The notes beneath the pieces are model-generated. The model saw only the letters and a list, made by a program, of their open reading frames with translations. It was not told the DNA's origin and did no database searches. The position numbers were made by a program, and so were the translations under genes. 64,000 nucleotides of DNA, taken from positions 22,568,001 to 22,632,000 of the forward strand of contig OZ038378.1 of NCBI GenBank assembly GCA_964036045.1, written 5' to 3'. Position 1 is the stretch's first letter, and every line of letters begins with the position of its first letter. The stretch comes from Eutreptiella sp. 'Long Island Sound 2002' (taxonomy: Eukaryota > Protista > Euglenida). This document shows, piece after piece, positions 1-64,000 of the stretch.

Positions 1-3000
1 GCGCATTTGCAAGCCATACAGTGAGCTAGAGGAAAAGTGGTCATTGTAATGGATTCCGAATATGTTTAAAAAAGTTTCACACCCGCATGCATTGCTTTTT
101 TGTTGGGATGAAACACACTAGGTGTCACGGTCCGGACCGGCACCGCATGCAGATCTTTGGAAGGTTGTGCTACGAGCGTGGCCTTGTTCACAAGCCCCAT
201 TAGGTTCCAAGTTCTAGGAAGCCCCAAAAGTACCATTGCCATTAACTTGAGGGTAAAGCTCATGTGGGAGTTTGTAGCACCTGGCCTGCTTCATCATTTG
301 CGGGTCCCACCTTCATTCTTTGAGGCTGCGGTTTTTTTTAGGATGAAAACCTCTTCTTGCCCGCCCTGTTTTATTTGACCAAGTACGTGTCCCAAAGTAG
401 GACGACATTTTGCCCCATTATATAGAACCACAACAAATCAAATTACTGACAATGAAGGATTTGCTTGAGAAGGCTCGAAAGCAAAACACCAGACAAAAAC
501 GACAGTAGGTGATGCAGCCATTTTTGTATCCACACTCCTGAGTGTAGAACCAAGGGAGCGCACATATACCTGTAATTAGTACCTTACGTCCTCCTTGTAA
601 TGCCCCCCCAACGTCGGGACGGTTCCCCCCCACAAACCATGAAGCAAGCGATACTCAGCTAAAGAAGGCCCCGCTGTCACGGGCGACTGATCATAGCTCG
701 CAATCGTTTTGCTGCACTGCAGCACTTCCAAACCAATATTGAATGTTGCCTTGAGTTCGCCCACGGGCTATCGAATGTCTCTTAGGTTGGTTTCGGTCAA
801 CTCCCTCATCTCCCTGGAGCCCGGCATGGTCAAAAACCAGTGGTGGGTCGTGACAGCACACACGCCTACGTTTCAGCCGTGACAACACACAACTTGTGCA
901 TGCCATGTTAGTCGTGGCAACACACGCTAGCTTGGGTCAACTCAACCCCCTCCCCAAAAAACCGGGTTAGGGGTCATTTACACACCGGTGACCCCATGGA
1001 TTCCTGGCTACTGCTAGTGTCCTCTTCCCGTTCGCTTGAACGATCAGTACATGTATCATCTTCATCTATGTCCAACTATGCCCAATCCTGCAATCCCCCA
1101 CTCATATTATTGTCGCTGGGCTCTTCCATCTCTTCGAGGCCTAAATCATTCCTCATGTCCCTGACCTCCCTATCACGAAGTGCTGCTCGATACGCCTATG
1201 CGGACTGGGAAGAGAGGAGCGCCAGTCATGAAAAGAAATTTTCACACGCTTGGGCTTCTACTGTTTGGAGTTCCACTGTGGGGGAGCCCTGGGGGAAGCA
1301 CAAGCCTGCACTTTGTGCACTCCACGGAGCATGCCTTCGGTTTTCAAGTTTGGTGACCGTGGCAGAGGTACAGCCTATTGCTGTAAAGCAAGTGAGATCT
1401 CTCAAAGAGCCAAAAGCTTTTAGGAAGAAACAAGAAAAAGTTATGGCTTAGGTTGCCCAACTCCGCCTTGTTATGAAGGACAGTTTTGTACCCATATACA
1501 CTGACGCCTTGTCTATCACCTCAAGGCAAGGACCCGTCGCAGGTTTTGGTGTGCACTAAAAGACCTGTGGGCTACGTGCCCAGGGATGAGCTTTAAACAC
1601 ACAACCATGTAGGACTCTATACGCATTTGCAAGCCATACAGCGAGCTAGACATAAAGTGGTCATTATAATCGATTCCACATACATTTACAACGGTTTGAC
1701 GGGTCGCATGCATCGGTGGGATGAAACACGCTAGGTGTCGCGGTCTAGTGTGGTACGGCATGCGGATCTTTGGAAGGGTGTGCTACGAGCGTGGCCTTGT
1801 CAACAAGCCCCATTAGATTCCAAGTTCTACGAAGCACCCGGAGTACCATTGCCATTAACTTGAGGGTAAAGCTCATGTGGGAGTTTGTAGCGGTTGGGAT
1901 GCTTTGTCATTTGCGGGTCCCACCTTCATTCTCTCCCAACAGCGTGGAGGGGCTCATGAAGCATGGACGGGCCTCACGTGAGGCAACCTAAAGGACGGAG
2001 GGGGGAGCCTCTTGTCATACAGGGCGGCAGCTCTCCAGAAACCCACGCGACTTGCCCCTTGGGTGAGTCTGGGGGCTGGAATGGGTAGAAGCCCCATGGA
2101 CTATTGCTCCTTAATATGATTTCCTTCCACCTTCATTCTTTCAGGCTGAGGACTTTTTGAGGCTAAAAACCTCTTCCTGCCCGCACCGTTGTATTTGAAC
2201 AAGTACGTGTCCCAAAGAAGCACGGCATTCTGCACCACAATATATAATTACAACAAATGAAACTGGTGACAATGAAAGACTGCCCTGAGAAGGCTCGAAA
2301 GCAAAACACGAGACAAAAACGACAATAGGTGATGCAACCCATTGTATATACACAATCCTGCGCGTAGAACCAAGGGAGCACACATATATGGAATGCGTAC
2401 CTTATCCTCTCCTTCTAAGGCCCCCCCAAAATCGGGACGGTTCCCCCCCCACGAACCATGAAGCAAGGGATCGTCAGCTAGTCGGCTATACGGAACGCCC
2501 CCGTGTCACAAGCGACCGGTCATAGCGCGCAATTATTTTGCTGCACCGCACTTCCAACCCAATATTGAATGTTGCCTTGAGTTCGCCCATGGGCTATTGA
2601 ATGTCTCTTAGGTCGGTTTGGGTCAGCTCCCTCACCTCCTTGGAGCCGTGGAATTGTCGAATCCCAGTGGTGCGTCGTGACAACACGCACGCGCACGTTT
2701 CAACTGTGACAACATACAACTCGTGCACGCCATGTTAGTCGTGGCAACACACGCTAGCTTGGGTCAACTCAACCCCCTCACCCAAAACCCGGTTAGGGGT
2801 CCTTTACACACCGTTGACCCAATTCATTGCTCGCTACTGCTATTGTCCTCTTCCCCTTTGCTTGAACAGTCTGTACATGTATCATCTTCATCTATGTCCA
2901 AATATGCCTCATCCTGCGATCCCCCACTCATATTATCGTCACTGGGCTCTTCCATCCCTTCGAGGCCTAAATCATTCCCGATGTCCCTAACCTCTTTGGT
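1..3000 (+). mobile_element. Two tandem decayed copies (period ~1.62 kb) of a Transib/RAG1-like DNA transposon fragment
   Basis: gcatttgcaagccataca occurs at 2 and 1623, with long colinear similarity (1-1170 vs 1620-3000). The plus strand gives broken transposase-like peptides (WDET, LEGKA, C-x3-C-GSHLH, MKDLLEKARKQNTRQKRQ) matching the inverted copy at 3445-4950. Many stops and frameshifts. Confidence 0.65.
1933..2126 (+). mobile_element. 194-bp 5'-truncated retro-insertion with 13-bp TSD
   Basis: ccaccttcattct is duplicated at 1920-1932 and 2127-2139. The paralogous transposon copies (~307-319 and inverted ~4398-4410) carry it once, as empty sites. The insert encodes ...LMKHGRASREAT* (stop 1989-1991), then 135 nt of 3' sequence. 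Confidence 0.85.
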
Positions 3001-3444
3001 GTCCCCGGGAAGGGGGTAGCGGGAACCCCTCCCCCTTCCGGGGCCCAATTCCGTTTGAGCACACGGACCAAGGACGGGGGCGCGAACCGGGGCGCGAACC
3101 AAAAACTAAGTGTTTTTTGTACACGGGATCATGATTTGTTGGAAAAACATGTGTTTCACCCCAAGTGGCGCATTTGGGACCGTTTGCCATTTTGGTTCCT
3201 GGGTATGGGATGGGTATGGGAGGTATGGGATACCTGGGAGTACATGCAAACCAGGAAAGGGTTGCTGAATTGGGATGTAGACCAAACATACTGACTAGGA
3301 ACCCCTTGCTGATTGCACTTCGCGGTGGCGTTCCTGATTTTGGGTGGCACACAACAATGGGCACAACAAACAATCCACAACCCGATGGTTCACTTGTACG
3401 TCGTTGTTACTCCTTTCTTTGTAGCTTGTTACTTTCATGCTTCA

Positions 3445-4950
3445 CTACCCCCGTCTTTTGTAACGCCTTCAACCCGTCATCTAAGGCATACATCTCTAGG
3501 ATATGCGCCATCCCCCTTTTGCTATTTCGGGCGTTACGCACGGACCACCCCCTAAAACGGTTTTGCGGGTGTGTTTTGAATGGTGAGTTCTGCCATTTCC
3601 GTTGGTACAGAAGGGAACATGTACATACTACTATATTTCCTAAGAACCCATGCGCCGTGCGCCACCGTCGAACGGAGCCACAAAGTTGGCTTCCATTTCA
3701 TGAGGCTCCAACACAAACCAAGTTGTTTGGCTGCTTGGTCCGCACAAGCCACCTCCGTGTCGCTCAAGAATGTCTTTTTTCTCCACAATCCGTGTAGGTC
3801 AACCACACTCCTAATGATACTAAAAACAACTGTGTACACCTTAACATTCTTCCCCTCCACAGTGCGATTAGGGTGGAACTCCTTCAACAACTCCACCACA
3901 CGCTTCTGAAACTCCGGCTTTTGCAAAAATATTCTAGCCGACATAAGGTCAAACGTATCCCTTTTTTGAGGCCGGAGGGCAACACGTTCGGCCAAGGGTA
4001 CATTTGCAGCTTCTTGCATAATGTCCGACCACACTTCTTGAATGCAACCTATGACCCCCCGTCCATCCCCACTTGCTACCCACGCTGACAAGTCACTCGC
4101 TAGTCGCTTGGCAATTGTATTGCAAAGCCGTGCCGCAAATTGTGCATAGTCCCCCAGCCTCGTAGTTCGCCGCACTGCTCTTGTGGATACACAAAGGGCT
4201 GCATCACCTACTGTCGTTTTTGTCTCGTGTTTTGCTTTCGAGCCTTCTCAAACAAATCCTTCATTGTCAGTAATTTGATTTGTTGTGGTTCTATATTGTA
4301 GTGCAAAATGTCGTGCTTCGTTGGGACACATACTTGTTCAAAAAAAACGGGGCAGGCAAGAAGAGGTTTTTAGCCTCAACAAGTCCTCAACTTGAAAGAA
4401 TGAAGGTGGGACCCACAAATGATGACGCAGGCCAGGTGCTACAAACTCCCACATGAGCTTTGCCCTCGAGTTTTAACGGCAATGGTACTTTTGGGGCTTC
4501 CTAGAACTTGGAATCTAATGGGGCTTGTGAACAAGGCCACACTCGTAGCACAACCTTCCAAAGATCTGCATGCGGTGCCGCTCCAGACCGTGACACCTAG
4601 TGCATGCGACGTGTGAAACTTTTTTAAACGTACTCGGAATCCATTACATGACCACTTTTCCTCTAGCTCACTGTATGGCTTGCAAATGCACATAGACTCC
4701 TACATGGTTGTCTGTTTGAGGCTCACCCATGGGCACGTAGCCCACAGGTCTTTTAGTGCACACCAAAACCTGCGACGGGTCCTTGCCTTGAGGTGATAGA
4801 CAAGGCGTCAGTGTATATGGGTACAAAACTGTCCTCCATAACAAGGCGGAGGTGGGCAACCTAAGCCATAACTTTTTCTTGTTTCTTCCTAAAAGCTTTT
4901 GGCTCTTTGAGAGATCTCACTTGCTTTACAGCAATAGGTTGTACCTTTAC
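3445..4950 (-). pseudogene. Degenerate Transib/RAG1-core-like DDE transposase (inverted copy; continues at 11982-12197 beyond the LINE)
   Basis: ORF 3552-4175 has WKPTLWL(R/H)STVAHGAWVLRKYSSMYMFPSVPTE, then after a frameshift xNSPFK. The spacing equals RAG1 ITNYFHKTLAH-x19-E-SGNKLF (recalled from memory). Upstream in the expected order: LEGKA (4457-4470), C-x3-C (4415-4429), TMH (4142-4150). Confidence 0.65.
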
Positions 4951-5080
4951 TTTTTTGCTTCCTGCAGCCAACAGATATCTGGCCGGGGTCACAAAGTGGA
5001 CGGGCACGGTGAACGCAAAGTACGATGGGTGGACAGGTGATGAAACCTTTGCCCCCGGATTTGCTGAACCGCTCCCCCTC

Positions 5081-6547
5081 ATGGGCGTCTTGTTGGATAA
5101 CTCGGCCGAGTGGCGACCTGTGGAGGCCATTGAGAGTCGTGAGTTGGATGTGCAAAACATGGACCACGATGATTTGTACGGGAACATACAAGACGGCGGG
5201 AAGTTCGCCATTGCGGAGGACACGGATACGGTTGTCTTGGAGTTCCCGGAAGCCATGAAGGTCAACACGCTCCATCGCATGTTCAAGTTCCTCAACGAAA
5301 CAGACATGGAGGTCCAAACCAGTATTGCCATGCAGCTACCCTGTAATAGCTTCCCGTTCATGGGGGCTATGGAGGCTCGCGCGTCGCGGTCTCAATCCAC
5401 GGCATACGAGGTTCGCCTCCCAAGGCGACTGGTGGCCAAGGCCACGCGAGTGGTGGCCGAGGCAGCGGAGGCTAGATACAAACAAGATGACCAGCTAGTG
5501 GGCCCCTTCATCATCAACGAATCGGCACGCGAGCTCTGGATTGTACGTCAGCGCTTTCGGGTGGAAAAAGAGGACAAAATCTCCTCTTACGAGGATATTA
5601 TACGGGACTTCCGCTAGAATCACCAGTTGATTCAGGGCACACTCATGGAGCATGTTGTGGGGATGAAGCCCGTCGACAATTATCGGTTGATGGTGCAGTT
5701 CAAGACGACCCTAGACCGCCTGACACTCGCCTCTGTGTTGAAACAAATCAACCATTACGAAGCGCAAAACGTGCTCACCAACGACATGATGTCGGGAGGG
5801 GTGTCACGGAGTAAATGGGGCTACGCGGCAGTCAAGGCACGAGCCCTGCTCCCGAACCCCGACCGCTCGCACGCTACGGAGATCTTTTGGGGAGCATCGC
5901 TGGGAGTCTCTGAGTATGAATTGCGAGTGACCGTCGCCAGTTTTGGTCGGTACGTGACGTTGGCCGAGGAGCCTAGCTTCTACATGGAACCCACTTACGT
6001 GCATTATGTGAGGGCCACCTACGAAAACCCCCAAAGTGCGGGTCTTGCGGCAGGGCAGTTCCTTAAGGTTAAAACTGGGGTCCTCCAATGTACCACGGGC
6101 GACTCTACCGGTGGCCAGGATGCTCTCATCCGGGACCGCATCGATTCCATGTTGTTGGATGTGGTCCCGGACTCCTCTCAAGTCCGCCTTCCACATCGCC
6201 TCCAGTACGCTGCGAAGTTCTTGGGAGCCAAGGAGGCCATGGCAAAACTGCATGATGAGCACCTCAAGACGAAACGTCTCCACGAACCCGCCATGGACAC
6301 GCAAGAGAAAATGATGCAATGGGATACAGAGGACCCTCTCCTCCAGCCGAAGCGTGCCAAAAAGGAAGCCCAGGACGCCCGTCTCCGCATGGACACGCGC
6401 CGACCTACGGCCTCCACCGCCAGCGACCTTAAGATCAAGACCAGTGCCTCCAAGCCACAGCTGGCTGCCCCGGCACATAAACCAACTGTAAAGCCCAAGC
6501 CGCCCACGCCCGCACGGCGGGGTGTGCCCAAACCAGCACGCAAGTGA
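5081..6547 (+). CDS. LINE A ORF1 (probable nucleic-acid-binding protein), with one in-frame TAG at 5615-5617
   Basis: ORF-track entries 4907-5617 and 5627-6547 share a frame and are split by a single TAG. The first in-element ATG in frame is 5081. RRM-like stretch WGASLGVSEYELRVTVASFGRYV; basic Pro/Lys-rich tail. Confidence 0.7.
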
Positions 6548-6628
6548 CCCCGGTCTGGGGGCACGCTGGGATTCTACCTGTGGGTCCTGTGCCTCCTCGT
6601 CTGCCTGGAGGGTTGTGTTAGCCACGTC

Positions 6629-9600
6629 ATGCGGCACTCACTACTCCTCGATATTCGTGGGCTCGTCATGGTGGGGGCAGGGCGCGGGATTGCATGGTAC
6701 GTGGGACCGTCACGGGTGAGGCGCCGTTCGCCCCGACGCACATGGTGGGCCCATGGCATGAGATGGGAACACCGTGGGGCGCGCATTTACCGGGTCTGGG
6801 ACAGGGGGCGGCCTTTCAGTTGGCTTGTATATAAGACGTATCTACGGGGGCACCTGGGCCCCTACAAGCCGTGGGAAGCCCTTCTACTGTTGCTTGGGGG
6901 AGACATCGAGCTCAACCCCGGGCCTTCAAGTGGTCAATGGGCTGCCGTGTATACCGCACTGAACAAGGGAGTGGTCAAGTCTGCTACCGGTTGCGCGCAA
7001 CCAAGTGGCGATGGCCTCCGGTGGGCGTCCTTCAATATTGGGGGCCCCACGGTTGATTGGGACCGATGGGTCACCATCGTACAGCTCTTGTCTGATATGC
7101 GCCTCGACATTATCGGCTTACAAGAAGTTAAGCCTACCTTTCCCGACATAGAGGCGGCAACAACATTAACCTTTCCCGAGTGGCAGATCTACTATCACCC
7201 ACACCCGTCCGGGACCGTCAATGGGGTGGCATTCCTGGTCCGCAACACAATGGACCACTTCGTGCTCAAGGACGGCAATCAACGTGCCTCGCTTTTCGCA
7301 GACCCAGACGGGACCTTTCTCGGACTTACTTTGCAGCTCCCCAACAAGCCACGGCTACGGGTCCTGAACTACTATGGACTCCAAACTGCAGCCACCAAGA
7401 AGAGGCAAGATGCCTTTGTCGAGGCACACCAATACGATGTACTCATGGGCGACTTCAACGACTCTATTTGGAGCAACACCCCAAGTCGGTTTCGGCACGA
7501 TGACCTACCGAGCCACCGTCTATACGACCCGCTGCACGAACTATGCCCCGATGGGTCTGTACAGGCGGGACACACCAGAGGGTGCCACCGCCTGGATGCG
7601 ATTCTGGTCTCTTCGCGGTGCTGGGGGATTGTTAGCCCCATGACATACCATACTGTCGCCATGCCCACCTCCGACCACCGGCTCGTCCTAATGACTACAG
7701 GCCTCACCTCCACGGACTGTGAGTCCTTTATCAAAGCCACGCACCCTGCCAAGAAGTGGAATGTGCGGCAAGAGCGAGCCGCCGTGCACGAGACACAACG
7801 CATACTCGCCGGGCAAGACACCCCAATGGACGCAGTATCACGCGCTGATGCGGTCCTCAAAGCGGTGGCGCAGGCCGTCATTCGACAGGGGAAGCGCACC
7901 AAGCGGACCCGTCTCAAAACTAACACACAACAGTGGCACAAACACTTCCAAGTGGTCAAGAAGCGCATCGCGCAGGAACTGCGCGAAGTGGCCAACAAGC
8001 GCCTCTATACCATGCGTCATGCAGCCCTCCGCAAGGATGGGGCATTCTTCCGCTTGACCAAAAATTGGACCCGCGGACCATTGAAGCCCACGCAAAAGCA
8101 ACCCAGTCCGGACCTGGCGCGCGCTTTGCTAGCCAACTTCAGTGGCAACCCCCCCTATGACATGGCGGCCATTGAAGCACTCATCCCACAACTCATCCCA
8201 CAGGGGCACATGACTGACGACCCACCAAGCTTCGATGAGTTCAAAAGGGCATGTATGGGCAAGCGCAAGAAAGCCGTGGGCCCCGATGGGGTTCCGCACC
8301 GCTTGCTGGGCATGCTGCCAGACGATACGCTGCACACATTGTATGAGGGGGCGCTAGAAGTATGGAGAACAGGAGACATCCCGCAGCATTGGCTGCGGTC
8401 TGAGGTGGTGTTGATGTACAAGAAAGGGGATCCTGACCGCCCCGAGAATTATCGACCCATTGCCGTGACCAACAGTATATATCGTGTTATCATGAAGTTG
8501 TACAGGCCCCGCCTGCAGCGCCTTGTGGACCGGGTTGCTAGCCCCGAGCAGTATGGGTCGAGGCCTTTGCACACCGCAACTGAGCAAGCTGCAAACTTAG
8601 TCAACTCCCTCCACGAGCACGAAATGGAGGGCCGGGAGCCTTTTGTGGTTTTGTTGGATGTTGCCAAAGCCTTCCCGTCCACAATCCATGAAGCCATTTT
8701 CTCCATCCTGAACCATGCCGGGCTCCCGCCGAACTATGTGAACGCCTTCCGCACGATCTATGCACATACTGACACATACACGGACATACAAGGAGAACGG
8801 ATATACTTCAAGCCCACGCGGGGCGTCAAAGAAGGATGCCCCTGCTCCCCGCTCTTGTTCGCTATTGTATATGAGTTGTTGATCAAGCGTTTGATCGCCA
8901 AGTACCCGGACACATTCGTTTATGTTGACGATATTGCCATCATTGTCAAAGATCATTCTGAATTGGAACGACTCCTCACCGACCTCTCCGCTTGGGGGTC
9001 CCAGATTGGGATTCAGTTCAATCCTAACAAGACAGAAGTGTATCACTTCCACAGACCACGGTCCTCGGGCGCTACCTCAGGGGGTGCCCAGCAGGCAACG
9101 CACATCTGGTGGGGACAACATCGCCTCGACTTCAAGGATCCCATGTTCACCTACTTGGGCCACACCATCGCCGGTGTAGGGTATAGGGGCAAGGCTAGGG
9201 ATGCGCTCTTCACCGCCCTGCAAGCTCAGGTAGCCGCATACACCATCCTCCCGTTGACAAGCTTTGAGCGGGCACAAATCGTCAATTCCGTACTCATCCC
9301 CAGGTGGGTGTATAAGAGTCTCTTTATGTGGGATGTGTGTTGGGGCAACCGCATGGAGACCGCCTTCGAAGAGTTTGTCCTTCAGGCTCCCCGCGTGGAA
9401 AAGTACCTGCAGTACCGCCTCTACACGGACGTCACCGAAGGGGGACTGGGCCTCCACAGTGCGTCCTGGGCCGGTTTATGCGCCCTTATTCAGCTAGTCC
9501 AACGGGCCTTGCGAGTTCCACACAGGCCTATGACGAGGCGCACCAACTCAGGTCATCTCCCACACATGGTGGAGAAGTACCGCAAAATCCTGCTGTCCTT

Positions 9601-11758
9601 TGGTATGGAAATGGGGCGCCTCCCACGCGCCGGCCAATCGATAGGTCGAAAGGCACCCAAACGGGCCCACGATGACCTCGAGTCACTCTTCGATGATGAG
9701 GACTCCGACGATTGCAGGTTTGAGTCGCTTGTACCCCACCAGTACCTCCAATCCCTGCGTCCCAAGAGCGGCACTAGTCCCGTGCAACCCAACGTTGAGC
9801 AATCAGGCCGTGCCTGGCACCAACAGGGGCAACCCACGGGGTCGACGTGGTACAGTGACGGCAGCCTGTTGGAAGGGCGTGCTGGCACAGGGGTGGTCAA
9901 CGGACCTATGCGCATCCAAGCGAGAGTACCGGGCCCGCAGACGATTTATAGGGCAGAAATGTACGGCATATGGATCGCGGCGTGCCTAGCCCAACCGGGG
10001 GACTCCATCGTGCTTGACAACCGGGCTGCGGCTCGATGCGTCTCCAAGCCACCCAGCCCACAATCGTCCGACTATGATTTGCACGACGCAGCGTACCAGC
10101 TTATCTCCACCAAGGCACTCCAAGTACGTTGGGCACGTGGGCATCGGGACCCTAAAAAGGCGCATAGTTTGCAAGATTATCAGGACAGGATTGGCAACGA
10201 ATTAGCCGACCTCGCAGCCCGAGCGGGCAGTACCATGCACCCTTGCCGTGGTCTGGGCAGCACATCACCCGCGGATATCCTCTTGAACGGCCATGTAATG
10301 CCGTCCCCTGCCCGTAAGTGGATCATCAAATCACGCCCCCAGAAGCTGGTACACGAGGCGCATTGGACGTCATGGCTGCCTTTGCGCGCGGTCAACCGAG
10401 ATAAGTGGGGTCCATGGCTGTGGGGGACACTGCGATTGCCGGGGTATGGGGCACCCTGGGAAACCGGGCCGGTGCTGTGCCCACGGTGTGGACAGCGCCA
10501 TGGCCTTGCAGTGCAGGAGTGCCTCTTGTCATGCCCCTCCGAATCCCGGTTTTGGGACATTTGGACCGACGCATGGGAGACATGGAAACCGGAGGCAACC
10601 AAGTGGCGACGAACGGCGTCCGCAGACGAACTGCGCATGTGCACCCGCTTGCAGTTCCCACACTCCCTTCAACGATCCTTCCTTCCAGTCCAGGCGCACT
10701 GGAGGGTGGTAGTTGCCACATGGCACTTCCACGTATTCCAGCGATTGCAGGCGTGGGTCGTTGACAAGCTGCAGCACGCCCCAACTTTCGTCAGCAACAA
10801 GCGGCCCACGCACATTGTCCCACCTGTTGCTGGGGCCCTGCCGCAGGTAGCTAAACCTACGGCCCGCAACATCTGGAACCACGTGAGAGGCGTACTGTCG
10901 ATCCCGCCGCCATCAGAGCCACGTTTCACAGATACTGCGCCCACGGTGGAGGAACTTCGGTGGCAATTGACACAAGCGGTCACCACTGCCGAGCGCACGT
11001 GGGTCTTGGAGGCCATGGCCCGGCACCACCATGTAGCACCGCCGCGCAAACGGCCCAGAGAACCGTCGCCGCCACCGGCACAGGCTCCGGTCTCACCGCC
11101 GCGCGAGTCTCGTGAAATTCATGCCGGACCCTTCCTGGAACAGGCTAGGCGTCTCATGCTACACGCCCAAATGCAGGCCGCACGACTCTGCCTGGAAGAG
11201 GTGGCGCAGGCACTCGCCCGGCAAGCCGTCACACAGAAGTCCCTCTTCTTGGCACACCACCACGAGCACTTGTGCCGGCAAGCGTACTTCCTCTACAAGG
11301 AACATACGACGCGGTGGTATGTAGAAGCGCAACAGGCGGTCTACCACTTGTCCTGGATGGCGGATTCTCGCCGACTACGCTTCCGCCAGTGGCGAACAGC
11401 TGTCCTCCCCGAGGCGCGGTCCACGGTGTCGCGCAAGCTCGCCGTGGCATCCTCGTGTTGGGAGCAGGGACATGTTTCGCTGTCCACCGGCATCCAAGCG
11501 GAAGAAGCATCCGAATGGCGGCATATGTCCCAAGTGCACGCGGTGACCCTTACGGCCTTACGGCGGACGACTTTGTCGGACCCCCGATGGGACATCCGGG
11601 GGGCCACCGCACAGCGCATGAAGCGCTTGCGGGACGAGAACCCACCCGAGACACACAAGAAACGGAGGACAGAGGCGCCGGAGGTTCCTAGTGATCTCCA
11701 GGATATGGAAATCCCGCTGGAGGACATGGGCGATGTCATAGTCTTGACTGGATTGTAA
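6629..11758 (+). CDS. LINE A ORF2, 1709 aa: 2A peptide, APE endonuclease, reverse transcriptase, RNase H, Cys/His knuckle
   Basis: APE motifs SFNIGG, GLQEVK, GDFND, RLDAIL, SDHRLV. RT motifs YRPIAV, LDVAKAFPS, GVKEGCPCSPLLF, YVDD (8921-8932). RNase H motifs YSDGS, RAEMYG, GHRD, GNELADLAA. CPRCGQRH knuckle. Confidence 0.97.
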   Translation: MRHSLLLDIRGLVMVGAGRGIAWYVGPSRVRRRSPRRTWWAHGMRWEHRGARIYRVWDRGRPFSWLVYKTYLRGHLGPYKPWEALLLLLGGDIELNPGPSSGQWAAVYTALNKGVVKSATGCAQPSGDGLRWASFNIGGPTVDWDRWVTIVQLLSDMRLDIIGLQEVKPTFPDIEAATTLTFPEWQIYYHPHPSGTVNGVAFLVRNTMDHFVLKDGNQRASLFADPDGTFLGLTLQLPNKPRLRVLNYYGLQTAATKKRQDAFVEAHQYDVLMGDFNDSIWSNTPSRFRHDDLPSHRLYDPLHELCPDGSVQAGHTRGCHRLDAILVSSRCWGIVSPMTYHTVAMPTSDHRLVLMTTGLTSTDCESFIKATHPAKKWNVRQERAAVHETQRILAGQDTPMDAVSRADAVLKAVAQAVIRQGKRTKRTRLKTNTQQWHKHFQVVKKRIAQELREVANKRLYTMRHAALRKDGAFFRLTKNWTRGPLKPTQKQPSPDLARALLANFSGNPPYDMAAIEALIPQLIPQGHMTDDPPSFDEFKRACMGKRKKAVGPDGVPHRLLGMLPDDTLHTLYEGALEVWRTGDIPQHWLRSEVVLMYKKGDPDRPENYRPIAVTNSIYRVIMKLYRPRLQRLVDRVASPEQYGSRPLHTATEQAANLVNSLHEHEMEGREPFVVLLDVAKAFPSTIHEAIFSILNHAGLPPNYVNAFRTIYAHTDTYTDIQGERIYFKPTRGVKEGCPCSPLLFAIVYELLIKRLIAKYPDTFVYVDDIAIIVKDHSELERLLTDLSAWGSQIGIQFNPNKTEVYHFHRPRSSGATSGGAQQATHIWWGQHRLDFKDPMFTYLGHTIAGVGYRGKARDALFTALQAQVAAYTILPLTSFERAQIVNSVLIPRWVYKSLFMWDVCWGNRMETAFEEFVLQAPRVEKYLQYRLYTDVTEGGLGLHSASWAGLCALIQLVQRALRVPHRPMTRRTNSGHLPHMVEKYRKILLSFGMEMGRLPRAGQSIGRKAPKRAHDDLESLFDDEDSDDCRFESLVPHQYLQSLRPKSGTSPVQPNVEQSGRAWHQQGQPTGSTWYSDGSLLEGRAGTGVVNGPMRIQARVPGPQTIYRAEMYGIWIAACLAQPGDSIVLDNRAAARCVSKPPSPQSSDYDLHDAAYQLISTKALQVRWARGHRDPKKAHSLQDYQDRIGNELADLAARAGSTMHPCRGLGSTSPADILLNGHVMPSPARKWIIKSRPQKLVHEAHWTSWLPLRAVNRDKWGPWLWGTLRLPGYGAPWETGPVLCPRCGQRHGLAVQECLLSCPSESRFWDIWTDAWETWKPEATKWRRTASADELRMCTRLQFPHSLQRSFLPVQAHWRVVVATWHFHVFQRLQAWVVDKLQHAPTFVSNKRPTHIVPPVAGALPQVAKPTARNIWNHVRGVLSIPPPSEPRFTDTAPTVEELRWQLTQAVTTAERTWVLEAMARHHHVAPPRKRPREPSPPPAQAPVSPPRESREIHAGPFLEQARRLMLHAQMQAARLCLEEVAQALARQAVTQKSLFLAHHHEHLCRQAYFLYKEHTTRWYVEAQQAVYHLSWMADSRRLRFRQWRTAVLPEARSTVSRKLAVASSCWEQGHVSLSTGIQAEEASEWRHMSQVHAVTLTALRRTTLSDPRWDIRGATAQRMKRLRDENPPETHKKRRTEAPEVPSDLQDMEIPLEDMGDVIVLTGL
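6866..6925 (+). other. 2A-like ribosomal skip (StopGo) peptide, PWEALLLLLGGDIELNPG/P
   Basis: Exact D(V/I)ExNPGP consensus at 6902-6925 with a hydrophobic upstream helix, just before the APE domain. 2A-like sequences are known at this position in APE-type non-LTR elements. Confidence 0.85.
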
Positions 11759-14700
11759 CACCCCGAGAGGTCCGGGAGGACGCGCATACCCGTGCAAACG
11801 GGGCGACAGGGGGGGGGCAAGGCGCAGGACTCGTTCCTCCCGCCACCCCGCCGCAGCCGTCTTGGTGAGGGTAGGTCATACCAAACCCATACCCAAAGTC
11901 GGCCCTGTCACTGACCCATGACCTGCTATGTGTACTCTCAATGGACACTTGGTGGAACTTCGGTCACGAGTTAAAAAAAAAAATAGGTTGTACCTTTACC
12001 ACGGTCACCAAACCTGGAAACCGAAGGCATGCTCCGTGGAGTGTGCAAAGCGAAGGCTTGTGCTTCTCCCAGGGCTCCCCCACAGTGGAACTCCGGTTAG
12101 TAGAAGCCCAAGCGTGTGAAAACATTTTTTGCATGGCTGGCGCTCCTCCCTTCGCAGTCAACCGTATTGACGAGTGGCTTAAACGAGCGAGCTAGGGTAA
12201 CAACTCTAGCGTGTTGGAAAGCAAGTATTCAATGGGCAAATTGAGTATTTTGTCTTGGGCCGTTTGCTCATCACTCTGGATGTGCACATTCCCCTAGTAT
12301 CCGTGTAGCACATCATGCCTAAGGGGCATGAACTGAAATTGAGTCAATGAACGTTGGACTGATTCTTTTGCTCCACAAAGAGGACAAGAGTCTTTCTGGA
12401 TAGACTCCTCTAGTCTAGCATGAACTTTCAACTTGCACCAAACTGCTGCAAAAACAACTCATGCACCAATGGGGGAAACTTAGCCCTTCACAAGGCCGTC
12501 TGCCACCCTCATAGGGCATCATTCATTGGTTTCGCATGGTGGTGCATTTGTAGTGCATGGAGTATGGTGTGTCAGTAAGCATCACGGGTGCACGGGTAGC
12601 TACAGTCATGGATACTCCTCATCCATCATACATCGTCAAGTGTGTCATGCATGGTGCATAGAGTGTAATCACACGGTCATGGTCATAGGAACAGCTGCGA
12701 CTGAGGGTTAGGCACAAGGTGATCAGGAGATACCCTGGACGCACGAGTGACTACGTTTGACGCCGGCATGAAGATCATTCGGTCACTTGCTGGAAGGGAC
12801 ATGGCTTATGGCTGGCTAGGGGACTGCACGTTATGCTGCTGCTCATGTATACCAACGTGTCATGCCGGAAATGTAAAGCGGGCCTCTGGCGCAGATGGGC
12901 TGTGGCATGGCTGCAGTTCTAGTTAGTGCGCTAGACCCGACCGGCAGCAGTCCCAGTGTGGGGCCCACTCACTCTCACCATTTGTGTTATATGTGCAGTA
13001 TGCCAGCAGTGTGCACAGACACGGTGCACCTACTGTGTTGAATGTACGATATTGGATGAGGTGAGGGGGTCTGTGGCCAACAGAAGAAGATCAATACTAG
13101 ACATACAATGTTTGTAGTTCAGGAACGCTCACAAACAGAACTGATCTGCAGTTGTTGAGGGTGTGATGCCCCGGGTGGCGACCATCACCAGACATGGCCT
13201 ATGGACCTTGGACTCATGTACTTGAGTCCGTGTGGGCACATGCACGCACAGGGGACGACGGTATTTGTGTGTGCACCGTTCATGTGATATATCCCAAGGT
13301 GGAATTTGTCAATTAAACGTGTGTACATCCTACATGCCATCACATAGTTGTATTTTGGGTGCCGAAGTTGATTGTTCATTGGTACAATGAAGTAGAAGGT
13401 TCAATATCACAGAATATTTCACCTATTCTTGTTGCTGCTTTGCCCTATTGTACAAAGGTGGTTGGTGATTTTTGGTGGGTTTCCATTCTAGTGGGATTTA
13501 TTGCATATGCATATCGTGCACATGCAGTGCCCACACAGTGCACAAACATTTCCCAGAGCGGACGTGGTGTAATGAAGGTGACTAATCAATAATGCACTGT
13601 TGTGCACAAGTGGGAGTCTAAACCATCTTCTTTGGTTAGGAGGGGGCAGATGAAGGTGGCAGTAGTTTCAGCTCCCTATCCTATCATTGTGTGATACAGT
13701 GCACACTGAGGGTCTTCTGATGTGGCCATGAAGGCTTGTGGCACGCTCTAAGAGTGGTGCAAGGTCTTGTCCCCTGTTGTGGTGTGCTCTTATGAATGCC
13801 ACATGCATTGCCTTCTTTACATGGGGAGAGTGCACCCTGTCAGACTGCATGTCTGTGAAGCACGGTTTCTGCAGTGCTGCCATCAAAGAAAGGCAATGAT
13901 TGTGACAAGCTTCCTCACGACCCTTTGAAACACAGGGAACCACAAGCAGTTGCATCTGACGTGTGACTTGCCTTCTGGATGCGACGACACATAAACAAAT
14001 GTGCGGGTACCAGAACAAGCTCGTTATCTTGCGCCATCACCAGTGTTGCATGGCGGGACACCTGCTTCTAGTCCGGGCACAATATGGATAAGCCCTTAGT
14101 CATCGAGGCTGTCTGTGCAGCTGCTGATTTTCCCATGTAAGCAGTTGATATTTTCTGTCAAATCCTGCATGTAGATAGTTGTAAATGTTCGTTGGATGGA
14201 ATGGGATCGTGCAAAAAAAAAAGCAACAAGCAGGGTGCCGCTGGCCAATCCCAGTCCTACTTCATCCGAGAGAAGCGGTTTCTGCAGTCCAATCACCATG
14301 TTCAAACTATGGCAGTGCAGTTGTCGCTTTTTCCAGTGTGCCTTTTTTGTTTAGTGAGTGGTGCATGGGAGCAGGCTCCAATGAGGAAGGTTTGCTGTTC
14401 AGCTTCATACAATTCACACTGCCCCCCGTCCTGAAGCCAGACCACCTGGCCCCCTTACGCGACGTGTGTCGAACGATTGCGCAACACGTACAGCAGCTGT
14501 GCTGACTCCATGGTGGCTCATGAGGCCTCATGAGGTCTCTCAGGTGGCAAGAAGGGGTCAGTAAAAGGCCACATGGTATTATGAAATGAGGAGTCTATCC
14601 CAGCTTCCCACAAGGAGCGAGACTTCCACTTCACCACATGTGCAGAACAGCACATATTGCTTAGGAATTTTCGTTGCGTTGTTTAGTGGTAAGACTGTAT

Positions 14701-16171
14701 ATGTGCCACGTGTGCAGTCAGAAAGTATTTCCCTGTTGGCGCAGTCGGCAGTGTGCTCTTAAAGCAGTAGAGGCAAGGAGTCACGAGGGGTAACAAGAGG
14801 TTTCAAAGGTTCCAAGGGCTCCCAGGTATTCACAAGGGGTCGCAAGTGTCCATGCCTGTACAAGGGTTGGGAAGGGCTATGATTATCTTGAAAGATTGAA
14901 ATGACAGCACGTCTGCCATGGCACAAATTCTCGGGGATTCGCATGTCCTGTGCTGCAGTCAAGTTCCTTTGTGTGCTGTAAAGGGTTCTGCAAAAGGTTC
15001 CATTCGTTGCTCTGTTCTGTGATGCGCTTGCAGCCCATAACAGGCCCTTGTCCTTTGCAGCATGCTCTTGCATGCCCTGTGTTGAGCTGCACGTAGAACC
15101 ATGCAACTTGACATCGATACTGACCCGAAGCTCTTGCATGTAGGACTCATTAAGGGCTGCCCCTTCGTGAACCCGCAAGATTGCCCCTTCTATGACAAGG
15201 AGAAGGGAGAGCACAGACCGCATGACCATGGCGAAGCGAGCCCCCCTGCTCTCACCAAGACCAAGAGGAAGTACTCCCAACAGATGGACCCGCATCTCAA
15301 GGCAACTCTTCCCCGGCATGCGATGCCCTCGAGGGCCAGTGGCACGGTCAGAAGTAAGTTTGATCTGGTGTGTGCTTTGATCCTCCTCCTGAAGGCTGTG
15401 GAGGGTCGTGAGGATGCTGAGGGGTGTGATGCGAACGATGCTTCAGGCTCGCAATTGCCTAGCGACAGCACATCCTGTGACCTGCCCATCTCCAGTAGCG
15501 AGTATGTCAAGTAGTAGTGTGTACCAAGCAAATACGAAAAATTTTAAAATACAAATTTTTTGCAAGCTGAAACACAATTAAAATTTAGCAGAAATTTGTT
15601 TCTGCCCCCAAAAAGTGGAAAAAATCATTTTTTCTTGCGGCGCTTTTTTTTTGGCGAATGTCCCGTTTTGCGTGACCACACCACCATTTACAGCCAGGAA
15701 TGTTGTGTTTTTTTATTTTTGCGAAAACAACTTTTGGTGTGAAGCTTTTTTGTGCAGTGCCTTCACCTTGGCGCTCTCTGGATGGATTTTTTTAATTCTT
15801 GGTGAACACTGGATGGATCCTGTTACTTCCGCCATAAGCCCCTCCAGCAAAGTTTGCCACAGGGTTTTCAGTGAGTCCCGCGAAATTTCCACCCCACGAC
15901 ATCTCGCCTCACAAAATAGATATTGTGCGAAATTCCTTCCCCTGCGGAGACAACCTCCCGAATGACCTCCCATGTGGTGTCCTGTGTGTCCTTCTATTTG
16001 ACCCGATGGTATGCATATCTGGACAGCGGAAGTATACAGAAACGTTTTTTTGATTTTTCAGCGTATCTCTCGCTGTGAACCGACCCCCACCCCCTCCTTG
16101 CAGTAACATTCTGTGCCACTGGTAAGGATGTGATTCACAGGTGCAGATTTTCATGCACTGCCCCACTGCAG

Positions 16172-16483
16172 TCAATGCTGGAGAACCAGGAGTTGGACGA
16201 GGACAAGCAAAAGATGAAGGATCGTATCCTTGAGCTTGAAAATCTTCTGACCAATGAATTGGACGAGCGGCATGACATTGTGAAGAATTGCAAGCGGTTG
16301 GAGAAGGAGGTTGCCCAGAGAGACTCCGAGATTATGCAGCTGCATCAGCACCTGCAGAGCACAGAAAACAACATCCAGGAGCTCAAGCAGGTCTTGGATT
16401 CCCTCAGCAGCGTCGATGACGTTCCTGTACCGTACACGCCTCGGTCAGTGGTCTCCCAGGAGGTGCAGGTCAATATGGACCAG
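16172..16483 (+). CDS. Host coiled-coil protein gene, exon (SMLENQELDEDKQKMKDRILELE...)
   Basis: Acceptor ccccactgcAG, donor cag|GTgtgt, 312 nt, phase 0-0, heptad-rich E/K/L/Q composition. Confidence 0.75.
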
Positions 16484-16939
16484 GTGTGTTCAACCCACCG
16501 GCGTTGACTCTGGCGCATTGTGCGACGCATTGCATTTGGGAAGGGAGGTGCCATGATGTGAAAGAAACAAGTCAACGAACCACAACCTTTGAGCCCCGCC
16601 GTGCTGCGATTTGGATTGGTGAAGTGTCCACGCTTCTTGTCATTGGTGGTGGTGGTGTTGGTGGTCTCATTGTTCTTGCTGCTCTTATTATTGTTATTGT
16701 CATTGTTTTGCTGTCATTGTTGTTACTGTTGTAGTTGTCGTCATTGTCACTGCTGCTTGTTATTTCACATACTATGCACTCAGCCACCAACAAATCCCTT
16801 CCCTGTTGCGCACTACACTGATCCCCACCCCCCCACTGATCCCCATCCTGTCCACCCCTGCCGTTGGATAAAGGCACCCATCGTCTACTACATCAGGCAC
16901 CACAGGTATCCAGAGGTCCCCCCAACCCCTCGTGGACAG

Positions 16940-16955
16940 ATAATAATACTAATAC

Positions 16956-16994
<39 letters not shown>

Positions 16995-17020
16995 TAATAA
17001 TAATGATAATAATAATAATA
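16940..17020. repeat. (TAA)n microsatellite
   Basis: Directly visible, ~27 units with minor variants. Confidence 0.95.
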
Positions 17021-17077
17021 CTGTAGCTTTCCATGTGGAGTGGCTTCCCAGACATCTGTCCATGCGCAGGAGACAGC

Positions 17078-17556
17078 GCACAATAGGCACTGTCTACATA
17101 TTGAGGTCTTCCAACAATCTGACTTCCTTCGGTAAACAGGTGGCAAATCCACTGCTATCGAGATAAAGCGCCTTCCCCAAAGTTAGGCCAGCCCACTGGG
17201 CAGATCAACACTCCTGCCCAGGGCCATCCGTAGGATCGAGCGAGGTTTTATATATATTTTCTCTCAGGGACAGGGATTGTGAGCAGTGCCCCATTGGGGG
17301 GAACCGACAGCAGTTGGGGGGTAACCGATGGCGGTTGGAGGTAACCGTGAGCATGAGATGTTGTCAGTGGGACAGAGGGATTTTTTACCCCCCCCCCCTC
17401 CCCCTGAAGGACGGCCCTGCACTGGCCTGCCATATCTGAGGTGCGCCAGGTCCCCCCCCACCCCAATTGCTGCAGAAGCATGCGCCGGCAGAAGAAAGCA
17501 TGCTCCTACAGGCCCGGGCAGGACCTCAGGGCACTATGGCATCGACCCTCCAAGAG
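17078..17556 (+). repeat. ~475-bp interspersed repeat; inverted near-identical copy at 33335-33807
   Basis: The reverse complement aligns end to end, apart from homopolymer-length changes and a few substitutions. Confidence 0.95.
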
Positions 17557-18858
17557 GTACTGCTCCACCACCAGGCGCAGGGCAAAGGATGCCAAGGGCC
17601 ACTCCCACACACACTGTGGCCCCGCAAGTAATCGGGTCCACACAGGGAGAGGCCCAAACTGCCCCCCCAGAAAGGTGATGTATCTTAGCGAACGCTATAA
17701 AGCTGTTTCAAAGAAAGGTCATCAGACCCGATAAACTGCCGTCAGTAGGATGGTAGGAATGTTGAACCACACAGTTGGAGTATGATTGAATGATGGCCCC
17801 GGCACATACATGTCGGAGCAAAAAAAAACCTCTCATGGGGAAACACCATATTTTCGAAGGAAGCTCGTATGGGTCTGTGGATTTGGGAGCGTTGCTAAAA
17901 GGCCCATAGCTCAGGGCTGTGCAACCTGTCCTGGGACGCAGTTACCCAGCATAACAATTGGGCCCCAGTGCCTTTACCCTCCCCTGAGCAAGGAGAGGGG
18001 TAGCTTAGGTGCATTCTGTTCCTGGCTCCACCTGGTGCCCTCTGAGGCATCGTTGTTTCACTTGCCGCATGGAGGGGATGCTATCCTTGATGCCACGTAC
18101 ACCCATTGTGAAGCACTGCCGGCCCCACAGCAGGGCTTTGGTAGGATGACCACCCACTGCCTTGTGTCCCGCAGCAGGGTTTGGTGGGAGACACACCCAC
18201 TGCACGCTGCACGGGCGGTGAATCCCTGAAACAACTAGCAAAATGCCTCAGCAGACCGCGCACCACTGATGGGTAGCACTCGGTGATCTGGAAGCCCCTG
18301 GCCCTATGTTACATTTTCCACCTCAGTGGTGCCGAGCACCTTTCAAACTCCGCTGTCTTGGGAAAGACTTCATTTGGAGCATGCCAGCGCCAGCATGGGA
18401 GGGATGCCAAGGGGCAGAAGCAGCACTTGTGAGCACCGGGACAGCTGTACTATTCTCATGTAGTAAAAAATTTCCCCCAGCTGTTCGGTAGCCCAACAGG
18501 ATCTCATCTCTCACAGTTTTTATAAACTTTTCCTCTTTACCCCCAACCCAACAGGTGGGCAACCAACCCACCTACCCACAAGTGGAGGATTCCCTTCTCA
18601 GAAGGCGCCCACGTACGTTCACTTGGAAGTACCAACTGGCATGCTCTCTCAGATGTTATGGCACATATGCACAAAGAAACACACACACACACACACACAG
18701 GTGTTTTCTTTGGTGCCTGCCAGCCGGGGACACTGCATATCCAACCGAAAGCCAAACAGGCACGCTCATCAGCGCAACAACCCCCGCCAGGGCTGCACTC
18801 GCCCCCCCCCCTGGGCCTGTGAAACCGCTGCTCGGCACGACCCCCTGGGTCACACAAA

Positions 18859-20655
18859 ATGTCGGGCATAGCCCAAGATCTGCTTGATGCACTTAAGCAG
18901 CCAGAGGTGCTGCAAGCTATGGCTAACGCCATCGCACCACTTCTCAGTGGCAAGAAGCAGGCTGCGTCCAGGGACACGGAGCAAAGCGGCTCTGCGCGGG
19001 AAGAGCATCTACTGGAGGTCATCAGGAGTCTCAAGGACACCATCAGGGAGCTGAGGACAGCTCTCCAGGCTGCGAACACCGATCAAACAGCACCAAGTGC
19101 TCGGGAGGTCGCGGCAGAGAAGGATATACGATCTTCGTACAAGGCAGCTCTTCTGAAGAAGACGCCTGGTAAGAGCCAAGTCGTAGTCAAGGAGGTTCAA
19201 GATTTGGGAGACCCCCTGCAACCAACGGGACTGGCAGTCAAGGCCCTCAAAGGCAAGCATACCTTCACAGCAGTGCAGGGGAAGAGACTATACAAGGGAG
19301 ACAACAAATCACAGCTTGACATGAAGCAGATTGGCCCCAGTAAAGCGGTTTCTGATTGGAAGGTGTCAGCAGACACCGAGGGAGCTTTTGCGCATGTGCT
19401 TCTGGTTGGGCAGCAGGTGGCTGAAGCTCATTTCATTGCGACACAGGCGATGTCACAGCATGCGTGTATCTGCAGTGTCAGTGCACATGTCCTAGCTACA
19501 GGCAGCAAACGGAACGATGCCTCTGTTCACGGAATTCTGACGGCATTGGGCAGATCGAGGGACAGCCTCACCATCTCTGGCATGACGCTCAGCGTAAAAG
19601 TCATCACGCAACGTATGGAGTGGGAGACCAAGAAGGATGCGGACGTAAAAATGACGCCGCCTGAGCACTCGCTGCTGCTTTGCTGGGAACGCTCTGGCGA
19701 GGGCACTGAAGATGCAGATCATGAGCCAGTGGACCTGCCGCAGGATAAGGCGGCGGTCAGAGTTGTTTGCTGTTTGGACCCGACCATCCTACAAGTCACT
19801 GGTGAAGACAATGCCAAAATGAAGGCTGCCCGATGGGCAGAAGAGAAGTGCTGGGAGCTTACGTCCCCATACCTCACCCCCACGCTTACACCCCCCCCCC
19901 CTATGCAAGTGGGAAAGAGGGGCTCAAAATACGAAGTAACCATGGTGCTGCCAGCTCCTATGGTGAAACAGGTGCTTTGCAATGGCGGAAAAGTGACAGG
20001 AGCTGAGTACCGCCTTTTCATGAATAAAGATACCGATGTGGACACACTCAAAGCAAACATGGTATGGGTCAAACTTCCCCAGAACACAAACAAAGCCATC
20101 TCCGATCATTGGAAAAGATTACACAAACAACCGTGGTTTGCAGGCCTCATCGCAGGGGACCGTGCCGACCGCCTGGGAGTGCGAGTTTGGGGCGGGCCTG
20201 TCATCCCTGACACACGGCAAGAAATAGCTACACTGCTTGGTATCCTTCTGACCCCCCCTGTGACCCGGGTACGCGTCAGAGGGTATGGTGTTTCAATGGG
20301 TCTGGTCTCAGGCCAACAATCGGCTGCACAGCGTGAAGCCGACAGAGTTTTCGGCGCGAACATTGTCACTGTGATAAGATGCCAGCACCTGAAGCACAGT
20401 GGTCTGGTGTCGCCAGTTTTTGACATGGATATAACGGGCATCCCCCCAGATTGGGAAGGGTGCACAGTTCCTGCGCAGGATTCCCGGATGCCCGTGCGGA
20501 AATGGCACAAGTGCATCCGCAAGGCTACTGCCCCCACGTACAAGCCAGTAGGCAAGCGTGCCACCCTACCCCCCCGACAGGGATGTGTGACGCCAGAGGA
20601 TGAGGAAATGCCGGAAGAGGCAGCCAAGGACGAGGAGGGTGAAGGCATCCTCTGA
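18859..20655 (+). CDS. LINE B ORF1, 598 aa (coiled-coil N-terminus)
   Basis: Intact ORF ending 5 nt before the ORF2 ATG at 20661. Its position and helical N-terminus are typical of LINE ORF1. Confidence 0.8.
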   Translation: MSGIAQDLLDALKQPEVLQAMANAIAPLLSGKKQAASRDTEQSGSAREEHLLEVIRSLKDTIRELRTALQAANTDQTAPSAREVAAEKDIRSSYKAALLKKTPGKSQVVVKEVQDLGDPLQPTGLAVKALKGKHTFTAVQGKRLYKGDNKSQLDMKQIGPSKAVSDWKVSADTEGAFAHVLLVGQQVAEAHFIATQAMSQHACICSVSAHVLATGSKRNDASVHGILTALGRSRDSLTISGMTLSVKVITQRMEWETKKDADVKMTPPEHSLLLCWERSGEGTEDADHEPVDLPQDKAAVRVVCCLDPTILQVTGEDNAKMKAARWAEEKCWELTSPYLTPTLTPPPPMQVGKRGSKYEVTMVLPAPMVKQVLCNGGKVTGAEYRLFMNKDTDVDTLKANMVWVKLPQNTNKAISDHWKRLHKQPWFAGLIAGDRADRLGVRVWGGPVIPDTRQEIATLLGILLTPPVTRVRVRGYGVSMGLVSGQQSAAQREADRVFGANIVTVIRCQHLKHSGLVSPVFDMDITGIPPDWEGCTVPAQDSRMPVRKWHKCIRKATAPTYKPVGKRATLPPRQGCVTPEDEEMPEEAAKDEEGEGIL

Positions 20656-20660
20656 GTTTC

Positions 20661-23600
20661 ATGCATTTTTCAGGACGGCAACCCAATACAGGTCCTCTCC
20701 AATTTGTAAACACAAATGTCACGTCATTACGTGTGCACCACGAAGATGTCTTTAGTTTTAAGGCTGATGTGGTCGGGATGCAAGAGACCCGTCTAACGGC
20801 ATCAGGCCAGCGCTGCATGTAGGCAATTGCAGCAGAATATGGCTGGTCATGTTTTTGGGGGAAACCACTGGGCTCGCCCACGGGTGGGATCTGGGGCGCC
20901 CCTCAAGGGGGGGTTGGAATGTTGTTCAAGAAGGGATGGAATGTACGCCAAGTGGAGGCGGACGAAGGAGACCCCATTGCCAGCAGACTCTGGCATTCCG
21001 GCAGATGGCTGCACACATGCGCAGGCATCGGTGAAGGGCACACTGTCCTGAACATATGCGTAGCATACGGCATCCCGGCCAATGCCCCGCTGAACACTGA
21101 ATTCTGGGAGTTAGTCATTTGCTATCTCAGCAGGCTGGGAACCTCCCCCTGCCTTCTATTTACAGATGCGAACTTCAATTTCGATGTCTTTCATAAAATA
21201 CCTGCAGCCCCCCTTACTGCATTAGCAGATGGCTGGCTCGTAGATGCAGACCATGTATTCGCCACACTGCTCCAGATTTCCTGTGTCAGCAATTTTTCTA
21301 AGGATGGTGCCCCTGGAACTCGCATCGATGCACTGCTGGCCACGCCTGCTCAGGTCTCAGCACTTGTTGACGTCTCTGCTGTGCAGGGACATTCCCTCCC
21401 AGGCCACACGCCGGTACGATATACCTTTGCTCTGGATGGCCCAAGACAGAAAGTTATCAAGATGAGGAAGCTCCCCCCCTTTTCACTGCCTCCGCGAGAG
21501 GTAGAAGAGGCACAGGAAATAAGCGACATGCTGCCGAAGCCTTGGGAAACGTGGGCAGCCCTGGTCAGTGAAGGGAATGTCAATGCCATCTGGGATCAGT
21601 GGACTTGGCTAGCAGAGGAAGTGGGGGTCGTACTCTCATGCAATCACCTCACAAAGGATAGCCTAGGGGCCGCCCTCCCATTCGCACCTAAGTCTGCACC
21701 CCGTGGCAGAGGGACAGCACAGATGTTGCGAGAAACTACTCTGGCCCCAAGCAAAACAACTGCATATGGGGGGCCACGCACTCGGCTGATATCCAAGATC
21801 ACCGGTGCCCTGGGATCACTACGCACAGTCATCCAGTGGCAGCGAAAGGAGGCGGGTGTCCAGGGTAACCGACTCACAGCGTCTGCGAGGCGCAAAGCAC
21901 AGAGAGCCGTCCGATTGGGCGCTGTGCCGCAGCAGGTACAACACGCGTGGCAAGCGGCGTGCCGGCGTATGCGTAAAATTGGCGCGGCGGTCAGAGATGA
22001 CTTACTGCTACAGGACTTCATTACACTGGCCCCGGACCCCAACCTCCCCCCCATCCGTCAGATGCCAACCCTGGTCCAGACCATGTCTGAGTATGACCAG
22101 CTCTGTACATTAGGCAGGAAGTACGCTAAACAGCAAGAACGTGATCCAATAGAGGCATGGAAGCACAAGATGAATCAAGCCTGGTTGGACAGGCCAAAGG
22201 ATGTATACCGTTGGATTCAAAATGAATATCAACCCCCCCTTGTCATGCTGTTGGATCCGGAGACACAACAACCCACCTCCAGTGTGAATAGAATGGACGA
22301 CATTCTACATGCCTCATGGGACAAAGTAATGAGGAAGTATGCGCATGCCCCAGAGCCGGATGCGGCCGCCTTTGTCCGCAAATACGGGGTTTTTCTACAG
22401 CGCGGTCGGCTCATGCAAGCCGCTCCCATCACAGGCGCCCGACTCACCAAAAGGTTCAGGAAAATGGGCATCCATACAGCCACCGGCCTTGACGGCTGGT
22501 GCGTCGCCGACTTGCTATCGCTGCCCATGCAGCTGATGGATATGCTAGCAGAACTGCTGCACGTCATCGAGCACACAGGACAGTGGCCTCAGGCCTTGGC
22601 CAAAGGGTATATTTCGCTCATTCCTAAGGGCGAGGGCATGTTGCCCATGCAACAACTCCCGCTCTCCGTGTTATCCCAAATTTACCGAGTCTGGGCAGGG
22701 ATTAGACTAGAGGAATGCATGCTGTGGCAAGAGGGGTGGATTCACCCACATGCCTTTGGTTTCAGAAAACGAAGAGGGGCCACAGATGCGGCGGCGCTCA
22801 TCGCCCTGCTCGTGGAGCTCCACAAAATTATCAAATCTGTCCTGCACGGTTTCGGACTTGACTATGTCAAGTGTTTTGACTTGATACCGCAGTCCATTGT
22901 ACTGCACATTGCCCTGGAACAGGGCATGAATCCAGGAACCCACCGAGCCCTTAAGGGCATGTATACATCCCTGGTAAGATGTTTCAAAATCATGGGCTGC
23001 TGCGCCAGTTTCTTTGCGGCCACAAATGGCATATTGCAGGGATGCCCACTTTCAGTCATACTGATCAATTTGATGACTAGTATCTGGAAACGGGTCCCTG
23101 GCCGGTGTCTTGTAGCCATTCCTCCGTGCGTTGCAAAAGGGGGGTCAGGGGTGTGCCTCCCGCTGCCAGCCCATAGGTGTCGTCAGCATAACCAAGCGAT
23201 GTGAGTATAAAGTGCAGGACCTGAACTGGCTGATCCCCAGGGGGGAGCGCGCGCGCTGACACCGACAGGTGCTGTTTTTGGGCATCCAGCAGTGTCAATG
23301 CCAAAAAGTCCGTGGGGTTCTCCTCATCCTCATCAGAGCCAGTGAAGGCAGAACTGCTGGGTGTGCCTTTCCCGGTGGAAACAGAGTTTAGGTCGCTGGG
23401 TGCAGGCATTCGCACAACCGTTGCCACGTGCTCAGGCCCGCTAATCCTGAAGCACATATCTCGTGCCTGCGGCCTCCTTGACCGTGTGCATGGAGCCCAG
23501 GGCAATTATGAACGCCGCTGCGAGATCATATCAACTATGATCACAGCCACAGGCCTACATGCATCGGAGATCGTCCCACTCCGTATGCGGGATCTCGCTA

Positions 23601-25769
23601 CCTTCGAAACCCGCGTCATTAGAACTATCTGGGGCCCTACACGCCCAGGGAGGGCAAAAGAAAATTTCTTTTCCTTGCTATGCAAAGGCCACCGGATTTC
23701 TCCACCCATGGTGGTCAAGTACTCACGCCTGCTTTGGCTGTCGCATCTTTGCCGGAACAGGGGCCCAAACCAGATCACTGCCCAGGCCATCTGGGAAACA
23801 GGATTATACACAAGAAACAGCGGCCCCTTTGGGCGCGCAGTGCAAACAGCACAGGAATGCGGCTGGGCGCCTATGCAGGGTTGGTGGGGCTGGAAAGTCC
23901 CAGGGCAGAGTGAACCCCTTATGTTAAATGGGGACAAACAGACTGTAAAACACGAAGTCCGCGAACAGCTTAGGAAGCAATTGTTAGTCTCGTTACTCCA
24001 ACGGCGACCTCGCCTGTTTGCGGGTCTGCACTATGCCACAAACAGGCAACTTCTACAGCCGAGCATTGCCAGCTTTGGGTCCGAACTAGAGCGGACCATA
24101 TTGAGAGGGGTTCTTTCTGGAGCGACCTGGACCGCGCTGCGCGCGTATCAACGTGGCCTTCGCACCTCCTCCGCATGTCCTTTTTGTAATGCGTCCCCAG
24201 AAGATGAGGAACATATCCTCTGGCATTGTGTCGCGTGGGACCACGTCCGTGACCCGCTGTTGGCGCTTGTGCACACGGCCCTTTCCCAGGTGCCGGAGCT
24301 TCCACCACCCGGCCAGTGGCCGGCATGCTTACGGCGATGTGGTTTAGCCCCAGAAATTTCCACAGAGGCAATAAAATCTGGTGCAGCTTTCACCTTCCTG
24401 CGCGCGGTACACTCCATGTTTGTGTGCATTATAGCAGCACGCAAAAAGCGAGATGCGCACAGCCCTTCCATCTTTGCAGGGTACAGACTGTCTCAACAAG
24501 TCAGGCAATACCCCTATCAACAACTGGTTGGGCCACTGCCCCAAACGGTGGCACACGGTGCCTTGACACTCCGCACCCCCAAGGGGCATGAATGGAAGTG
24601 GGAAAAGAGCTTTCTCGCGGACCTACTCGGTTGGCTACGAGCCCTGACGTGGCCGGAGGAACCGGGGACAGTCACCTTTTTGGAACTAGCAATTGATTTC
24701 GAAGAGTTCGCGCAAAGGACCCTCCCCCATGCGCCTCAGGCGAAGTATGCAGGACATACCCTGTCCCTCCAAGAACGAGGCAGGGTACTGCGTTTGGCAA
24801 TGTCCAGCGCTCAGCGACTGGTCACCTCAGGCCAGCTGCACCCAGCCGGCATGGTGACCCGCTGTGGCTCGCTTGTGCCGCTGGGGGGACCGGCGATCTG
24901 CGGTTTAAATAAACGCCCGTATTTTGCACGCCGAGAGGCCATGATTTCACACATCCGCAAACTCGTTCAGTATTGCGAAGAGCAGTGGGTGGCCAAGGCG
25001 GGAACACACCGCACACATGCGCTGCGCCCATACACATACCGCCCGCGTAAGACAGCGGCAGAGATTGAAGCACATAGACTGCACAGAGCCCTGTGCGGGA
25101 ACTTGCAGACAGGCCTGGCGCCAGCATCTGGTGCACAGCTCACAGCTCACAGACTTTTTCCCCATCATCGGCGCCGGTCGCTTGCCACAGCGCCCATACA
25201 CAGGAACACGCAGGCACGTACCAACAACAGCACAGGCACACGTAAACAGGGCGCCAACAAATGCCACTGTATGTGACACACACTCTCTACCGGCGTGCAT
25301 CACGTGCAAGAGGCTGCGCAAAACAGCCCAGGAGTGTTGCTCTTTGGGGCATCACGAAGCGGGGCACGTCCCTCGCCGCCCGCAACTACAGCTCTGTGAG
25401 GCCCACAGACTGCCGCCGTGCCCCATTTGCGCACGCACACAACGGGGGGTAAGGCACTGTTGTGCAAGGGGGCATCACAAAGTGTGCACCCCAGTCCAGC
25501 CATCCAGGAAGCGTTGCTCCTCTCAACAGCCGAAGCGTTCATATAAACGCCCACGAGTTGGGCCTTCACAGACAAGTCAAGCCTCTTTGAGGTCTCCACA
25601 CCAACCCCCAACGCCTCCCGCCCCCAAGCGGCGGAGGCCCAAAACGCCATCCCCGCCCTCCCCACCAACCCCTGTTCCACAGGGGCTGGTAGAGACGCCG
25701 GATACGGAAGCAATCTGCCGCCAGCTCTTTCTGGGGGCACGCGGAAGGGCCAGCTCCGAGGTTACCTAA
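20661..25769 (+). pseudogene. LINE B ORF2 (APE endonuclease, RT, CxxC..HxxxxC finger, twin Cys/His repeats), disrupted
   Basis: APE: NTNVTSL, GMQETRL, TDANFN, TRIDAL. RT: LDYVKCFD, GILQGCPLS. Finger: CPFC..EHILWHC. Lesions: TAG at 20820-20822, inversion 23095-23291 containing YADD, frameshift near 25140. Ends GRASSEVT*. Confidence 0.9.
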
Positions 25770-26056
25770 CCGTACACACACAGAGGTTCTGATTCCGCAG
25801 AAGGGATGGATCACAGGCGCAAAGAGGCAACAGCAGACTGAGCCGAATACACCTGCCATCTCATGGCTGCATAAGGATCTACCTCGTAAAAAGTACACGC
25901 TCTTTTTCTGGCGCCTTGACCGTGGTTGGGCGCTTACCCACAAAATGCCAGAACCGGCGGTCTCTCGGCGTTGAGGGCTACCCACGGCCCCCTGCCAGGG
26001 CCGAGACCCGCGCCCTCACGTCGCGGGCGGCCGCGGCTTCCGCGGCAAGTACCCCG

Positions 26057-28870
26057 ATGGGGGACCAGACCGCGGCCCTCACCGCGGCCCTCACCGAGGC
26101 CATCGTCGCGGCGTTGCAGCCACTGCTACAGCGCACCCCGTGGGGGGACCCCCTCATAGCGGAGGACTCCGATCAGGGGGGTTGGATACGCGATGGAGCC
26201 CAGTACTATGGGGAGGAGTACTTCTGGCTGCCCCCGGGGCAGACTCCGCGACAGTGGCGAGAAGTACATCGTCAAATGCGCGAGCAGCAGCAGCTTCACG
26301 CGAAGGAGGTCCAGCCCCAGCTCGAGCCCGACGAGGGTGCCGCGGCAGCAACGGCGGCGGCGGCAGTGCTGGCGGCGGCAACGTTGGCAGCCAAGGCGGA
26401 GCTGGCTATTCAGCAAGCGGTCGAGGACGAGGAGGCTATTGTGCACATCGCGCGTGCCGGGGCCCAGCCAGGGCGAGCGGCCGCCACGGCGGAGTGGCCG
26501 GAGCTGCCGGCAACATGCGTGCCCCCGCCCACGACGCCCTCCCGGGGCGAGCCGGGCCGGAGGGCACAGGGGCGAGCCCGCGCCAGGGCGCGTCGAGCGG
26601 TCGCGTCGTTGGCAGCGGCGTCCACGGCGGCAGCAACCGCGGCAGCAGTGGCAGCGGCAGCGGCCATCGTCGTGTCGGTCTCGGACACGACACCGGAGGC
26701 GGCATCGGCAGCCGGCGCTGCCCTGGACCACGAGGAGTCGACGGCGGCAGCGCACAACGGTCTGGGCCTCATCGAGCAGGGGGCCATGGTATGCCTGCAG
26801 CGCACTGACCCACTAGGCCTGTGGGGCCCAGTGGGGGCATGGGCGGATGAGCCCTGCCCCCTGTATGGCAAGCTGGAGGTGCAGGCGGCGTCCCCCAGCG
26901 CCCAGGACGCCACCTGTGACTTTTTGGGCAGCCCGCAGGCTGCCAATGGCGCTGTCTGTGGCGCTACCGGTGCGCCTGGGGCTGGAGGGGACGCATCCCC
27001 CAGCGCCCAGGACGCCATCTGTGCCTTTTCGGGCAGCCTGCAGGCTGCCAATGGCGCTGTCTGTGGCGCTACCGGGGCGCCTGGGGCTGGTGGGGACGCA
27101 TCCCCCAGCGCCCAGGACGCCACCTGTGACTTTTTGGGCAGCCCGCAGGCTGCCAGTGGCGCTGTCTGTGGCGCTACCGGGGCGCCTGGGGCTGGTGGGG
27201 ACGCATCCCCCAGCGCCCAGGACGCCATCTGTGCCTTTTCGGGCAGCCCGCAGGCTGCCAATGGCGCTGTCTGTGGCGCTACCGGAGCGCCTGGGGCTGG
27301 AGGGGACGCATCCCCCAGCGCCCAGGACGCCATCTGTGCCTTTTCGGGCAGCCTGCAGGCTGCCAAAGGCGCTGTCTGTGGCGCTACCGGGGCGCCTGGG
27401 GCTGGTGGGGACGCATCCCCCAGCGCCCAGGACGCCACCTGTGACTTTTTGGGCAGCCCGCAGGCTGCCAGTGGCGCTGTCTGTGGCGCTACCGGGGCGC
27501 CTGGGGCTGGTGGGGACGCATCCCCCAGCGCCCAGGACGCCATCTGTGCCTTTTCGGGCAGCCCGCAGGCTGCCAATGGCGCTGTCTGTGGCGCTACCGG
27601 AGCGCCTGGGGCTGGAGGGGACGCATCCCCCAGCGCCCAGGACGCCATCTGTGCCTTTTCGGGCAGCCTGCAGGCTGCCAAAGGCGCTGTCTGTGGCGCT
27701 ACCGGTGCGCCTGGGGCTGGTGGGGAAGCATCCCCCAGCGCCCAGGACGCCACCTGTGACTTCTCGGGCAGCCTGCAGGCTGCCAATGGCGCTGTCTGCG
27801 GCGCTACCGGGGCGCCTGGGGCTGGAGGGGACGCATCCCCCAGCACCCAGGGCGCCATCTGTGCTGACCCCCCGGCCCTTACCCACTTATCTGGGTTTCC
27901 TGGGGGGAGGGGGGTGGAGGTGGTCAGGACCAGCCCCCCCCCCTGCCTTGCGTTGACCCAATGCCCTGGGGCATCCGGGGGCTGCATTGTTTTTGAGGAA
28001 GTCTTTCAGGGAGGGGGGAGGCAGCAGGAGATGCTGGAGGATGAGGTGTGCACCCGTGCGTGCATAGAGGAGCTCCAGGTGGCGACGTTGGAGCTCCTGA
28101 TGGGTAGTTTTCGGGAGGGGGGGCTGCGCCTTTCTGCCCCCCCCTCCCCCATCAATTTATGCCCTAATCCGCCCCCGGGCCGCCTGCCCTGTGCGGCGCC
28201 CTGGGGGTCAGATTCTGTTTCATCTGGCGGGGGATGGGGCCTCACCCCCCCCCTCCACTGCCCTCGCCCCAGCCTCCTGCCCCCCAGACCACGGGGCCAG
28301 GGGAGGGGGGGCGTGGCGGCTCTGCCACCATCTTTGAGAGGGCCATTGGCCCAGCCCACCAGCGGTGGGAACGGAGGGGCCCTGCCGGTAGCCAGAGCCG
28401 CCGGCCTCCCCGTGAGTGGTGGGGCCCAGCTGGCTTTCGTTTCTGCTAGCCCAGTGATGTCACGGGCTAGGGAACCCCCCCCGTGCGATCCGAGCCCGCA
28501 CTCAGGGCACAAGGTGCGTACATGGGGGGAGGGGGATCACAATCACCCCCTCCCACAGGTGCATCCAGCAGCTCCAGCGCTGGAGCTGGGGCAGTCGGTT
28601 TCCGCAACCGCCAGCCCGGAGGAGGTTCATGTGGGGACGTCGGCTTCAACCGCCGCCGGCCCTGCGAAAGAGGCGTGGGGGGTGGGGATTCCGGATCGCC
28701 CCCTCCCCCCTTCGTGGCCGCAGGCAGCGGCACGGGCGGTTCTGGGGCACAGCCCAGGAGGGGGGCACGCCCCCCCAGCAGGAGGCAAGGAGGCGCCGGC
28801 TCCGGCGCATCAGGGGGGCAGCAGGGTGCCGGTGATGGTGCACGGGAGAGCCTCAAGTGAGGTGACCTAA
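26057..28870 (+). CDS. Ala/Gly/Pro-rich protein (~937 aa from MGDQ; frame open from 25916) with nine-plus 35-aa repeats, ending HGRASSEVT*
   Basis: The frame is intact across the element. Complex N-terminus (WIRDGAQYYGEEYFWLPPGQTPRQW). No RT, EN or integrase motif seen. Confidence 0.65.
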   Translation: MGDQTAALTAALTEAIVAALQPLLQRTPWGDPLIAEDSDQGGWIRDGAQYYGEEYFWLPPGQTPRQWREVHRQMREQQQLHAKEVQPQLEPDEGAAAATAAAAVLAAATLAAKAELAIQQAVEDEEAIVHIARAGAQPGRAAATAEWPELPATCVPPPTTPSRGEPGRRAQGRARARARRAVASLAAASTAAATAAAVAAAAAIVVSVSDTTPEAASAAGAALDHEESTAAAHNGLGLIEQGAMVCLQRTDPLGLWGPVGAWADEPCPLYGKLEVQAASPSAQDATCDFLGSPQAANGAVCGATGAPGAGGDASPSAQDAICAFSGSLQAANGAVCGATGAPGAGGDASPSAQDATCDFLGSPQAASGAVCGATGAPGAGGDASPSAQDAICAFSGSPQAANGAVCGATGAPGAGGDASPSAQDAICAFSGSLQAAKGAVCGATGAPGAGGDASPSAQDATCDFLGSPQAASGAVCGATGAPGAGGDASPSAQDAICAFSGSPQAANGAVCGATGAPGAGGDASPSAQDAICAFSGSLQAAKGAVCGATGAPGAGGEASPSAQDATCDFSGSLQAANGAVCGATGAPGAGGDASPSTQGAICADPPALTHLSGFPGGRGVEVVRTSPPPCLALTQCPGASGGCIVFEEVFQGGGRQQEMLEDEVCTRACIEELQVATLELLMGSFREGGLRLSAPPSPINLCPNPPPGRLPCAAPWGSDSVSSGGGWGLTPPLHCPRPSLLPPRPRGQGRGGVAALPPSLRGPLAQPTSGGNGGALPVARAAGLPVSGGAQLAFVSASPVMSRAREPPPCDPSPHSGHKVRTWGEGDHNHPLPQVHPAAPALELGQSVSATASPEEVHVGTSASTAAGPAKEAWGVGIPDRPLPPSWPQAAARAVLGHSPGGGHAPPAGGKEAPAPAHQGGSRVPVMVHGRASSEVT
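26888..27862 (+). repeat. Coding tandem array, 9+ x 105 bp (ASPSAQDAxCxFxGSxQAAxGAVCGATGAPGAGGD)
   Basis: Period 105 (tcccc at 26891, 26996...). Units 3-5 and 6-8 form a 315-bp higher-order duplication. Confidence 0.95.
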
Positions 28871-28949
28871 GTCAAGGGCGGACGTCCTTCCGCCGCGCCG
28901 CGACACACCGGGGGGCCGGGGGTGGGATAGGGCAGGCTTCAGGCAGGCT

Positions 28950-28973
28950 CTAACCCGCTAACCCCTAACCCTC
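28950..28973 (+). repeat. Short telomere-like (CCCTAA)-type tract in the element 3' UTR
   Basis: ctctaacccgctaacccctaaccct: three degenerate units only. Confidence 0.35.
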
Positions 28974-29074
28974 CCGTCGCAAGAGCGGCCAGGACATTAA
29001 AAGCCATCAACCTCGTAAAAAGTACAGATCACACACACACACACACATACATGTATGTATGTATGTATGTATGT

Positions 29075-31391
29075 TACCCACGAACCAAGCTGCGTACAAA
29101 GTACCCTAGAGAACTGCCACAGGCATGAACAGAGCATGGATTGAATCACCCCCATCGCGGGGCAATTGGCCATTGGCACACATATACACACACATGGCGT
29201 CCATCTCACCGTGGGACAAATACGCAGCATGGGGATTGTACGCTTTCTGGTAGTGATGACTGAGACCCGTTCGCTCAAGGTGCCGAGGTGGAGAAGATGG
29301 GCCACTACGATTGGCGAAGTAAATAGAGTGGATGTACCGGCCATGGTGAGAGCCACAAGGGCGGCTAACAAGGAGCATGCACAGCAAGTGCTAGACATGA
29401 TCGTGGGCCTTTTGGAAGCCGCCGAATGGCAAGTCAGTGCAAATTGACGGCTCGGCACCGCCAGGGTTTAGGGAGTGGCGATTGAAGGGAGTCAAAACGG
29501 CGGTTGTTTTGCGGAAATTGCGCCGACAGATCAACAAGAAACTGCAGTGTGGCCGGCCCCGTGGAAAACCAACGTCCCGTCTATTACACACGAGTTCATG
29601 TACAAAGTGCCGTGGAAGAAGCTGTAGGTAGGACAACGCGTAGGGCCAGTCAAACAAATCGAAGATGGTTGTGCCTGGTGTGGAGCGCAGGAGACTATAT
29701 ACCACTTTGTGAAGAGCTGCCCCATGGTGTGGATGCCGTATACGGCATGCAGGGACGTGGCAACGCCACTCGTGCGGGGGACCGACGTGGGACGGTGGGT
29801 GGACAACCCCATCATTGCGCTCACCAACCCTACGGGGTTGTGTGTGTGGTTGGGATTGCATCAATTTTGGACGCCGAGGTGCCAAATAGCGGTACGCGGA
29901 ATGGAAGTGGGAACTCGGAGTGTTGTTATGGCACTGGGGGTCACCTTCACAGAGGCAAGAGCGTGGTTCTGCAACACGGAGCAACCATAAGCTGCACACA
30001 CGGTGGAGAGGCTTTCGATATGGTTTTGGCGGCGTAGGCAGCATATGCTAGGGGAGGACCCGCCAATGAATGCAACTAGGCTGCGAGCCGTGAGGGCCAG
30101 AGCAGCAGCAGTGGGGCCGCAAGAGGCGCACGAAAATCCAGAGAAAGGAAAATGACTGGCGATGCAAGCAGGAGAGGCAGCGGACCCAGCGGGACGCCTG
30201 GGCCCAGGTGGCAACCTAACCAGATCAATGGGTGCCCGCGCTCTCCACACGGCAGCGCAAACAATCGAAACAGCAAACCACCGACGGCTGATGGAGATAT
30301 CAGCAGAGCACGAGGCAGCAGGACCGACGAGTGAGGACCAAATGGTGCCACGAGAAGTACATAACCAGGACGACATGTCAGAATTGGAGGACACGCAATG
30401 GTCCCTGGCGTGTACCCAAATGGCCATGTCACGCCACGACGACGACAAGCAGTTGGCAAGTGGCGCGCACACATACGTACATGCGGACGACCACCGGTCA
30501 CTAGCATGCACACACATGAGTACGTCAGAGGACGAGTGCAGCCAGGGGGCCCGGGCACGAGATTTTTTGGTAGACCTCTCGGATGCAGAGTCCGTACCTG
30601 AATTTCTCTTGCACTCCACAAAGATACATGCCTGGCGGACGGGTCGGAGATACGGGGGCAAGCAGGATTCTCCCATATATATCATGATGCCGGACTGGCT
30701 GCTTGCCTTTTGCCATCCAACCTCGGCACTTATATAGCTGTAGGTTGCTAAAAAAAATCCACACACCACTTGGAGTCACTATACAAGCACAACTCTTGGG
30801 TGTTGCGCACAGCGCGGATTCTTGCTTTGACTGCCGATACCTCCACCCTGTTATTGGTTTGTGGACCCACCACTGGCTCGCTTATGTTATCATATTCTGC
30901 GTGGGGGAAGAAGATACCAGCTATTGCAGGGCAGGACAGCGTTAGTGTCCGTCACCGATGTGTATGGGCATAATAAGTTGGTACATAACGATGCGGTAGA
31001 TGCCCTAGCCAGGGTTGGGGCAGCAAACAAAACGGTACGGCCCAAAGGGCCGACGGATGACGGACCGAGGGTAAGGAGGCAAACGCACACAAGGACACAA
31101 GGTGTAAAGAGGCAGGCAGCAGTGCAGGTCTCAGATAGTGACTCAGGCAGTGCCAAGCCTATAATAATCTGCCATAGGCGGCGGGAGATGCGTAATGCGC
31201 CGATGGACATTCCGGATCCCGAGCAGACTAGAGGCAAGACTAGAGGCAGGCAGAGCACCGAGGCACAGTGTATACCCACGAACCAAGCTGTGTACAAAGT
31301 ACCCCAGAGAACTGCCACAGGCATGAACAGAGCATGGATTGAATCACCCCCATCGCGGGGCAATTGGCAATTGGCACACACTTACACACAC
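29075..31391 (+). mobile_element. Old retroelement relic with RNase H remnant, bounded by 119-bp direct repeats
   Basis: Direct repeats at 29075-29193 and 31273-31391. VYGHNKLVHNDAVDALARVGA (~30960-31025) fits the RNase H C-terminal H..N..D.LA motif. Preceded by (ATGT)n. Confidence 0.55.
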
Positions 31392-32141
31392 TGGGTGTGC
31401 GCGAGCTCCTCAGCTGCAGCCTGCCCTGCGGCGCCTGTGGGGGTGCACGATGTTCGTGGCTGTCCTATGTGGCCTCTGGCACAGCAGTCACAGACACCCC
31501 TGCCCCCAAAAATCAAATCTCTCATTAAAGTATTGCATCCCTCTCCTGCAGCACGGGGCAGGGCAGGGGATGAGCCGGTAAGTTTTCGTTCACGTTCACA
31601 CACATGAGTTGGCAACATCACAGCACGATGCTGCCACTGTGCACTTTGCTGCCTAGCCCCTTGGGTGCCCCACATCCTCATAGACGTTATGCCTTCTGCC
31701 AACCCCCACTCTTCCATTTTTGTGCACCTCCTTCCACGTGGGACACGTACCACAGTATGTGGACACGGTCTGGGAGAGTGGGATTTTGGCACCCCTGTTA
31801 GAGTGTCAACGGCCTGACACAGGTCTGCGCAACCCAAAGTGCAGTAGGAATGCAGGAATTGAACCTCACTGTTTGTGCATGTCTGGGATTGATTGCCTTG
31901 GTACATCTTGGAGTTCTACCCCCCCCCCTCCCCCCCAAACAAAGGTTTTTGGCTCCTTCAACGCTATCTTGTCCACCACGGCTTCTCAAACGGGCCAGAG
32001 GGCTGTTTCCCTGGCGCATCAAGGTCGTGGATTGGTGTCGGGTGGTGGGGCTGGTGCATGCTGGTGCAGCTGGTGCAAGGCTGGCACTGTATTGTTTCGC
32101 CCTTTGTTTGCCCGTGTTCCCAGTCTCATCATTGTTCACAG

Positions 32142-32275
32142 ACTGACGATAAGGTGTACACAGAGAAAGAGTACCAGGAAGCGCTGGCCGCAGCCCGAGA
32201 GGAGGCCAAGAACGAAGCAAAATGGCTGCTGGAGGAGCTTCAGGCCCAGAAGGAAGAAGAGTTGAAGAAGGGCAG
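32142..32275 (+). CDS. Host gene exon (TDDKVYTEKEYQEALAAAREEAK...)
   Basis: ttcacAG acceptor, ggcag|GT donor, 134 nt, phase 0 to 2; in frame with both neighbours. Confidence 0.8.
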
Positions 32276-33334
32276 GTTCCATTGGTTGTGGGGCTAAGGT
32301 GGAGGAAAGGGGGGGGGTCGGCACACTGTTACACCGTGTTCTGCTGCACAGTACCCACCAGAGGCAAAGCACAGACGGTCAAGATGATGTCGCACAGGCG
32401 ATAATCAGAGGGGGAGGGGATTGGTCACAACCACATCGTAGGCAAATCATCAGCTTCGATTTTTCTGTTTCGTTTTCTTTCGTTCAATACGCCCGGTGGC
32501 CGGTCGCTGTTGTGCATACGGCAGTTGGCATTTCTTTCCGGGGCAACAGACGCCAACCCGGAATCCTTGAGACAAACGCCAGCGGGGGCCTTCTGCCTTG
32601 CTCCTGGCGCCAGGAGAGCAGTTGTGCCCGACCCAAGGACTGGCCCTGGGACCTCAGCTGTAGGGGCAGGCTGGTAGCAACCAGTCACCCGTCGGAGCCT
32701 CTCAGCAGGTGGCCTTCAACCAATGGCAGTGGCCGATGATCACATCATTGGTCTGGGGTCACGGTTACCTCCTTGGGGGGCTCTTCTTTTCCCTCCTGCC
32801 GGACCCAATCATGGGTCAATCAAGGACGTCAAAATTAGACAGTCAACGTTCGGCACTCAGACGGCAGGCACTCAGATCGGGTGCGCAAGAGACCCGCGCC
32901 AACTACAGCACAGGCTTCTCAGTTGCATTAATGACCCAGATGCACTGGGGCCTGGAAGCTGTTCCGAGCGACCTTCGGATTCTTAGTGCCCTCCAGATAC
33001 GCCGAATTTGGAAAAGTCGATCAGCCATTTGCTTCCGCTGGCCCCGGCAGTTGGTACGTATCCAATGGCGGCTGGTGGGTAACCATGAGCATTCTAGTTT
33101 GTCTGTGTAATGGAGGGATTATCTCCTTCTTTGTTTCTCCTTACGGAAGCCCCTGTTGTCTTTTCAGGGAAAAGCTCAAAAATGATGTTTTTGCTGTCCA
33201 ACTCAATGGTTGGAGGGGAGCCCCCACAATGTTGTAGCGCCAGGGAGACAGCCCCCCGGCCCGTTTGAGAAATCTTGGTGGAAAACATGCGTTGAAGGTG
33301 CCAACAGCTCTTCAGGGGGCGGGTGGGGTAGAAG

Positions 33335-33807
33335 CTCTTGGAGGGTCGATGCCATAATGCCCTGAGGTCCTGCCCGGGCCTGTAGGAGCATGCTTTCTTC
33401 TGCCGGCGCATGCTTCTGCAGCAATTGGGGTGGGGGGGGGCCTGGCGCACCTCAGATATGGCAGGCCAGTGCAGGGCCGTCCTTCAGGAGGGGGGAGTAA
33501 AAAATCCCTCTGTCCCACTGACAACATCTCATGCTCACGGTTACCTCCAACCGCCATCGGTTACCCCCCAACTGCTGTCGGTTCCCCCCAATGGGGCACT
33601 GCTCACAATCCCTGTCCCTGAGAGAAAATATATATAAAACCTCGCTCGATCCTACGGATGGCCCTGGGCAGGAGTGTTGATCTGCCCAGTGGGCTGGCCT
33701 AACTTTGGGGAAGGCGCTTTATCTCGATAGCAGTGGATTTGCCACCTGTTTACCGAAGGAAGTCAGATTGTTGGAAGACCTCAATATGTAGACAGTGCCT
33801 ATTGTGC
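33335..33807 (-). repeat. Inverted copy of 17078-17556, ending 20 nt before an exon acceptor
   Basis: Direct reverse-complement match. Confidence 0.95.
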
Positions 33808-33827
33808 CTATTGTTTTCTGGGTGCAG

Positions 33828-33890
33828 GGACGATTTCGAGCAGTTGAAGCAAAAGGCCTCACCATATGAGGCAGAGGCAGCTGATCTCAG
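33828..33890 (+). CDS. Host gene symmetric exon (DDFEQLKQKASPYEAEAADL)
   Basis: gtgcAG / gatctcag|GT, 63 nt, phase 2-2. Confidence 0.85.
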
Positions 33891-35571
33891 GTATGGCAGG
33901 CTTTGGAGCATCCCTACTGCTTGTGATGCACGCATTTGTTGGAAGCTGCAGCTCAGGTTTCCTTTCAAGTGCCTTTGCCGGACTTGGGTGTGTGGGAGGG
34001 AGGGTGTAGTGTGTGCGTTGGGTGTGTGTGTGCCAGTGTGTGTGTGTCTGTGTGTGTGTGTGTGTTTGTGCATGGGTATTTTGGGGAGGGTGTGGTGCAT
34101 GGGTGGGGTGTGTGTGTGTGTGTGTGTGTGTGTGTAAGCTAGCACCCCCTCCTTTTCCCAGCATCCTTGCTGTCTCTACAATCCTATATAGCTGAGTTGC
34201 CATTTCCATGAAGTTTATGGCGGGCAGCCCACACAATAACCATTGGCACGCAGGCCCAGCAGAGTCGTCAAGTGCCATCCGGGTGCTGAGGTTCCATTCC
34301 CGTGAAGTCCATGGCAGGCAGCATACTATGGCAAGCCCAGCATGGCGTTGTGATGACAGGAAAATCATGCATTTACAGCATGTATTCTAATGTATGGTGT
34401 GGTGCTGCAGTATTATTGTGTGTGTGCATGTGTGTGCAGCTCTGGGTCGACTGATGCCGGATGTGCGTGGTGGTCCAACCCATGAGGATGTCAGTGATTT
34501 GTGAAGGACTGGACCCTTACACAGAGAGCGAGTGTGTGTATGGGTGCGTGCGTGCGTGCCACTTGTGTGTACACCAGCCACAGGAAACACCGTGGTGTGA
34601 CGTCTCACTGACATTACTGATTTCCACAAAAGTATGGCTGCTGAATCAAGGGCCCAGCCACACAGTGAAGTCACATCCATAAACAGCACAAGCCGTCAAA
34701 CTGTAGCAGTAACACCATTGACAGCAGATGCCATCACCAAATGCATGCCCAGCAAAAAAAGGAGGGAACCTGCAACCACCCACATCCACATCACACACAA
34801 ATCCTGTGCACACCCACACACCCACATCAACATACATGGTACATGCATCCTTTGGGGTGGTACGAGTGGACAAAGGCAAGGCTTAATGTGTAGCAGTGCA
34901 AATCCTTAAAAACACTGAACAAATTGCGCACAAAAATTTGGCACAGAATTTGTTAAACAGAAATTCCCCCCCGTATTTTATCCCCCAAACGAGCATGTAC
35001 ATGTACCATGCATGCACATGCCCAAACGAGCGGCAGGTCACAGTTGGTGCCACCAACCCTTACTTTCCCCCTTCATGGTACTCCACAGGTGCCCCATCAA
35101 GAGAGATGATGACAAGGCTTTGTGACAGCTGTGAGGGCAGGTGGCAATCTTTTCTTTCACTACTCCAGGTACTGATCCAGAGAGATAATTTGGTGTCCCC
35201 AAGTTGCAGCCAGCCCTGAGCACGCTTCACTGTTTGATTTCATGGCATGTATCATGCATAATGGGTTACTGTGTGTGTGCACACGCGCGTGTGTTCCTGC
35301 TGTGCGCCTTGCTCCTGTTGTGTGTGTATGTGTATGTTTGTGTGGGGGGTGTATGTGGGTGCACGTGGTTGTGAGTCTGTGGCTGTTGGTGTGCTTTCGT
35401 GGGCGGGTGGGGTGGCTGTGGGCTGTGCGTGTATACAGGTATGTGTGGGTGTGGGTGTACGTGTGTCTGTACGGGTGTCACACAGGCAATGAGCCTCTTT
35501 GGCCCTGTGTGTAGTGTGCTGCTCCTGCCACCTGGTCCTCTTTTGGGCACAAAGCCGTCTGGATTCTGCAG

Positions 35572-35688
35572 GGCGCAAGTGCAGAGCCTCAAGAAGAATT
35601 TGGAGCGGGAGACTTTAGCAAAGGAGATGGAGAGGGAGAAGGGGATTGCGAGGGCTGTGCCATACGAAGCAGAGGCGGCTGATCTCAG
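35572..35688 (+). CDS. Host gene symmetric exon (AQVQSLKKNLERE...PYEAEAADL)
   Basis: tctgcAG / gatctcag|GT, 117 nt, phase 2-2. Confidence 0.85.
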
Positions 35689-35901
35689 GTGCGGATGGGG
35701 GTCAGGCCATGGCAAACGGCGGCCGGGCCGTGGGGATGGGGGTGGTTGTGGTGGGACCTCCAGTGGAAAGCGTGCCATGCAGTTTCGTCCCCTTAGTCAA
35801 CTCCCGCTCGGCTGCTGGGGCACAAAGCAGCCACCCTGTGCACGAGCGTTCTGTGGTTGGGGGGCAAACGGGGGCTGCACGGGTTCATGTTTTTTGTGTA
35901 G

Positions 35902-36018
35902 GGCCAAAGTGGAGCAGCTGCAGACGGAATTGGACAGGGAGCGCCGTGGGAAGGAGATTGAAAGGGAGCAGGCAATGGCAAAGACCATTCCGAACGAGGC
36001 AGAGGCAGCTGAACTCAA
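35902..36018 (+). CDS. Host gene symmetric exon (AKVEQLQTELDRE...PNEAEAAEL)
   Basis: tgtgtAG / gaactcaa|GTatgg, 117 nt, phase 2-2. Confidence 0.85.
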
Positions 36019-36497
36019 GTATGGATCCGATTTTCAGGCAATGCTGCCGCCACCATTGCGTCATTCGTTCAGGAGCTGTTGCTCAGTGCCTTTGTTGGCA
36101 GCACTCTTCTGGCGCTCTCACTGTTGAGGTCTCAGCAGATGGTGACCAATGTGGCACAGTGTCAGTGTCCTCTGCTTTCACTAACTGATGGCCCCAACCC
36201 CAGCCCCTTCACGCCCCATTTATTTCACAGTCTCATTCTTCAGAGTCAGGTGTAACCTACAGGGTGATGCTGGTGCGTGAAGCACTTCTCCTTTCAGGCA
36301 ATCGCTTGCAACAGTCTGCAGCACGACCTGCAACTCATGTGCAAGCAACAGAGCTGATTTTGTTCCCCTTAAGCGTTCGTTATTTTTTCCATACGGTCCA
36401 GAATTGCAGTGCACATCCTCCAAGCCAACAGCCCGGGCGCATCTGCTGAGGCCCTAGTGCATCAATGACATTTTTGCGCTGTGCCCACTGTGTGGGT

Positions 36498-36504
<7 letters not shown>

Positions 36505-36559
<55 letters not shown>
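36505..36559. repeat. (CT)n microsatellite
   Basis: Directly visible. Confidence 0.95.
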
Positions 36560-36565
<6 letters not shown>

Positions 36566-36861
36566 GCTCATTCTCCCTGTATGTCTCTGTCTCGGCCTCT
36601 GCTATGTGGGTGTGGGTGTTGGTGTGGATGTCACCTGGCATTGGAGCCGGGCGAAGTCGAAGACCACCCTTGGCTTGTACCAGCGATCAATCAGCGGCTG
36701 GATTGAGCAGTCCAACGGGTGCGCACCCTCGGCGTCGGATTTGGAGAGCCTGTTTGGGCAACAGTTGCACTCAGCACCTAACAAAGCAGCCACCCTGTGC
36801 ACGAGCGTTCTGTGGTTGGGGGGCAAACAGGGGCTGCATGGGTTCATGTTTTTTTGTGTAG

Positions 36862-36978
36862 GGCCAAATTGGAGCAGCTGCAGACGGAATTGGACAGGGA
36901 GCGCCGTGAGAAGGAGATTGAAAGGGAGCAGGCAATGGCAAAGACCATTCCGTACGAGGCAGAGGCAGCTGAACTCAA
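36862..36978 (+). CDS. Host gene symmetric exon, recent duplicate of 35902-36018
   Basis: The exon and flanking intron (~35822-36055 vs ~36782-37015) are nearly identical. 117 nt, phase 2-2. Confidence 0.85.
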
Positions 36979-37712
36979 GTATGGATCCGATTTTCAGGCA
37001 ATGCTGCCGCCACCGATGTGCTCTGCAGTTCTGATTTGTGTCTAAGAAAGTAACGAGGGTTTGAGTGGTCCGCGGTGGTGAACCAAATCAGCGAGAGGTC
37101 TAGACAGAGACACACAACGGCACACACAGAGAGAGAGAGGGAGAGGGAGAGAGCATGCAAACAGCGGGCACATCGCAGAGATATCACTAATGCACTCGTG
37201 CCTCAGCAGATGCCGGTGGATTAATGGGTTGGATGATGTAGTGCGTCATTTGTTTAGAAGCTGTTGCTCACTGCCTTTGTTGGCAAAGCATGTCGGGTTT
37301 TCACTTCCGGGGGGGGAGGGGGGGGGGCAATAGAGCCCCCAAAAACGGGGGGGGGGGCGTTGGGAAAAGGCCTCAATTGACAGACACCATTCTCACTAAT
37401 GAAAAGGTTAGGATCCATGTTTTTCAGGAGTTTCTTTCCCAAAAATTTTGTCCCCTTTGCAGCCACCCTTGCTCATGTGCCTCTCTGCCCATGCGCTGGA
37501 GGTGGATGGCAGGCACCCACCCTTGCTCACGTGCCTCTCTGCCCATGCGCTAGAGCGTGGATGGGAGGCACCCACCCTTACTCACGTGCCTCTTTGCCCA
37601 TGTGTGGCCCCTCGATTTGGGGATACGGACTCCCACGCTTTGGCGTGGACCCTCGAGTTGGGGATACGGACTCCCACGCTTTTGCAAAACACGAGCCACA
37701 TAGAAGGCACTC

Positions 37713-39079
37713 TTGAGCCGGGCTGTGTTGTTGCCTACTGACAACGACCTCCCCCCGAAAGATGCATCGGACACGCGCTGGCGACATTTCCAAACTATTC
37801 TCATTGCCTCAATTGGTGGGGCACAATACGCAAAGCAACACTTTCGCAGTTTTGTGTCTCACCCAGGTGTGGAGGAATCTGACACATACGATCATGAGTT
37901 CCGTCTCATGTGTAGAGTGGCACTGGATGGGAAGTAGGCGGACATTCCTCTGGAAACACGGTCCCGCATTGTTTGTGCACTGCGGTACAAGCAGTATCAT
38001 GCCTGCACTGATGGGCAATATGACTTTCGGCTCCGCGGGAATGGTTGTCTGGCGAAGATGGGGCAGCGGAGGTTGTGCAAGCCAGAGGACTACCCCTACC
38101 CGCCCACATTCAAGTGTTGCAGTGAGTTGCAATTGCAAGGCGTTCCCGGGTTTTTGGATGACCCTGTTGTGCAACCCGGTGGTGAGTTCATGAGTGCCGA
38201 ACAGTTGTTGAGAAAAAAATGTGCTGAGGACTTGTAGGTTGTGAAGGTTGCTCCCCTTTCTGTGTTGTGCAAGAGGTTGTGGAAAAAGACCAACCATCGT
38301 GAAATGAGGGACATCCGTGCGGTTGCCCTTGCTGCCTTTGGCACTATTGATGCGAAACATGTTGAGGCTGTTCAAAAGTGGTTCTCACCGCCGTTTGCAA
38401 CAATTCGCGAAGGCCAAGGAGCATCTCAAACGGCGGTGTGGCATGGTTACGCCTAGTGTGAAGGGTGAACCTCCGGCAAGCACGTGGTTGTTTGGGGATG
38501 AATGGGCAATGCACAGTAGCAAATTTGAAACGGTTGCTCACCTATTTGGACCTTTGCTGCCCTGGCCCTCAGGCGGAACTCATGCAGCGGGTATGTAACC
38601 ATGCGGATTCCCTTCGATCTTACATGGGTTTGCCTGCCGATACTGCATCTGTCCCTGAGGAATCCATGGCTGAGGAAAATGAAGATGAGGACGACGACAT
38701 TGTTTGTGTTCACTGCATCAGTGGTGATGCATCTGATGGGAATGGCATTCTTATTTGTGAGGGTGCACATTCTGCCACGGTCGGTTGGCACCAGTTGTGC
38801 CTGACACCTCCTCTCAAGGAGATTCCTACGGGTTGCTGGTTGTGTCCTGAGTGTGTCTCTGCACAGGTTGGACCATGTAGCCGCTTGGCACATCCTGACT
38901 ATGCACCATCAACGGGTGCATCCTTGAGCTCGAGCTCTTCTAGCTCCACCTCTGCCTCCACCTCTGACTCAAGCTCCGACTCTAACTCTGGCTCTGACTC
39001 TGACTCTGACTCTGATTCCGACTGCGACACTGTCACTGACTCTGATTGTGACTCTGCTAGCGACTCTGAGTCTGACTAG
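37713..39079 (+). pseudogene. Decayed ORF ending in a SAP-like motif, a PHD finger and a Ser/Asp tail; probable DNA-transposon relic
   Basis: One frame 37713-38456 broken by TAG stops, then a frameshift into TVANLKRLLTYLDL..G.QAELMQRV (SAP-like) and CVHC..LICEG..GWHQLCLTPPLKEIPTGCWLCPEC (PHD, 38705-38854). Confidence 0.65.
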
Positions 39080-39636
39080 CGACTCTGAGTCTGACTAGCT
39101 CATGTGGTTCTAATAGGAGGCCATGGTGGGGCGCTACATACATGTAGCCGGAATTAATTGGGGGCCTTGTGTCCTTAAACACAAGTACCACCGCCATTGG
39201 AACCATGGACGTCCACGGGTCGGCTTTGGGGATATTTTGGGGGTCCCGTCAATTGAGCCCCTTTTGGGGGCGAGGTCCGGCCGGAGGGCTCTATCCCCCC
39301 CCCCCCCCCCCGAAACGAAAACCCGGCCTCCCCAGCACTATTCTGACGCTCTCACTGTTGAGGAGTCAACAGATGGTGACCATTATGGCACAGTGTCAGC
39401 GTCCTCTGCTTTCACCAACTGCTTTCACGGCCCATTTATTTCGGAGTCCTTTGGAGTCAGATGTAACCCACAGGGTCATACCTGTGCTTGTGGCACAGTG
39501 CTTATCCTTTCACTGCAATCGCTGGCAACAGTCTGCAGCACGACGTGCAATTCATGAAGCAACAGTGCCATGCGCAGGGCGTTGTCGGGTGTCTGCATTG
39601 TGTGTGTGTTTGTGTGCCTGTGTGTGTGTGTGTGTG

Positions 39637-39669
<33 letters not shown>

Positions 39670-39881
39670 GCACGGGCTGTCTTTCGCCTTGGGGGCTTCC
39701 TTTGAACCAGTTGGTGCATACTGCGCACAGCCCTATATGTCAGTCGCGTTGCGCACAGCTCTGCATGATAGTGCTAAGTTCACTGCTATGCTCAACACAC
39801 GTGGATCACCCTATCACCCCCCCCCCCCAACCACCACCTTTCCGATCTAGGCCCATACCAATATGCACTCATTGTGTGCAG

Positions 39882-40061
39882 GGCGATGCTGAAGAAGCTG
39901 AAGCGAGATGCAGAGAGACAGAGGGAAGAGATGGAGCTGGAGTTGGAAAGGGAGAGGGCAAATGCGGAAAAGGACAGAGCAAATGCGGACAGGGACAGGG
40001 CAAATGTGGACAGGGACAGGGCAAATGCAATGACATATGCAACAGAGGCAGCAGATCTCAG
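39882..40061 (+). CDS. Host gene symmetric exon (AMLKKLKRDAERQREE...YATEAADL)
   Basis: gtgtgcAG / gatctcag|GTatga, 180 nt, phase 2-2, with an internal 21-nt repeat (RANADRD). Confidence 0.85.
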
Positions 40062-40568
40062 GTATGATTTGGCACATTGCGGCTGTGAGACGTGTTGCTG
40101 AGCCTCAGCCCTGCCCCAAACGGAGACGACAAAGCAAGAGAATGATTCCTCCTCATTGATCTAAAAGTACCGTGTATATTGTAATCCGTGTAATTTTTTT
40201 TTGCGGTAAATGCATGTAACAAAAAAATCGTCTGGTCGTGTATTTTTTTTTTGCGGTAAGTCGTGTAAGCCCGTCACACACATTTACCGCAAAAAAAAAT
40301 TACACAACATGACGATTTTTTTTGTTACACGCATTTACCGCAAAAAAAAAATTACATGACTTACCGCAAAAAAAAATACACGACGTGACAATTTTTTTGT
40401 TACACGCATTTACCGCAAAAAAAAAAATTACACGACTTACCGCAAAAAAAAATTACACAATGTGACAATTTTTTCCTACACGCGTTTACCGCAAAAATAA
40501 AAAAATTACACGACCTTACCACAAAGAAAGAATTACCAATTTTAATAAAAATGCATGCCTGTAGGCAA

Positions 40569-42180
40569 TGTGCCCACCTCTGGGCCACCTCTGATTCTGC
40601 CCCTCGCTCTGAAGCGGTGGGGACCCCCTAGGCGGCAGGGGTAATGTAGCCACCCTGCCCACTTGTGGGCCACTTCTGATTCTGCCCCCCGCTCTGAAGC
40701 GGTGGGGACCCCCCAGGCGGCAGGGGTTATGTAGCCACCTTGCCCGCAAGTGGGCCACTTCTCATTCTGCCCCCCGCTCTGAAGCGATGGGGACTCCCCA
40801 AGCGGCAGGGGTAATGTAGCCACCTTGCCCACTTGTGGGCCACTTCTCATTCTGCCCCCCGCTCTGAAGCAGTGGGGACCCCTAGGCGGCAGGGGTTATG
40901 TAGCCACCTTGCCCACTTGTGGGACACTTCTGATTATGCCCCCCGCTCTGAAGCGGTGGGGACCCCCCAGGCAGCAGGGGTTATGTAGCCACCTTGCCAC
41001 TTGTGGGCCACTTTTAATTATGCCCCCCGCTCTGAAGCGATGGGGACCCCCTAGGCGGCAGGGGTTATGTAGCCACCTTGCCCACTTGTGGGCCACTTCT
41101 AACTATGCCCCCCGCTCTGAAGCGGTGGGGACCCCCCAGGCGGCAGGGGTTATGTAGCCACCTTGCCCACTTGTGGGACACTTCTGATTATGCCCCCCGC
41201 TCTGAAGCGGTGGGGACCCCCCAGGCGGCAGGGGTTATGTAGCCACCTTGCCCACAAGTGGGCCACTTCTAATTCTGCCCCCCCGCTCTGAAGCAGTGGG
41301 GACCCCCCAGGCGGCAGGGGTAATGTAGCCACCTTGCCCACTTGTGGGGCACTTCTAATTATGCCCCCCGCTCTGAAGCAGTGGGGACCCCCCAGGCGGC
41401 AGGGGTTATGTAGCCACCTTGCCCACAAGTGGGCCACTTTTGATTATGCCCCCCACTCTGAAGCGGTGGGGACCCCCCTAGGCGGCAGGGGTTATGTAGC
41501 CACCTTGCCCACAAGTGGGCCACTTCTCATTCTGCCCCCAGCTCTGAAGCGGTGGGGACCCCCCAGGCGGCAGGGGTTATGTAGCCACCTTGCCCACTTG
41601 TGGGCCACTTCTAATTATGCCCCCCGCTCTCAAGCGGTGGGGATCCCCCAGGCGGCAGGGGTTATGTAGCCACCTTGCCCACAAGTGGGCCACTTCTAAT
41701 TATGCCCCCCGCTCTGAAGCGGTGGGGACCGCCCAGGCGGCAGGGGTTATGTAGCCACCTTGCCCACTTGTGGGCCACTTCTAACTATGCCCCCCGCTCT
41801 GAAGCGGTGGGGACCCCCCTAGGCGGCAGGGGTTATGTAGCCACCTTGCCCACTTGTGGGCCACTTCTAACTATGCCCCCCGCTCTGAAGCGGTGGGGAC
41901 CCCCCCAGGCGGCAGGGGTTATGTAGCCACCTTGCCCACAAGTGGGCCACTTCTCATTCTGCCCCCAGCTCTGAAGCGGTGGGGACCCCCCAGGCGGCAG
42001 GGGTTATGTAGCCACCTTGCCCACTTGTGGGACACTTCTGATTCTGCCCCCCACTGTGAAGCGGTGGGGACCCCCCAGGCGGCAGGGGTAATGTAGCCAC
42101 CTTGCCCACAAGTGGGCCACTTTTGATTATGCCCCCCACTCTGAAGCGGTGGGGACCCCCAGGCGGCAGGGGTTATGTAG
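40569..42180 (+). repeat. Tandem array, ~19 x 85 bp
   Basis: tgtagc recurs at 40645, 40730, 40815 ... 42176 (period 84-86). Each unit holds a gccca-N4-tgggc hairpin. Confidence 0.97.
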
Positions 42181-44087
42181 AGGAAGGGACCTCGATTACG
42201 TGGGAGGTATTTGTAGCCTTTCTCCGCATCCACTGCGTGACAGCGGATGGTTGTACTTGTGCAAACTATTGCACGTTCGCGATGTGTGAGGGTGTGTTGC
42301 TGTGGCTCCTCGTAAAAGAACCGAATTTTAAGGTACCCTCTCAATACTCTTGGGAGATTGTTGCCCAACGCCCTTTTAAGTTGGGCCGTATTCAGCGCAA
42401 GGTGACTGCACGTGCGGAGCAATCAACAAAGGTTCGCACCCGCCAGTCCGAAAAACTTGCATCCCAAAAGAAAATGGCACTTACAAAACGCCGCAGGAAG
42501 GTGGTGGCCGGTAGTGATACCGATAGCGACGCTAATGTCTCCACGCTTGCTCTGAACGTACCCAGTGCCGATGAGTCTACGTCTACTACTGTTGCTGCAC
42601 CCATGGAGGTGCATCGGAGAACTTGGCATTGCCTTAATCTCTTTCGGCCACCTTATGTGTGTGGCCAATGTCACAAGACCGTGTACCTCTGGTGCATGCA
42701 TTGTGAGGGGTATGGCTTTTGCCTACACACTTTGGAGTGTCCAGTTCGTGGAAGGGCCCACCCCAAAACGGACAAGTGGCTCTTTCAAAAGTGGTGTCAG
42801 GAGGTATACGTTGAGGAGGTTTTGACTGCCACCCTCCCCAACGAGCCCGTGTCCGGTGACGAGGAGGTGGACGTCCTTTCTAATCCTCTATTGGCCTCTC
42901 CCCCAGGTAATGTGGTGAAGAAAAAAGAGGTCCAGTCATCTAATTCAGAGATGGACCTCTTTGCGCCTCCCCCTACGGCCCTTGTGCCAAAGAAGAAGGC
43001 GAAGGGAAAGAAGGCCTTGCCCAGGGCACCCCCTGTCGACCCTCCCACTCCCCAAAGGCGTACTCGGAGCACCATCCCGAGCGAAACAACCCCTTTGGGG
43101 GTGGGAGATTGGTTGACCGACAAGGATATCGTGTGTTGGTTGAACCAAGAGGTCTGCCACAATGAAATCGATGAACCACGTGTGTGGACTCTAGCGCTTC
43201 TATATATCAAGAGACTCTCCAAGTACATGCAGAGAGTTGAATCCGGCGAAAGAATGGCCAACATGAGGTGGTGCCGCCGCCACATTTGTGTGGTTAATTC
43301 CAATGACAAGGAGGGGTTGCACTGGTTTGTGTGTGCCTTCGATTGTTGTGTCCGGTTGGAGCTTTTCACTAATTGGGTTTGGGAACCCCTAAGCTCCAGT
43401 GATTTGATCCGTCCTTTCTTGTCGGCCTTGAAGAAGTCTTCGCGAACCACCAAGCACCGCGCCTTGGGATTCCAAACGGACGGTTGGTCTTGTGGTTTTC
43501 AAAGCTTGAACATCGCAAAGCTGGTGGTGGAGCACCGGGGTACTTTTTCTGGTGTGCCCCTCGTCCCAATGGGTGCCGGTTTTGTGGACTACGTGCTCAG
43601 CATTGTTAATGCTGATCGTGCTGTGCGGGTCGTTCAAGCACCCGGTGAAGATTTGGAGGGCGTGACCGAGCTTTCTGGTCCTCCTAAGTTCCCCCCCAGC
43701 ACCCAAGTTGAAGGTGCACTTTCGGCTAAGGAGGAGAGTGTTCAGGCCACCCCCACCCCACTCGAAGGCAAGGAGGCCTCCGCCGAGCAGAGCGCGGAGC
43801 ACCCGGAGGCCAGGCTGCAACCTTCCATGGCCACTCCCACAGAGGAGGAGGACACCCGTCCCAAGGTCCTCATCTGTGGAGATTGGCGCAAGGTGCCGGA
43901 TGGCTACCCAGCAGATGCATCTGGCCAGCTGGAGCGTGACCAGCTTTTCATCGATGACCTGTCCAAGCAGCTAGTGGCAGAGTTGCGCGCCGCTTGTCAG
44001 TTTAACCCCAATCCTGGTGCAAAGCCCAAGTCCGGTGACACAAAAACGGACTTGATCTACAAGCGTGCATTCTGCAACTACTTGTAG
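42180..44087 (+). CDS. 5'-truncated ORF: SWIM-like CxC..C, Cys-rich finger, Ulp1/C48 SUMO-type protease, SAP-like C-terminus
   Basis: CTCANYCTFAMC; CGQC..WCMHC..FCLH..C; WLTDKDI..HWF..WEPL..QTDGWSCG (His, acid, Gln/Cys of the C48 fold); LVAELRAAC..G.TKTDLI. The ORF-track start at 42102 lies inside the array. Confidence 0.75.
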   Translation, partial: EEGTSITWEVFVAFLRIHCVTADGCTCANYCTFAMCEGVLLWLLVKEPNFKVPSQYSWEIVAQRPFKLGRIQRKVTARAEQSTKVRTRQSEKLASQKKMALTKRRRKVVAGSDTDSDANVSTLALNVPSADESTSTTVAAPMEVHRRTWHCLNLFRPPYVCGQCHKTVYLWCMHCEGYGFCLHTLECPVRGRAHPKTDKWLFQKWCQEVYVEEVLTATLPNEPVSGDEEVDVLSNPLLASPPGNVVKKKEVQSSNSEMDLFAPPPTALVPKKKAKGKKALPRAPPVDPPTPQRRTRSTIPSETTPLGVGDWLTDKDIVCWLNQEVCHNEIDEPRVWTLALLYIKRLSKYMQRVESGERMANMRWCRRHICVVNSNDKEGLHWFVCAFDCCVRLELFTNWVWEPLSSSDLIRPFLSALKKSSRTTKHRALGFQTDGWSCGFQSLNIAKLVVEHRGTFSGVPLVPMGAGFVDYVLSIVNADRAVRVVQAPGEDLEGVTELSGPPKFPPSTQVEGALSAKEESVQATPTPLEGKEASAEQSAEHPEARLQPSMATPTEEEDTRPKVLICGDWRKVPDGYPADASGQLERDQLFIDDLSKQLVAELRAACQFNPNPGAKPKSGDTKTDLIYKRAFCNYL

Positions 44088-45581
44088 CGGGTGCATGTTT
44101 TGTAGGCTGTATTTTCCTCCGCCGTTTGGTGTACCAATGGTGGAGCGTATAAGATTGCTATCATATTGGCCCCATGCCAGTGCCTTGGTGGCCTATAATG
44201 GTGGCACTAGCGTTGGCCATGGCCCTGTCAGGACTCTTTTTCTTGAGCCTGATTTTGTTCCCAGTGCAGGCACACTGGATGTTGGCCATGGCCCTGTCAG
44301 GACTCTTTTCTTGGGCCTGATTTTGAGTCTAGTGCCAATGACAACATGTGAAACTATGTTATATTGGCCGAGTCCCAACTAATTGGTGGCCACGCAGAGT
44401 ACTATGTGCTTTGTGGACTCGGCGTCCCATCGTTAAGGTCGCTATGGGGTGCCGTACGGAACCGGCAGCTGTACATATTGCGCATGTATTGCAAAGGTTG
44501 CATTTCTTTCAATTTTTCAATTTTTTTTTAATAATTTACACGATTTACCGCAAAAAAAAATTACGCCCTTACCGCAAAAATTTAAAAAAAATTCAATTTT
44601 TTTTTATAATTCACACGACTTGCCGCAAGAAAAAAAATTACACGCATTTACCGCAAAAAGAAATTACACGACTAGACGATTTTTTTGTACACGACTTACA
44701 TTTTTCACAAAAGTACCACGCTACTGTGTGGATAGGGCGCGCATGGACAGGGGTAGACGTGCACACCCGAACAGTAGTACCCCTCTCCCCTTATCAAACA
44801 ATGGATAGAAGTTAGAAGCCCCCAAAGACCAACCCCAGCAAACCCAATATTGGAACACTAGATCTTGGATTCTGCTGCATTGCACCAGTCTCACACGGTT
44901 TTATGGCCTGACTTGAAGAAAGCAGTCAGTCTCGTTTGTTTCTTGATAAATAAAACATTATAGAGGCGTGTTTGCTGTGCTTGTCGCTGTCGTTTTCACC
45001 CAGTGCCTTCTGGTCGTTGGTGTGGTTTGGCAGTGTCCTCGATGTCTTCGGCCCCGCTGTCAACGTCAATGTCATCAATATTCCCTGAACAGTCATCAGC
45101 AGCTCCACCCGTAGTTGAATCAGAAGATGCATCAGATAGGCCTTTGCACAGTGGGTGTAATGTGCCTATGGGATGCATCTGCACAGGGGATGCCTCTGCA
45201 CACGTGCTCACACGTGTGCATGCATCTCATGTGCACAGGAGCTCCTTGGAAAGGGTCTGATGGTGTGCAGCACGTATCAACACTCGCCACCGCAGCAGCA
45301 GTTGCAGTTCCCGCAGCCCAGACACCACGAGCCACCACCCCGCCACAAATCTGGCAGTCAACCCCCCCCCCCCCCAAATCTGTCTGTCGCCCGGCAATCA
45401 CATTGCTGCTGTCGTTTCGGTCGTTTCCGGATGCAAGTGTGCCCCTTGCTGGTCAGCCAGTGTAATCATCAGTTTCGGGGGTTTCTGTACGCAAAATGCT
45501 CACAGTTCTTTAGCCTCCGGACCTCATTTGGGTTGCCTTTGATGCCGCTGAAACTGTGGCGGCATGGGCTCATTTCTGCAG

Positions 45582-45698
45582 GGGACAAGTGGAGCAGCTG
45601 CAGCTGGACCTTGAGAGGGAGCGTCATGAGAAGGAGAGGGAGAGGCAGCAGGCATTGGCAAGGAGCATGCCATATGAGGCAGAGGCAGCTGATCTCAG
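45582..45698 (+). CDS. Host gene symmetric exon (GQVEQLQLDLERE...PYEAEAADL)
   Basis: ttctgcAG / gatctcag|GT, 117 nt, phase 2-2. Confidence 0.85.
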
Positions 45699-46436
45699 GT
45701 TTGGTTTCGGCTTGTGGCGCTGGAACTGCCTCCGACAACGTGCCCAATGCGTGTGTGGGCTGTGGTTCAGCTGCTATTGATGACGTTGCTGCATGGGGGT
45801 CACCACAGTGGGTGGGTGGCAAATGGCTGCATAGCCCTTGCCGTATGGTGGGTCCGCAACGTGGGGAGGCGGCAAAAGGTTGCACAACCCCCGCTGCACA
45901 GGAGTAAATGTAGCGGGGAGGTGATGCTATGGGGACCCTCAATGTGGCATGGGTTGTGTATCCATTTGTGACCTTCCTGCTGTGGGAACCCCCGATACGG
46001 GGTCGCCGGACTTGGAAAAGTCCGTTCTTGCGTGCAACCCGTCGTATGACAAAGAAGGGCCTGAAACATGCAGAATGTTTGACCTATGGACCTCTTTCCC
46101 TCTACAAACCGCACACAACCGCGTCAGTCACGTTCTTGACCGCAAAAACTGTGGTCAGAAAAACGGCAGTATGACGCGGTCATGGTACTTAGACAAGGCC
46201 GGTCTTGCGCAAAGGGGGGTATACCAGGCGTTGAGATGGGAATCCATACAACACCGGTGCCGCATCGGAGTCCGGAGGGGGCAAATGTTTGCATAACCCA
46301 TGCCGTCATACCATTGTGTTCCTGATTTCGCCCGTGTTTCCAGAAGGGGGTTTTGTACGTTCATGGGGAGTTTTCGTGGTCGTGGTCCCCTTTCACTGGC
46401 AAATGAGGTGCTCTGATCCCTGATTTCGGTTTCCAG

Positions 46437-46544
46437 GGCGCAGGTTGTTAGGCTGAAGCAGGAGTTGACAGAGAGGGAGATGCTTGACATGGAACGGGAC
46501 CGAGAGAGGACTGAGAAGGCTGGAGCGGAGGCAGGGGATCTCAG
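46437..46544 (+). CDS. Host gene symmetric exon (AQVVRLKQELTERE...AEAGDL)
   Basis: tttccAG / gatctcag|GTatgt, 108 nt, phase 2-2. Confidence 0.85.
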
Positions 46545-47089
46545 GTATGTGTTCCTTGGCAGTGCACTGGTTGCAGTGGGTGCGGATTACCACATTGGCG
46601 GGCTTCTTACCCACTTTTCTCCATGTCCTAGCTATAGGAGGTGTCCTCTCTGTGCTTAGTTGGGACCCGGTTGTAATTCAGTACAAAATGTAGTGATCCT
46701 TCCAGAAGCCATTTTCGACTGCTTGTGTGAAGGTTGCCCTGGCCCATTTCATAACTCACTCGGTACCTGTAACCCAATCCGAGTCAGAACTCCGGAAGAG
46801 CTGCTGAGGAGAGATTTTTGTTTTGTTAGGTGCACGCCCACCCAAATGCCGTTTGCACGTGTGCACGGCATACCCTTGTCCAAGGTACAAAAGTACAAGA
46901 ACCATCTTGACCGTATTAAGCTGGGACCTTGGCGGATTCTGGGCGAGTGTACTCAGGTCAAACCTCAGTGCACAGCTGGGATTTGGCCTGGAGCTGGGGT
47001 GAAGACCAATTTGTTGGAACCTATGGTGATTTTGGGGGCGCTGACCTCAGTTGGGTGGAGGTGACTAATTCTGGCTGAATGCCCGCAAA

Positions 47090-49280
47090 TTCTGTGGGGG
47101 TGTAGCACACACAGTTGTTTGCTGGTACACACGCAACTTGCTTCGCCTGCTGCTCATCAGCTTTGCGGAGGCCAATAGGCCATCTCCTTCCTACATTCCT
47201 ACATATTGGTTTCTTGGTGCTCATGCAATTTCCTTGCTTCACCTACCGCCCTTGTATATGCAATGCTTGCCCTTGCATTGACGCTGAGCGGTTGGCGCCT
47301 GCTGCTGCCAGTTAGGGGTAGGGATCCGTCCCATTCCCTGTGAGGGGTAGGGTTGCCGGTCTTCCTCCCAGCTAAGGGGCAGGGGTGTGCGGTTGCCCTC
47401 CCACTTCAGCCCTCTAGGCAGCACTTGCTCCGTGGACTGGTTGCTGCGCACTACAAGAAGGGCTGTCATGTTTTCTAGCTACCCGTAGCTGGGAGGGAGG
47501 GAGGGGGGACGGCTACCCCACCCCTAAATGGTAATGGCAGGCGCCAACCACTCAGCCTCAGCGCACAGGGGCAGGCAGTGCATATCAGACATTGGGTCTG
47601 CAGGCCGAGGGCACACCCAGGCCTGTGGTACCTGCAGGGTGGGCCACCCCCCTTGCCCCTGCCCCGTGTGGGCCACTGTGTGTGGGTGTGTGTTACGGGG
47701 GGCATGTAGGGGAGCAGTGCGTTCCCTGGTAGGAGGCTGTGGGGAGGGAGGGGGTTGAAAGGAGGGAGGACTGTGGTTGGGGCAAGGGGTGCATGCACGT
47801 GCTGTGCGTTGGCGAAGGTGCTGCATGAGCAAGGGTGCTGCGCGGGGGACAGCACAAAAATAGCGTGCATCACCAAGTGTTCCCAAGTGGTCTCCCACCT
47901 CAGGTCTACCGGGGGTATTCCCCGTGGTATGTGGCCTTACGTAGCAGTCAGAGGCGGACATTGGGTCCGCTGGCTGAGGGCACATCCAGTCTTGTGGTAC
48001 CTGCGCGGTTGCCCCCCCCCCCCCTCCATCCCGCAGTGTGTGCAACCACTCTGCAGGTGCGTGGGGCGTGGGGCAAGTGCTCCCTCAAGGGCTGAAGTAG
48101 GAGGGTACACACACCCCGTTCCCTTAGCCGGAAGGGAGACCGGCGACCCGACCCCAAACCAGGAGGGAAATGGATAACTCTGCCCCTCGCATGAGGGAGA
48201 CAACTAACCCTGCACTCGGAGTTCCTACCCGTTCAACGGCAACCTTTCTACTGGGGCTGGGTTGCCCAATACCGCCACGTGCGGCACAATTCCACCCCAA
48301 TGTAGGTGGCGGTGAACACCTATCAAGGCTTGCGCTTTTTGAGTGTCTGCGTCTTGACGGCACTTACTCGTTGCATAACACGCAAACCATAGTGAGTACT
48401 CACTGACTTTTTGGAGGGCAATAGGCCATTTCCTTTCTAACTTCCCACACGTTCGTTTCTTGGCACCCATGCAACTTCCTTACGTCACCCCCCCTTCATA
48501 TACACTTCCTGCCCCTTGAGCTAATGCTGAGTGGTTGGTGCCTGCCGTTACCGGTCACTGGTAGGTATGACCTCCCTCCCTCCCTTGCAGCTAGAGATAG
48601 GGTTACTCGTCTCCCTCTGGGGATCGGGTAGGGATCGGAGGGGTACGCGGTTGCCCTCCCGCTTTGGCCCTCTAGGGAGCACTTGCTCCGCGCACCTCGC
48701 AGTGTGCCCAAAGCACACGGACCCGCCATCCGCCTCTGGCCGATGCTTACAGCCATACGACGGGGAATACAACTAAACTTGTCCCTGTAATTCTAAGGTG
48801 GGACTTGGTGCTGTGCACTTTTTTTTTTTTGCCGCCACCCCTGCAGCGGCCTTGCCCACACACGACACGCGCATACACCCCTTGCCCCAACCACAGCCCC
48901 CCCTCTTTCCAAACCCCGACCCCAACCCCCCACCGGCCAAAACACTAGTCCCCTGTGTGCCCCAAGGATCACACACCCACACACAGTGGCCCACCCACCA
49001 CAAGCAGGGTTGTCATGGCTCTTCCAACCGTGGAGTTAGGGTTACCACCAGTTCAACAGTGGCCTTTCTACTGGGGTGCGTTGCCCACCGCTACACACGC
49101 CACACTGCCACCTTGATATAGGTGGTGGTGGACACCTATCAAAGTTTGCATTTTCTAATTTTCTCGTATTTTCGACTAAATAGTTGCTGCATAACGTGCA
49201 AATCATGCCGAGTACTCACTGGCTTTGTGGAGGCTCTCCTTTTTTACATTCCCACACATTTGTTTCTGCCACCGCTCAAC
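47090..49280. repeat. Three diverged, partially overlapping copies of an unclassified repeat
   Basis: Similar blocks near 47160-47480, 48400-48700 and 49200-49270 (ggaggc(c/a)ataggccat..., gttgccctccc...ccctctagg...cacttgctcc), and near 48220-48400 vs 49030-49220. Confidence 0.5.
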
Positions 49281-51394
49281 TTGCTCAATTTGCTTGCGTG
49301 TTTTACCAAAGAGGCCTGGCATGAGCTGGCCATGGCCAACATTGCTGTCCCTCATGTGGTTGTTTGTGTGGATTTGAGGTTGCGGTGAAGGCAAGAGATT
49401 ATATCATTCTTGATGTTTTGTGGCAAATGGGCTCTCATGTGCGATGATCACTAGTTACACCAAACAAGGATGTGGTTTCTTGTTGGGGTGGGGGGGGTTA
49501 TTGGGTTTTCGGCCTGAAAAATTCACACATCCCTCTACATTGTTGCTTTCGTTGTTGCGCTTATGTGTGCGTTCTATTCATGCATATGTGGGTGTGAACA
49601 TCAAGTGTCATTTACTTGGGGTAGAGGGGAGGAGATAGGCGTGTCTGGACGCGCACATCACTTTGCTGTCTCTCATGTGTTGTTGTCATATTGTTGTGCG
49701 GCCCGATGTGCTGTGATACTGAACATCACGGGGGGTCTGCCGGTCCCAGCATGCGAGGTACCCCCCCAATTGAAGTATGGTTTGGGAAGATGACCAAGTG
49801 GGTGAGAGCGGAAGTGCAGAAGGAGGAGGTGAAGACCAGAGGGTGCTAGGATGGGTGGGACTGCAAGAAGATGGAATGTCCCGACGCACACGCCCACAGA
49901 CCCACTAACGAAAACTTGGGAGCGATCTCTCGGGACTCAGCACCGCAACCCCGGCCACAACCGGAGACAACCCAGTGCACGCAGGCCAACAACCACCAGG
50001 GTTGGACAGCAAAGGGCGAATAATTGGAGGGGTTGTTTCACAGCTTGGAACAAACATGGGGTTGGCACGAAGTAGTGGTGGAGGTGGACCTGAGAGAGAA
50101 AACGATAGGTCGGAGGAAACAGAGGAAGGAGCAGGACAGTGAGTTGCGGAGGAGGGGAGCGAGCGAGGGAACGGAGAGGAGAAGGACAGGCGGAGGGCGC
50201 CGACAATGATCGGCAAGAAGGAGAGGGCAATGAAGGGGCATAGCCATTGACGGGAGACACAGAAAAAGACGAAGAGGAGGGAGGGGCAGGAGGAGAGGAG
50301 AAACGGTAAGAAGCTACAAGAGAAACAGAGGAGGTCCAAGGAGTGAGCACAACAAGGGAATCACTGTCTCAGGAGCACCCTGAGGACCACAGTGACAAGG
50401 AGCAAGACGGTCAACGGGAAACAGGGAAGGAAGACGGAACTAGGAACACCCACCAAAGCCCAAGCGGCAATGGAGGGCACGGAGATCAAGGGAACTAGGA
50501 GGACCTAGGCCAGTCACAACGGGACAAAGAAGTTGGAGGAGAGCAAACGCGGGCAGAGCACGTTACCTTGGAAACAAAAGTGGCCCAAACGGGGCAGCAA
50601 GAAACAAGGCAAGACGAGGAGGAGTATGTAGTGGAAATGCATGAGGACCTCCTCCGCCAGTGTACCATGGCAGTCACAGCCCACGCAGCGCATGGAAATG
50701 AAACCATGGGGTTGTTGTGGGGGCGACAAAACGGCCAGGGGAGTAAAGACGGAAAGACTCATAATCCCCCCGCATGAGCGGCAGGCCAAAACAGAGTGCG
50801 TGGTCAGAGATTGTGAGCTATAGGGGGCGATCCGGTGAGGAAGGGACATGGGAGGTTGATGGTTGGGGTGGGTGCACACCCAAATCACGTGCCACTGCTC
50901 TCGGCACAAGACATTTGTTCCGCAAACACACTGGGAATACTCTTCGGGTCTATCATCCTAGAGGGAACGGCGCCCATAGCCATGGGCCAGAGCTGGATCA
51001 ACTGAGGGGGTTGCGGAGTGGTCAGTGCCCTGAAAGCCTATAAGCTGACCTAGGGGGGACAGTAGGCAATATCAAGGTGTGCAGCAAGGGCACGAAGGGC
51101 TCTAGGGGTCCCCCATGACTACCATTGACACCTGGAGGGAGTGTGGGAGGATGACCAACCACATCCAGTTGGCACATCACCCAGGGCCCGCGGTGCCCCA
51201 CAAGTCTTTCTAGGTTGTCGTGTGTTGTGTTGGGCTGCCCTATATTGTTGTTGCATGGGTGTGCGTGTTACGCCATTGTTGGTGTTGATGTTGCCGCGGC
51301 GTTGGCGGAGTTGTAGAGGTAGTCGCTGGGGTGTGGTGTGGGGGGGGTGTCCATTCCGAGTGGTGTCAGCAATGCAGCTGGTGTTATGGTTTCG

Positions 51395-51700
51395 TGCGGC
51401 ACTGGCAACCAAATCAGTCCCAATTTCCGAGTCCTGACGGCGCTGCGTGCGCCATCGGTGACCCTGTCCCTCAGTTGCCGGATGACTTGTGGTTCAGTCG
51501 CCGCCAACATCAGTGCCTTTCCACTCTCTGCATCTCCGTGCCCCCGTGTGAATGTTGTGCTGTGTGGTGCGGCACTGGCAACCAAATCAGTCTCAATCTC
51601 CGAAACCTAATGGCTGTGTCCGCCATCGGTGATCCTGTCCCTTAGTTGCCGGATCATCTGTGCTTCGGTCACCGCCAACATCGGTGCCCTTCCACTTTCT
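51395..51700. repeat. Two-copy ~170-bp tandem duplication
   Basis: gcggcactggcaaccaaatcagtc...gccaacatc(a/g)gtgcc at ~51397 and ~51568. Confidence 0.8.
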
Positions 51701-51763
51701 CGTCCCCCCCCACATCTCCGTGTGTGGTTGTTATGGTGTGTGGTTACTGTGTTGTTGTGTGTG

Positions 51764-52639
51764 TTAGTGTCCATACGTTCTCAACCCTAGTTTTGCTGCT
51801 ATGATGTTTGCGTGGTTTAGTTGGGCCATGAGTCTCACTGAGTCGTCCATTATGAAGTGTATCCCTTCTCCTACAATAAACACTTCAGGCATCCATATCC
51901 TTTCCTCTGGTACCCATGCACAGCCTGCCACTACCTGCACAAGGTAGACTCTGCGTGGTCCTAGGAGGTACATTCGGGTTCCTCCATTCGGGTAGTCTCC
52001 TGTCCACCCCGGTCTCCTCTTTTCCCTTAGTATGCAGTCCCGCTGCAGCCTGAGTGGGTCTACTATGTACCACCTAAATTTCTCTCCAAAGGACATTGGT
52101 TTGGTTGTATTTGTGTTGTATCTTTGTGGTGGGGGTGTGCCTATCGGCCGTGGCTCTGCCCCTCGACTTTTTCTTGTTATCCACAGCCACGAACTCCACG
52201 TCTGTTCCAACCCTTGGTTCCCTCTGTCTTCTTCTCTGCTTTGTTGCTGGGCCCGCTGTGGGGTCTCTTTGTGCGGCTCATTTTGTCCGCACACTTTCAA
52301 CCTGAAAAATGTCGGGTTGAACTGAAAAATTGTGTGGTGTGGTTGTGGGGCTGGTTGGTTGTTCCCTCCCTGCCCTGCTTGTGTCCCGTTACTCCTTCGG
52401 TTCTCATATGCTGTGATCAACTGCTTGAACAACTCAGTCGCTTTCTCTTGGTTGTTCTTGGTTTTGTCTGGGTGGAGTGTGAGAACCATTGCCTTGACTT
52501 TCTCCTTTGTTGCCCCGGGTTTGGCCCTACCCGGGCCGGCAGACTGACCTCCGCAAAATCTGGTGGCAGGACTTCCACTAGCTCCACCTCCACCTCTGTT
52601 CTCAGCTTCCGGTTGTCCACCCGTACTCTCCTCCTTCAT
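51764..52639 (-). pseudogene. Antisense intronic ORF containing a partial J-domain (HPD motif)
   Basis: KVKAMVLTLHPDKTKNNQEKATELFKQLITAYE (HPD at 52466-52474) matches DnaJ helix II-HPD-helix III. Helix I is missing or frameshifted. Confidence 0.5.
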
Positions 52640-54535
52640 CCCACCAGTAGTACCTAGGCCTTTCAGTCCGCTACTTCTTCAAATATTGCCCTACACCCCT
52701 CCAAGTCCCCTTGTTTCATTCCGACCAACTGCACGGCTTGGCCCACCTCTAGGTCCCGCCCTGTGCCCTGTGATCCTACGCCCGCCATTGTTTCCTTGGC
52801 TAATGCGCCTGCCTTACTTGGCTGCTTTTTGTTGTCCTATTCCCTTCCCTATGAGGATCGTCTTGTTTCGGTGGTCTTTTCCTGTACATTGGAGATGGAT
52901 CCGGTGCCCCTTGCCACCCTGTGCCGCCCCCTGACCCCTCTGCACTAGTCTATTGCATAACTCCCATGTGTGCTTGGCCCACCCTGCCTTTCCCCCTTTC
53001 TTTTTCTTAGAACAGTGGTCTAGTCCCAGGGTTAAGGTCGTCCCTGTTCACAGTGTATCTGTCTCCAGTACCGTGGACTCCTTTCTGTTTGCTGGCGTCC
53101 TGTCCTCTGTGTGGGGTTCCCTCCTCCCCTCTCCGTGTTCGCCCCTCTCCTCTCTCCCTGTTTCATGGTGGGCGTGCTCCGTTGCTGTGCCTTCTAGTTC
53201 CTCTGTATACTGACTGTTGGGGCTCCCTTCTGCCCTCAAACTTAGGCCCTCCTCCCCAATGTCTTCTCCTGTCCTATGCTGTGTCGCTCCCCCTTATTGC
53301 ATCCACCATTTATTGTGTCCTACCGTTTGACAATGGGCCCCATGTGTGGTGATGCTGATCCTGACCTCCAACTTTGCTTTGGTTATTTTACGGGGGTGGG
53401 TGAGGAGCGCGCGGACTCCTCCCTCGCCCCAACTGCGGGGATGCGTACGAAGGGGAACTAGCCCCGGTCCCGAACCCTTAGATTGACCGCGGGCGCTACG
53501 TGCATGGTCTACCACCGCCACGCCAGCCAAGGCCAACATGCCATCAAACAGCATGCAACTACGCCCAAGACAGACTAGGATATGTGAGCCAGCAGAAGCA
53601 AGTGGCCAAAACCACCAACACCAAGCACACCGACACCAACAAGGAGCCCGCAGGAGCCAGGATCTTCCTCCTCAAGGGGAAGGAGGGGACAGGGTGCGGC
53701 GAATCCACTCCCACTCCCCCTACCCCACCCCCTCCGCTACCCCCTTCCCACAGCAACACGCTCCCCCGCCTCCCAATGCAACAGGATAGGGCAGACCGCG
53801 CTCGCCGAAACCGTGCAGAGCGCAGAAGGAGCAGAAGCAAAGGACAAAAGGGAAAGAATCATTATGGTTGTTAGAAGCCCCTGTCAGGAAAATTATCCCA
53901 CAGATGCACACCCAGCGTGCACAAGTCAGTGCTAGAGTCGGCAAACCCAGCATGGTCTCGGAGTGTGCATCTGGATGCACCTGGTCAACGGCATGGGCAA
54001 CAGCCCACCTCCGGGACAGCCGACCCTGGAGTAGTCAAAGAGGACAAGTCATCCTGGGGCTCCATTGACACAACCAAAACACATTCGGACCCACAGAGGG
54101 TCAGAATATGCAGTGGCGAGAGGCCAATAGGCGCCGCCAAAGGCAAACAACCTAATACCCAGGCCTTGTGCCACCCCCCCCCCCCCCCCCAAGGGGGCCT
54201 CCAACCACAGTCAGTTGCCAGAGGTCCTGGGCTTGGCTAACCCCATGCCTAATGTGTTGGCCTGCATTGCAAGGGTCTAAGGCGCCCGTCCCCATCCTCG
54301 GCAGACTCCCTGACCCCCCCACCCCACCCCTTGTCTTGGGATGACCAACCCATGGCTCCCCCCGGCCAGGAATCCCCCCTTGCTCCCCTTCCGACCAGGT
54401 GTCCGCCCTCCCCCGAAAGGGGGCCTCCGGACACAGTTATTTTGGGGGGTACCTCACGTCATTACCCATGAGCCCCGCCCCCCCTCCGCCCGGGCTGAAC
54501 ACACAGCCTATGCCCCGTGGTCGTTCGCGGCGATC

Positions 54536-54579
<44 letters not shown>

Positions 54580-54633
54580 AATGTGTCCGTGCCTGTGTGC
54601 GTGTGCCGTGTGTTTCTGCACGATATTTGACAG

Positions 54634-54796
54634 CTCGGAGCTGGAGATGCTGAAGCAGGAGCTGGAGAGGGGGAAACAGGAGATGGACAGGGAAAGGCGT
54701 GAGGCGCAAGCCGTCATGGACGCAGCGCACGCCTCCGTGGATGCTGCGAGATTGGCATCCGTCGAGAAAGACGCCGAGTGGGAACGACAGGAGATG
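54634..54796 (+). CDS. Host gene exon (SELEMLKQELERGKQEMDRE...WERQEM)
   Basis: tttgacAG / atg|GTgctc, 163 nt, phase 2 to 0. Confidence 0.8.
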
Positions 54797-56224
54797 GTGC
54801 TCTGCCTAGTCTGTGCGTGGCATCAGCACTGAGGGAGGAAGGCTCCACACTGATGGGGTTGCGGGACTTCGTTTGGGGCGGCCGAAGCAGGCGACAGTGA
54901 TCACAATGCCATGACGATGGCATGCACACGCCGCAGGGTCGCTGCAGTGGCCCCCTCCGAGGCAGCACCTCAACACGCTCCTGGCCACACCGCACATGCA
55001 TTTGCCCTTCCCCCATCCATCGTCAACAACACACACAGACACCCGACCACACACAGGGCCTCCAACCTCCTCTCCTAACCGCCCATCCCGAATCCCCAGC
55101 CCCCAGCCCCATGTAAGCCCCACGTTTTCAAGGGTGCGCCCCCCTTCCCTTTCCCAAGCAGTGCCCTATCCCAGCAACACGGGGTGTTGAGCCCGTCCCT
55201 TTGGGCGCCACCGATTTTGGGGGTGCACTTTCTTTGTCTTTTTTTTCTGTTGTGTGTGCTACGGTACTGCGAATGGGCGCCAGATGAGTGTTGAATTCCC
55301 CCCACCGCCAGCACCAACAAATGATGGTGGAGGGGCAACATGACGGGGAAATTACTGCACAGTCCCTTCGGGCTTCGCTTTCAGTGCCTTGTATGTGCAA
55401 AGCGGGGGCCATACCACCGAACTACTGTGTGTTTTGGGGGGGTGGAGAGGACGAAATGTGGAACAGCAAAATTTGGCACAACACAACTGTGCCCAATGGT
55501 GCGATGGTGCTTTAAGATCCGTCGCCATTTTCCAAAGGTGCCATTCATGGTCCATGTGTGTGGGGCCACCGTCTGGGAGGTTTGCACCAAAATAAATTTC
55601 CCCGCACCAGATTTTCCCATTTGCCAGGGCCCTGCTCACCGAATGAGTGCGACCACGAGGGTGGAACCCCTGCTCCATCAGAATCCTTACTCGTGAGGTG
55701 GTGCACGGGTTCAACCGCGACCAACCGTTGCGCAGGGTCTGGCCTGACAATGGCAGCTCCTCCCCGCCCCCCTGCCCCAGGCCATCAGATGTGGGGCACC
55801 ACAGCACCCATTCAGCATTGGTGAGGTTTTCATGCGCATGCACACGCGATGTGCGGTTGTCTACTGGTTTGGAAGGCGAACCGCATGTGACATGCCATGC
55901 AGTACCAGATAGCCATGGGTGCTACACGGCCCGCTCGCACCCGTGCAGGTCACTGCTGCGCTGCTGCCAGCCCTCATGGGGGGCGCCACCCCATTGCACT
56001 TCCGCTGTATTATGTTTTGTGTTTCCTGGAGTACCGCTGCATTCAGGAGGCGATGCTCAAAGAGGAGGAGAACCAGATGTAGGCTGCCATGCCCAGAGAC
56101 TTACACGGGGCAACGATCAGGGTTGCTGCTGGTGCTGCCACGGCCGCTGCTTATGGCAATGACGCCCGGTGGGGGCCGGGGGGGGTCATTGCAGCCTGCT
56201 GCAGTAGCAGGAAGCGGAGAAGGC

Positions 56225-56360
56225 ACCAACGGTTGAAGCATGCCGCAGCATGCCACAGAATGCTGCAGCATGCCGCAGCACCTGATTTTGGGGCCTGTTG
56301 GTGGGGGTTTTGAAGCATGCCGCAGCATGCCGCAGAATGCCGCAGCATGCCGCAGCACAC
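56225..56360. repeat. (GCAGCATGCC)n-type 10-mer repeats, echoed at ~56815-56845
   Basis: Directly visible. Confidence 0.8.
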
Positions 56361-57409
56361 TGAAAATTCGGCTCAGACCAAAATATTGATACCATCTTTA
56401 AGCACCTGTGCAGTAGAGAATGATGGTACTCTAGTGGATAGATGCAGTGGCTGTGGTATACAGGTCCCTGATTCAATTCCCAGAGCTGTCAACACAATGT
56501 TCTACAGGCAGAGACAGCAAAGGTCCAGGCTGACCTATTTCCCCCCCCTTTTTTTCTTTCTTGTGGTGTTGTGCTTTGACAGGCCCTTGTTATCTTCACT
56601 TTGTCTTCTGATATCTACTGTTGAACCCACTGCCGAGGGGACAACACAACCAGAGAGGAACAAGGAGACAACCAGGAGTACCATTTGCAGTGGGCAATTG
56701 GAGAAGGCAGGCATTGGGCAGTACCTATGTTGTACAGACACCCAGGGTTTGTGTTTGATGTAGCGTTTTGCCACCTTTGAAGCTTTTTGGAAAATTAGGT
56801 TACCCTCACCAACGGCTTGAAGCATGTCGCAGCATGCCGCAGCACAGCAAATTTTTCTGGGGGACCGTTGGTACCTGCTCATGGCTCATGGTACTGTTCT
56901 GCACGTTGCACTGTAGCCCACCGGGCTGGCACGTGAGTCTCGGCCAGGGAGCAGGACCTCGCCTTGAAGCGCGATTTGAGGGGATGGTTGCAGTTTCAGA
57001 TTCAGCGCAAGGGCGGCATGGCCAGTTCACAGATATTTTGCCCACCCAGACCTTGGCTTCACGTTGGCCCCACTCGAGCCGGGGAGGGGGCGGCGGCCGG
57101 GGGGGGGGGGGTGAATGGACGAAATGTGTCCTGTTTCAGACGAGAATGTGCAGCCTGCCCCGAATGGCATTGAGGAACGGTTGAGGCCCGAAACACGGGG
57201 CATATTCGTCCCTAAAAGCGGAATCCCCATTTTGTGCGCGGGACCATTGGGTGCATGGGAACAGTACAAACCGCCCACAGACGACATCAGCAGACTTCTC
57301 CTGAAATCCACTCGAGACGGCACAGCTCTGACCCACGTATCACAGAAGTATGAAGGGCCAGGTCCAAGTATGAGGTGTAATTTGTGTGCAGCTGCGTCAT
57401 GTTTTGCAG

Positions 57410-57535
57410 GACTACCGCAAGGCCAAGCAGTTGATCGACAGCCAGAGCGAAGCCCTCGCATTTCAGGGTATGGCTGTGGCAAAGGAAAAGGAAGAAATGC
57501 GGCTGGCGAGAGAGAAACTGGACGCTGAGAAGGAG
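57410..57535 (+). CDS. Host gene exon (DYRKAKQLIDSQSEALAFQGMAVAKEKEE...)
   Basis: ttttgcAG / gag|GTattg, 126 nt, phase 0-0; in frame with the exon ending at 54796. Confidence 0.75.
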
Positions 57536-60500
57536 GTATTGAGCTGCACTGTGTCTGGCTTCGAGGATGTCGTTCAGGATCGCCATAGGCACGCAACCAT
57601 TGATGTGGGGTGTGGGGGGGGGGGCATGACCACGGCGTTGACACAAGCCACACACATGCCACATACCCATGCACAGCCTGCGCATGCCATGTCCATGCGC
57701 ACATGCCACACATGCTGTGTGTCCCTACAAGCCACGAGCATTGACACCTTCTCGGCTCAGGGACCCCGAGATGGTGGGCCTTGTCGCCATATTGATGTTC
57801 CCCACTTTAGGGATCCTGATATGTTTGGGGACGTAATTCCTCCCGCTCACATGCTGACTGCTTGAGCGCAGATGTGGGCATGCAGAGGTTGCCAGCAGGG
57901 CGCATCACAGCCGGCTGGGATGGAGGCTATATCAGGTGCAGGTGCAAGCAAGGGGGGGGTGAGGGCAGCCAGGCCCGGTCTTTGTGGGACGCAAAGCAGC
58001 CCAGAACAATTTTAGTGACCCTAAAAGGCCAATCCCCCGATTTTGGCACAATTTTTGCCCCAAGCGGCCCTGCCCAGACTCAACTTTCCGGCAGTGGGTG
58101 CTGGCGCCTAGGAAGCGGACGCGGACTCCCCATGGTTATGCTGTGAAACATGCGGTCTCTCACTGATACCTACGGAAGCTTCTGCCCCGGATTTAACCAT
58201 GGGTGCGAAAAGTTCAGCCAGAGGGCTGTCATTTTACATAGGCACACATTTTCTACAGCTCTGTTTTAGCTGTCAAAGATGTCCATTTCTGTGGTGCGCG
58301 CGCGTTCTTCTGCCAAAGCGACAATGCCAATCTTTGATTTTGACTGTCCAAATCAGGACCTAGCTTTCGTTGACGAAAATTGGATTTGAGACCACCAATC
58401 CGTAGGGATTTTAAAGCCCAAGAATGCTGTGAAATTGATTTTTTCACGAATCAACACAAATTACTGCTCTGCAGTACTAATCATCGATTTCGGCAATCTG
58501 GCTGACCTCATAATCATGTTCAGCGTCAAAAACTACCCACATTTAGCTTTTGGTATATAGCAATTTAAGCTGGTAGGCCCGAGATATGAATTTTTCGGGT
58601 TTCGTTACAGTTGGGTTGGTTTGGCCATTTTGCACACCTACTGCAGCTTACCCGCAGCTATCCAGGACTGAACCAAGTTAGTTTCTAAGTGCATTTGTAC
58701 CCAAACGATGTTGAAAACATCAAGGTTGCCCGCTCTAGCCTCCTTTTTACGCGTTAAATGGCACAACACTGGTAAAAAGTGGGACTTTGGTTGGTTCCAG
58801 TATCTCCATTGCACAGCTTTCCCAAGCTGCTACATTCCGGCCTACGGATCAAGCTTTTTGTGGTCTCCGACCGTCCCATATTGGGCCCACAAAGGGGATC
58901 CAAGCAATTTTGCATGGCAATGGCCTCTAGGGAGAGCACGCGAGGGCAAAACCTCAAAGATACAAGCTTTTTGGACTGCATTTTTGGGGCATTTTCACAA
59001 AACCAGCTTGCCATGATGATCCTGGGTCACATTTGCTCACAACTGGATGGTGTTGCAACGTCTAGCTGATGCTTAAGACTTGATGAGGAACTCACAGGAT
59101 TGTTATTGTGTAAATATTGTTCTTACCATGCTTGATCACAATTCAAGCTTCAGGGCAGGCTATTGTGTGTAGCATTGAGGAACATTTCGTGTCATCGCCA
59201 CACTCGATGTCCAATAGTATGGGTACGTGCGTACATTTGATTTGCATTCAAAGGTGATCTACACATCTACCCTTTCCATTGAACCCATGCAATTGTTGAT
59301 CGTATCGTTCTTATCTCCACCGCCGGGTCTTGTTGTGGGTGGGAGGGCCGGACTACCCCCGGAGCTTGTTGACCCACAACATACATGACTCAAAAAGATA
59401 CCCGTATCGCGCTCATCGTTTTGATGCCGTATGTTGGGATTTCTCTTGCTCCCCCGCCCCGTTCCCGCTTGGGTTGTTCAGTGGTCATAGCACGATGCTT
59501 GTACACCGGTGGTCATGGGATCAAACCCAGCTGCTCTCAAAGTTCATAACTAGATGGGGTGGCTCATACCCAATGACTGTAGCTATCACAGCGTAGCTAT
59601 TAGAGTGGCTCCAACCCGTGCAATACTACGATAGGGAACAACAGTGGGATGGATCATCTTTTAAGATAGGGTCCGGAATAGTGCAGTCCCCTCTCAACCA
59701 TGAATACCGCTTCAGCTCGTTGGGACCTGGGCAGAGTGTCAGATGTTGAGGGTAGACTGTACCTTGGCTCCGGACAAACTCATTGAGGTGGAGACACGAG
59801 GCGTGACGGGGGACCAGGTTTTTGGCTTGCGCCCGACGTTCGAGTGGGTGAGAGGCCCATAGCTCCTCACCACCCCCCACCTGCCACTAGCCAGACCCCT
59901 CCCCCAAGTTAAATGGGCCTAGAAAGGAGGGCAACCATGTATGTGCAGGACAATCCATTGGGATTGTGCATGGTTTTCGTTGTCACAAGGGGTCTTGGGG
60001 ACCTACAGAGGTAAGAATCCCGATAGTCTTGAGGGGCCTGGAGCCCGTGGATGCTCACCGAAGGTGAATGTGGCTCGTAGCTCACCCTATCAGGTTGGTC
60101 CTCCGAGAGATGAGCAAGGGACCCTTTGTAGAGAGGGCTTGTAACCCTTAGCCTTTGGCTCAAGATTGCTTGGACCAAGCAATTTCCAAGCCCTAGTGTG
60201 TGAGAAATGCAGCGGGACCACTCCGATATGGGGACCACTTTGCTATCATCCTATATGCAATGTATCCACCCCGGCGGTCACACAAAACATGGACCCTACC
60301 CGTCTTGTGGCAGTAGTTATTAAGCAACATGGCTTGTAAGTACGCATGTATCCCGCAGTATGGCACCACGCCCCGCGTCGGATGGACCTAGACAAGGGAC
60401 CTCCACCACCGGGTCCACATCAGCGGACACCCCTTCCGGGGAAGGTGCGATCCGGTTGGGGCAGCGGTACCACTACTATAACAAGTGCTACACACTTGGA

Positions 60501-60753
60501 GCTGCGGTGGGTGTGATGTCATCTGGTCCTCACCAATCTCAAGACCCGCAGACGTGGTCCTGTGGTCTAGTGGCTCGGCTCTTACCTTGTGCTTCATGTC
60601 TTGGGCTGTGCACCACTCTCCGTGTGCCTGTGACGTTGTGGCACAGCGTGGGACTTGCAATATTGCCACTACTTGCGGGTGAGCGCAGATACTCCACCGA
60701 CTGCTAAGCGTAGAGGACACAGTGCCCCCGGTCAGTACCATGAAATAACTTGG

Positions 60754-60798
<45 letters not shown>

Positions 60799-61111
60799 CC
60801 TCTCATGCCATGCCCTGCCATGCCCTCTCCCCTGTCCTGAATGTTTCTGTGTGTGTGTGGCGGGGTGGTGGCACCCAGCACACGATAAATCTAGGCTATG
60901 GCAACGGTAGCGCACGAGCTCCTCCGCGGGCGGTTTTTGTGGTCTGTTGTGCGGTGCAGAACTGAACGCGGGAGAAGGTGAAGTCCACTGTCCAGAACTG
61001 CATTTGCTCATTCTCTACCAACAGACCGAAAGACGTCTAGGACAACTCTGCTGTTCCTGAGGAGTTTTCTTTCAACCGCTTTTCTTGCTTTGTTCTTGTC
61101 TCGCGGTTCTC

Positions 61112-61148
<37 letters not shown>

Positions 61149-61607
61149 AAGTGTGTGTGCACGGGCATGTGTGTAGTGTGTGTTGGGATTCATTGCGTCT
61201 AGGTCGCCCGGGGTCTTTGGTGTCTAGTAGCCCCGAGTCCAATGCAGGGGAGCCTGAGACGTCCTGACAGGTCAGCCCAAGGGGTCGTGACAGGTCAGCC
61301 CAAGGGTTCCCGGGGATCGGCGCTTCAGGATCCGTGAATATCGGTGCTGGACACTCTCCCATCCCTTCCCATCCCCCCCCCCCCCTCCCTAGGGGGACGA
61401 ATTCTTCTTCCACCTCATCCACATCCTCTTCTTCAATGGCGGTGCCATCTGCAGCGCTGCGACTCAGCCAACCCGTGCTCGTCAAAGTGGGGCGGTAGTC
61501 CGGCTTCCTAACCCCGGGACTCAGCCGGTTCGAGGAGGGCATCAGCCAATAGAGGGCAACCACCACAACTCCATGGGAGGGCGAGCACGGAAGAGACCAC
61601 ATTTGTC

Positions 61608-61764
61608 CACATTTGGTGTCAACATTTGATGTCAACATTTGGTGTCAACATTTGGTGTCTACATTTGGTGTCAACATTTGGTGTCCACATTTGGTGTCAA
61701 CATTTGGTGTCAACATTTGGTGTCAACATTTGGTGTCAACATTTGGTGTCAATATTTGGTGTCC
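61608..61764. repeat. Minisatellite, ~12 x 13 bp (aacatttggtgtc)
   Basis: Directly visible. Confidence 0.95.
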
Positions 61765-62029
61765 TTCTCTGCCACCGTGCTCCATGGGTGGGGCGCCTTT
61801 ATGGGGGGACGGGGTGCCCGACTTGTGATCAGCCCCCTTTCCCGCCCCTCTACCTCCACAAGGAGCTCGCCGAAGCACGGGGGAGGGGGGGGGGGGGCAG
61901 CCCCAGCCCCGGTGCTAGCGCAACCAACGGCCCGCTCGGCCCCGGCAGCCCCGGTGGCTCCGTCGGCCCAGCCTGCCGAGGCCTCCCCTTGTAGTGGCTG
62001 TCGGGCCCATGTAGCCCCCCCCCCACAGC

Positions 62030-63199
62030 TCCAAAATGACTATTGTTTAGGCCATTTAGTGGCACCTACAAATTTTCGAAAAATCAACTCTTTCTGAACC
62101 CCTCTATCGCCTCACCTCTAAGATGGATTTGGTGGTCATTTGGTGACGATACGGGGATTGGAGCCCCCATGGGGAACCACTCAGGGGCCGCTAGGCCCAT
62201 GAAGCTCAGACCATGTGTCCCTTGAAAGCCCCAAAATTGCAGTTGCTTGGGCCATATAGTGGCATCTTCAAAATTTTGAACATTCGACTTTTTCCCTTCG
62301 GTTGCCCCTAAGACGGGTTTGGGTGATCATTTGGTGACAATCCAAAGGTCCTAAACACCCATGGGGTCCCACATAGTGGCCGGTGTGCCAATGTAGCCCG
62401 GGCCTAGAAGCCGCAAAATTGCTGGGCCATGGCCCCCCGGAAGCCGCAAATTTGCTGCTGTTTACGTTTCGCGGCACCTGCAAATTTTTGAATACTCAAT
62501 TTTTCTTAAACCCCTCTATTAGCCCTAGGATGGGTTTGGGTGGTTATTTGGTGACAATATGGGCACTCGAGCAACCATGGGGACCCACGTAGTGGCCGCT
62601 AGGCCCCGGCCACAGGTCCCCCGCGGGCCATGAAATTACTTTTATTTCCAATGTTCCCGTTGTGTCATCTTCAAAATTTGGAAATTCGACTTTTGCGGAA
62701 CCCTTTGGTTCCTCCTGGGATGGGTTTGGGTGGTCATCTAGTGACAATATGGGGACTCAAATGTAATGGTAGGCCATGTAGTCTAGGCCATGGGCCCCCC
62801 TCAACCCATCAACCCCCCACCCGTGCCTATTAGTTAGTCGTCTCTCTGTGAGGTGCCTTGCCAAAGGTAATGGAATTACTCGCAATACTAGCCGCCTGCT
62901 GCGCCACGGACAGCCCCTACGGCTGCCCAATTTGAGGAGCGTATGAGGCACATCTTCCACCGCATCTCCTCCATGCTACGCACGCGACCTACAGCGCATG
63001 CAAAGAGCCATGGGTGTGTCCCATGCTGCAGCCGCCCACCTTGCACCTCCTGCAGCGCCTCGCGGTCGTGGCGGCCCTCGGTACAGCCCTCGCCCCCTTA
63101 GCTTGTTGATGATGTCCTTTAGTGACTTGATCTATCGCCGGAGCAACGTGATCACGGCCTGATCCGCGGTGGGAGTGTGTGTGTGTGTGGGTGTGTGTG

Positions 63200-63231
<32 letters not shown>

Positions 63232-63540
63232 TGCGTGCCGCCCCCACGTTCGCTGGCGCCGCAAGGCTGGGCGGCCCTCGTGCAGCAACAAGCAGGCGGT
63301 GCGCACCACACGGGGACCGCGGGCACCCTGTCGCCGCATGCAAAGCGATGAACAGAGATAGGGTAGCCTCACCACGTGTAGGTACACAACAAGAGACTTA
63401 AACAATAGCAATTTTGGGCTTTCAGGGGGCCCATGGCCCGCGCTACATGGACCTAGCGGCCACTAAGTGGGTCCCCATGGGTGCTTGAGTGCCCGTATTA
63501 TCACCAAATGACCACCCAAACCCATCCCAAGGGTGACCGA
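62030..63540. repeat. ~190-217-bp unit, four direct copies plus one inverted copy (foldback/MITE-like)
   Basis: gatgggtttgggtggtcatttggtgacaat-like anchors at ~62122, 62312, 62529 and 62719; reverse complement at ~63499-63528. Confidence 0.75.
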
Positions 63541-64000
63541 AGGCTTTTTGCAATTTTTTTTCGAAAAATTGCGGGTGTCACTCAACATAAACAAGCCTAA
63601 ATAAGAGCACTTTTGGGTACAACTCCTTTTATCGTCCATACACCTAAGTATACCTTTTATCGTCCATACACCTAAGTATAGAGGTTTTCCGATTGTTTTT
63701 AAAATCACACGACCCTACAAAAAAGAAAATTCCTCGCACCAAAGATTTTTTTCGTACACGAGTTACATTTTTCACCACCACCCCGCAGGCCTTAAGGACC
63801 CAAAGAGGCAACCATGATCCACCCAGCGTGCGTGGTAGCATGTGGCTAGGAGCCTAGCTTGGAGGTGGCCCACGGCACATAGTGGAAAGTTTTGTATATC
63901 AACAACTACCCCCCCCCCCTTTGTAATGCCCCACCCCTTGCAATCCCCCCCCCTTCCAGGGGAGGGGACGTCACTTTGACATTTCTTCTAGAAACCATTG

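Follow-up and report, generated by a model that had tools for sequence, protein, structure and literature searches.

Three insertions within one stretch of euglenid DNA end their open reading frames in the same short peptide, GRAS(S/R)E(V/A)T, and the locus raises the question of how they came to share it and what it could do there. The window, by which we mean the whole stretch of DNA analysed, is 64,000 nt long and comes from Eutreptiella sp. 'Long Island Sound 2002' (contig OZ038378.1, positions 22,568,001 to 22,632,000). We consider it probable that the peptide is the conserved extreme C-terminus of the ORF2 protein (ORF2p) of one clade of APE-type LINEs, and that all three insertions carry the 3′ module of this clade.

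The motif and its carriers

The three 27-nt strings and their translations given in an earlier note on this DNA are exact (1965–1991, 25743–25769 and 28844–28870). Those of the LINE copy, LINE B, and of a 3.1-kb element behind it indeed differ at 9 of 27 nt with 0 amino-acid changes, including the serine swaps AGC/TCA and TCC/AGT. GRASxExT-stop is expected ~2.6e-4 times in the six frames of the window and is observed 3 times, and it appeared in 0 of 300 Markov simulations. The features concerned, all on the + strand, are:

1918–1932 and 2126–2139, +, TSD of the 194-bp insert, 13–15 bp; empty paralogous site at 305–319
1933–2126, +, 194-bp 5′-truncated copy of a third subfamily, with the last 19–20 ORF codons only and an empty site
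1962–1991, +, motif of the 194-bp insert, HGRASREAT-stop
2003–2013, +, its box-like sequence GGGA-GCC-TCTT
2107–2117, +, its tail-like CTCCTTAATAT; similar tails CTCTTTAATAT and CTCTATAATAT occur in loci L001, L002 and L008
18679–18700, +, (CA)n on the 5′ side of LINE B (sequence)
18701–25897, +, LINE B, full-length copy with frameshifts (ORFs; Pfam RVT_1/zf-RVT; same 5′ junction in L006)
18859–20655, +, LINE B ORF1 (ORF list)
20919–25769, +, LINE B ORF2, in pieces (ORFs)
25272–25478, +, tandem zinc-binding motifs CxxH-x4-CxxC-x9-CCxxGHH in the ORF2 C-terminal domain (25272–25355 and 25395–25478)
25740–25769, +, LINE B ORF2 terminal codons R-GRASSEVT-stop, exact string at 25743–25769 (sequence and family codon table)
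25770–25897, +, LINE B 3′ UTR, 128 nt, homologous with relatives up to the tail
25782–25792, +, 3′ UTR box AGAGGTTCTGA, palindromic CAGA-GGT-TCTG, 13–23 nt past the LINE B stop and at a similar distance in all LINE relatives
25877–25897, +, LINE B 3′ tail (ATCTACCTCGTAAAAAGTACA); in relatives CCTC.T.A.AGTACA, then (CA)n
25898–29026, +, 3.1-kb non-autonomous ORF-bearing element, head-to-tail at the LINE tail (sequence; at least 12 further intact-ORF copies)
26057–28870, +, ORF of the 3.1-kb element from its ATG, ~940 aa
26891–27864, +, 105-nt × 9.3 tandem array (35-aa repeat) in the 3.1-kb element
28841–28870, +, terminal codons of this ORF, HGRASSEVT-stop, exact string at 28844–28870 (sequence and codon table)
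28871, +, start of the 3′ UTR of the 3.1-kb element
29006–29026, +, tail copy of the 3.1-kb element, then GATC(AC)n
61572–61598, +, fourth related string, HGRASTEET with no stop, running straight into a 13-nt tandem array

The codon preceding the motif encodes His (CAC) in the family consensus and Arg in LINE B, and the LINE B copy therefore has a G-for-A change at 25741, a position that is A in every contig of a related organism's run. The fourth string has a chance expectation of about 6e-5 by a hand estimate, and no box or tail was recognised near it. The site at which the 194-bp copy inserted is not (CA)n.

A TSD of its own had been assigned to each element. This holds for the 194-bp insert with its empty paralogous site, but not for the other two: the LINE B TSD, ACACACACAG, sits within a UTR segment also present in relatives, and the 17-nt 'TSD' of the 3.1-kb element is the tail of LINE B itself, which is homologous to the 3.1-kb family's own tail. 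The LINE B 3′ UTR, previously put at 4 nt, is 128 nt long, because relatives share the module through to the tail; a 10-nt TSD combined with a 4-nt UTR is ruled out by relatives that have the CACAGAGGTTCTGA segment and a UTR of ~128 nt.

A shared 3′ module

Local alignment gave no significant nucleotide similarity beside the motif, in line with the earlier note, but its further statement that the 3′ UTRs are unlike one another gives way on comparison with relatives, in which a box and a tail are seen to be common to them. The homology of the three insertions is visible only because these relatives were brought in. The insertions are thus not 'unrelated' as had been thought, since a box ~13–21 nt past the stop and a 3′ tail are common to all.

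Read along the aligned copies, the module is made up of the peptide and stop, an unconserved spacer of ~12 nt, the box GAGGYTCT, a variable stretch of ~100 nt, a tail of the CTCGTTAATAGTACA type and then (CA)n, the tail type of the clade being CTC(G)TTAATAG(TACA). LINE B and the 3.1-kb element both end in ACCTCGTAAAAAGTACA, and elsewhere a LINE and a passenger both end in CCCTCGTTAATAGTACA; an autonomous and a non-autonomous element thus end in the same tail, as do a stringent-type LINE and its partner. The UTR of the 3.1-kb element between box and tail is unlike that of LINE B. The loop centre of the box lies at +16 in most of 18 copies, with a stop-to-box spacing of ~12–15 nt and a free spacer sequence, and the pairing is kept in 87% of cells with modest covariation. 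Thermodynamic folding of the first 46 nt past the stop gave unremarkable z-scores, and in LINE B the minimum-energy fold is one other than the 4-bp box hairpin; thermodynamic support for the hairpin is weak. The near-constant spacing across an unconserved spacer is compatible with a coupling of the ORF end with the UTR.

At the level of sequence comparison, the homologous module shows the descent of all three insertions from one LINE clade, and the peptide is shared because of this common descent. Convergence on the peptide, or its mimicry by unrelated elements, is not supported with a homologous 3′ module in all three. LINE B is a full-length member of the clade and the 194-bp insert a 5′-truncated copy of a third subfamily. 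The 3.1-kb element is a non-autonomous, ORF-bearing passenger in which the end of the ORF, a box-like hairpin and the tail are retained, and which probably became attached to the LINE tail through homology-guided priming.

The LINE clade and its insertion habit

An RT domain, as expected of an APE-type LINE, is found in LINE B (RVT_1, E=1.3e-6, just under the gathering score in this degraded copy) and in its relatives (PF00078 in P0108, P0109, P0111 and P0112), and the nearest solved structures are LINE-1 ORF2p and R2. No Pfam match to an endonuclease domain was obtained in the LINE B copy itself even at E<=1; a 37%-identical homologue (P0113) has PF03372 upstream of RVT_1 with E=2.4e-12. Neither the relatives of the RT piece nor the ESM Atlas pointed to a named LINE clade, and the clade is not placed among the named ones. 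Many subfamilies of it occur in the genome of the window, and several marine metagenomes contain relatives.

Signs of target-primed reverse transcription are the TSD and empty site of the 194-bp copy and truncated 3′ pieces in six loci, and read depth in the related organism's run climbs in the direction of the 3′ ends, the pattern that 5′ truncation should leave. A (CA)n tract lies 5′ of LINE B and another 3′ of the array, and likewise in L002, L003, L004, L005, L006, L007 and L009, so independent copies are flanked by the microsatellite, the 194-bp copy being the exception. Judged by these domains and junctions, the clade is probably one of APE-type LINEs that insert into (CA)n microsatellites and build head-to-tail arrays there. 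No reads of the small RNA runs X6, X7 and X14 mapped to the region.

Selection on the terminal peptide

A search with the last 250 aa of LINE B ORF2 returned 85 relatives, of which about 20 reach the end of the query, and nearly all of these have an HGRxxxxxT ending (P0003, for example, ends in AHGRASSEVT). The C-terminal consensus of ORF2 in the clade is VxRPLF-x3-HGRA[ST][ST]E[IV]T-COOH. We tabulated 18 ORF ends from 13 sources. Such ends occur in the window, at 12 additional loci from this genome or one close to it, and in 4 other marine metagenomes. The majority fractions at codon positions 1, 2 and 3 are 0.78, 0.85 and 0.51, and the HGRA core has a pS of 0.79, a pN of 0.075 and a pN/pS of 0.09. 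Codon classes are exchanged within the motif (AGR/CGN for Arg, AGY/TCN for Ser), with position 3 free and near random. The last residue is Thr in 16/18 copies, preceded by a hydrophobic residue at position −2; the stop codon is TAA in 16/18 and TAG in 2/18, and the base 3′ of it may be A, C, G or T with no preference, so that a conserved stop-codon context is not seen.

These values bear out the earlier proposal that a peptide at the C-terminus, next to the stop codon, is under selection: conservation falls on codon positions 1 and 2 and leaves position 3 free, and the pN/pS over HGRA is 0.09. That the motif is carried by autonomous and non-autonomous elements alike was also correct. The 'invariant gagg-NN-acctaa', on the other hand, is true of the three window copies only, the relatives having GAA ATA ACA TAA and other variants, and the extra RNA-level constraint drawn from it (gaggNNacctaa) is gone once relatives are added. 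The codon table of the aligned ORF ends shows purifying selection on the terminal peptide at the amino-acid level.

In AlphaFold2 models of the last 250 aa of ORF2 the zinc domain has a pLDDT of 82–92 and the last 20 residues ~51, and no docking of the C-terminal tail on the zinc domain was seen. In P0053 the zinc domain and tail are continuous with the RT-side ORF. The tandem zinc domain is followed by a proline-rich linker with predicted disorder, and the motif closes this linker.

A class I PDZ-binding C-terminus ([ST]-x-hydrophobic-COOH) is ruled out by the Thr that is last in 16/18 copies and the hydrophobic residue at −2. None of PIP-box, APIM, RVxF, 14-3-3 mode III, LC8 and PDZ class I fits the conserved positions, and the cyclin RxL pattern is fitted by RPLF in the LINE copies only, the passenger and the 194-bp copy lacking it. 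A string search of the literature for the motif peptide gave only 'switchgrass' matches, the two longer strings were absent from the papers listed, and no paper quoting the motif came up.

The 3.1-kb passenger

The ORF of the 3.1-kb element has no Pfam matches, and BLASTP against LINE B ORF1 and the ORF2 C-terminus gave no similarity except in the last 8–9 residues. Because the body is without detectable LINE-protein homology, the descent of the module from the LINE is based on short islands, namely the peptide, the box-like hairpin and the tail; the 5′ end is weakly like that of the LINE (p about 0.02). With 3.1 kb and an ORF of ~940 aa the element is not a SINE. Truncated 3′ pieces of its family lie behind LINE tails in L001, L002, L003, L006, L011 and L012, and in the window its tail follows the local variant of LINE B and departs from the consensus tail of its family. 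That the passenger strictly mimics the peptide variant of its driver is ruled out, as passengers stand behind LINEs with other variants and the LINEs with the passenger's consensus tail have TQEIT or STEIT.

There are two passenger lineages with nearly identical UTRs and with ORF ends that are, by eye, far more diverged. Both keep HGRAS..T-stop, with changes at synonymous sites or at the variable positions of the motif, a pattern which hints at selection within the passengers beyond pure inheritance. The intact-ORF copies were picked through the length filter of the search.

What the peptide may do

We favor the view that ORF2p has in the nonapeptide a short linear motif, which would act at the junction of ORF and 3′ UTR and may serve there to dock a partner, or the adjacent RNA box, in RNP assembly. 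The passenger would have the peptide mainly by inheriting the module, and the same requirement possibly reinforces its retention. Alternatively, the motif could be functional only in the ORF2p of the autonomous LINE, and the 3.1-kb element and the 194-bp insert, being of recent descent, would carry it as a neutral relic; we regard this reading as possible but on balance unlikely. The following would fit a relic: the 194-bp insert is a dead 5′-truncated copy; the 3.1-kb element has young copies, with identities of up to about 98%; the motif and the adjoining codons change in these copies at one and the same low rate; and at the variable positions the passenger has SSEVT, unlike the LINEs with its consensus tail. 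A deletion derivative is, however, not expected to hold ~940 codons in frame with a relic, substitutions between passenger copies are enriched at codon position 3 (2, 2 and 10 at positions 1, 2 and 3 in one comparison and 15, 15 and 33 in another), and the second passenger lineage (L002, 8963–8992) is strongly diverged around the motif and still keeps H-G-R-A-S, T and the stop. Conservation at the RNA or DNA level, such as an RT recognition or priming site that extends over the end of the ORF, with the peptide as a by-product, could be read from the GAGG-NN-ACCTAA common to the three window copies and from the conserved UTR box adjoining the ORF end. We find it very hard to credit: third positions are nearly random in 18 copies with the first and second conserved, Arg and Ser are each encoded from either codon class, many relatives have GAA ATA ACA TAA as their last four codons, and GAGGNNACCTAA, searched with up to one mismatch, shows no enrichment in the window (5 matches vs 2.8 expected). 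Such a reading is already contradicted by the codon table.

A more far-reaching idea, which takes up a proposal of the earlier note and to which we give little credence, is that the last nine residues, still in the ribosome tunnel, pause termination a fixed distance before the 3′ box, so that new ORF2p (or, for passengers, ORF2p acting in trans) loads on that RNA, the unit being portable and the passenger ORF ending with it for this reason. It is equally doubtful in our judgment that nonapeptide, stop and a box ~12 nt downstream form one such unit, in which termination pauses or marks the ribosome and couples a just-made or passing RT to the RNA; if so, passengers must keep an ORF with the same peptide ending at the same distance from the box, and cis-preference and its hijacking would have a basis encoded in a peptide. 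The conserved residues all lie within 9 aa of the stop, which is nearly always TAA, the stop-to-box distance is held near 12–15 nt with the spacer sequence free, an ORF of ~940 aa unlike LINE proteins has the same ending in frame in at least 10 copies, and the second passenger lineage retains the core peptide via synonymous changes. On the other hand, there is no base preference after the stop, the last position is without Pro or other residues typical of known arrest peptides, and no added constraint on the motif is seen among young copies; the peptide and the spacing could both be plain inheritance, and the intact passenger copies had been selected through the length filter.

Even on the ordinary reading, with an ORF2p docking motif inherited by derivatives, the nonapeptide is a diagnostic signature for annotation of the family and a short, mutable target for retrotransposition assays. 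If it were necessary in the passenger too, this would point to a translation-linked step in trans-mobilisation.

Comparison with known systems

Cis-preference, the ability of a LINE protein to find the RNA that encodes it, and its exploitation by passengers are understood mainly for the poly(A)-dependent L1 and for L2-type 3′ stem-loops. Internally deleted LINE derivatives that keep both ends include RIME/ingi and NARTc/L1Tc of trypanosomatids, and half-L1. Like these derivatives, the 3.1-kb element keeps the LINE 3′ end (the 5′ end weakly) and would depend on LINE enzymes. Unlike them, its interior is not a simple deletion but unrelated coding-like sequence with a 35-aa tandem repeat, and only ~9 ORF2 codons are recognisable. 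Ribosome arrest peptides that act at termination are found in hCMV uORF2, fungal AAP and TnaC. The likeness to these is one of layout only, a short conserved peptide directly before the stop that is kept across different upstream protein contexts; the motif here is without a conserved stop context and without sequence resemblance to them.

Microsatellite-specific APE-type LINEs are known in MinoAg1, which inserts at AC repeats, and in Waldo, Kibi, Koshi and Dong (reviewed in PMC3812793). As with the MinoAg1 type, (CA)n lies on both sides of copies or arrays (the window, L002–L006, L007 and L009). In contrast to that type, an existing tail here also takes up new copies through homology, giving head-to-tail arrays, and the 194-bp copy is at a non-(CA)n site.

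The closest parallel for the tail is with stringent-type LINEs whose partner SINEs share their 3′ tail, such as UnaL2 of eel and ZfL2 of zebrafish (PMC1636434; PMC4176376). In common with these systems, the short 3′ tail of an autonomous LINE recurs on a non-autonomous partner, the 3′ UTR contains a small conserved element, copies show 5′ truncation and the tail is followed by repeats. The tail-binding region of ZfL2 lies between EN and RT (PMC4176376) and is not C-terminal. The partner also differs, as it is 3.1 kb long with an ORF of ~940 aa and not a Pol III-derived SINE, and this ORF-bearing passenger, with a protein otherwise unrelated, bears the nonapeptide as well. A further difference from UnaL2 and ZfL2 is that conservation of the 3′ module continues back into coding sequence, whose last 9 codons are kept as a C-terminal peptide of nine residues, with a near-fixed distance between it and the UTR box.

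The terminal peptide and its conservation

Re-reading of the window sequence returned three ORF ends with the same terminal peptide, at the positions and with the translations that the earlier note had given, and the observation itself is real:

25743-25769: GRASSEVT-stop, ORF end of LINE B (the LINE copy at 18701..25897)
28844-28870: GRASSEVT-stop, ORF end of the 3.1-kb element, a non-autonomous passenger at LINE B's tail
1965-1991: GRASREAT-stop, ORF end of the 194-bp insert (1933..2126)

From six-frame residue frequencies, 2.6e-4 matches to GRASxExT-stop are expected in the window against three observed, and 300 Markov-1 simulations produced none. The first two ends differ at 9 of 27 nt with all amino acids identical, as had been described. 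A fourth related string, HGRASTEET, is found without a stop at 61572-61598 (+ strand; chance expectation about 6e-5 by hand estimate), where a minus-strand ORF (61072-61638) overlaps it. A 13-nt tandem array of about 12 copies of CATTTGGTGTCAA begins immediately after it (string and array, 61572-61760), and neither the box nor the tail described below was recognised nearby.

An exhaustive phmmer search with the last 250 residues of LINE B found 85 relatives, about 20 of which extend to the end of the query, and nearly all of these close with ...VxRPLF-x3-HGRA[ST][ST]E[IV]T. Unrelated samples, namely one Logan run, one Tara Oceans assembly and two further metagenome assemblies, supplied four more examples. 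The window's other LINE (6629-11758) has a different ORF ending, and the motif is therefore specific to LINE B's clade and not general to retroelements.

Residues and codons at 18 tabulated ORF ends (position relative to the stop)
-9: His, 17/18; CAC, CAT
-8: Gly, 18/18; GGA, GGG, GGC
-7: Arg, 18/18; AGG, AGA, CGG, CGC, CGT
-6: Ala, 16/18; four codons
-5: Ser, mostly; both TCN and AGY
-1: Thr, 16/18; ACC, ACA, ACT

Over these 18 ends the majority base accounts for fractions of 0.78, 0.85 and 0.51 at the first, second and third codon positions. When all pairs are summed, HGRA has a pS of 0.79 and a pN of 0.075, and the full nine codons have 0.76 and 0.28. The proposal of peptide-level selection is thus borne out by conserved first and second positions and by a pN far below pS for HGRA; judged from this codon pattern, selection on the peptide is at the amino-acid level. 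The additional constraint proposed on GAGG-NN-ACCTAA is not general across the 18 ends, and an RNA-level explanation of the motif is contradicted by the codon table.

A shared 3' module

The three insertions had been called unrelated and without UTR similarity. Both statements are wrong, as the insertions carry the same 3' module of one LINE clade, with a box and a tail in common. Downstream of the stop, the module first has a roughly 12-nt spacer without sequence conservation, then the box, and at its end the tail.

Forms of the box
LINE B-like copies: CAGA-GGT-TCTG
Tara copy: TAGA-GGC-TCTA
third family: CCAGA-GGC-TCTGG
194-bp insert: GGGA-GCC-TCTT
relative of the 3.1-kb element: AGGAC-GGC-GTCCT

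Most of the 18 copies have the box centred at +16, and the remainder at +10, +15, +18 or +19, barring two copies for which the scan gave a different site. This constant spacing across a spacer of free sequence suggests a length constraint between ORF end and box, and inheritance without indels is a possible alternative. Read as a hairpin, the box has 87% of its cells paired with modest covariation, but energy-based folding did not single it out; we therefore treat the box as conserved and as one that may form a small hairpin.

LINE B starts at 18701, immediately 3' of (CA)n, and L006, a locus on another contig, has the same 5' junction and 5' end. A 4-nt 3' UTR and a 10-nt TSD had been assigned to LINE B, and we reproduced them at first. 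They were dropped because relatives on long contigs from an ENA assembly (of the same genome or a near one) share the post-stop segment and run on for about 128 nt to a CCTC.T.A.AGTACA-type tail followed by (CA)n, so that the 3' UTR of LINE B is 25770-25897.

The 194-bp insert is an insertion relative to the paralogous copy of a local duplication, with the empty site at 305-319 and a 13-15 bp duplication at the filled site (1918-1932 and 2126-2139). The local duplication (window 1-3000) has a period of about 1.6 kb and repeats the 230-420 region at 1843-2230, and the insertion is the main difference between the repeats. As just about 19 ORF codons lie inside it, the insert is a longer element's 5'-truncated copy rather than a small coding element.

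LINE B and its passenger

The protein relative P0053 aligns with the RT-side ORF of LINE B over 538 residues and, without a change of frame, reaches into the first zinc motif; ORF2 therefore truly ends with the terminal tail, and the window copy is just frameshifted. In order, ORF2 comprises a putative endonuclease (seen in P0113, a homologue with 37% identity), the RT, a zf-RVT-like motif, two CxxH-x4-CxxC-x9-CCxxGHH motifs, a proline-rich linker with KRRRPK, an acidic stretch and the terminal motif. The frameshifts, located between 20655 and 25276, together with G at 25741, a site read as A by every contig from a related organism's run (the G changes the conserved His at -9 to Arg), mark this copy as degraded. 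AlphaFold2, given 43 aligned sequences, predicts the zinc domain confidently (pLDDT 82-92) and the terminal tail with low confidence (about 51), not docked on the zinc domain. KRRRPK (25626-25643) is kept across relatives (alignment consensus PKRRRP), has locally raised pLDDT (72-81) and looks like a putative nuclear localisation signal.

The 3.1-kb element occupies 25898-29009 plus a second tail copy to 29026, and the 17-nt flank on either side is LINE B's tail. In other loci the family's own tail is CCCTCGTTAATAGTACA, whereas the window copy has LINE B's local variant, which fits priming of reverse transcription on the existing tail by homology, with the target duplicated. Truncated 3' pieces of the family follow LINE tails in L001, L002, L003, L006 (three in a row), L011 and L012, all loci on other contigs, and on a related organism's contig the element's tail is joined to its own 5' end. 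These junctions and pieces therefore describe head-to-tail arrays inside (CA)n microsatellites, seen in the window (18679-18700 and 29027-29050) and in L002-L006, L011 and L012, with up to three truncated, tail-ended passenger pieces between LINE and (CA)n. The pieces in L011 (1330-1340) and L012 (2815-2825) start at nearly one point of the UTR (GTCCTTCCGCCG...), some 17 nt past the stop, to within 1-2 bases. L001 has, upstream of its LINE pieces, a different, LTR- or DIRS-like retroelement (850-5310) whose gag-like ORF bears two CCHC knuckles and whose RT contains a YADD motif.

In the passenger ORF (about 940 aa) Pfam gave no domain, and its protein resembles LINE proteins in the last 8 residues only. 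It contains a 35-aa repeat with two Cys, encoded by a 105-nt tandem array (26891-27864; 9.3 copies, 94% alike) whose repeat number varies among copies (proteins of 815 to 980 aa). The element's 5' end weakly resembles that of LINE B: a co-linear match covers positions 34-74 of both, with 48 of 2000 shuffles scoring equally high, and the two elements may have a common 5' end. Both begin T-rich (18701-18780, TTTTCTTTGGTGCCT; 25898-25977, TTTTTCTGGCGCCT).

At least 12 passenger copies have long intact ORFs, 10 of them ending in HGRASSEVT, in a sample biased by a search that returns long products only. Against two other copies, the 3.1-kb element differs at codon positions 1/2/3 by 2, 2, 10 and 15, 15, 33, with 44-79% of codon differences synonymous; the third-position enrichment suggests some coding constraint in the passenger lineage. 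A second lineage (L002 8857-9150) has a near-identical UTR and, by eye, a far more diverged ORF end, HGRASEEGT-stop, with changes confined to synonymous sites and two variable positions. As a single comparison it hints at constraint within passengers without establishing it. The passenger's SSEVT is the same as LINE B's, whereas TQEIT or STEIT closes the LINEs that have the passenger's consensus tail; the driver's variant is thus not strictly copied.

Function of the peptide and relation to known systems

One hypothesis of the earlier note was a termination-coupled signal acting at the stop codon. The peptide does adjoin the stop, which is nearly always TAA and keeps its spacing to the box, and it is portable to an unrelated ORF, but the base following the stop is not conserved, and we consider such a signal improbable. 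The best-supported reading is that the nonapeptide would be a short linear motif terminating a predicted flexible linker of ORF2p, kept by protein-level selection, and that derivatives would inherit it along with the remaining 3' module.

The searches did not assign LINE B's clade to any named group of LINEs. A common tail in a LINE and its non-autonomous partner defines the stringent-type LINE/SINE arrangement (PMC1636434, PMC4176376), which LINE B's clade and the 3.1-kb element resemble in sharing their tail, and insertion into AC repeats, also seen in this clade, is already known from MinoAg1 (PMC3812793). As far as a limited literature search shows, three features appear to be undescribed: a conserved module that extends into the ORF, there encoding a C-terminal peptide of nine residues; the near-fixed distance between this peptide and a UTR box; and a long ORF-bearing partner that ends in the same peptide.

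Follow-up and report, generated by a model that had tools for sequence, protein, structure and literature searches.

The window, by which we mean the whole stretch of 64,000 nucleotides analysed here, carries a LINE retrotransposon (LINE B) and, at its 3' end, a second element that we call E. The features relevant to this study, all on the forward strand, are the following.

18680..18699, +: (CA)10 microsatellite, read from the sequence, forming the 5' flank of the LINE B insertion site
18700..25880, +: LINE B, a young full-length copy, (CA)n-specific and L1-like
18859-20655, +: LINE B ORF1
20919-23204, 23312-25276 and 25017-25769, +: LINE B ORF2, split over three frames, with a 29-bp deletion among the lesions
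25881..25897, +: left-hand 17-nt motif, with which LINE B itself ends on its 3' side; in our preferred model, the target site of E
25898..29009, +: body of element E, 3112 bp, 72% GC; 5' end CGCTCTTTTTCTGG..., 3' end ...GCCATCA(A), with identical ends across genomic copies
26057..28870, +: E ORF, 937 aa, ATG at 26057 and stop codon at 28868-28870
26891..27864, +: tandem repeats, 9.3 in number, each 105 bp (35 codons) long
28791..29009, +: 3' module common to E and LINE G, made up of the final 26 codons with their stop codon and of a 139-nt 3'UTR
28841..28870, +: codons of HGRASSEVT and the stop codon, the end of the E ORF
29010..29026, +: right copy of the 17-nt motif, of the same sequence as the left and of LINE B type; in the preferred model, the duplicated target site
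29027..29048, +: GATC followed by (CA)n, the usual LINE B 3' junction, which the insertion of E would have moved away

A direct repeat of 17 bp without mismatch bounds element E (25881-25897 and 29010-29026); its 16-mer core occurs 2 times in the 64-kb window against 0.09 expected. Inspection of the window sequence found no terminal inverted repeats, LTRs or poly-A on the element. These boundaries, and the intact 937-aa ORF with 9.3 repeats of 35 codons and the ending ...HGRASSEVT*, agree with the preliminary description. That description also placed E about 125 bp downstream of LINE B, which is wrong: in 29 of 29 other copies the LINE B 3'UTR extends through the same 17 nt and then into GATC(AC)n, and E therefore sits within the LINE B terminal motif. 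There are 78 exact LINE B ends with the 17-nt motif in the genome, followed by GATC in 71 cases and by something else in 7.

The reverse transcriptase domain of LINE B gives a weak match to RVT_1 and is accompanied by a zf-RVT motif; its best solved relatives are L1 ORF2p structures (E 6e-6 to 4e-5). APE-like motifs can be recognized by eye at the ORF2 N-terminus, and none was detected there by Pfam or PDB searches. Over its last 870 nt the window copy departs from a 30-copy consensus by 4 substitutions and the 29-bp gap, and its ORF2 ends in RGRASSEVT* at 25740-25769. LINE B has a GC content of 57%, compared with 72-74% in E and G. Copies of LINE B that are 5'-truncated elsewhere in the genome have (CA)n on either side, and units of the class-I LINEs (B, C and D) have (CA)n directly before them.

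No Pfam family was found in E at E<=0.01 and no solved structure matched it at E<=1, and judged from its sequence the element is without a reverse transcriptase or endonuclease of its own. Similarity to the proteins of LINEs B and G is found nowhere except in the last codons: the interior of about 2.7 kb is unrelated to LINE proteins, and the 3' end is of the type of LINE G. This LINE, seen over its last 2.5 kb, is GC-rich like E. Blastn aligns E with a LINE G fragment at 83% identity over 221 nt; the 3'UTRs of the two (about 130 nt) are ~98% identical, with the stop codon at a common position, and a G unit with 74-80% divergence in its other parts still conserves this 3'UTR. It is unrelated to the 3'UTR of LINE B. 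The shared module is predicted to fold into a long stem-loop (MFE -66 kcal/mol, z -3.2). A set of sequences taken at one stage for a diverged form of E ('E2') proved to be the LINE G 3' end. The last ~220 nt of E are derived from LINE G, and E has what is expected of a non-autonomous partner of a stringent-type LINE, namely a 3' end with a homologous counterpart in a presumably autonomous LINE of this genome. It is not a SINE in the strict sense of a short, non-coding element, being 3.1 kb long with a selected ORF of 937 aa, and it does not look like a deletion derivative of the RIME or NARTc type, as nothing significant links its 5' end to those of B type.

The genome contains no fewer than 40 near-full copies of E, 95-99% identical, in agreement with the earlier suggestion of an enzyme-less multicopy retroelement. 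Ten full copies were reconstructed, with lengths of 2698-3746 bp. The number of repeat units varies from 8 to 16 per copy with the reading frame always kept, and 5'-truncated units exist. In the window copy, a perfect 18-nt palindrome is found in 4 of the nine-odd 105-bp units and a one-base variant of it in the rest. Truncated units in arrays range from 24 to 2256 nt, and extrapolation from chromosome 1 gives about 300 E/G-type ends genome-wide. The head unit of the arrays is always a LINE; a B-type LINE lies upstream in only 4 of ~20 E copies examined.

The E ORF encodes an N-terminal region, Ala-rich helices, a basic patch, the 35-aa repeats with two Cys each, and a C-terminal third that is Pro/Gly-rich and disordered. 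The AF2 model (mean pLDDT 58) contains one confident helix. No relatives of the protein were found in Pfam, PDB or Atlas, and a set of 1.8 billion representative proteins contained E-like fragments only. The N-terminus had been thought to resemble that of LINE B ORF1, a likeness that does not hold up: the best BLASTP match between the E ORF and LINE B ORF1 has an E value of 3.7, and its score is reached by 1003 of 5000 shuffles. A 13-aa match to the ORF1 N-terminus of a B relative (locus L062) is reached by 22 of 5000 shuffles (P about 0.004) and is suggestive only.

The ORF is intact in 7 of 10 full copies. Its length goes far beyond what a GC content of 72% accounts for; we estimate a probability of about 1e-5 that ~700 independent codons would stay open. 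Between 5' subfamilies we counted 24 synonymous, 15 nonsynonymous and 0 stop changes, against 10.9, 26.8 and 1.3 expected under a matched mutation spectrum (P<5e-5, omega 0.25), and comparisons of young copies give omega values of 0.59 and 0.52 (P 0.016 and 0.0005). The E ORF is under purifying selection, with omega of 0.25-0.6. Relatives that are 45-65% identical have kept discrete motifs and the C-terminal nonapeptide. The latter is also the signature of the LINEs of this group, whose ORF2 ends in HGRAS-x-E-x-T with the stop codon 112-140 nt from the 3' end: lineages B and D have HGRASSEVT, as in E, lineage C has HGRASTEIT and G has HGRASEEGT. The codons for the peptide differ between B and D at 7 of 9 positions and between B and E at both Ser codons, and across five lineages the peptide is kept with different codons.

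It is now apparent that the direct repeat around E is not the variable, anonymous target site duplication (TSD) it had been taken for, with other copies expected to have different ones. The same 16-17-nt motif, which is the terminal motif of the resident LINEs, is found at essentially all E copies. The two flanking 16-mers are identical in 22 of 27 pairs, rare variants included, and array tails match the type of the head LINE (AAAAAG+GATC for B, TAGCACA+GAGC for C, TAGTACA for D). A double-mutant variant of the 16-mer occurs 5 times in 2.28 Gb, every time in the same array, and a CpG-decayed variant is found as ~26 singletons and ~9 same-strand clusters. Four E copies with 0 differences over 993 nt are flanked by four different 16-mer variants, and E copies with B-type tails are dispersed over E haplotypes instead of forming one group. 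The flanking 16-mers are thus specific to the locus and not transmitted along with E. Among ~89 16-mers, wherever an element comes next it is E (19 full copies and ~14 truncated or 3'UTR fragments) or a G-specific truncated unit (3 cases), and never a B, C or D unit. Counts of gapped patterns inside repeats were 0 for 16-mer followed by E as well as 0 for (CA)n followed by E, and are uninformative.

Several candidate accounts of the arrays were discarded. Tandem E units are not copies of one RNA, since neighbours differ as much as random pairs. Integration of a circle by single crossover at the 16-mer was rejected because private double variants are complete on both sides, and template jumping between independent RNAs, each with its own tail, was rejected because tails match across units, rare variants among them, and follow the head LINE. 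An age gap between an old LINE and a young E, once considered proof of sequential insertion, was withdrawn, as the upstream B unit in question (L020) belongs to a divergent but live and selected lineage (32 synonymous and 23 nonsynonymous changes, no stop). LINE B and E in the window are equally young. In one array (C3) neighbouring E units have a private dinucleotide in common, which indicates that gene conversion occurs; it could homogenize some tails.

We consider it fairly probable that the tails of LINEs are a specific insertion site for LINE G and for E, its non-autonomous partner, and that each insertion produces a constant TSD of 16-17 bp. G and E would skip the (CA)n microsatellites and use as target the 16-17-nt motif that lies right before GAKC(AC)n in the tails of B, C and D. 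On insertion the motif would be duplicated, so that the 16-17-nt repeat is probably a true TSD of constant sequence. Since every insertion recreates the target, arrays would grow head to tail (LINE-16-E-16-E...). In the window, a young full-length LINE B would have received E in its tail. As E carries the LINE G 3' module, the G reverse transcriptase most likely copies it; LINE B, proposed as driver in the preliminary description, would be host or target. The sequences themselves show how the copies are built, how tails go with head LINEs, the 3' module common to E and G, the selection on the ORF, the conserved nonapeptide and the copy with a spliced leader; the staggered cut at the 16-mer, the driving role of G, read-through transcription and a role for the protein are the parts of this model that we infer. 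By all appearances, E enters other LINEs at their final 16-17 bases and nowhere else, which would make it a parasite of parasites. Some observations count against this model. Flanking 16-mers differ by 1-2 nt in 5 of the 27 pairs; in the L006/L014 array the downstream tail differs from the upstream variant; and an upstream 16-mer is lacking for one G fragment that follows (CT)n and for one E/G fragment that follows unique DNA.

A rival to site-specific insertion is template switching within one event, which we regard as possible but rather unlikely. The LINE reverse transcriptase would prime in (CA)n on the tail of its own RNA, the 16-mer of the cDNA would anneal to the 16-mer of an E/G RNA, E would be copied, and the enzyme would re-initiate on the retained LINE RNA tail, sometimes repeatedly, before copying the LINE body; the repeated 16-mer would be a switch duplication and no TSD. 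That non-LTR reverse transcriptases can jump between templates is established biochemistry (R2; L1 chimeras such as U6/L1). Switching accounts for array tails that are alike and of the type of the head LINE, for the LINE as constant head unit, and for the uncoupling of E haplotype and tail type. It also accounts for short abortive E/G fragments near full units and for a locus (L004) with three tandem units of ~100 bp, each ending in the 16-mer. Indeed, very short E/G fragments (24-120 nt) lie beside full E units more often than independent hits would suggest, which is the pattern of a stuttering single event. However, G, which presumably has its own enzyme, behaves like E, with 3 truncated units after a 16-mer and 0 after (CA)n, whereas B, C and D never follow a 16-mer. 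For the doubly mutated tail, of which one array contains five, the rest of the assembly offers no possible source, and re-initiation would have to omit GAKC(AC)n exactly each time. Among the arrays seen, none begins on its 5' side with a fragment of E, of a part not shared with G, that is joined directly to the flank, although the enzyme often aborts within LINE units; on this point neither the G fragment flanked by (CT)n (L006/L014) nor the E/G fragment of 40 nt that follows unique DNA (L015) can decide.

The original proposal, that E is a passenger of LINE B moved by the B machinery to ordinary sites with the 17 bp as a random TSD, can draw on the adjacency of the two elements, the HGRASSEVT* ending common to E and B ORF2, and the B type of both tails in the window. 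We find it barely credible, given that one motif, the terminus of LINE B itself, flanks essentially every E copy, that the E 3'UTR is unlike that of B and nearly identical to that of G, that so few E copies are preceded by a B-type LINE, and that so few exact B tails lead into anything but GATC. It is also conceivable that the long E ORF has no function as a protein, being open owing to GC-rich repeats or because an open frame shields the RNA (for example, from nonsense-mediated decay). The base composition, the long ORFs in other frames across the repeats, the orphan and mostly disordered character of the predicted protein, and eight private frameshifts in 21 E copies could be read in this way. 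The synonymous excess, however, remains significant after spectrum matching and is present on both sides of the repeats, N-terminal as well as C-terminal, and the relatives at 45-65% identity retain the motifs and the nonapeptide, the latter with differing codons in five lineages. A non-functional ORF is therefore quite improbable in our view.

Returning to site-specific insertion by G and E, the expression of E may be tied to the same motif. At the start of one E copy stands the E. gracilis spliced leader; the joint lies 4-5 nt before the usual E 5' end, which makes the AG of the 16-mer the acceptor. The left 17-nt motif in the window contains such an AG (..AAG|TACA), a possible spliced-leader acceptor for E. 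Transcription of the element probably comes from the unit upstream, by read-through, and trans-splicing at the AG inside the left 16-mer would, at least sometimes, yield a capped mRNA for the E ORF. Its product may be a lineage-restricted, mostly disordered protein needed for the propagation of E, with a C-terminus that mimics the conserved end of LINE ORF2. In view of the conserved nonapeptide and the selected ORF, a requirement of translation for mobilization is a reasonable candidate idea. A bolder version, which we hold to be doubtful, is that E hijacks cis-preference: translation to the stop codon, or the nonapeptide itself, would hand the RNA 3' end to the reverse transcriptase, with the 16-mer serving also as spliced-leader acceptor. 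If this were true, an enzyme-less RNA would have to be translated, and with the same terminal peptide, in order to move, and target choice, expression and mobilization would form one coupled system.

To our knowledge, the non-autonomous elements that depend on LINEs are nearly all short and without coding capacity. E would be a 3-kb partner with a selected, lineage-specific protein that ends in the conserved C-terminus of its putative driver enzyme, and it offers a new system in which a long-standing question, that of template choice by LINE enzymes (cis-preference) and of its theft by parasites, can be approached by experiment. The choice of other retrotransposons' tails as target by retrotransposons would be documented here, and the 16-mer as both target and trans-splice acceptor, if true, would be a twist specific to euglenozoans. 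The analysis is also a first dissection of the biology of LINEs in euglenids, in which about a third of the genome consists of unclassified repeats (PMC11252322).

Among known systems, several share single traits with E. The R1 and R2 elements are similar in that the E RNA probably has target-derived ends from read-through, which can guide precise junctions, and in the reliance on transcription of the host unit. The target of E, however, is a retrotransposon tail and not rDNA, and its processing seems to be by trans-splicing (one copy) and not by a ribozyme. HeT-A at Drosophila telomeres and HAL1, the mammalian half-L1, are protein-coding, enzyme-less and dependent on the reverse transcriptase of a relative. 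E likewise lacks enzymes and keeps an ORF, and HeT-A is also found in head-to-tail arrays. In HeT-A and HAL1, however, the ORF is the Gag or ORF1 of the partner, whereas the E ORF has no significant similarity to LINE B ORF1 and the last 26 codons alone come from the partner's ORF2. The ingi/RIME and L1Tc/NARTc pairs of trypanosomatids belong to the same host supergroup and also combine a non-autonomous element with an autonomous LINE through shared terminal sequence; RIME and NARTc are short and non-coding with loosely defined sites, while E is coding, shares the 3' module alone and appears to be site-specific.

The closest parallel is with the target-specific Tx1 group (Tx1L in Tx1D, Keno, Kibi, Koshi), to which B and G are compared by target behaviour. 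In crocodilians, Tx1-Mar and SINEU-3 use one specific insertion site, the TSD is 16 bp long and constant in sequence, and sequential insertion gives tandem copies that sandwich the TSD (Kojima 2015, PMC4494074). As in that pair, an L1-group LINE and a non-autonomous partner would use one sequence inside another transposon with a TSD of ~16 bp, and relatives target microsatellites. The differences are that E targets the 3' end of related LINEs and no DNA transposon, is a coding element of 3.1 kb and not a short snRNA-derived SINE, lacks poly-A and lives in a euglenid host. The characteristics of a Tx1-type system, that is, one defined insertion sequence, a constant TSD and tandem copies that sandwich it, all seem to be present in E.

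Element E of the window, which is enzyme-less, has the following parts, all read on the forward strand.

25898-29009 (+), body of element E, 72% GC
25881-25897 and 29010-29026, flanking perfect 17-nt direct repeat
26057 (ATG) to 28868-28870 (stop), ORF of E, 937 aa
26891-27864, tandem repeat inside the ORF, 9.3 units of 105 bp (35 codons)

The preliminary description had listed a perfect 17-bp repeat and one intact ORF of ~937 aa with 35-aa repeats and a GRASSEVT* end, and these were confirmed in the sequence; as it had also stated, E in the window has neither terminal inverted repeats nor LTRs nor poly-A. For the 16-nt core of the flanking repeat, the window has two occurrences where 0.09 are expected. 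The ORF ends in ...HGRASSEVT*, and the last ORF of LINE B, the L1-like 5' neighbor of E, ends in ...RGRASSEVT* (25740-25769). The E leader (159 nt) holds an out-of-frame upstream ORF of 9 codons (ATG...TGA, 25945-25974), and the main reading frame is already open from position 25916. A perfect 18-nt palindrome, GGCAGCCTGCAGGCTGCC, is present in four of the nine-odd 105-bp units (27032-27049, 27347-27364, 27662-27679 and 27767-27784). The remaining units have a C/T variant that is confined to its central loop and leaves the 7-bp stem intact, and besides coding the palindrome could form a repeated RNA or DNA hairpin.

Genome-wide comparison of both ends, as had been proposed, revealed a multicopy family, with at least 40 scored matches for the first kilobase of E (95-99% identity) and at least 40 for its last 1.1 kb. 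The anticipated 5'-truncated copies and variable repeat number were both found: 10 full copies rebuilt from overlapping loci have 8-16 repeat units, and their length thus changes, in frame, by steps of 35 codons. Seven of the 10 retain an intact ORF of 868-1148 aa, always ending in VMVHGRASSEVT*. On both sides of nearly every copy, full or 5'-truncated, lies a 16-17-nt motif with the consensus CCCTCGTTAATAG[T/C]ACA, so the repeat is not an anonymous target site duplication (TSD). The TSD first described is a real duplication, but it is target-specific, equals the tail of another LINE and is one motif nearly everywhere. Three copies (L027, L028, L030) are mosaic, being 96-97% identical to the young consensus in the 5' kilobase vs 99.4-99.6% in the 3' 1.1 kb, which implies that E subfamilies have recombined or that template switching has joined them.

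The other genomic copies of LINE B end, in 29 of 29 cases, in this 17-nt motif, after which come GATC and (AC)n. Its 5'-truncated copies have (CA)n on both flanks, and the copy in the window begins at 18700, directly after (CA)10. These ends and flanks show that LINE B is a (CA)n-microsatellite-specific LINE and that the 17-mer is its own 3'-terminal motif; E, previously placed ~125 bp downstream of LINE B, lies within the LINE B tail. The LINE B reverse transcriptase is L1-like, its best solved relative being L1 ORF2p (E-value 6e-6 to 4e-5), with a zf-RVT motif 3' of it. APE-like motifs (...FTDANFN..., ...TRIDALL..., ...GHTPV...) were recognized by eye only at the ORF2 N-terminus (20919-21500), where Pfam and PDB sequence searches were negative for an endonuclease. 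The initial ~60 residues of this endonuclease-like domain apparently fall outside the ORF. A conserved box, AGAGGTTCTGA, is located 10-20 nt past the ORF2 stop in LINE B and in LINEs C and D, which are known from their 3' ends (25780-25800 in the window; loci L009, L019, L048). It is similar to the ORF2-terminal GAGGTTACCTAA and absent from E and from LINE G, another LINE known from its 3' end. LINE A (6629-11758, with a 1709-aa ORF) is without the 16-mer.

The last ~220 nt of E (26 codons, stop and 3'UTR) are 83% identical to LINE G. Within them the 3'UTRs (130 nt) are ~98% identical, and this segment is kept also in one G unit whose remaining sequence has just 74-80% identity. A long stem-loop is predicted for the E/G 3'UTR (-66 kcal/mol, z -3.2), and the LINE B 3'UTR is unrelated to it. 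The common E/G 3' end and the unrelated 3'UTR of LINE B point to E as a partner of G, and the LINE B of the window would be the site hit, not the driver of a passenger as first proposed. The resemblance once noted between the E N-terminus and LINE B ORF1 did not hold either, as no significant similarity was found between the E 5' end and the LINE B 5' end and ORF1; a 13-aa match between E and the ORF1 N-terminus of a relative of LINE B has P about 0.004. The ORF2 tail of LINE G is 37% identical to the LINE B post-RT region (E-value 8e-39), has a CPYCG...H...C zinc motif and terminates in HGRASEEGT*.

E is found in head-to-tail arrays. These begin with a LINE unit and the 16-mer, continue with at least one E unit, every E unit having the 16-mer at its end, and close with GAKC(AC)n. 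Further units in the arrays are a diverged LINE B lineage, the B-like 3' ends of LINEs C and D, and the GC-rich 3' end of LINE G (74% GC).

Table. What follows about 89 16-mers in 70 loci
Full 5' end of E: 19
Fragments of E or of E/G: about 14
Truncated units specific to G: 3
GAKC/(CA)n: about 47
Units of LINE B, C or D: 0

LINE B, C and D units are preceded by (CA)n, which together with the census distinguishes two classes of units: class I (B, C, D) targets (CA)n and owns the 16-mer, and class II (G, E) appears always to sit behind a 16-mer. Three tandem units of ~100 bp at L004:680-1010 precede a truncated unit of LINE G; in each of the three, (CA)n(CG)n(CACCC)n...ACCCTCT is joined to the 16-mer, and they may come from stuttering re-initiation or local duplication. 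On contig C3 of G000 (189209371-189215234; L015, L040), two adjacent E units of different haplogroups have a common private dinucleotide (alignment columns 638-639), evidence for gene conversion within arrays.

Where do the 16-mers around E come from? Four E copies identical over 993 nt sit between four different 16-mer variants, and copies with B-type tails are dispersed among E haplotypes. Flanking 16-mers are identical in 22 of 27 pairs, rare variants included, and every tail within an array is of the type of the head LINE. One 14-kb array holds all five occurrences of a doubly mutated 16-mer in the 2.28-Gb genome, and a CpG-decayed variant is present both singly, at about 26 sites, and in about nine same-strand clusters. 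The 16-mers around E thus derive from the locus and not from the source copy of E.

In the best-fitting model, which we consider reasonably probable, G and E would be site-specific, their target being the terminal 16-17 nt of class-I LINEs already in place or of earlier G/E units, and a staggered cut at the tail motif would lead to its duplication around the inserted unit. Exact LINE B tails number 78, with GATC still next in 71, and E/G-type ends about 300 (extrapolated from chromosome 1); most targets would thus adjoin earlier E/G units, and arrays would grow. A single event would also account for the matching tails, as well as for the frequent very short E/G fragments beside full units: having copied a LINE tail, the reverse transcriptase would switch to E RNA through the 16-nt complementarity and then restart on the LINE RNA it came from. 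However, this scenario leaves unexplained both the E-like behavior of LINE G and the absence of class-I units behind 16-mers, and it gives no source for the private double variant; we regard it as rather unlikely. Site-specific insertion by G and E would be the same scheme as that of the Tx1-Mar LINEs and SINEU-3 of crocodilians, which have a specific target and a constant 16-bp TSD, and whose "tandem insertions sandwiching a TSD" arise through sequential insertion (Kojima 2015, PMC4494074).

One E copy (L002:2494-2545, minus strand, contig C20 of G000) starts with the spliced leader of E. gracilis (sequence in PMC6242988). The leader, 24-25 nt with T9 instead of T8, is followed by CACAG and the normal E 5' end, and is joined 4-5 nt upstream of the usual 5' end, at the AG inside the 16-mer. 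At least in this case the template was thus an mRNA that had been trans-spliced from a precursor beginning upstream of E, and the copy in L002 is a retrocopy of such an mRNA, for which the AG in the 16-mer upstream was the acceptor. Judging from this one copy, the target motif may double as the trans-splice acceptor of E, and E may owe its transcription to read-through from the unit upstream.

The E protein is under selection, mostly disordered by prediction and lineage-restricted. In the selection tests, the mutation spectrum seen among the copies, with its CpG context, served to calculate the expected numbers.

Table. Synonymous/nonsynonymous/stop changes in E
Two 5' subfamilies: 24/15/0, expected 10.9/26.8/1.3, P <5e-5, omega 0.25
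Young copies, 5' coding part: 25/33/0, expected 17.2/38.6/2.2, P 0.016, omega 0.59
Young copies, 3' coding part: 44/52/0, expected 28.6/65.2/2.2, P 0.0005, omega 0.52

Private frameshifts (8 in 21 copies, mostly in homopolymer runs) are present, as decay after insertion would lead one to expect. No relatives were found in Pfam, PDB or Atlas, and a word search gave one older copy, all its other hits being near-identical copies. Exhaustive HMMER against 1.84 billion representatives gave 42 proteins, all unnamed E-like fragments (32-97% identity); discrete motifs and an identical C-terminal nonapeptide are preserved in the diverged ones. The AlphaFold model, built on the HMMER-derived alignment, has one confident helix, the rest being of low confidence.

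Table. C-terminus and distance from stop to 16-mer
LINE B: HGRASSEVT*, 112 nt
LINE D: HGRASSEVT*, 118 nt
E: HGRASSEVT*, 140-141 nt
LINE C: HGRASTEIT*, 118 nt
LINE G: HGRASE(E/D)GT*, 139-140 nt

The nonapeptide codons differ throughout the lineages (B vs D at 7 of 9 codons), and B differs from E at both Ser codons. The extreme end of ORF2p is thus conserved at the protein level across the group, with the unrelated ORF of E fused to it in frame. This conservation is the best support for the initial idea that translation may matter for E mobilization.

In summary, E is non-autonomous, codes for a protein and has as its partner a LINE other than the one first proposed. It combines the kind of site-specific Tx1-like systems with that of coding non-autonomous non-LTR elements, in a host from which, to our knowledge, such elements are undescribed.
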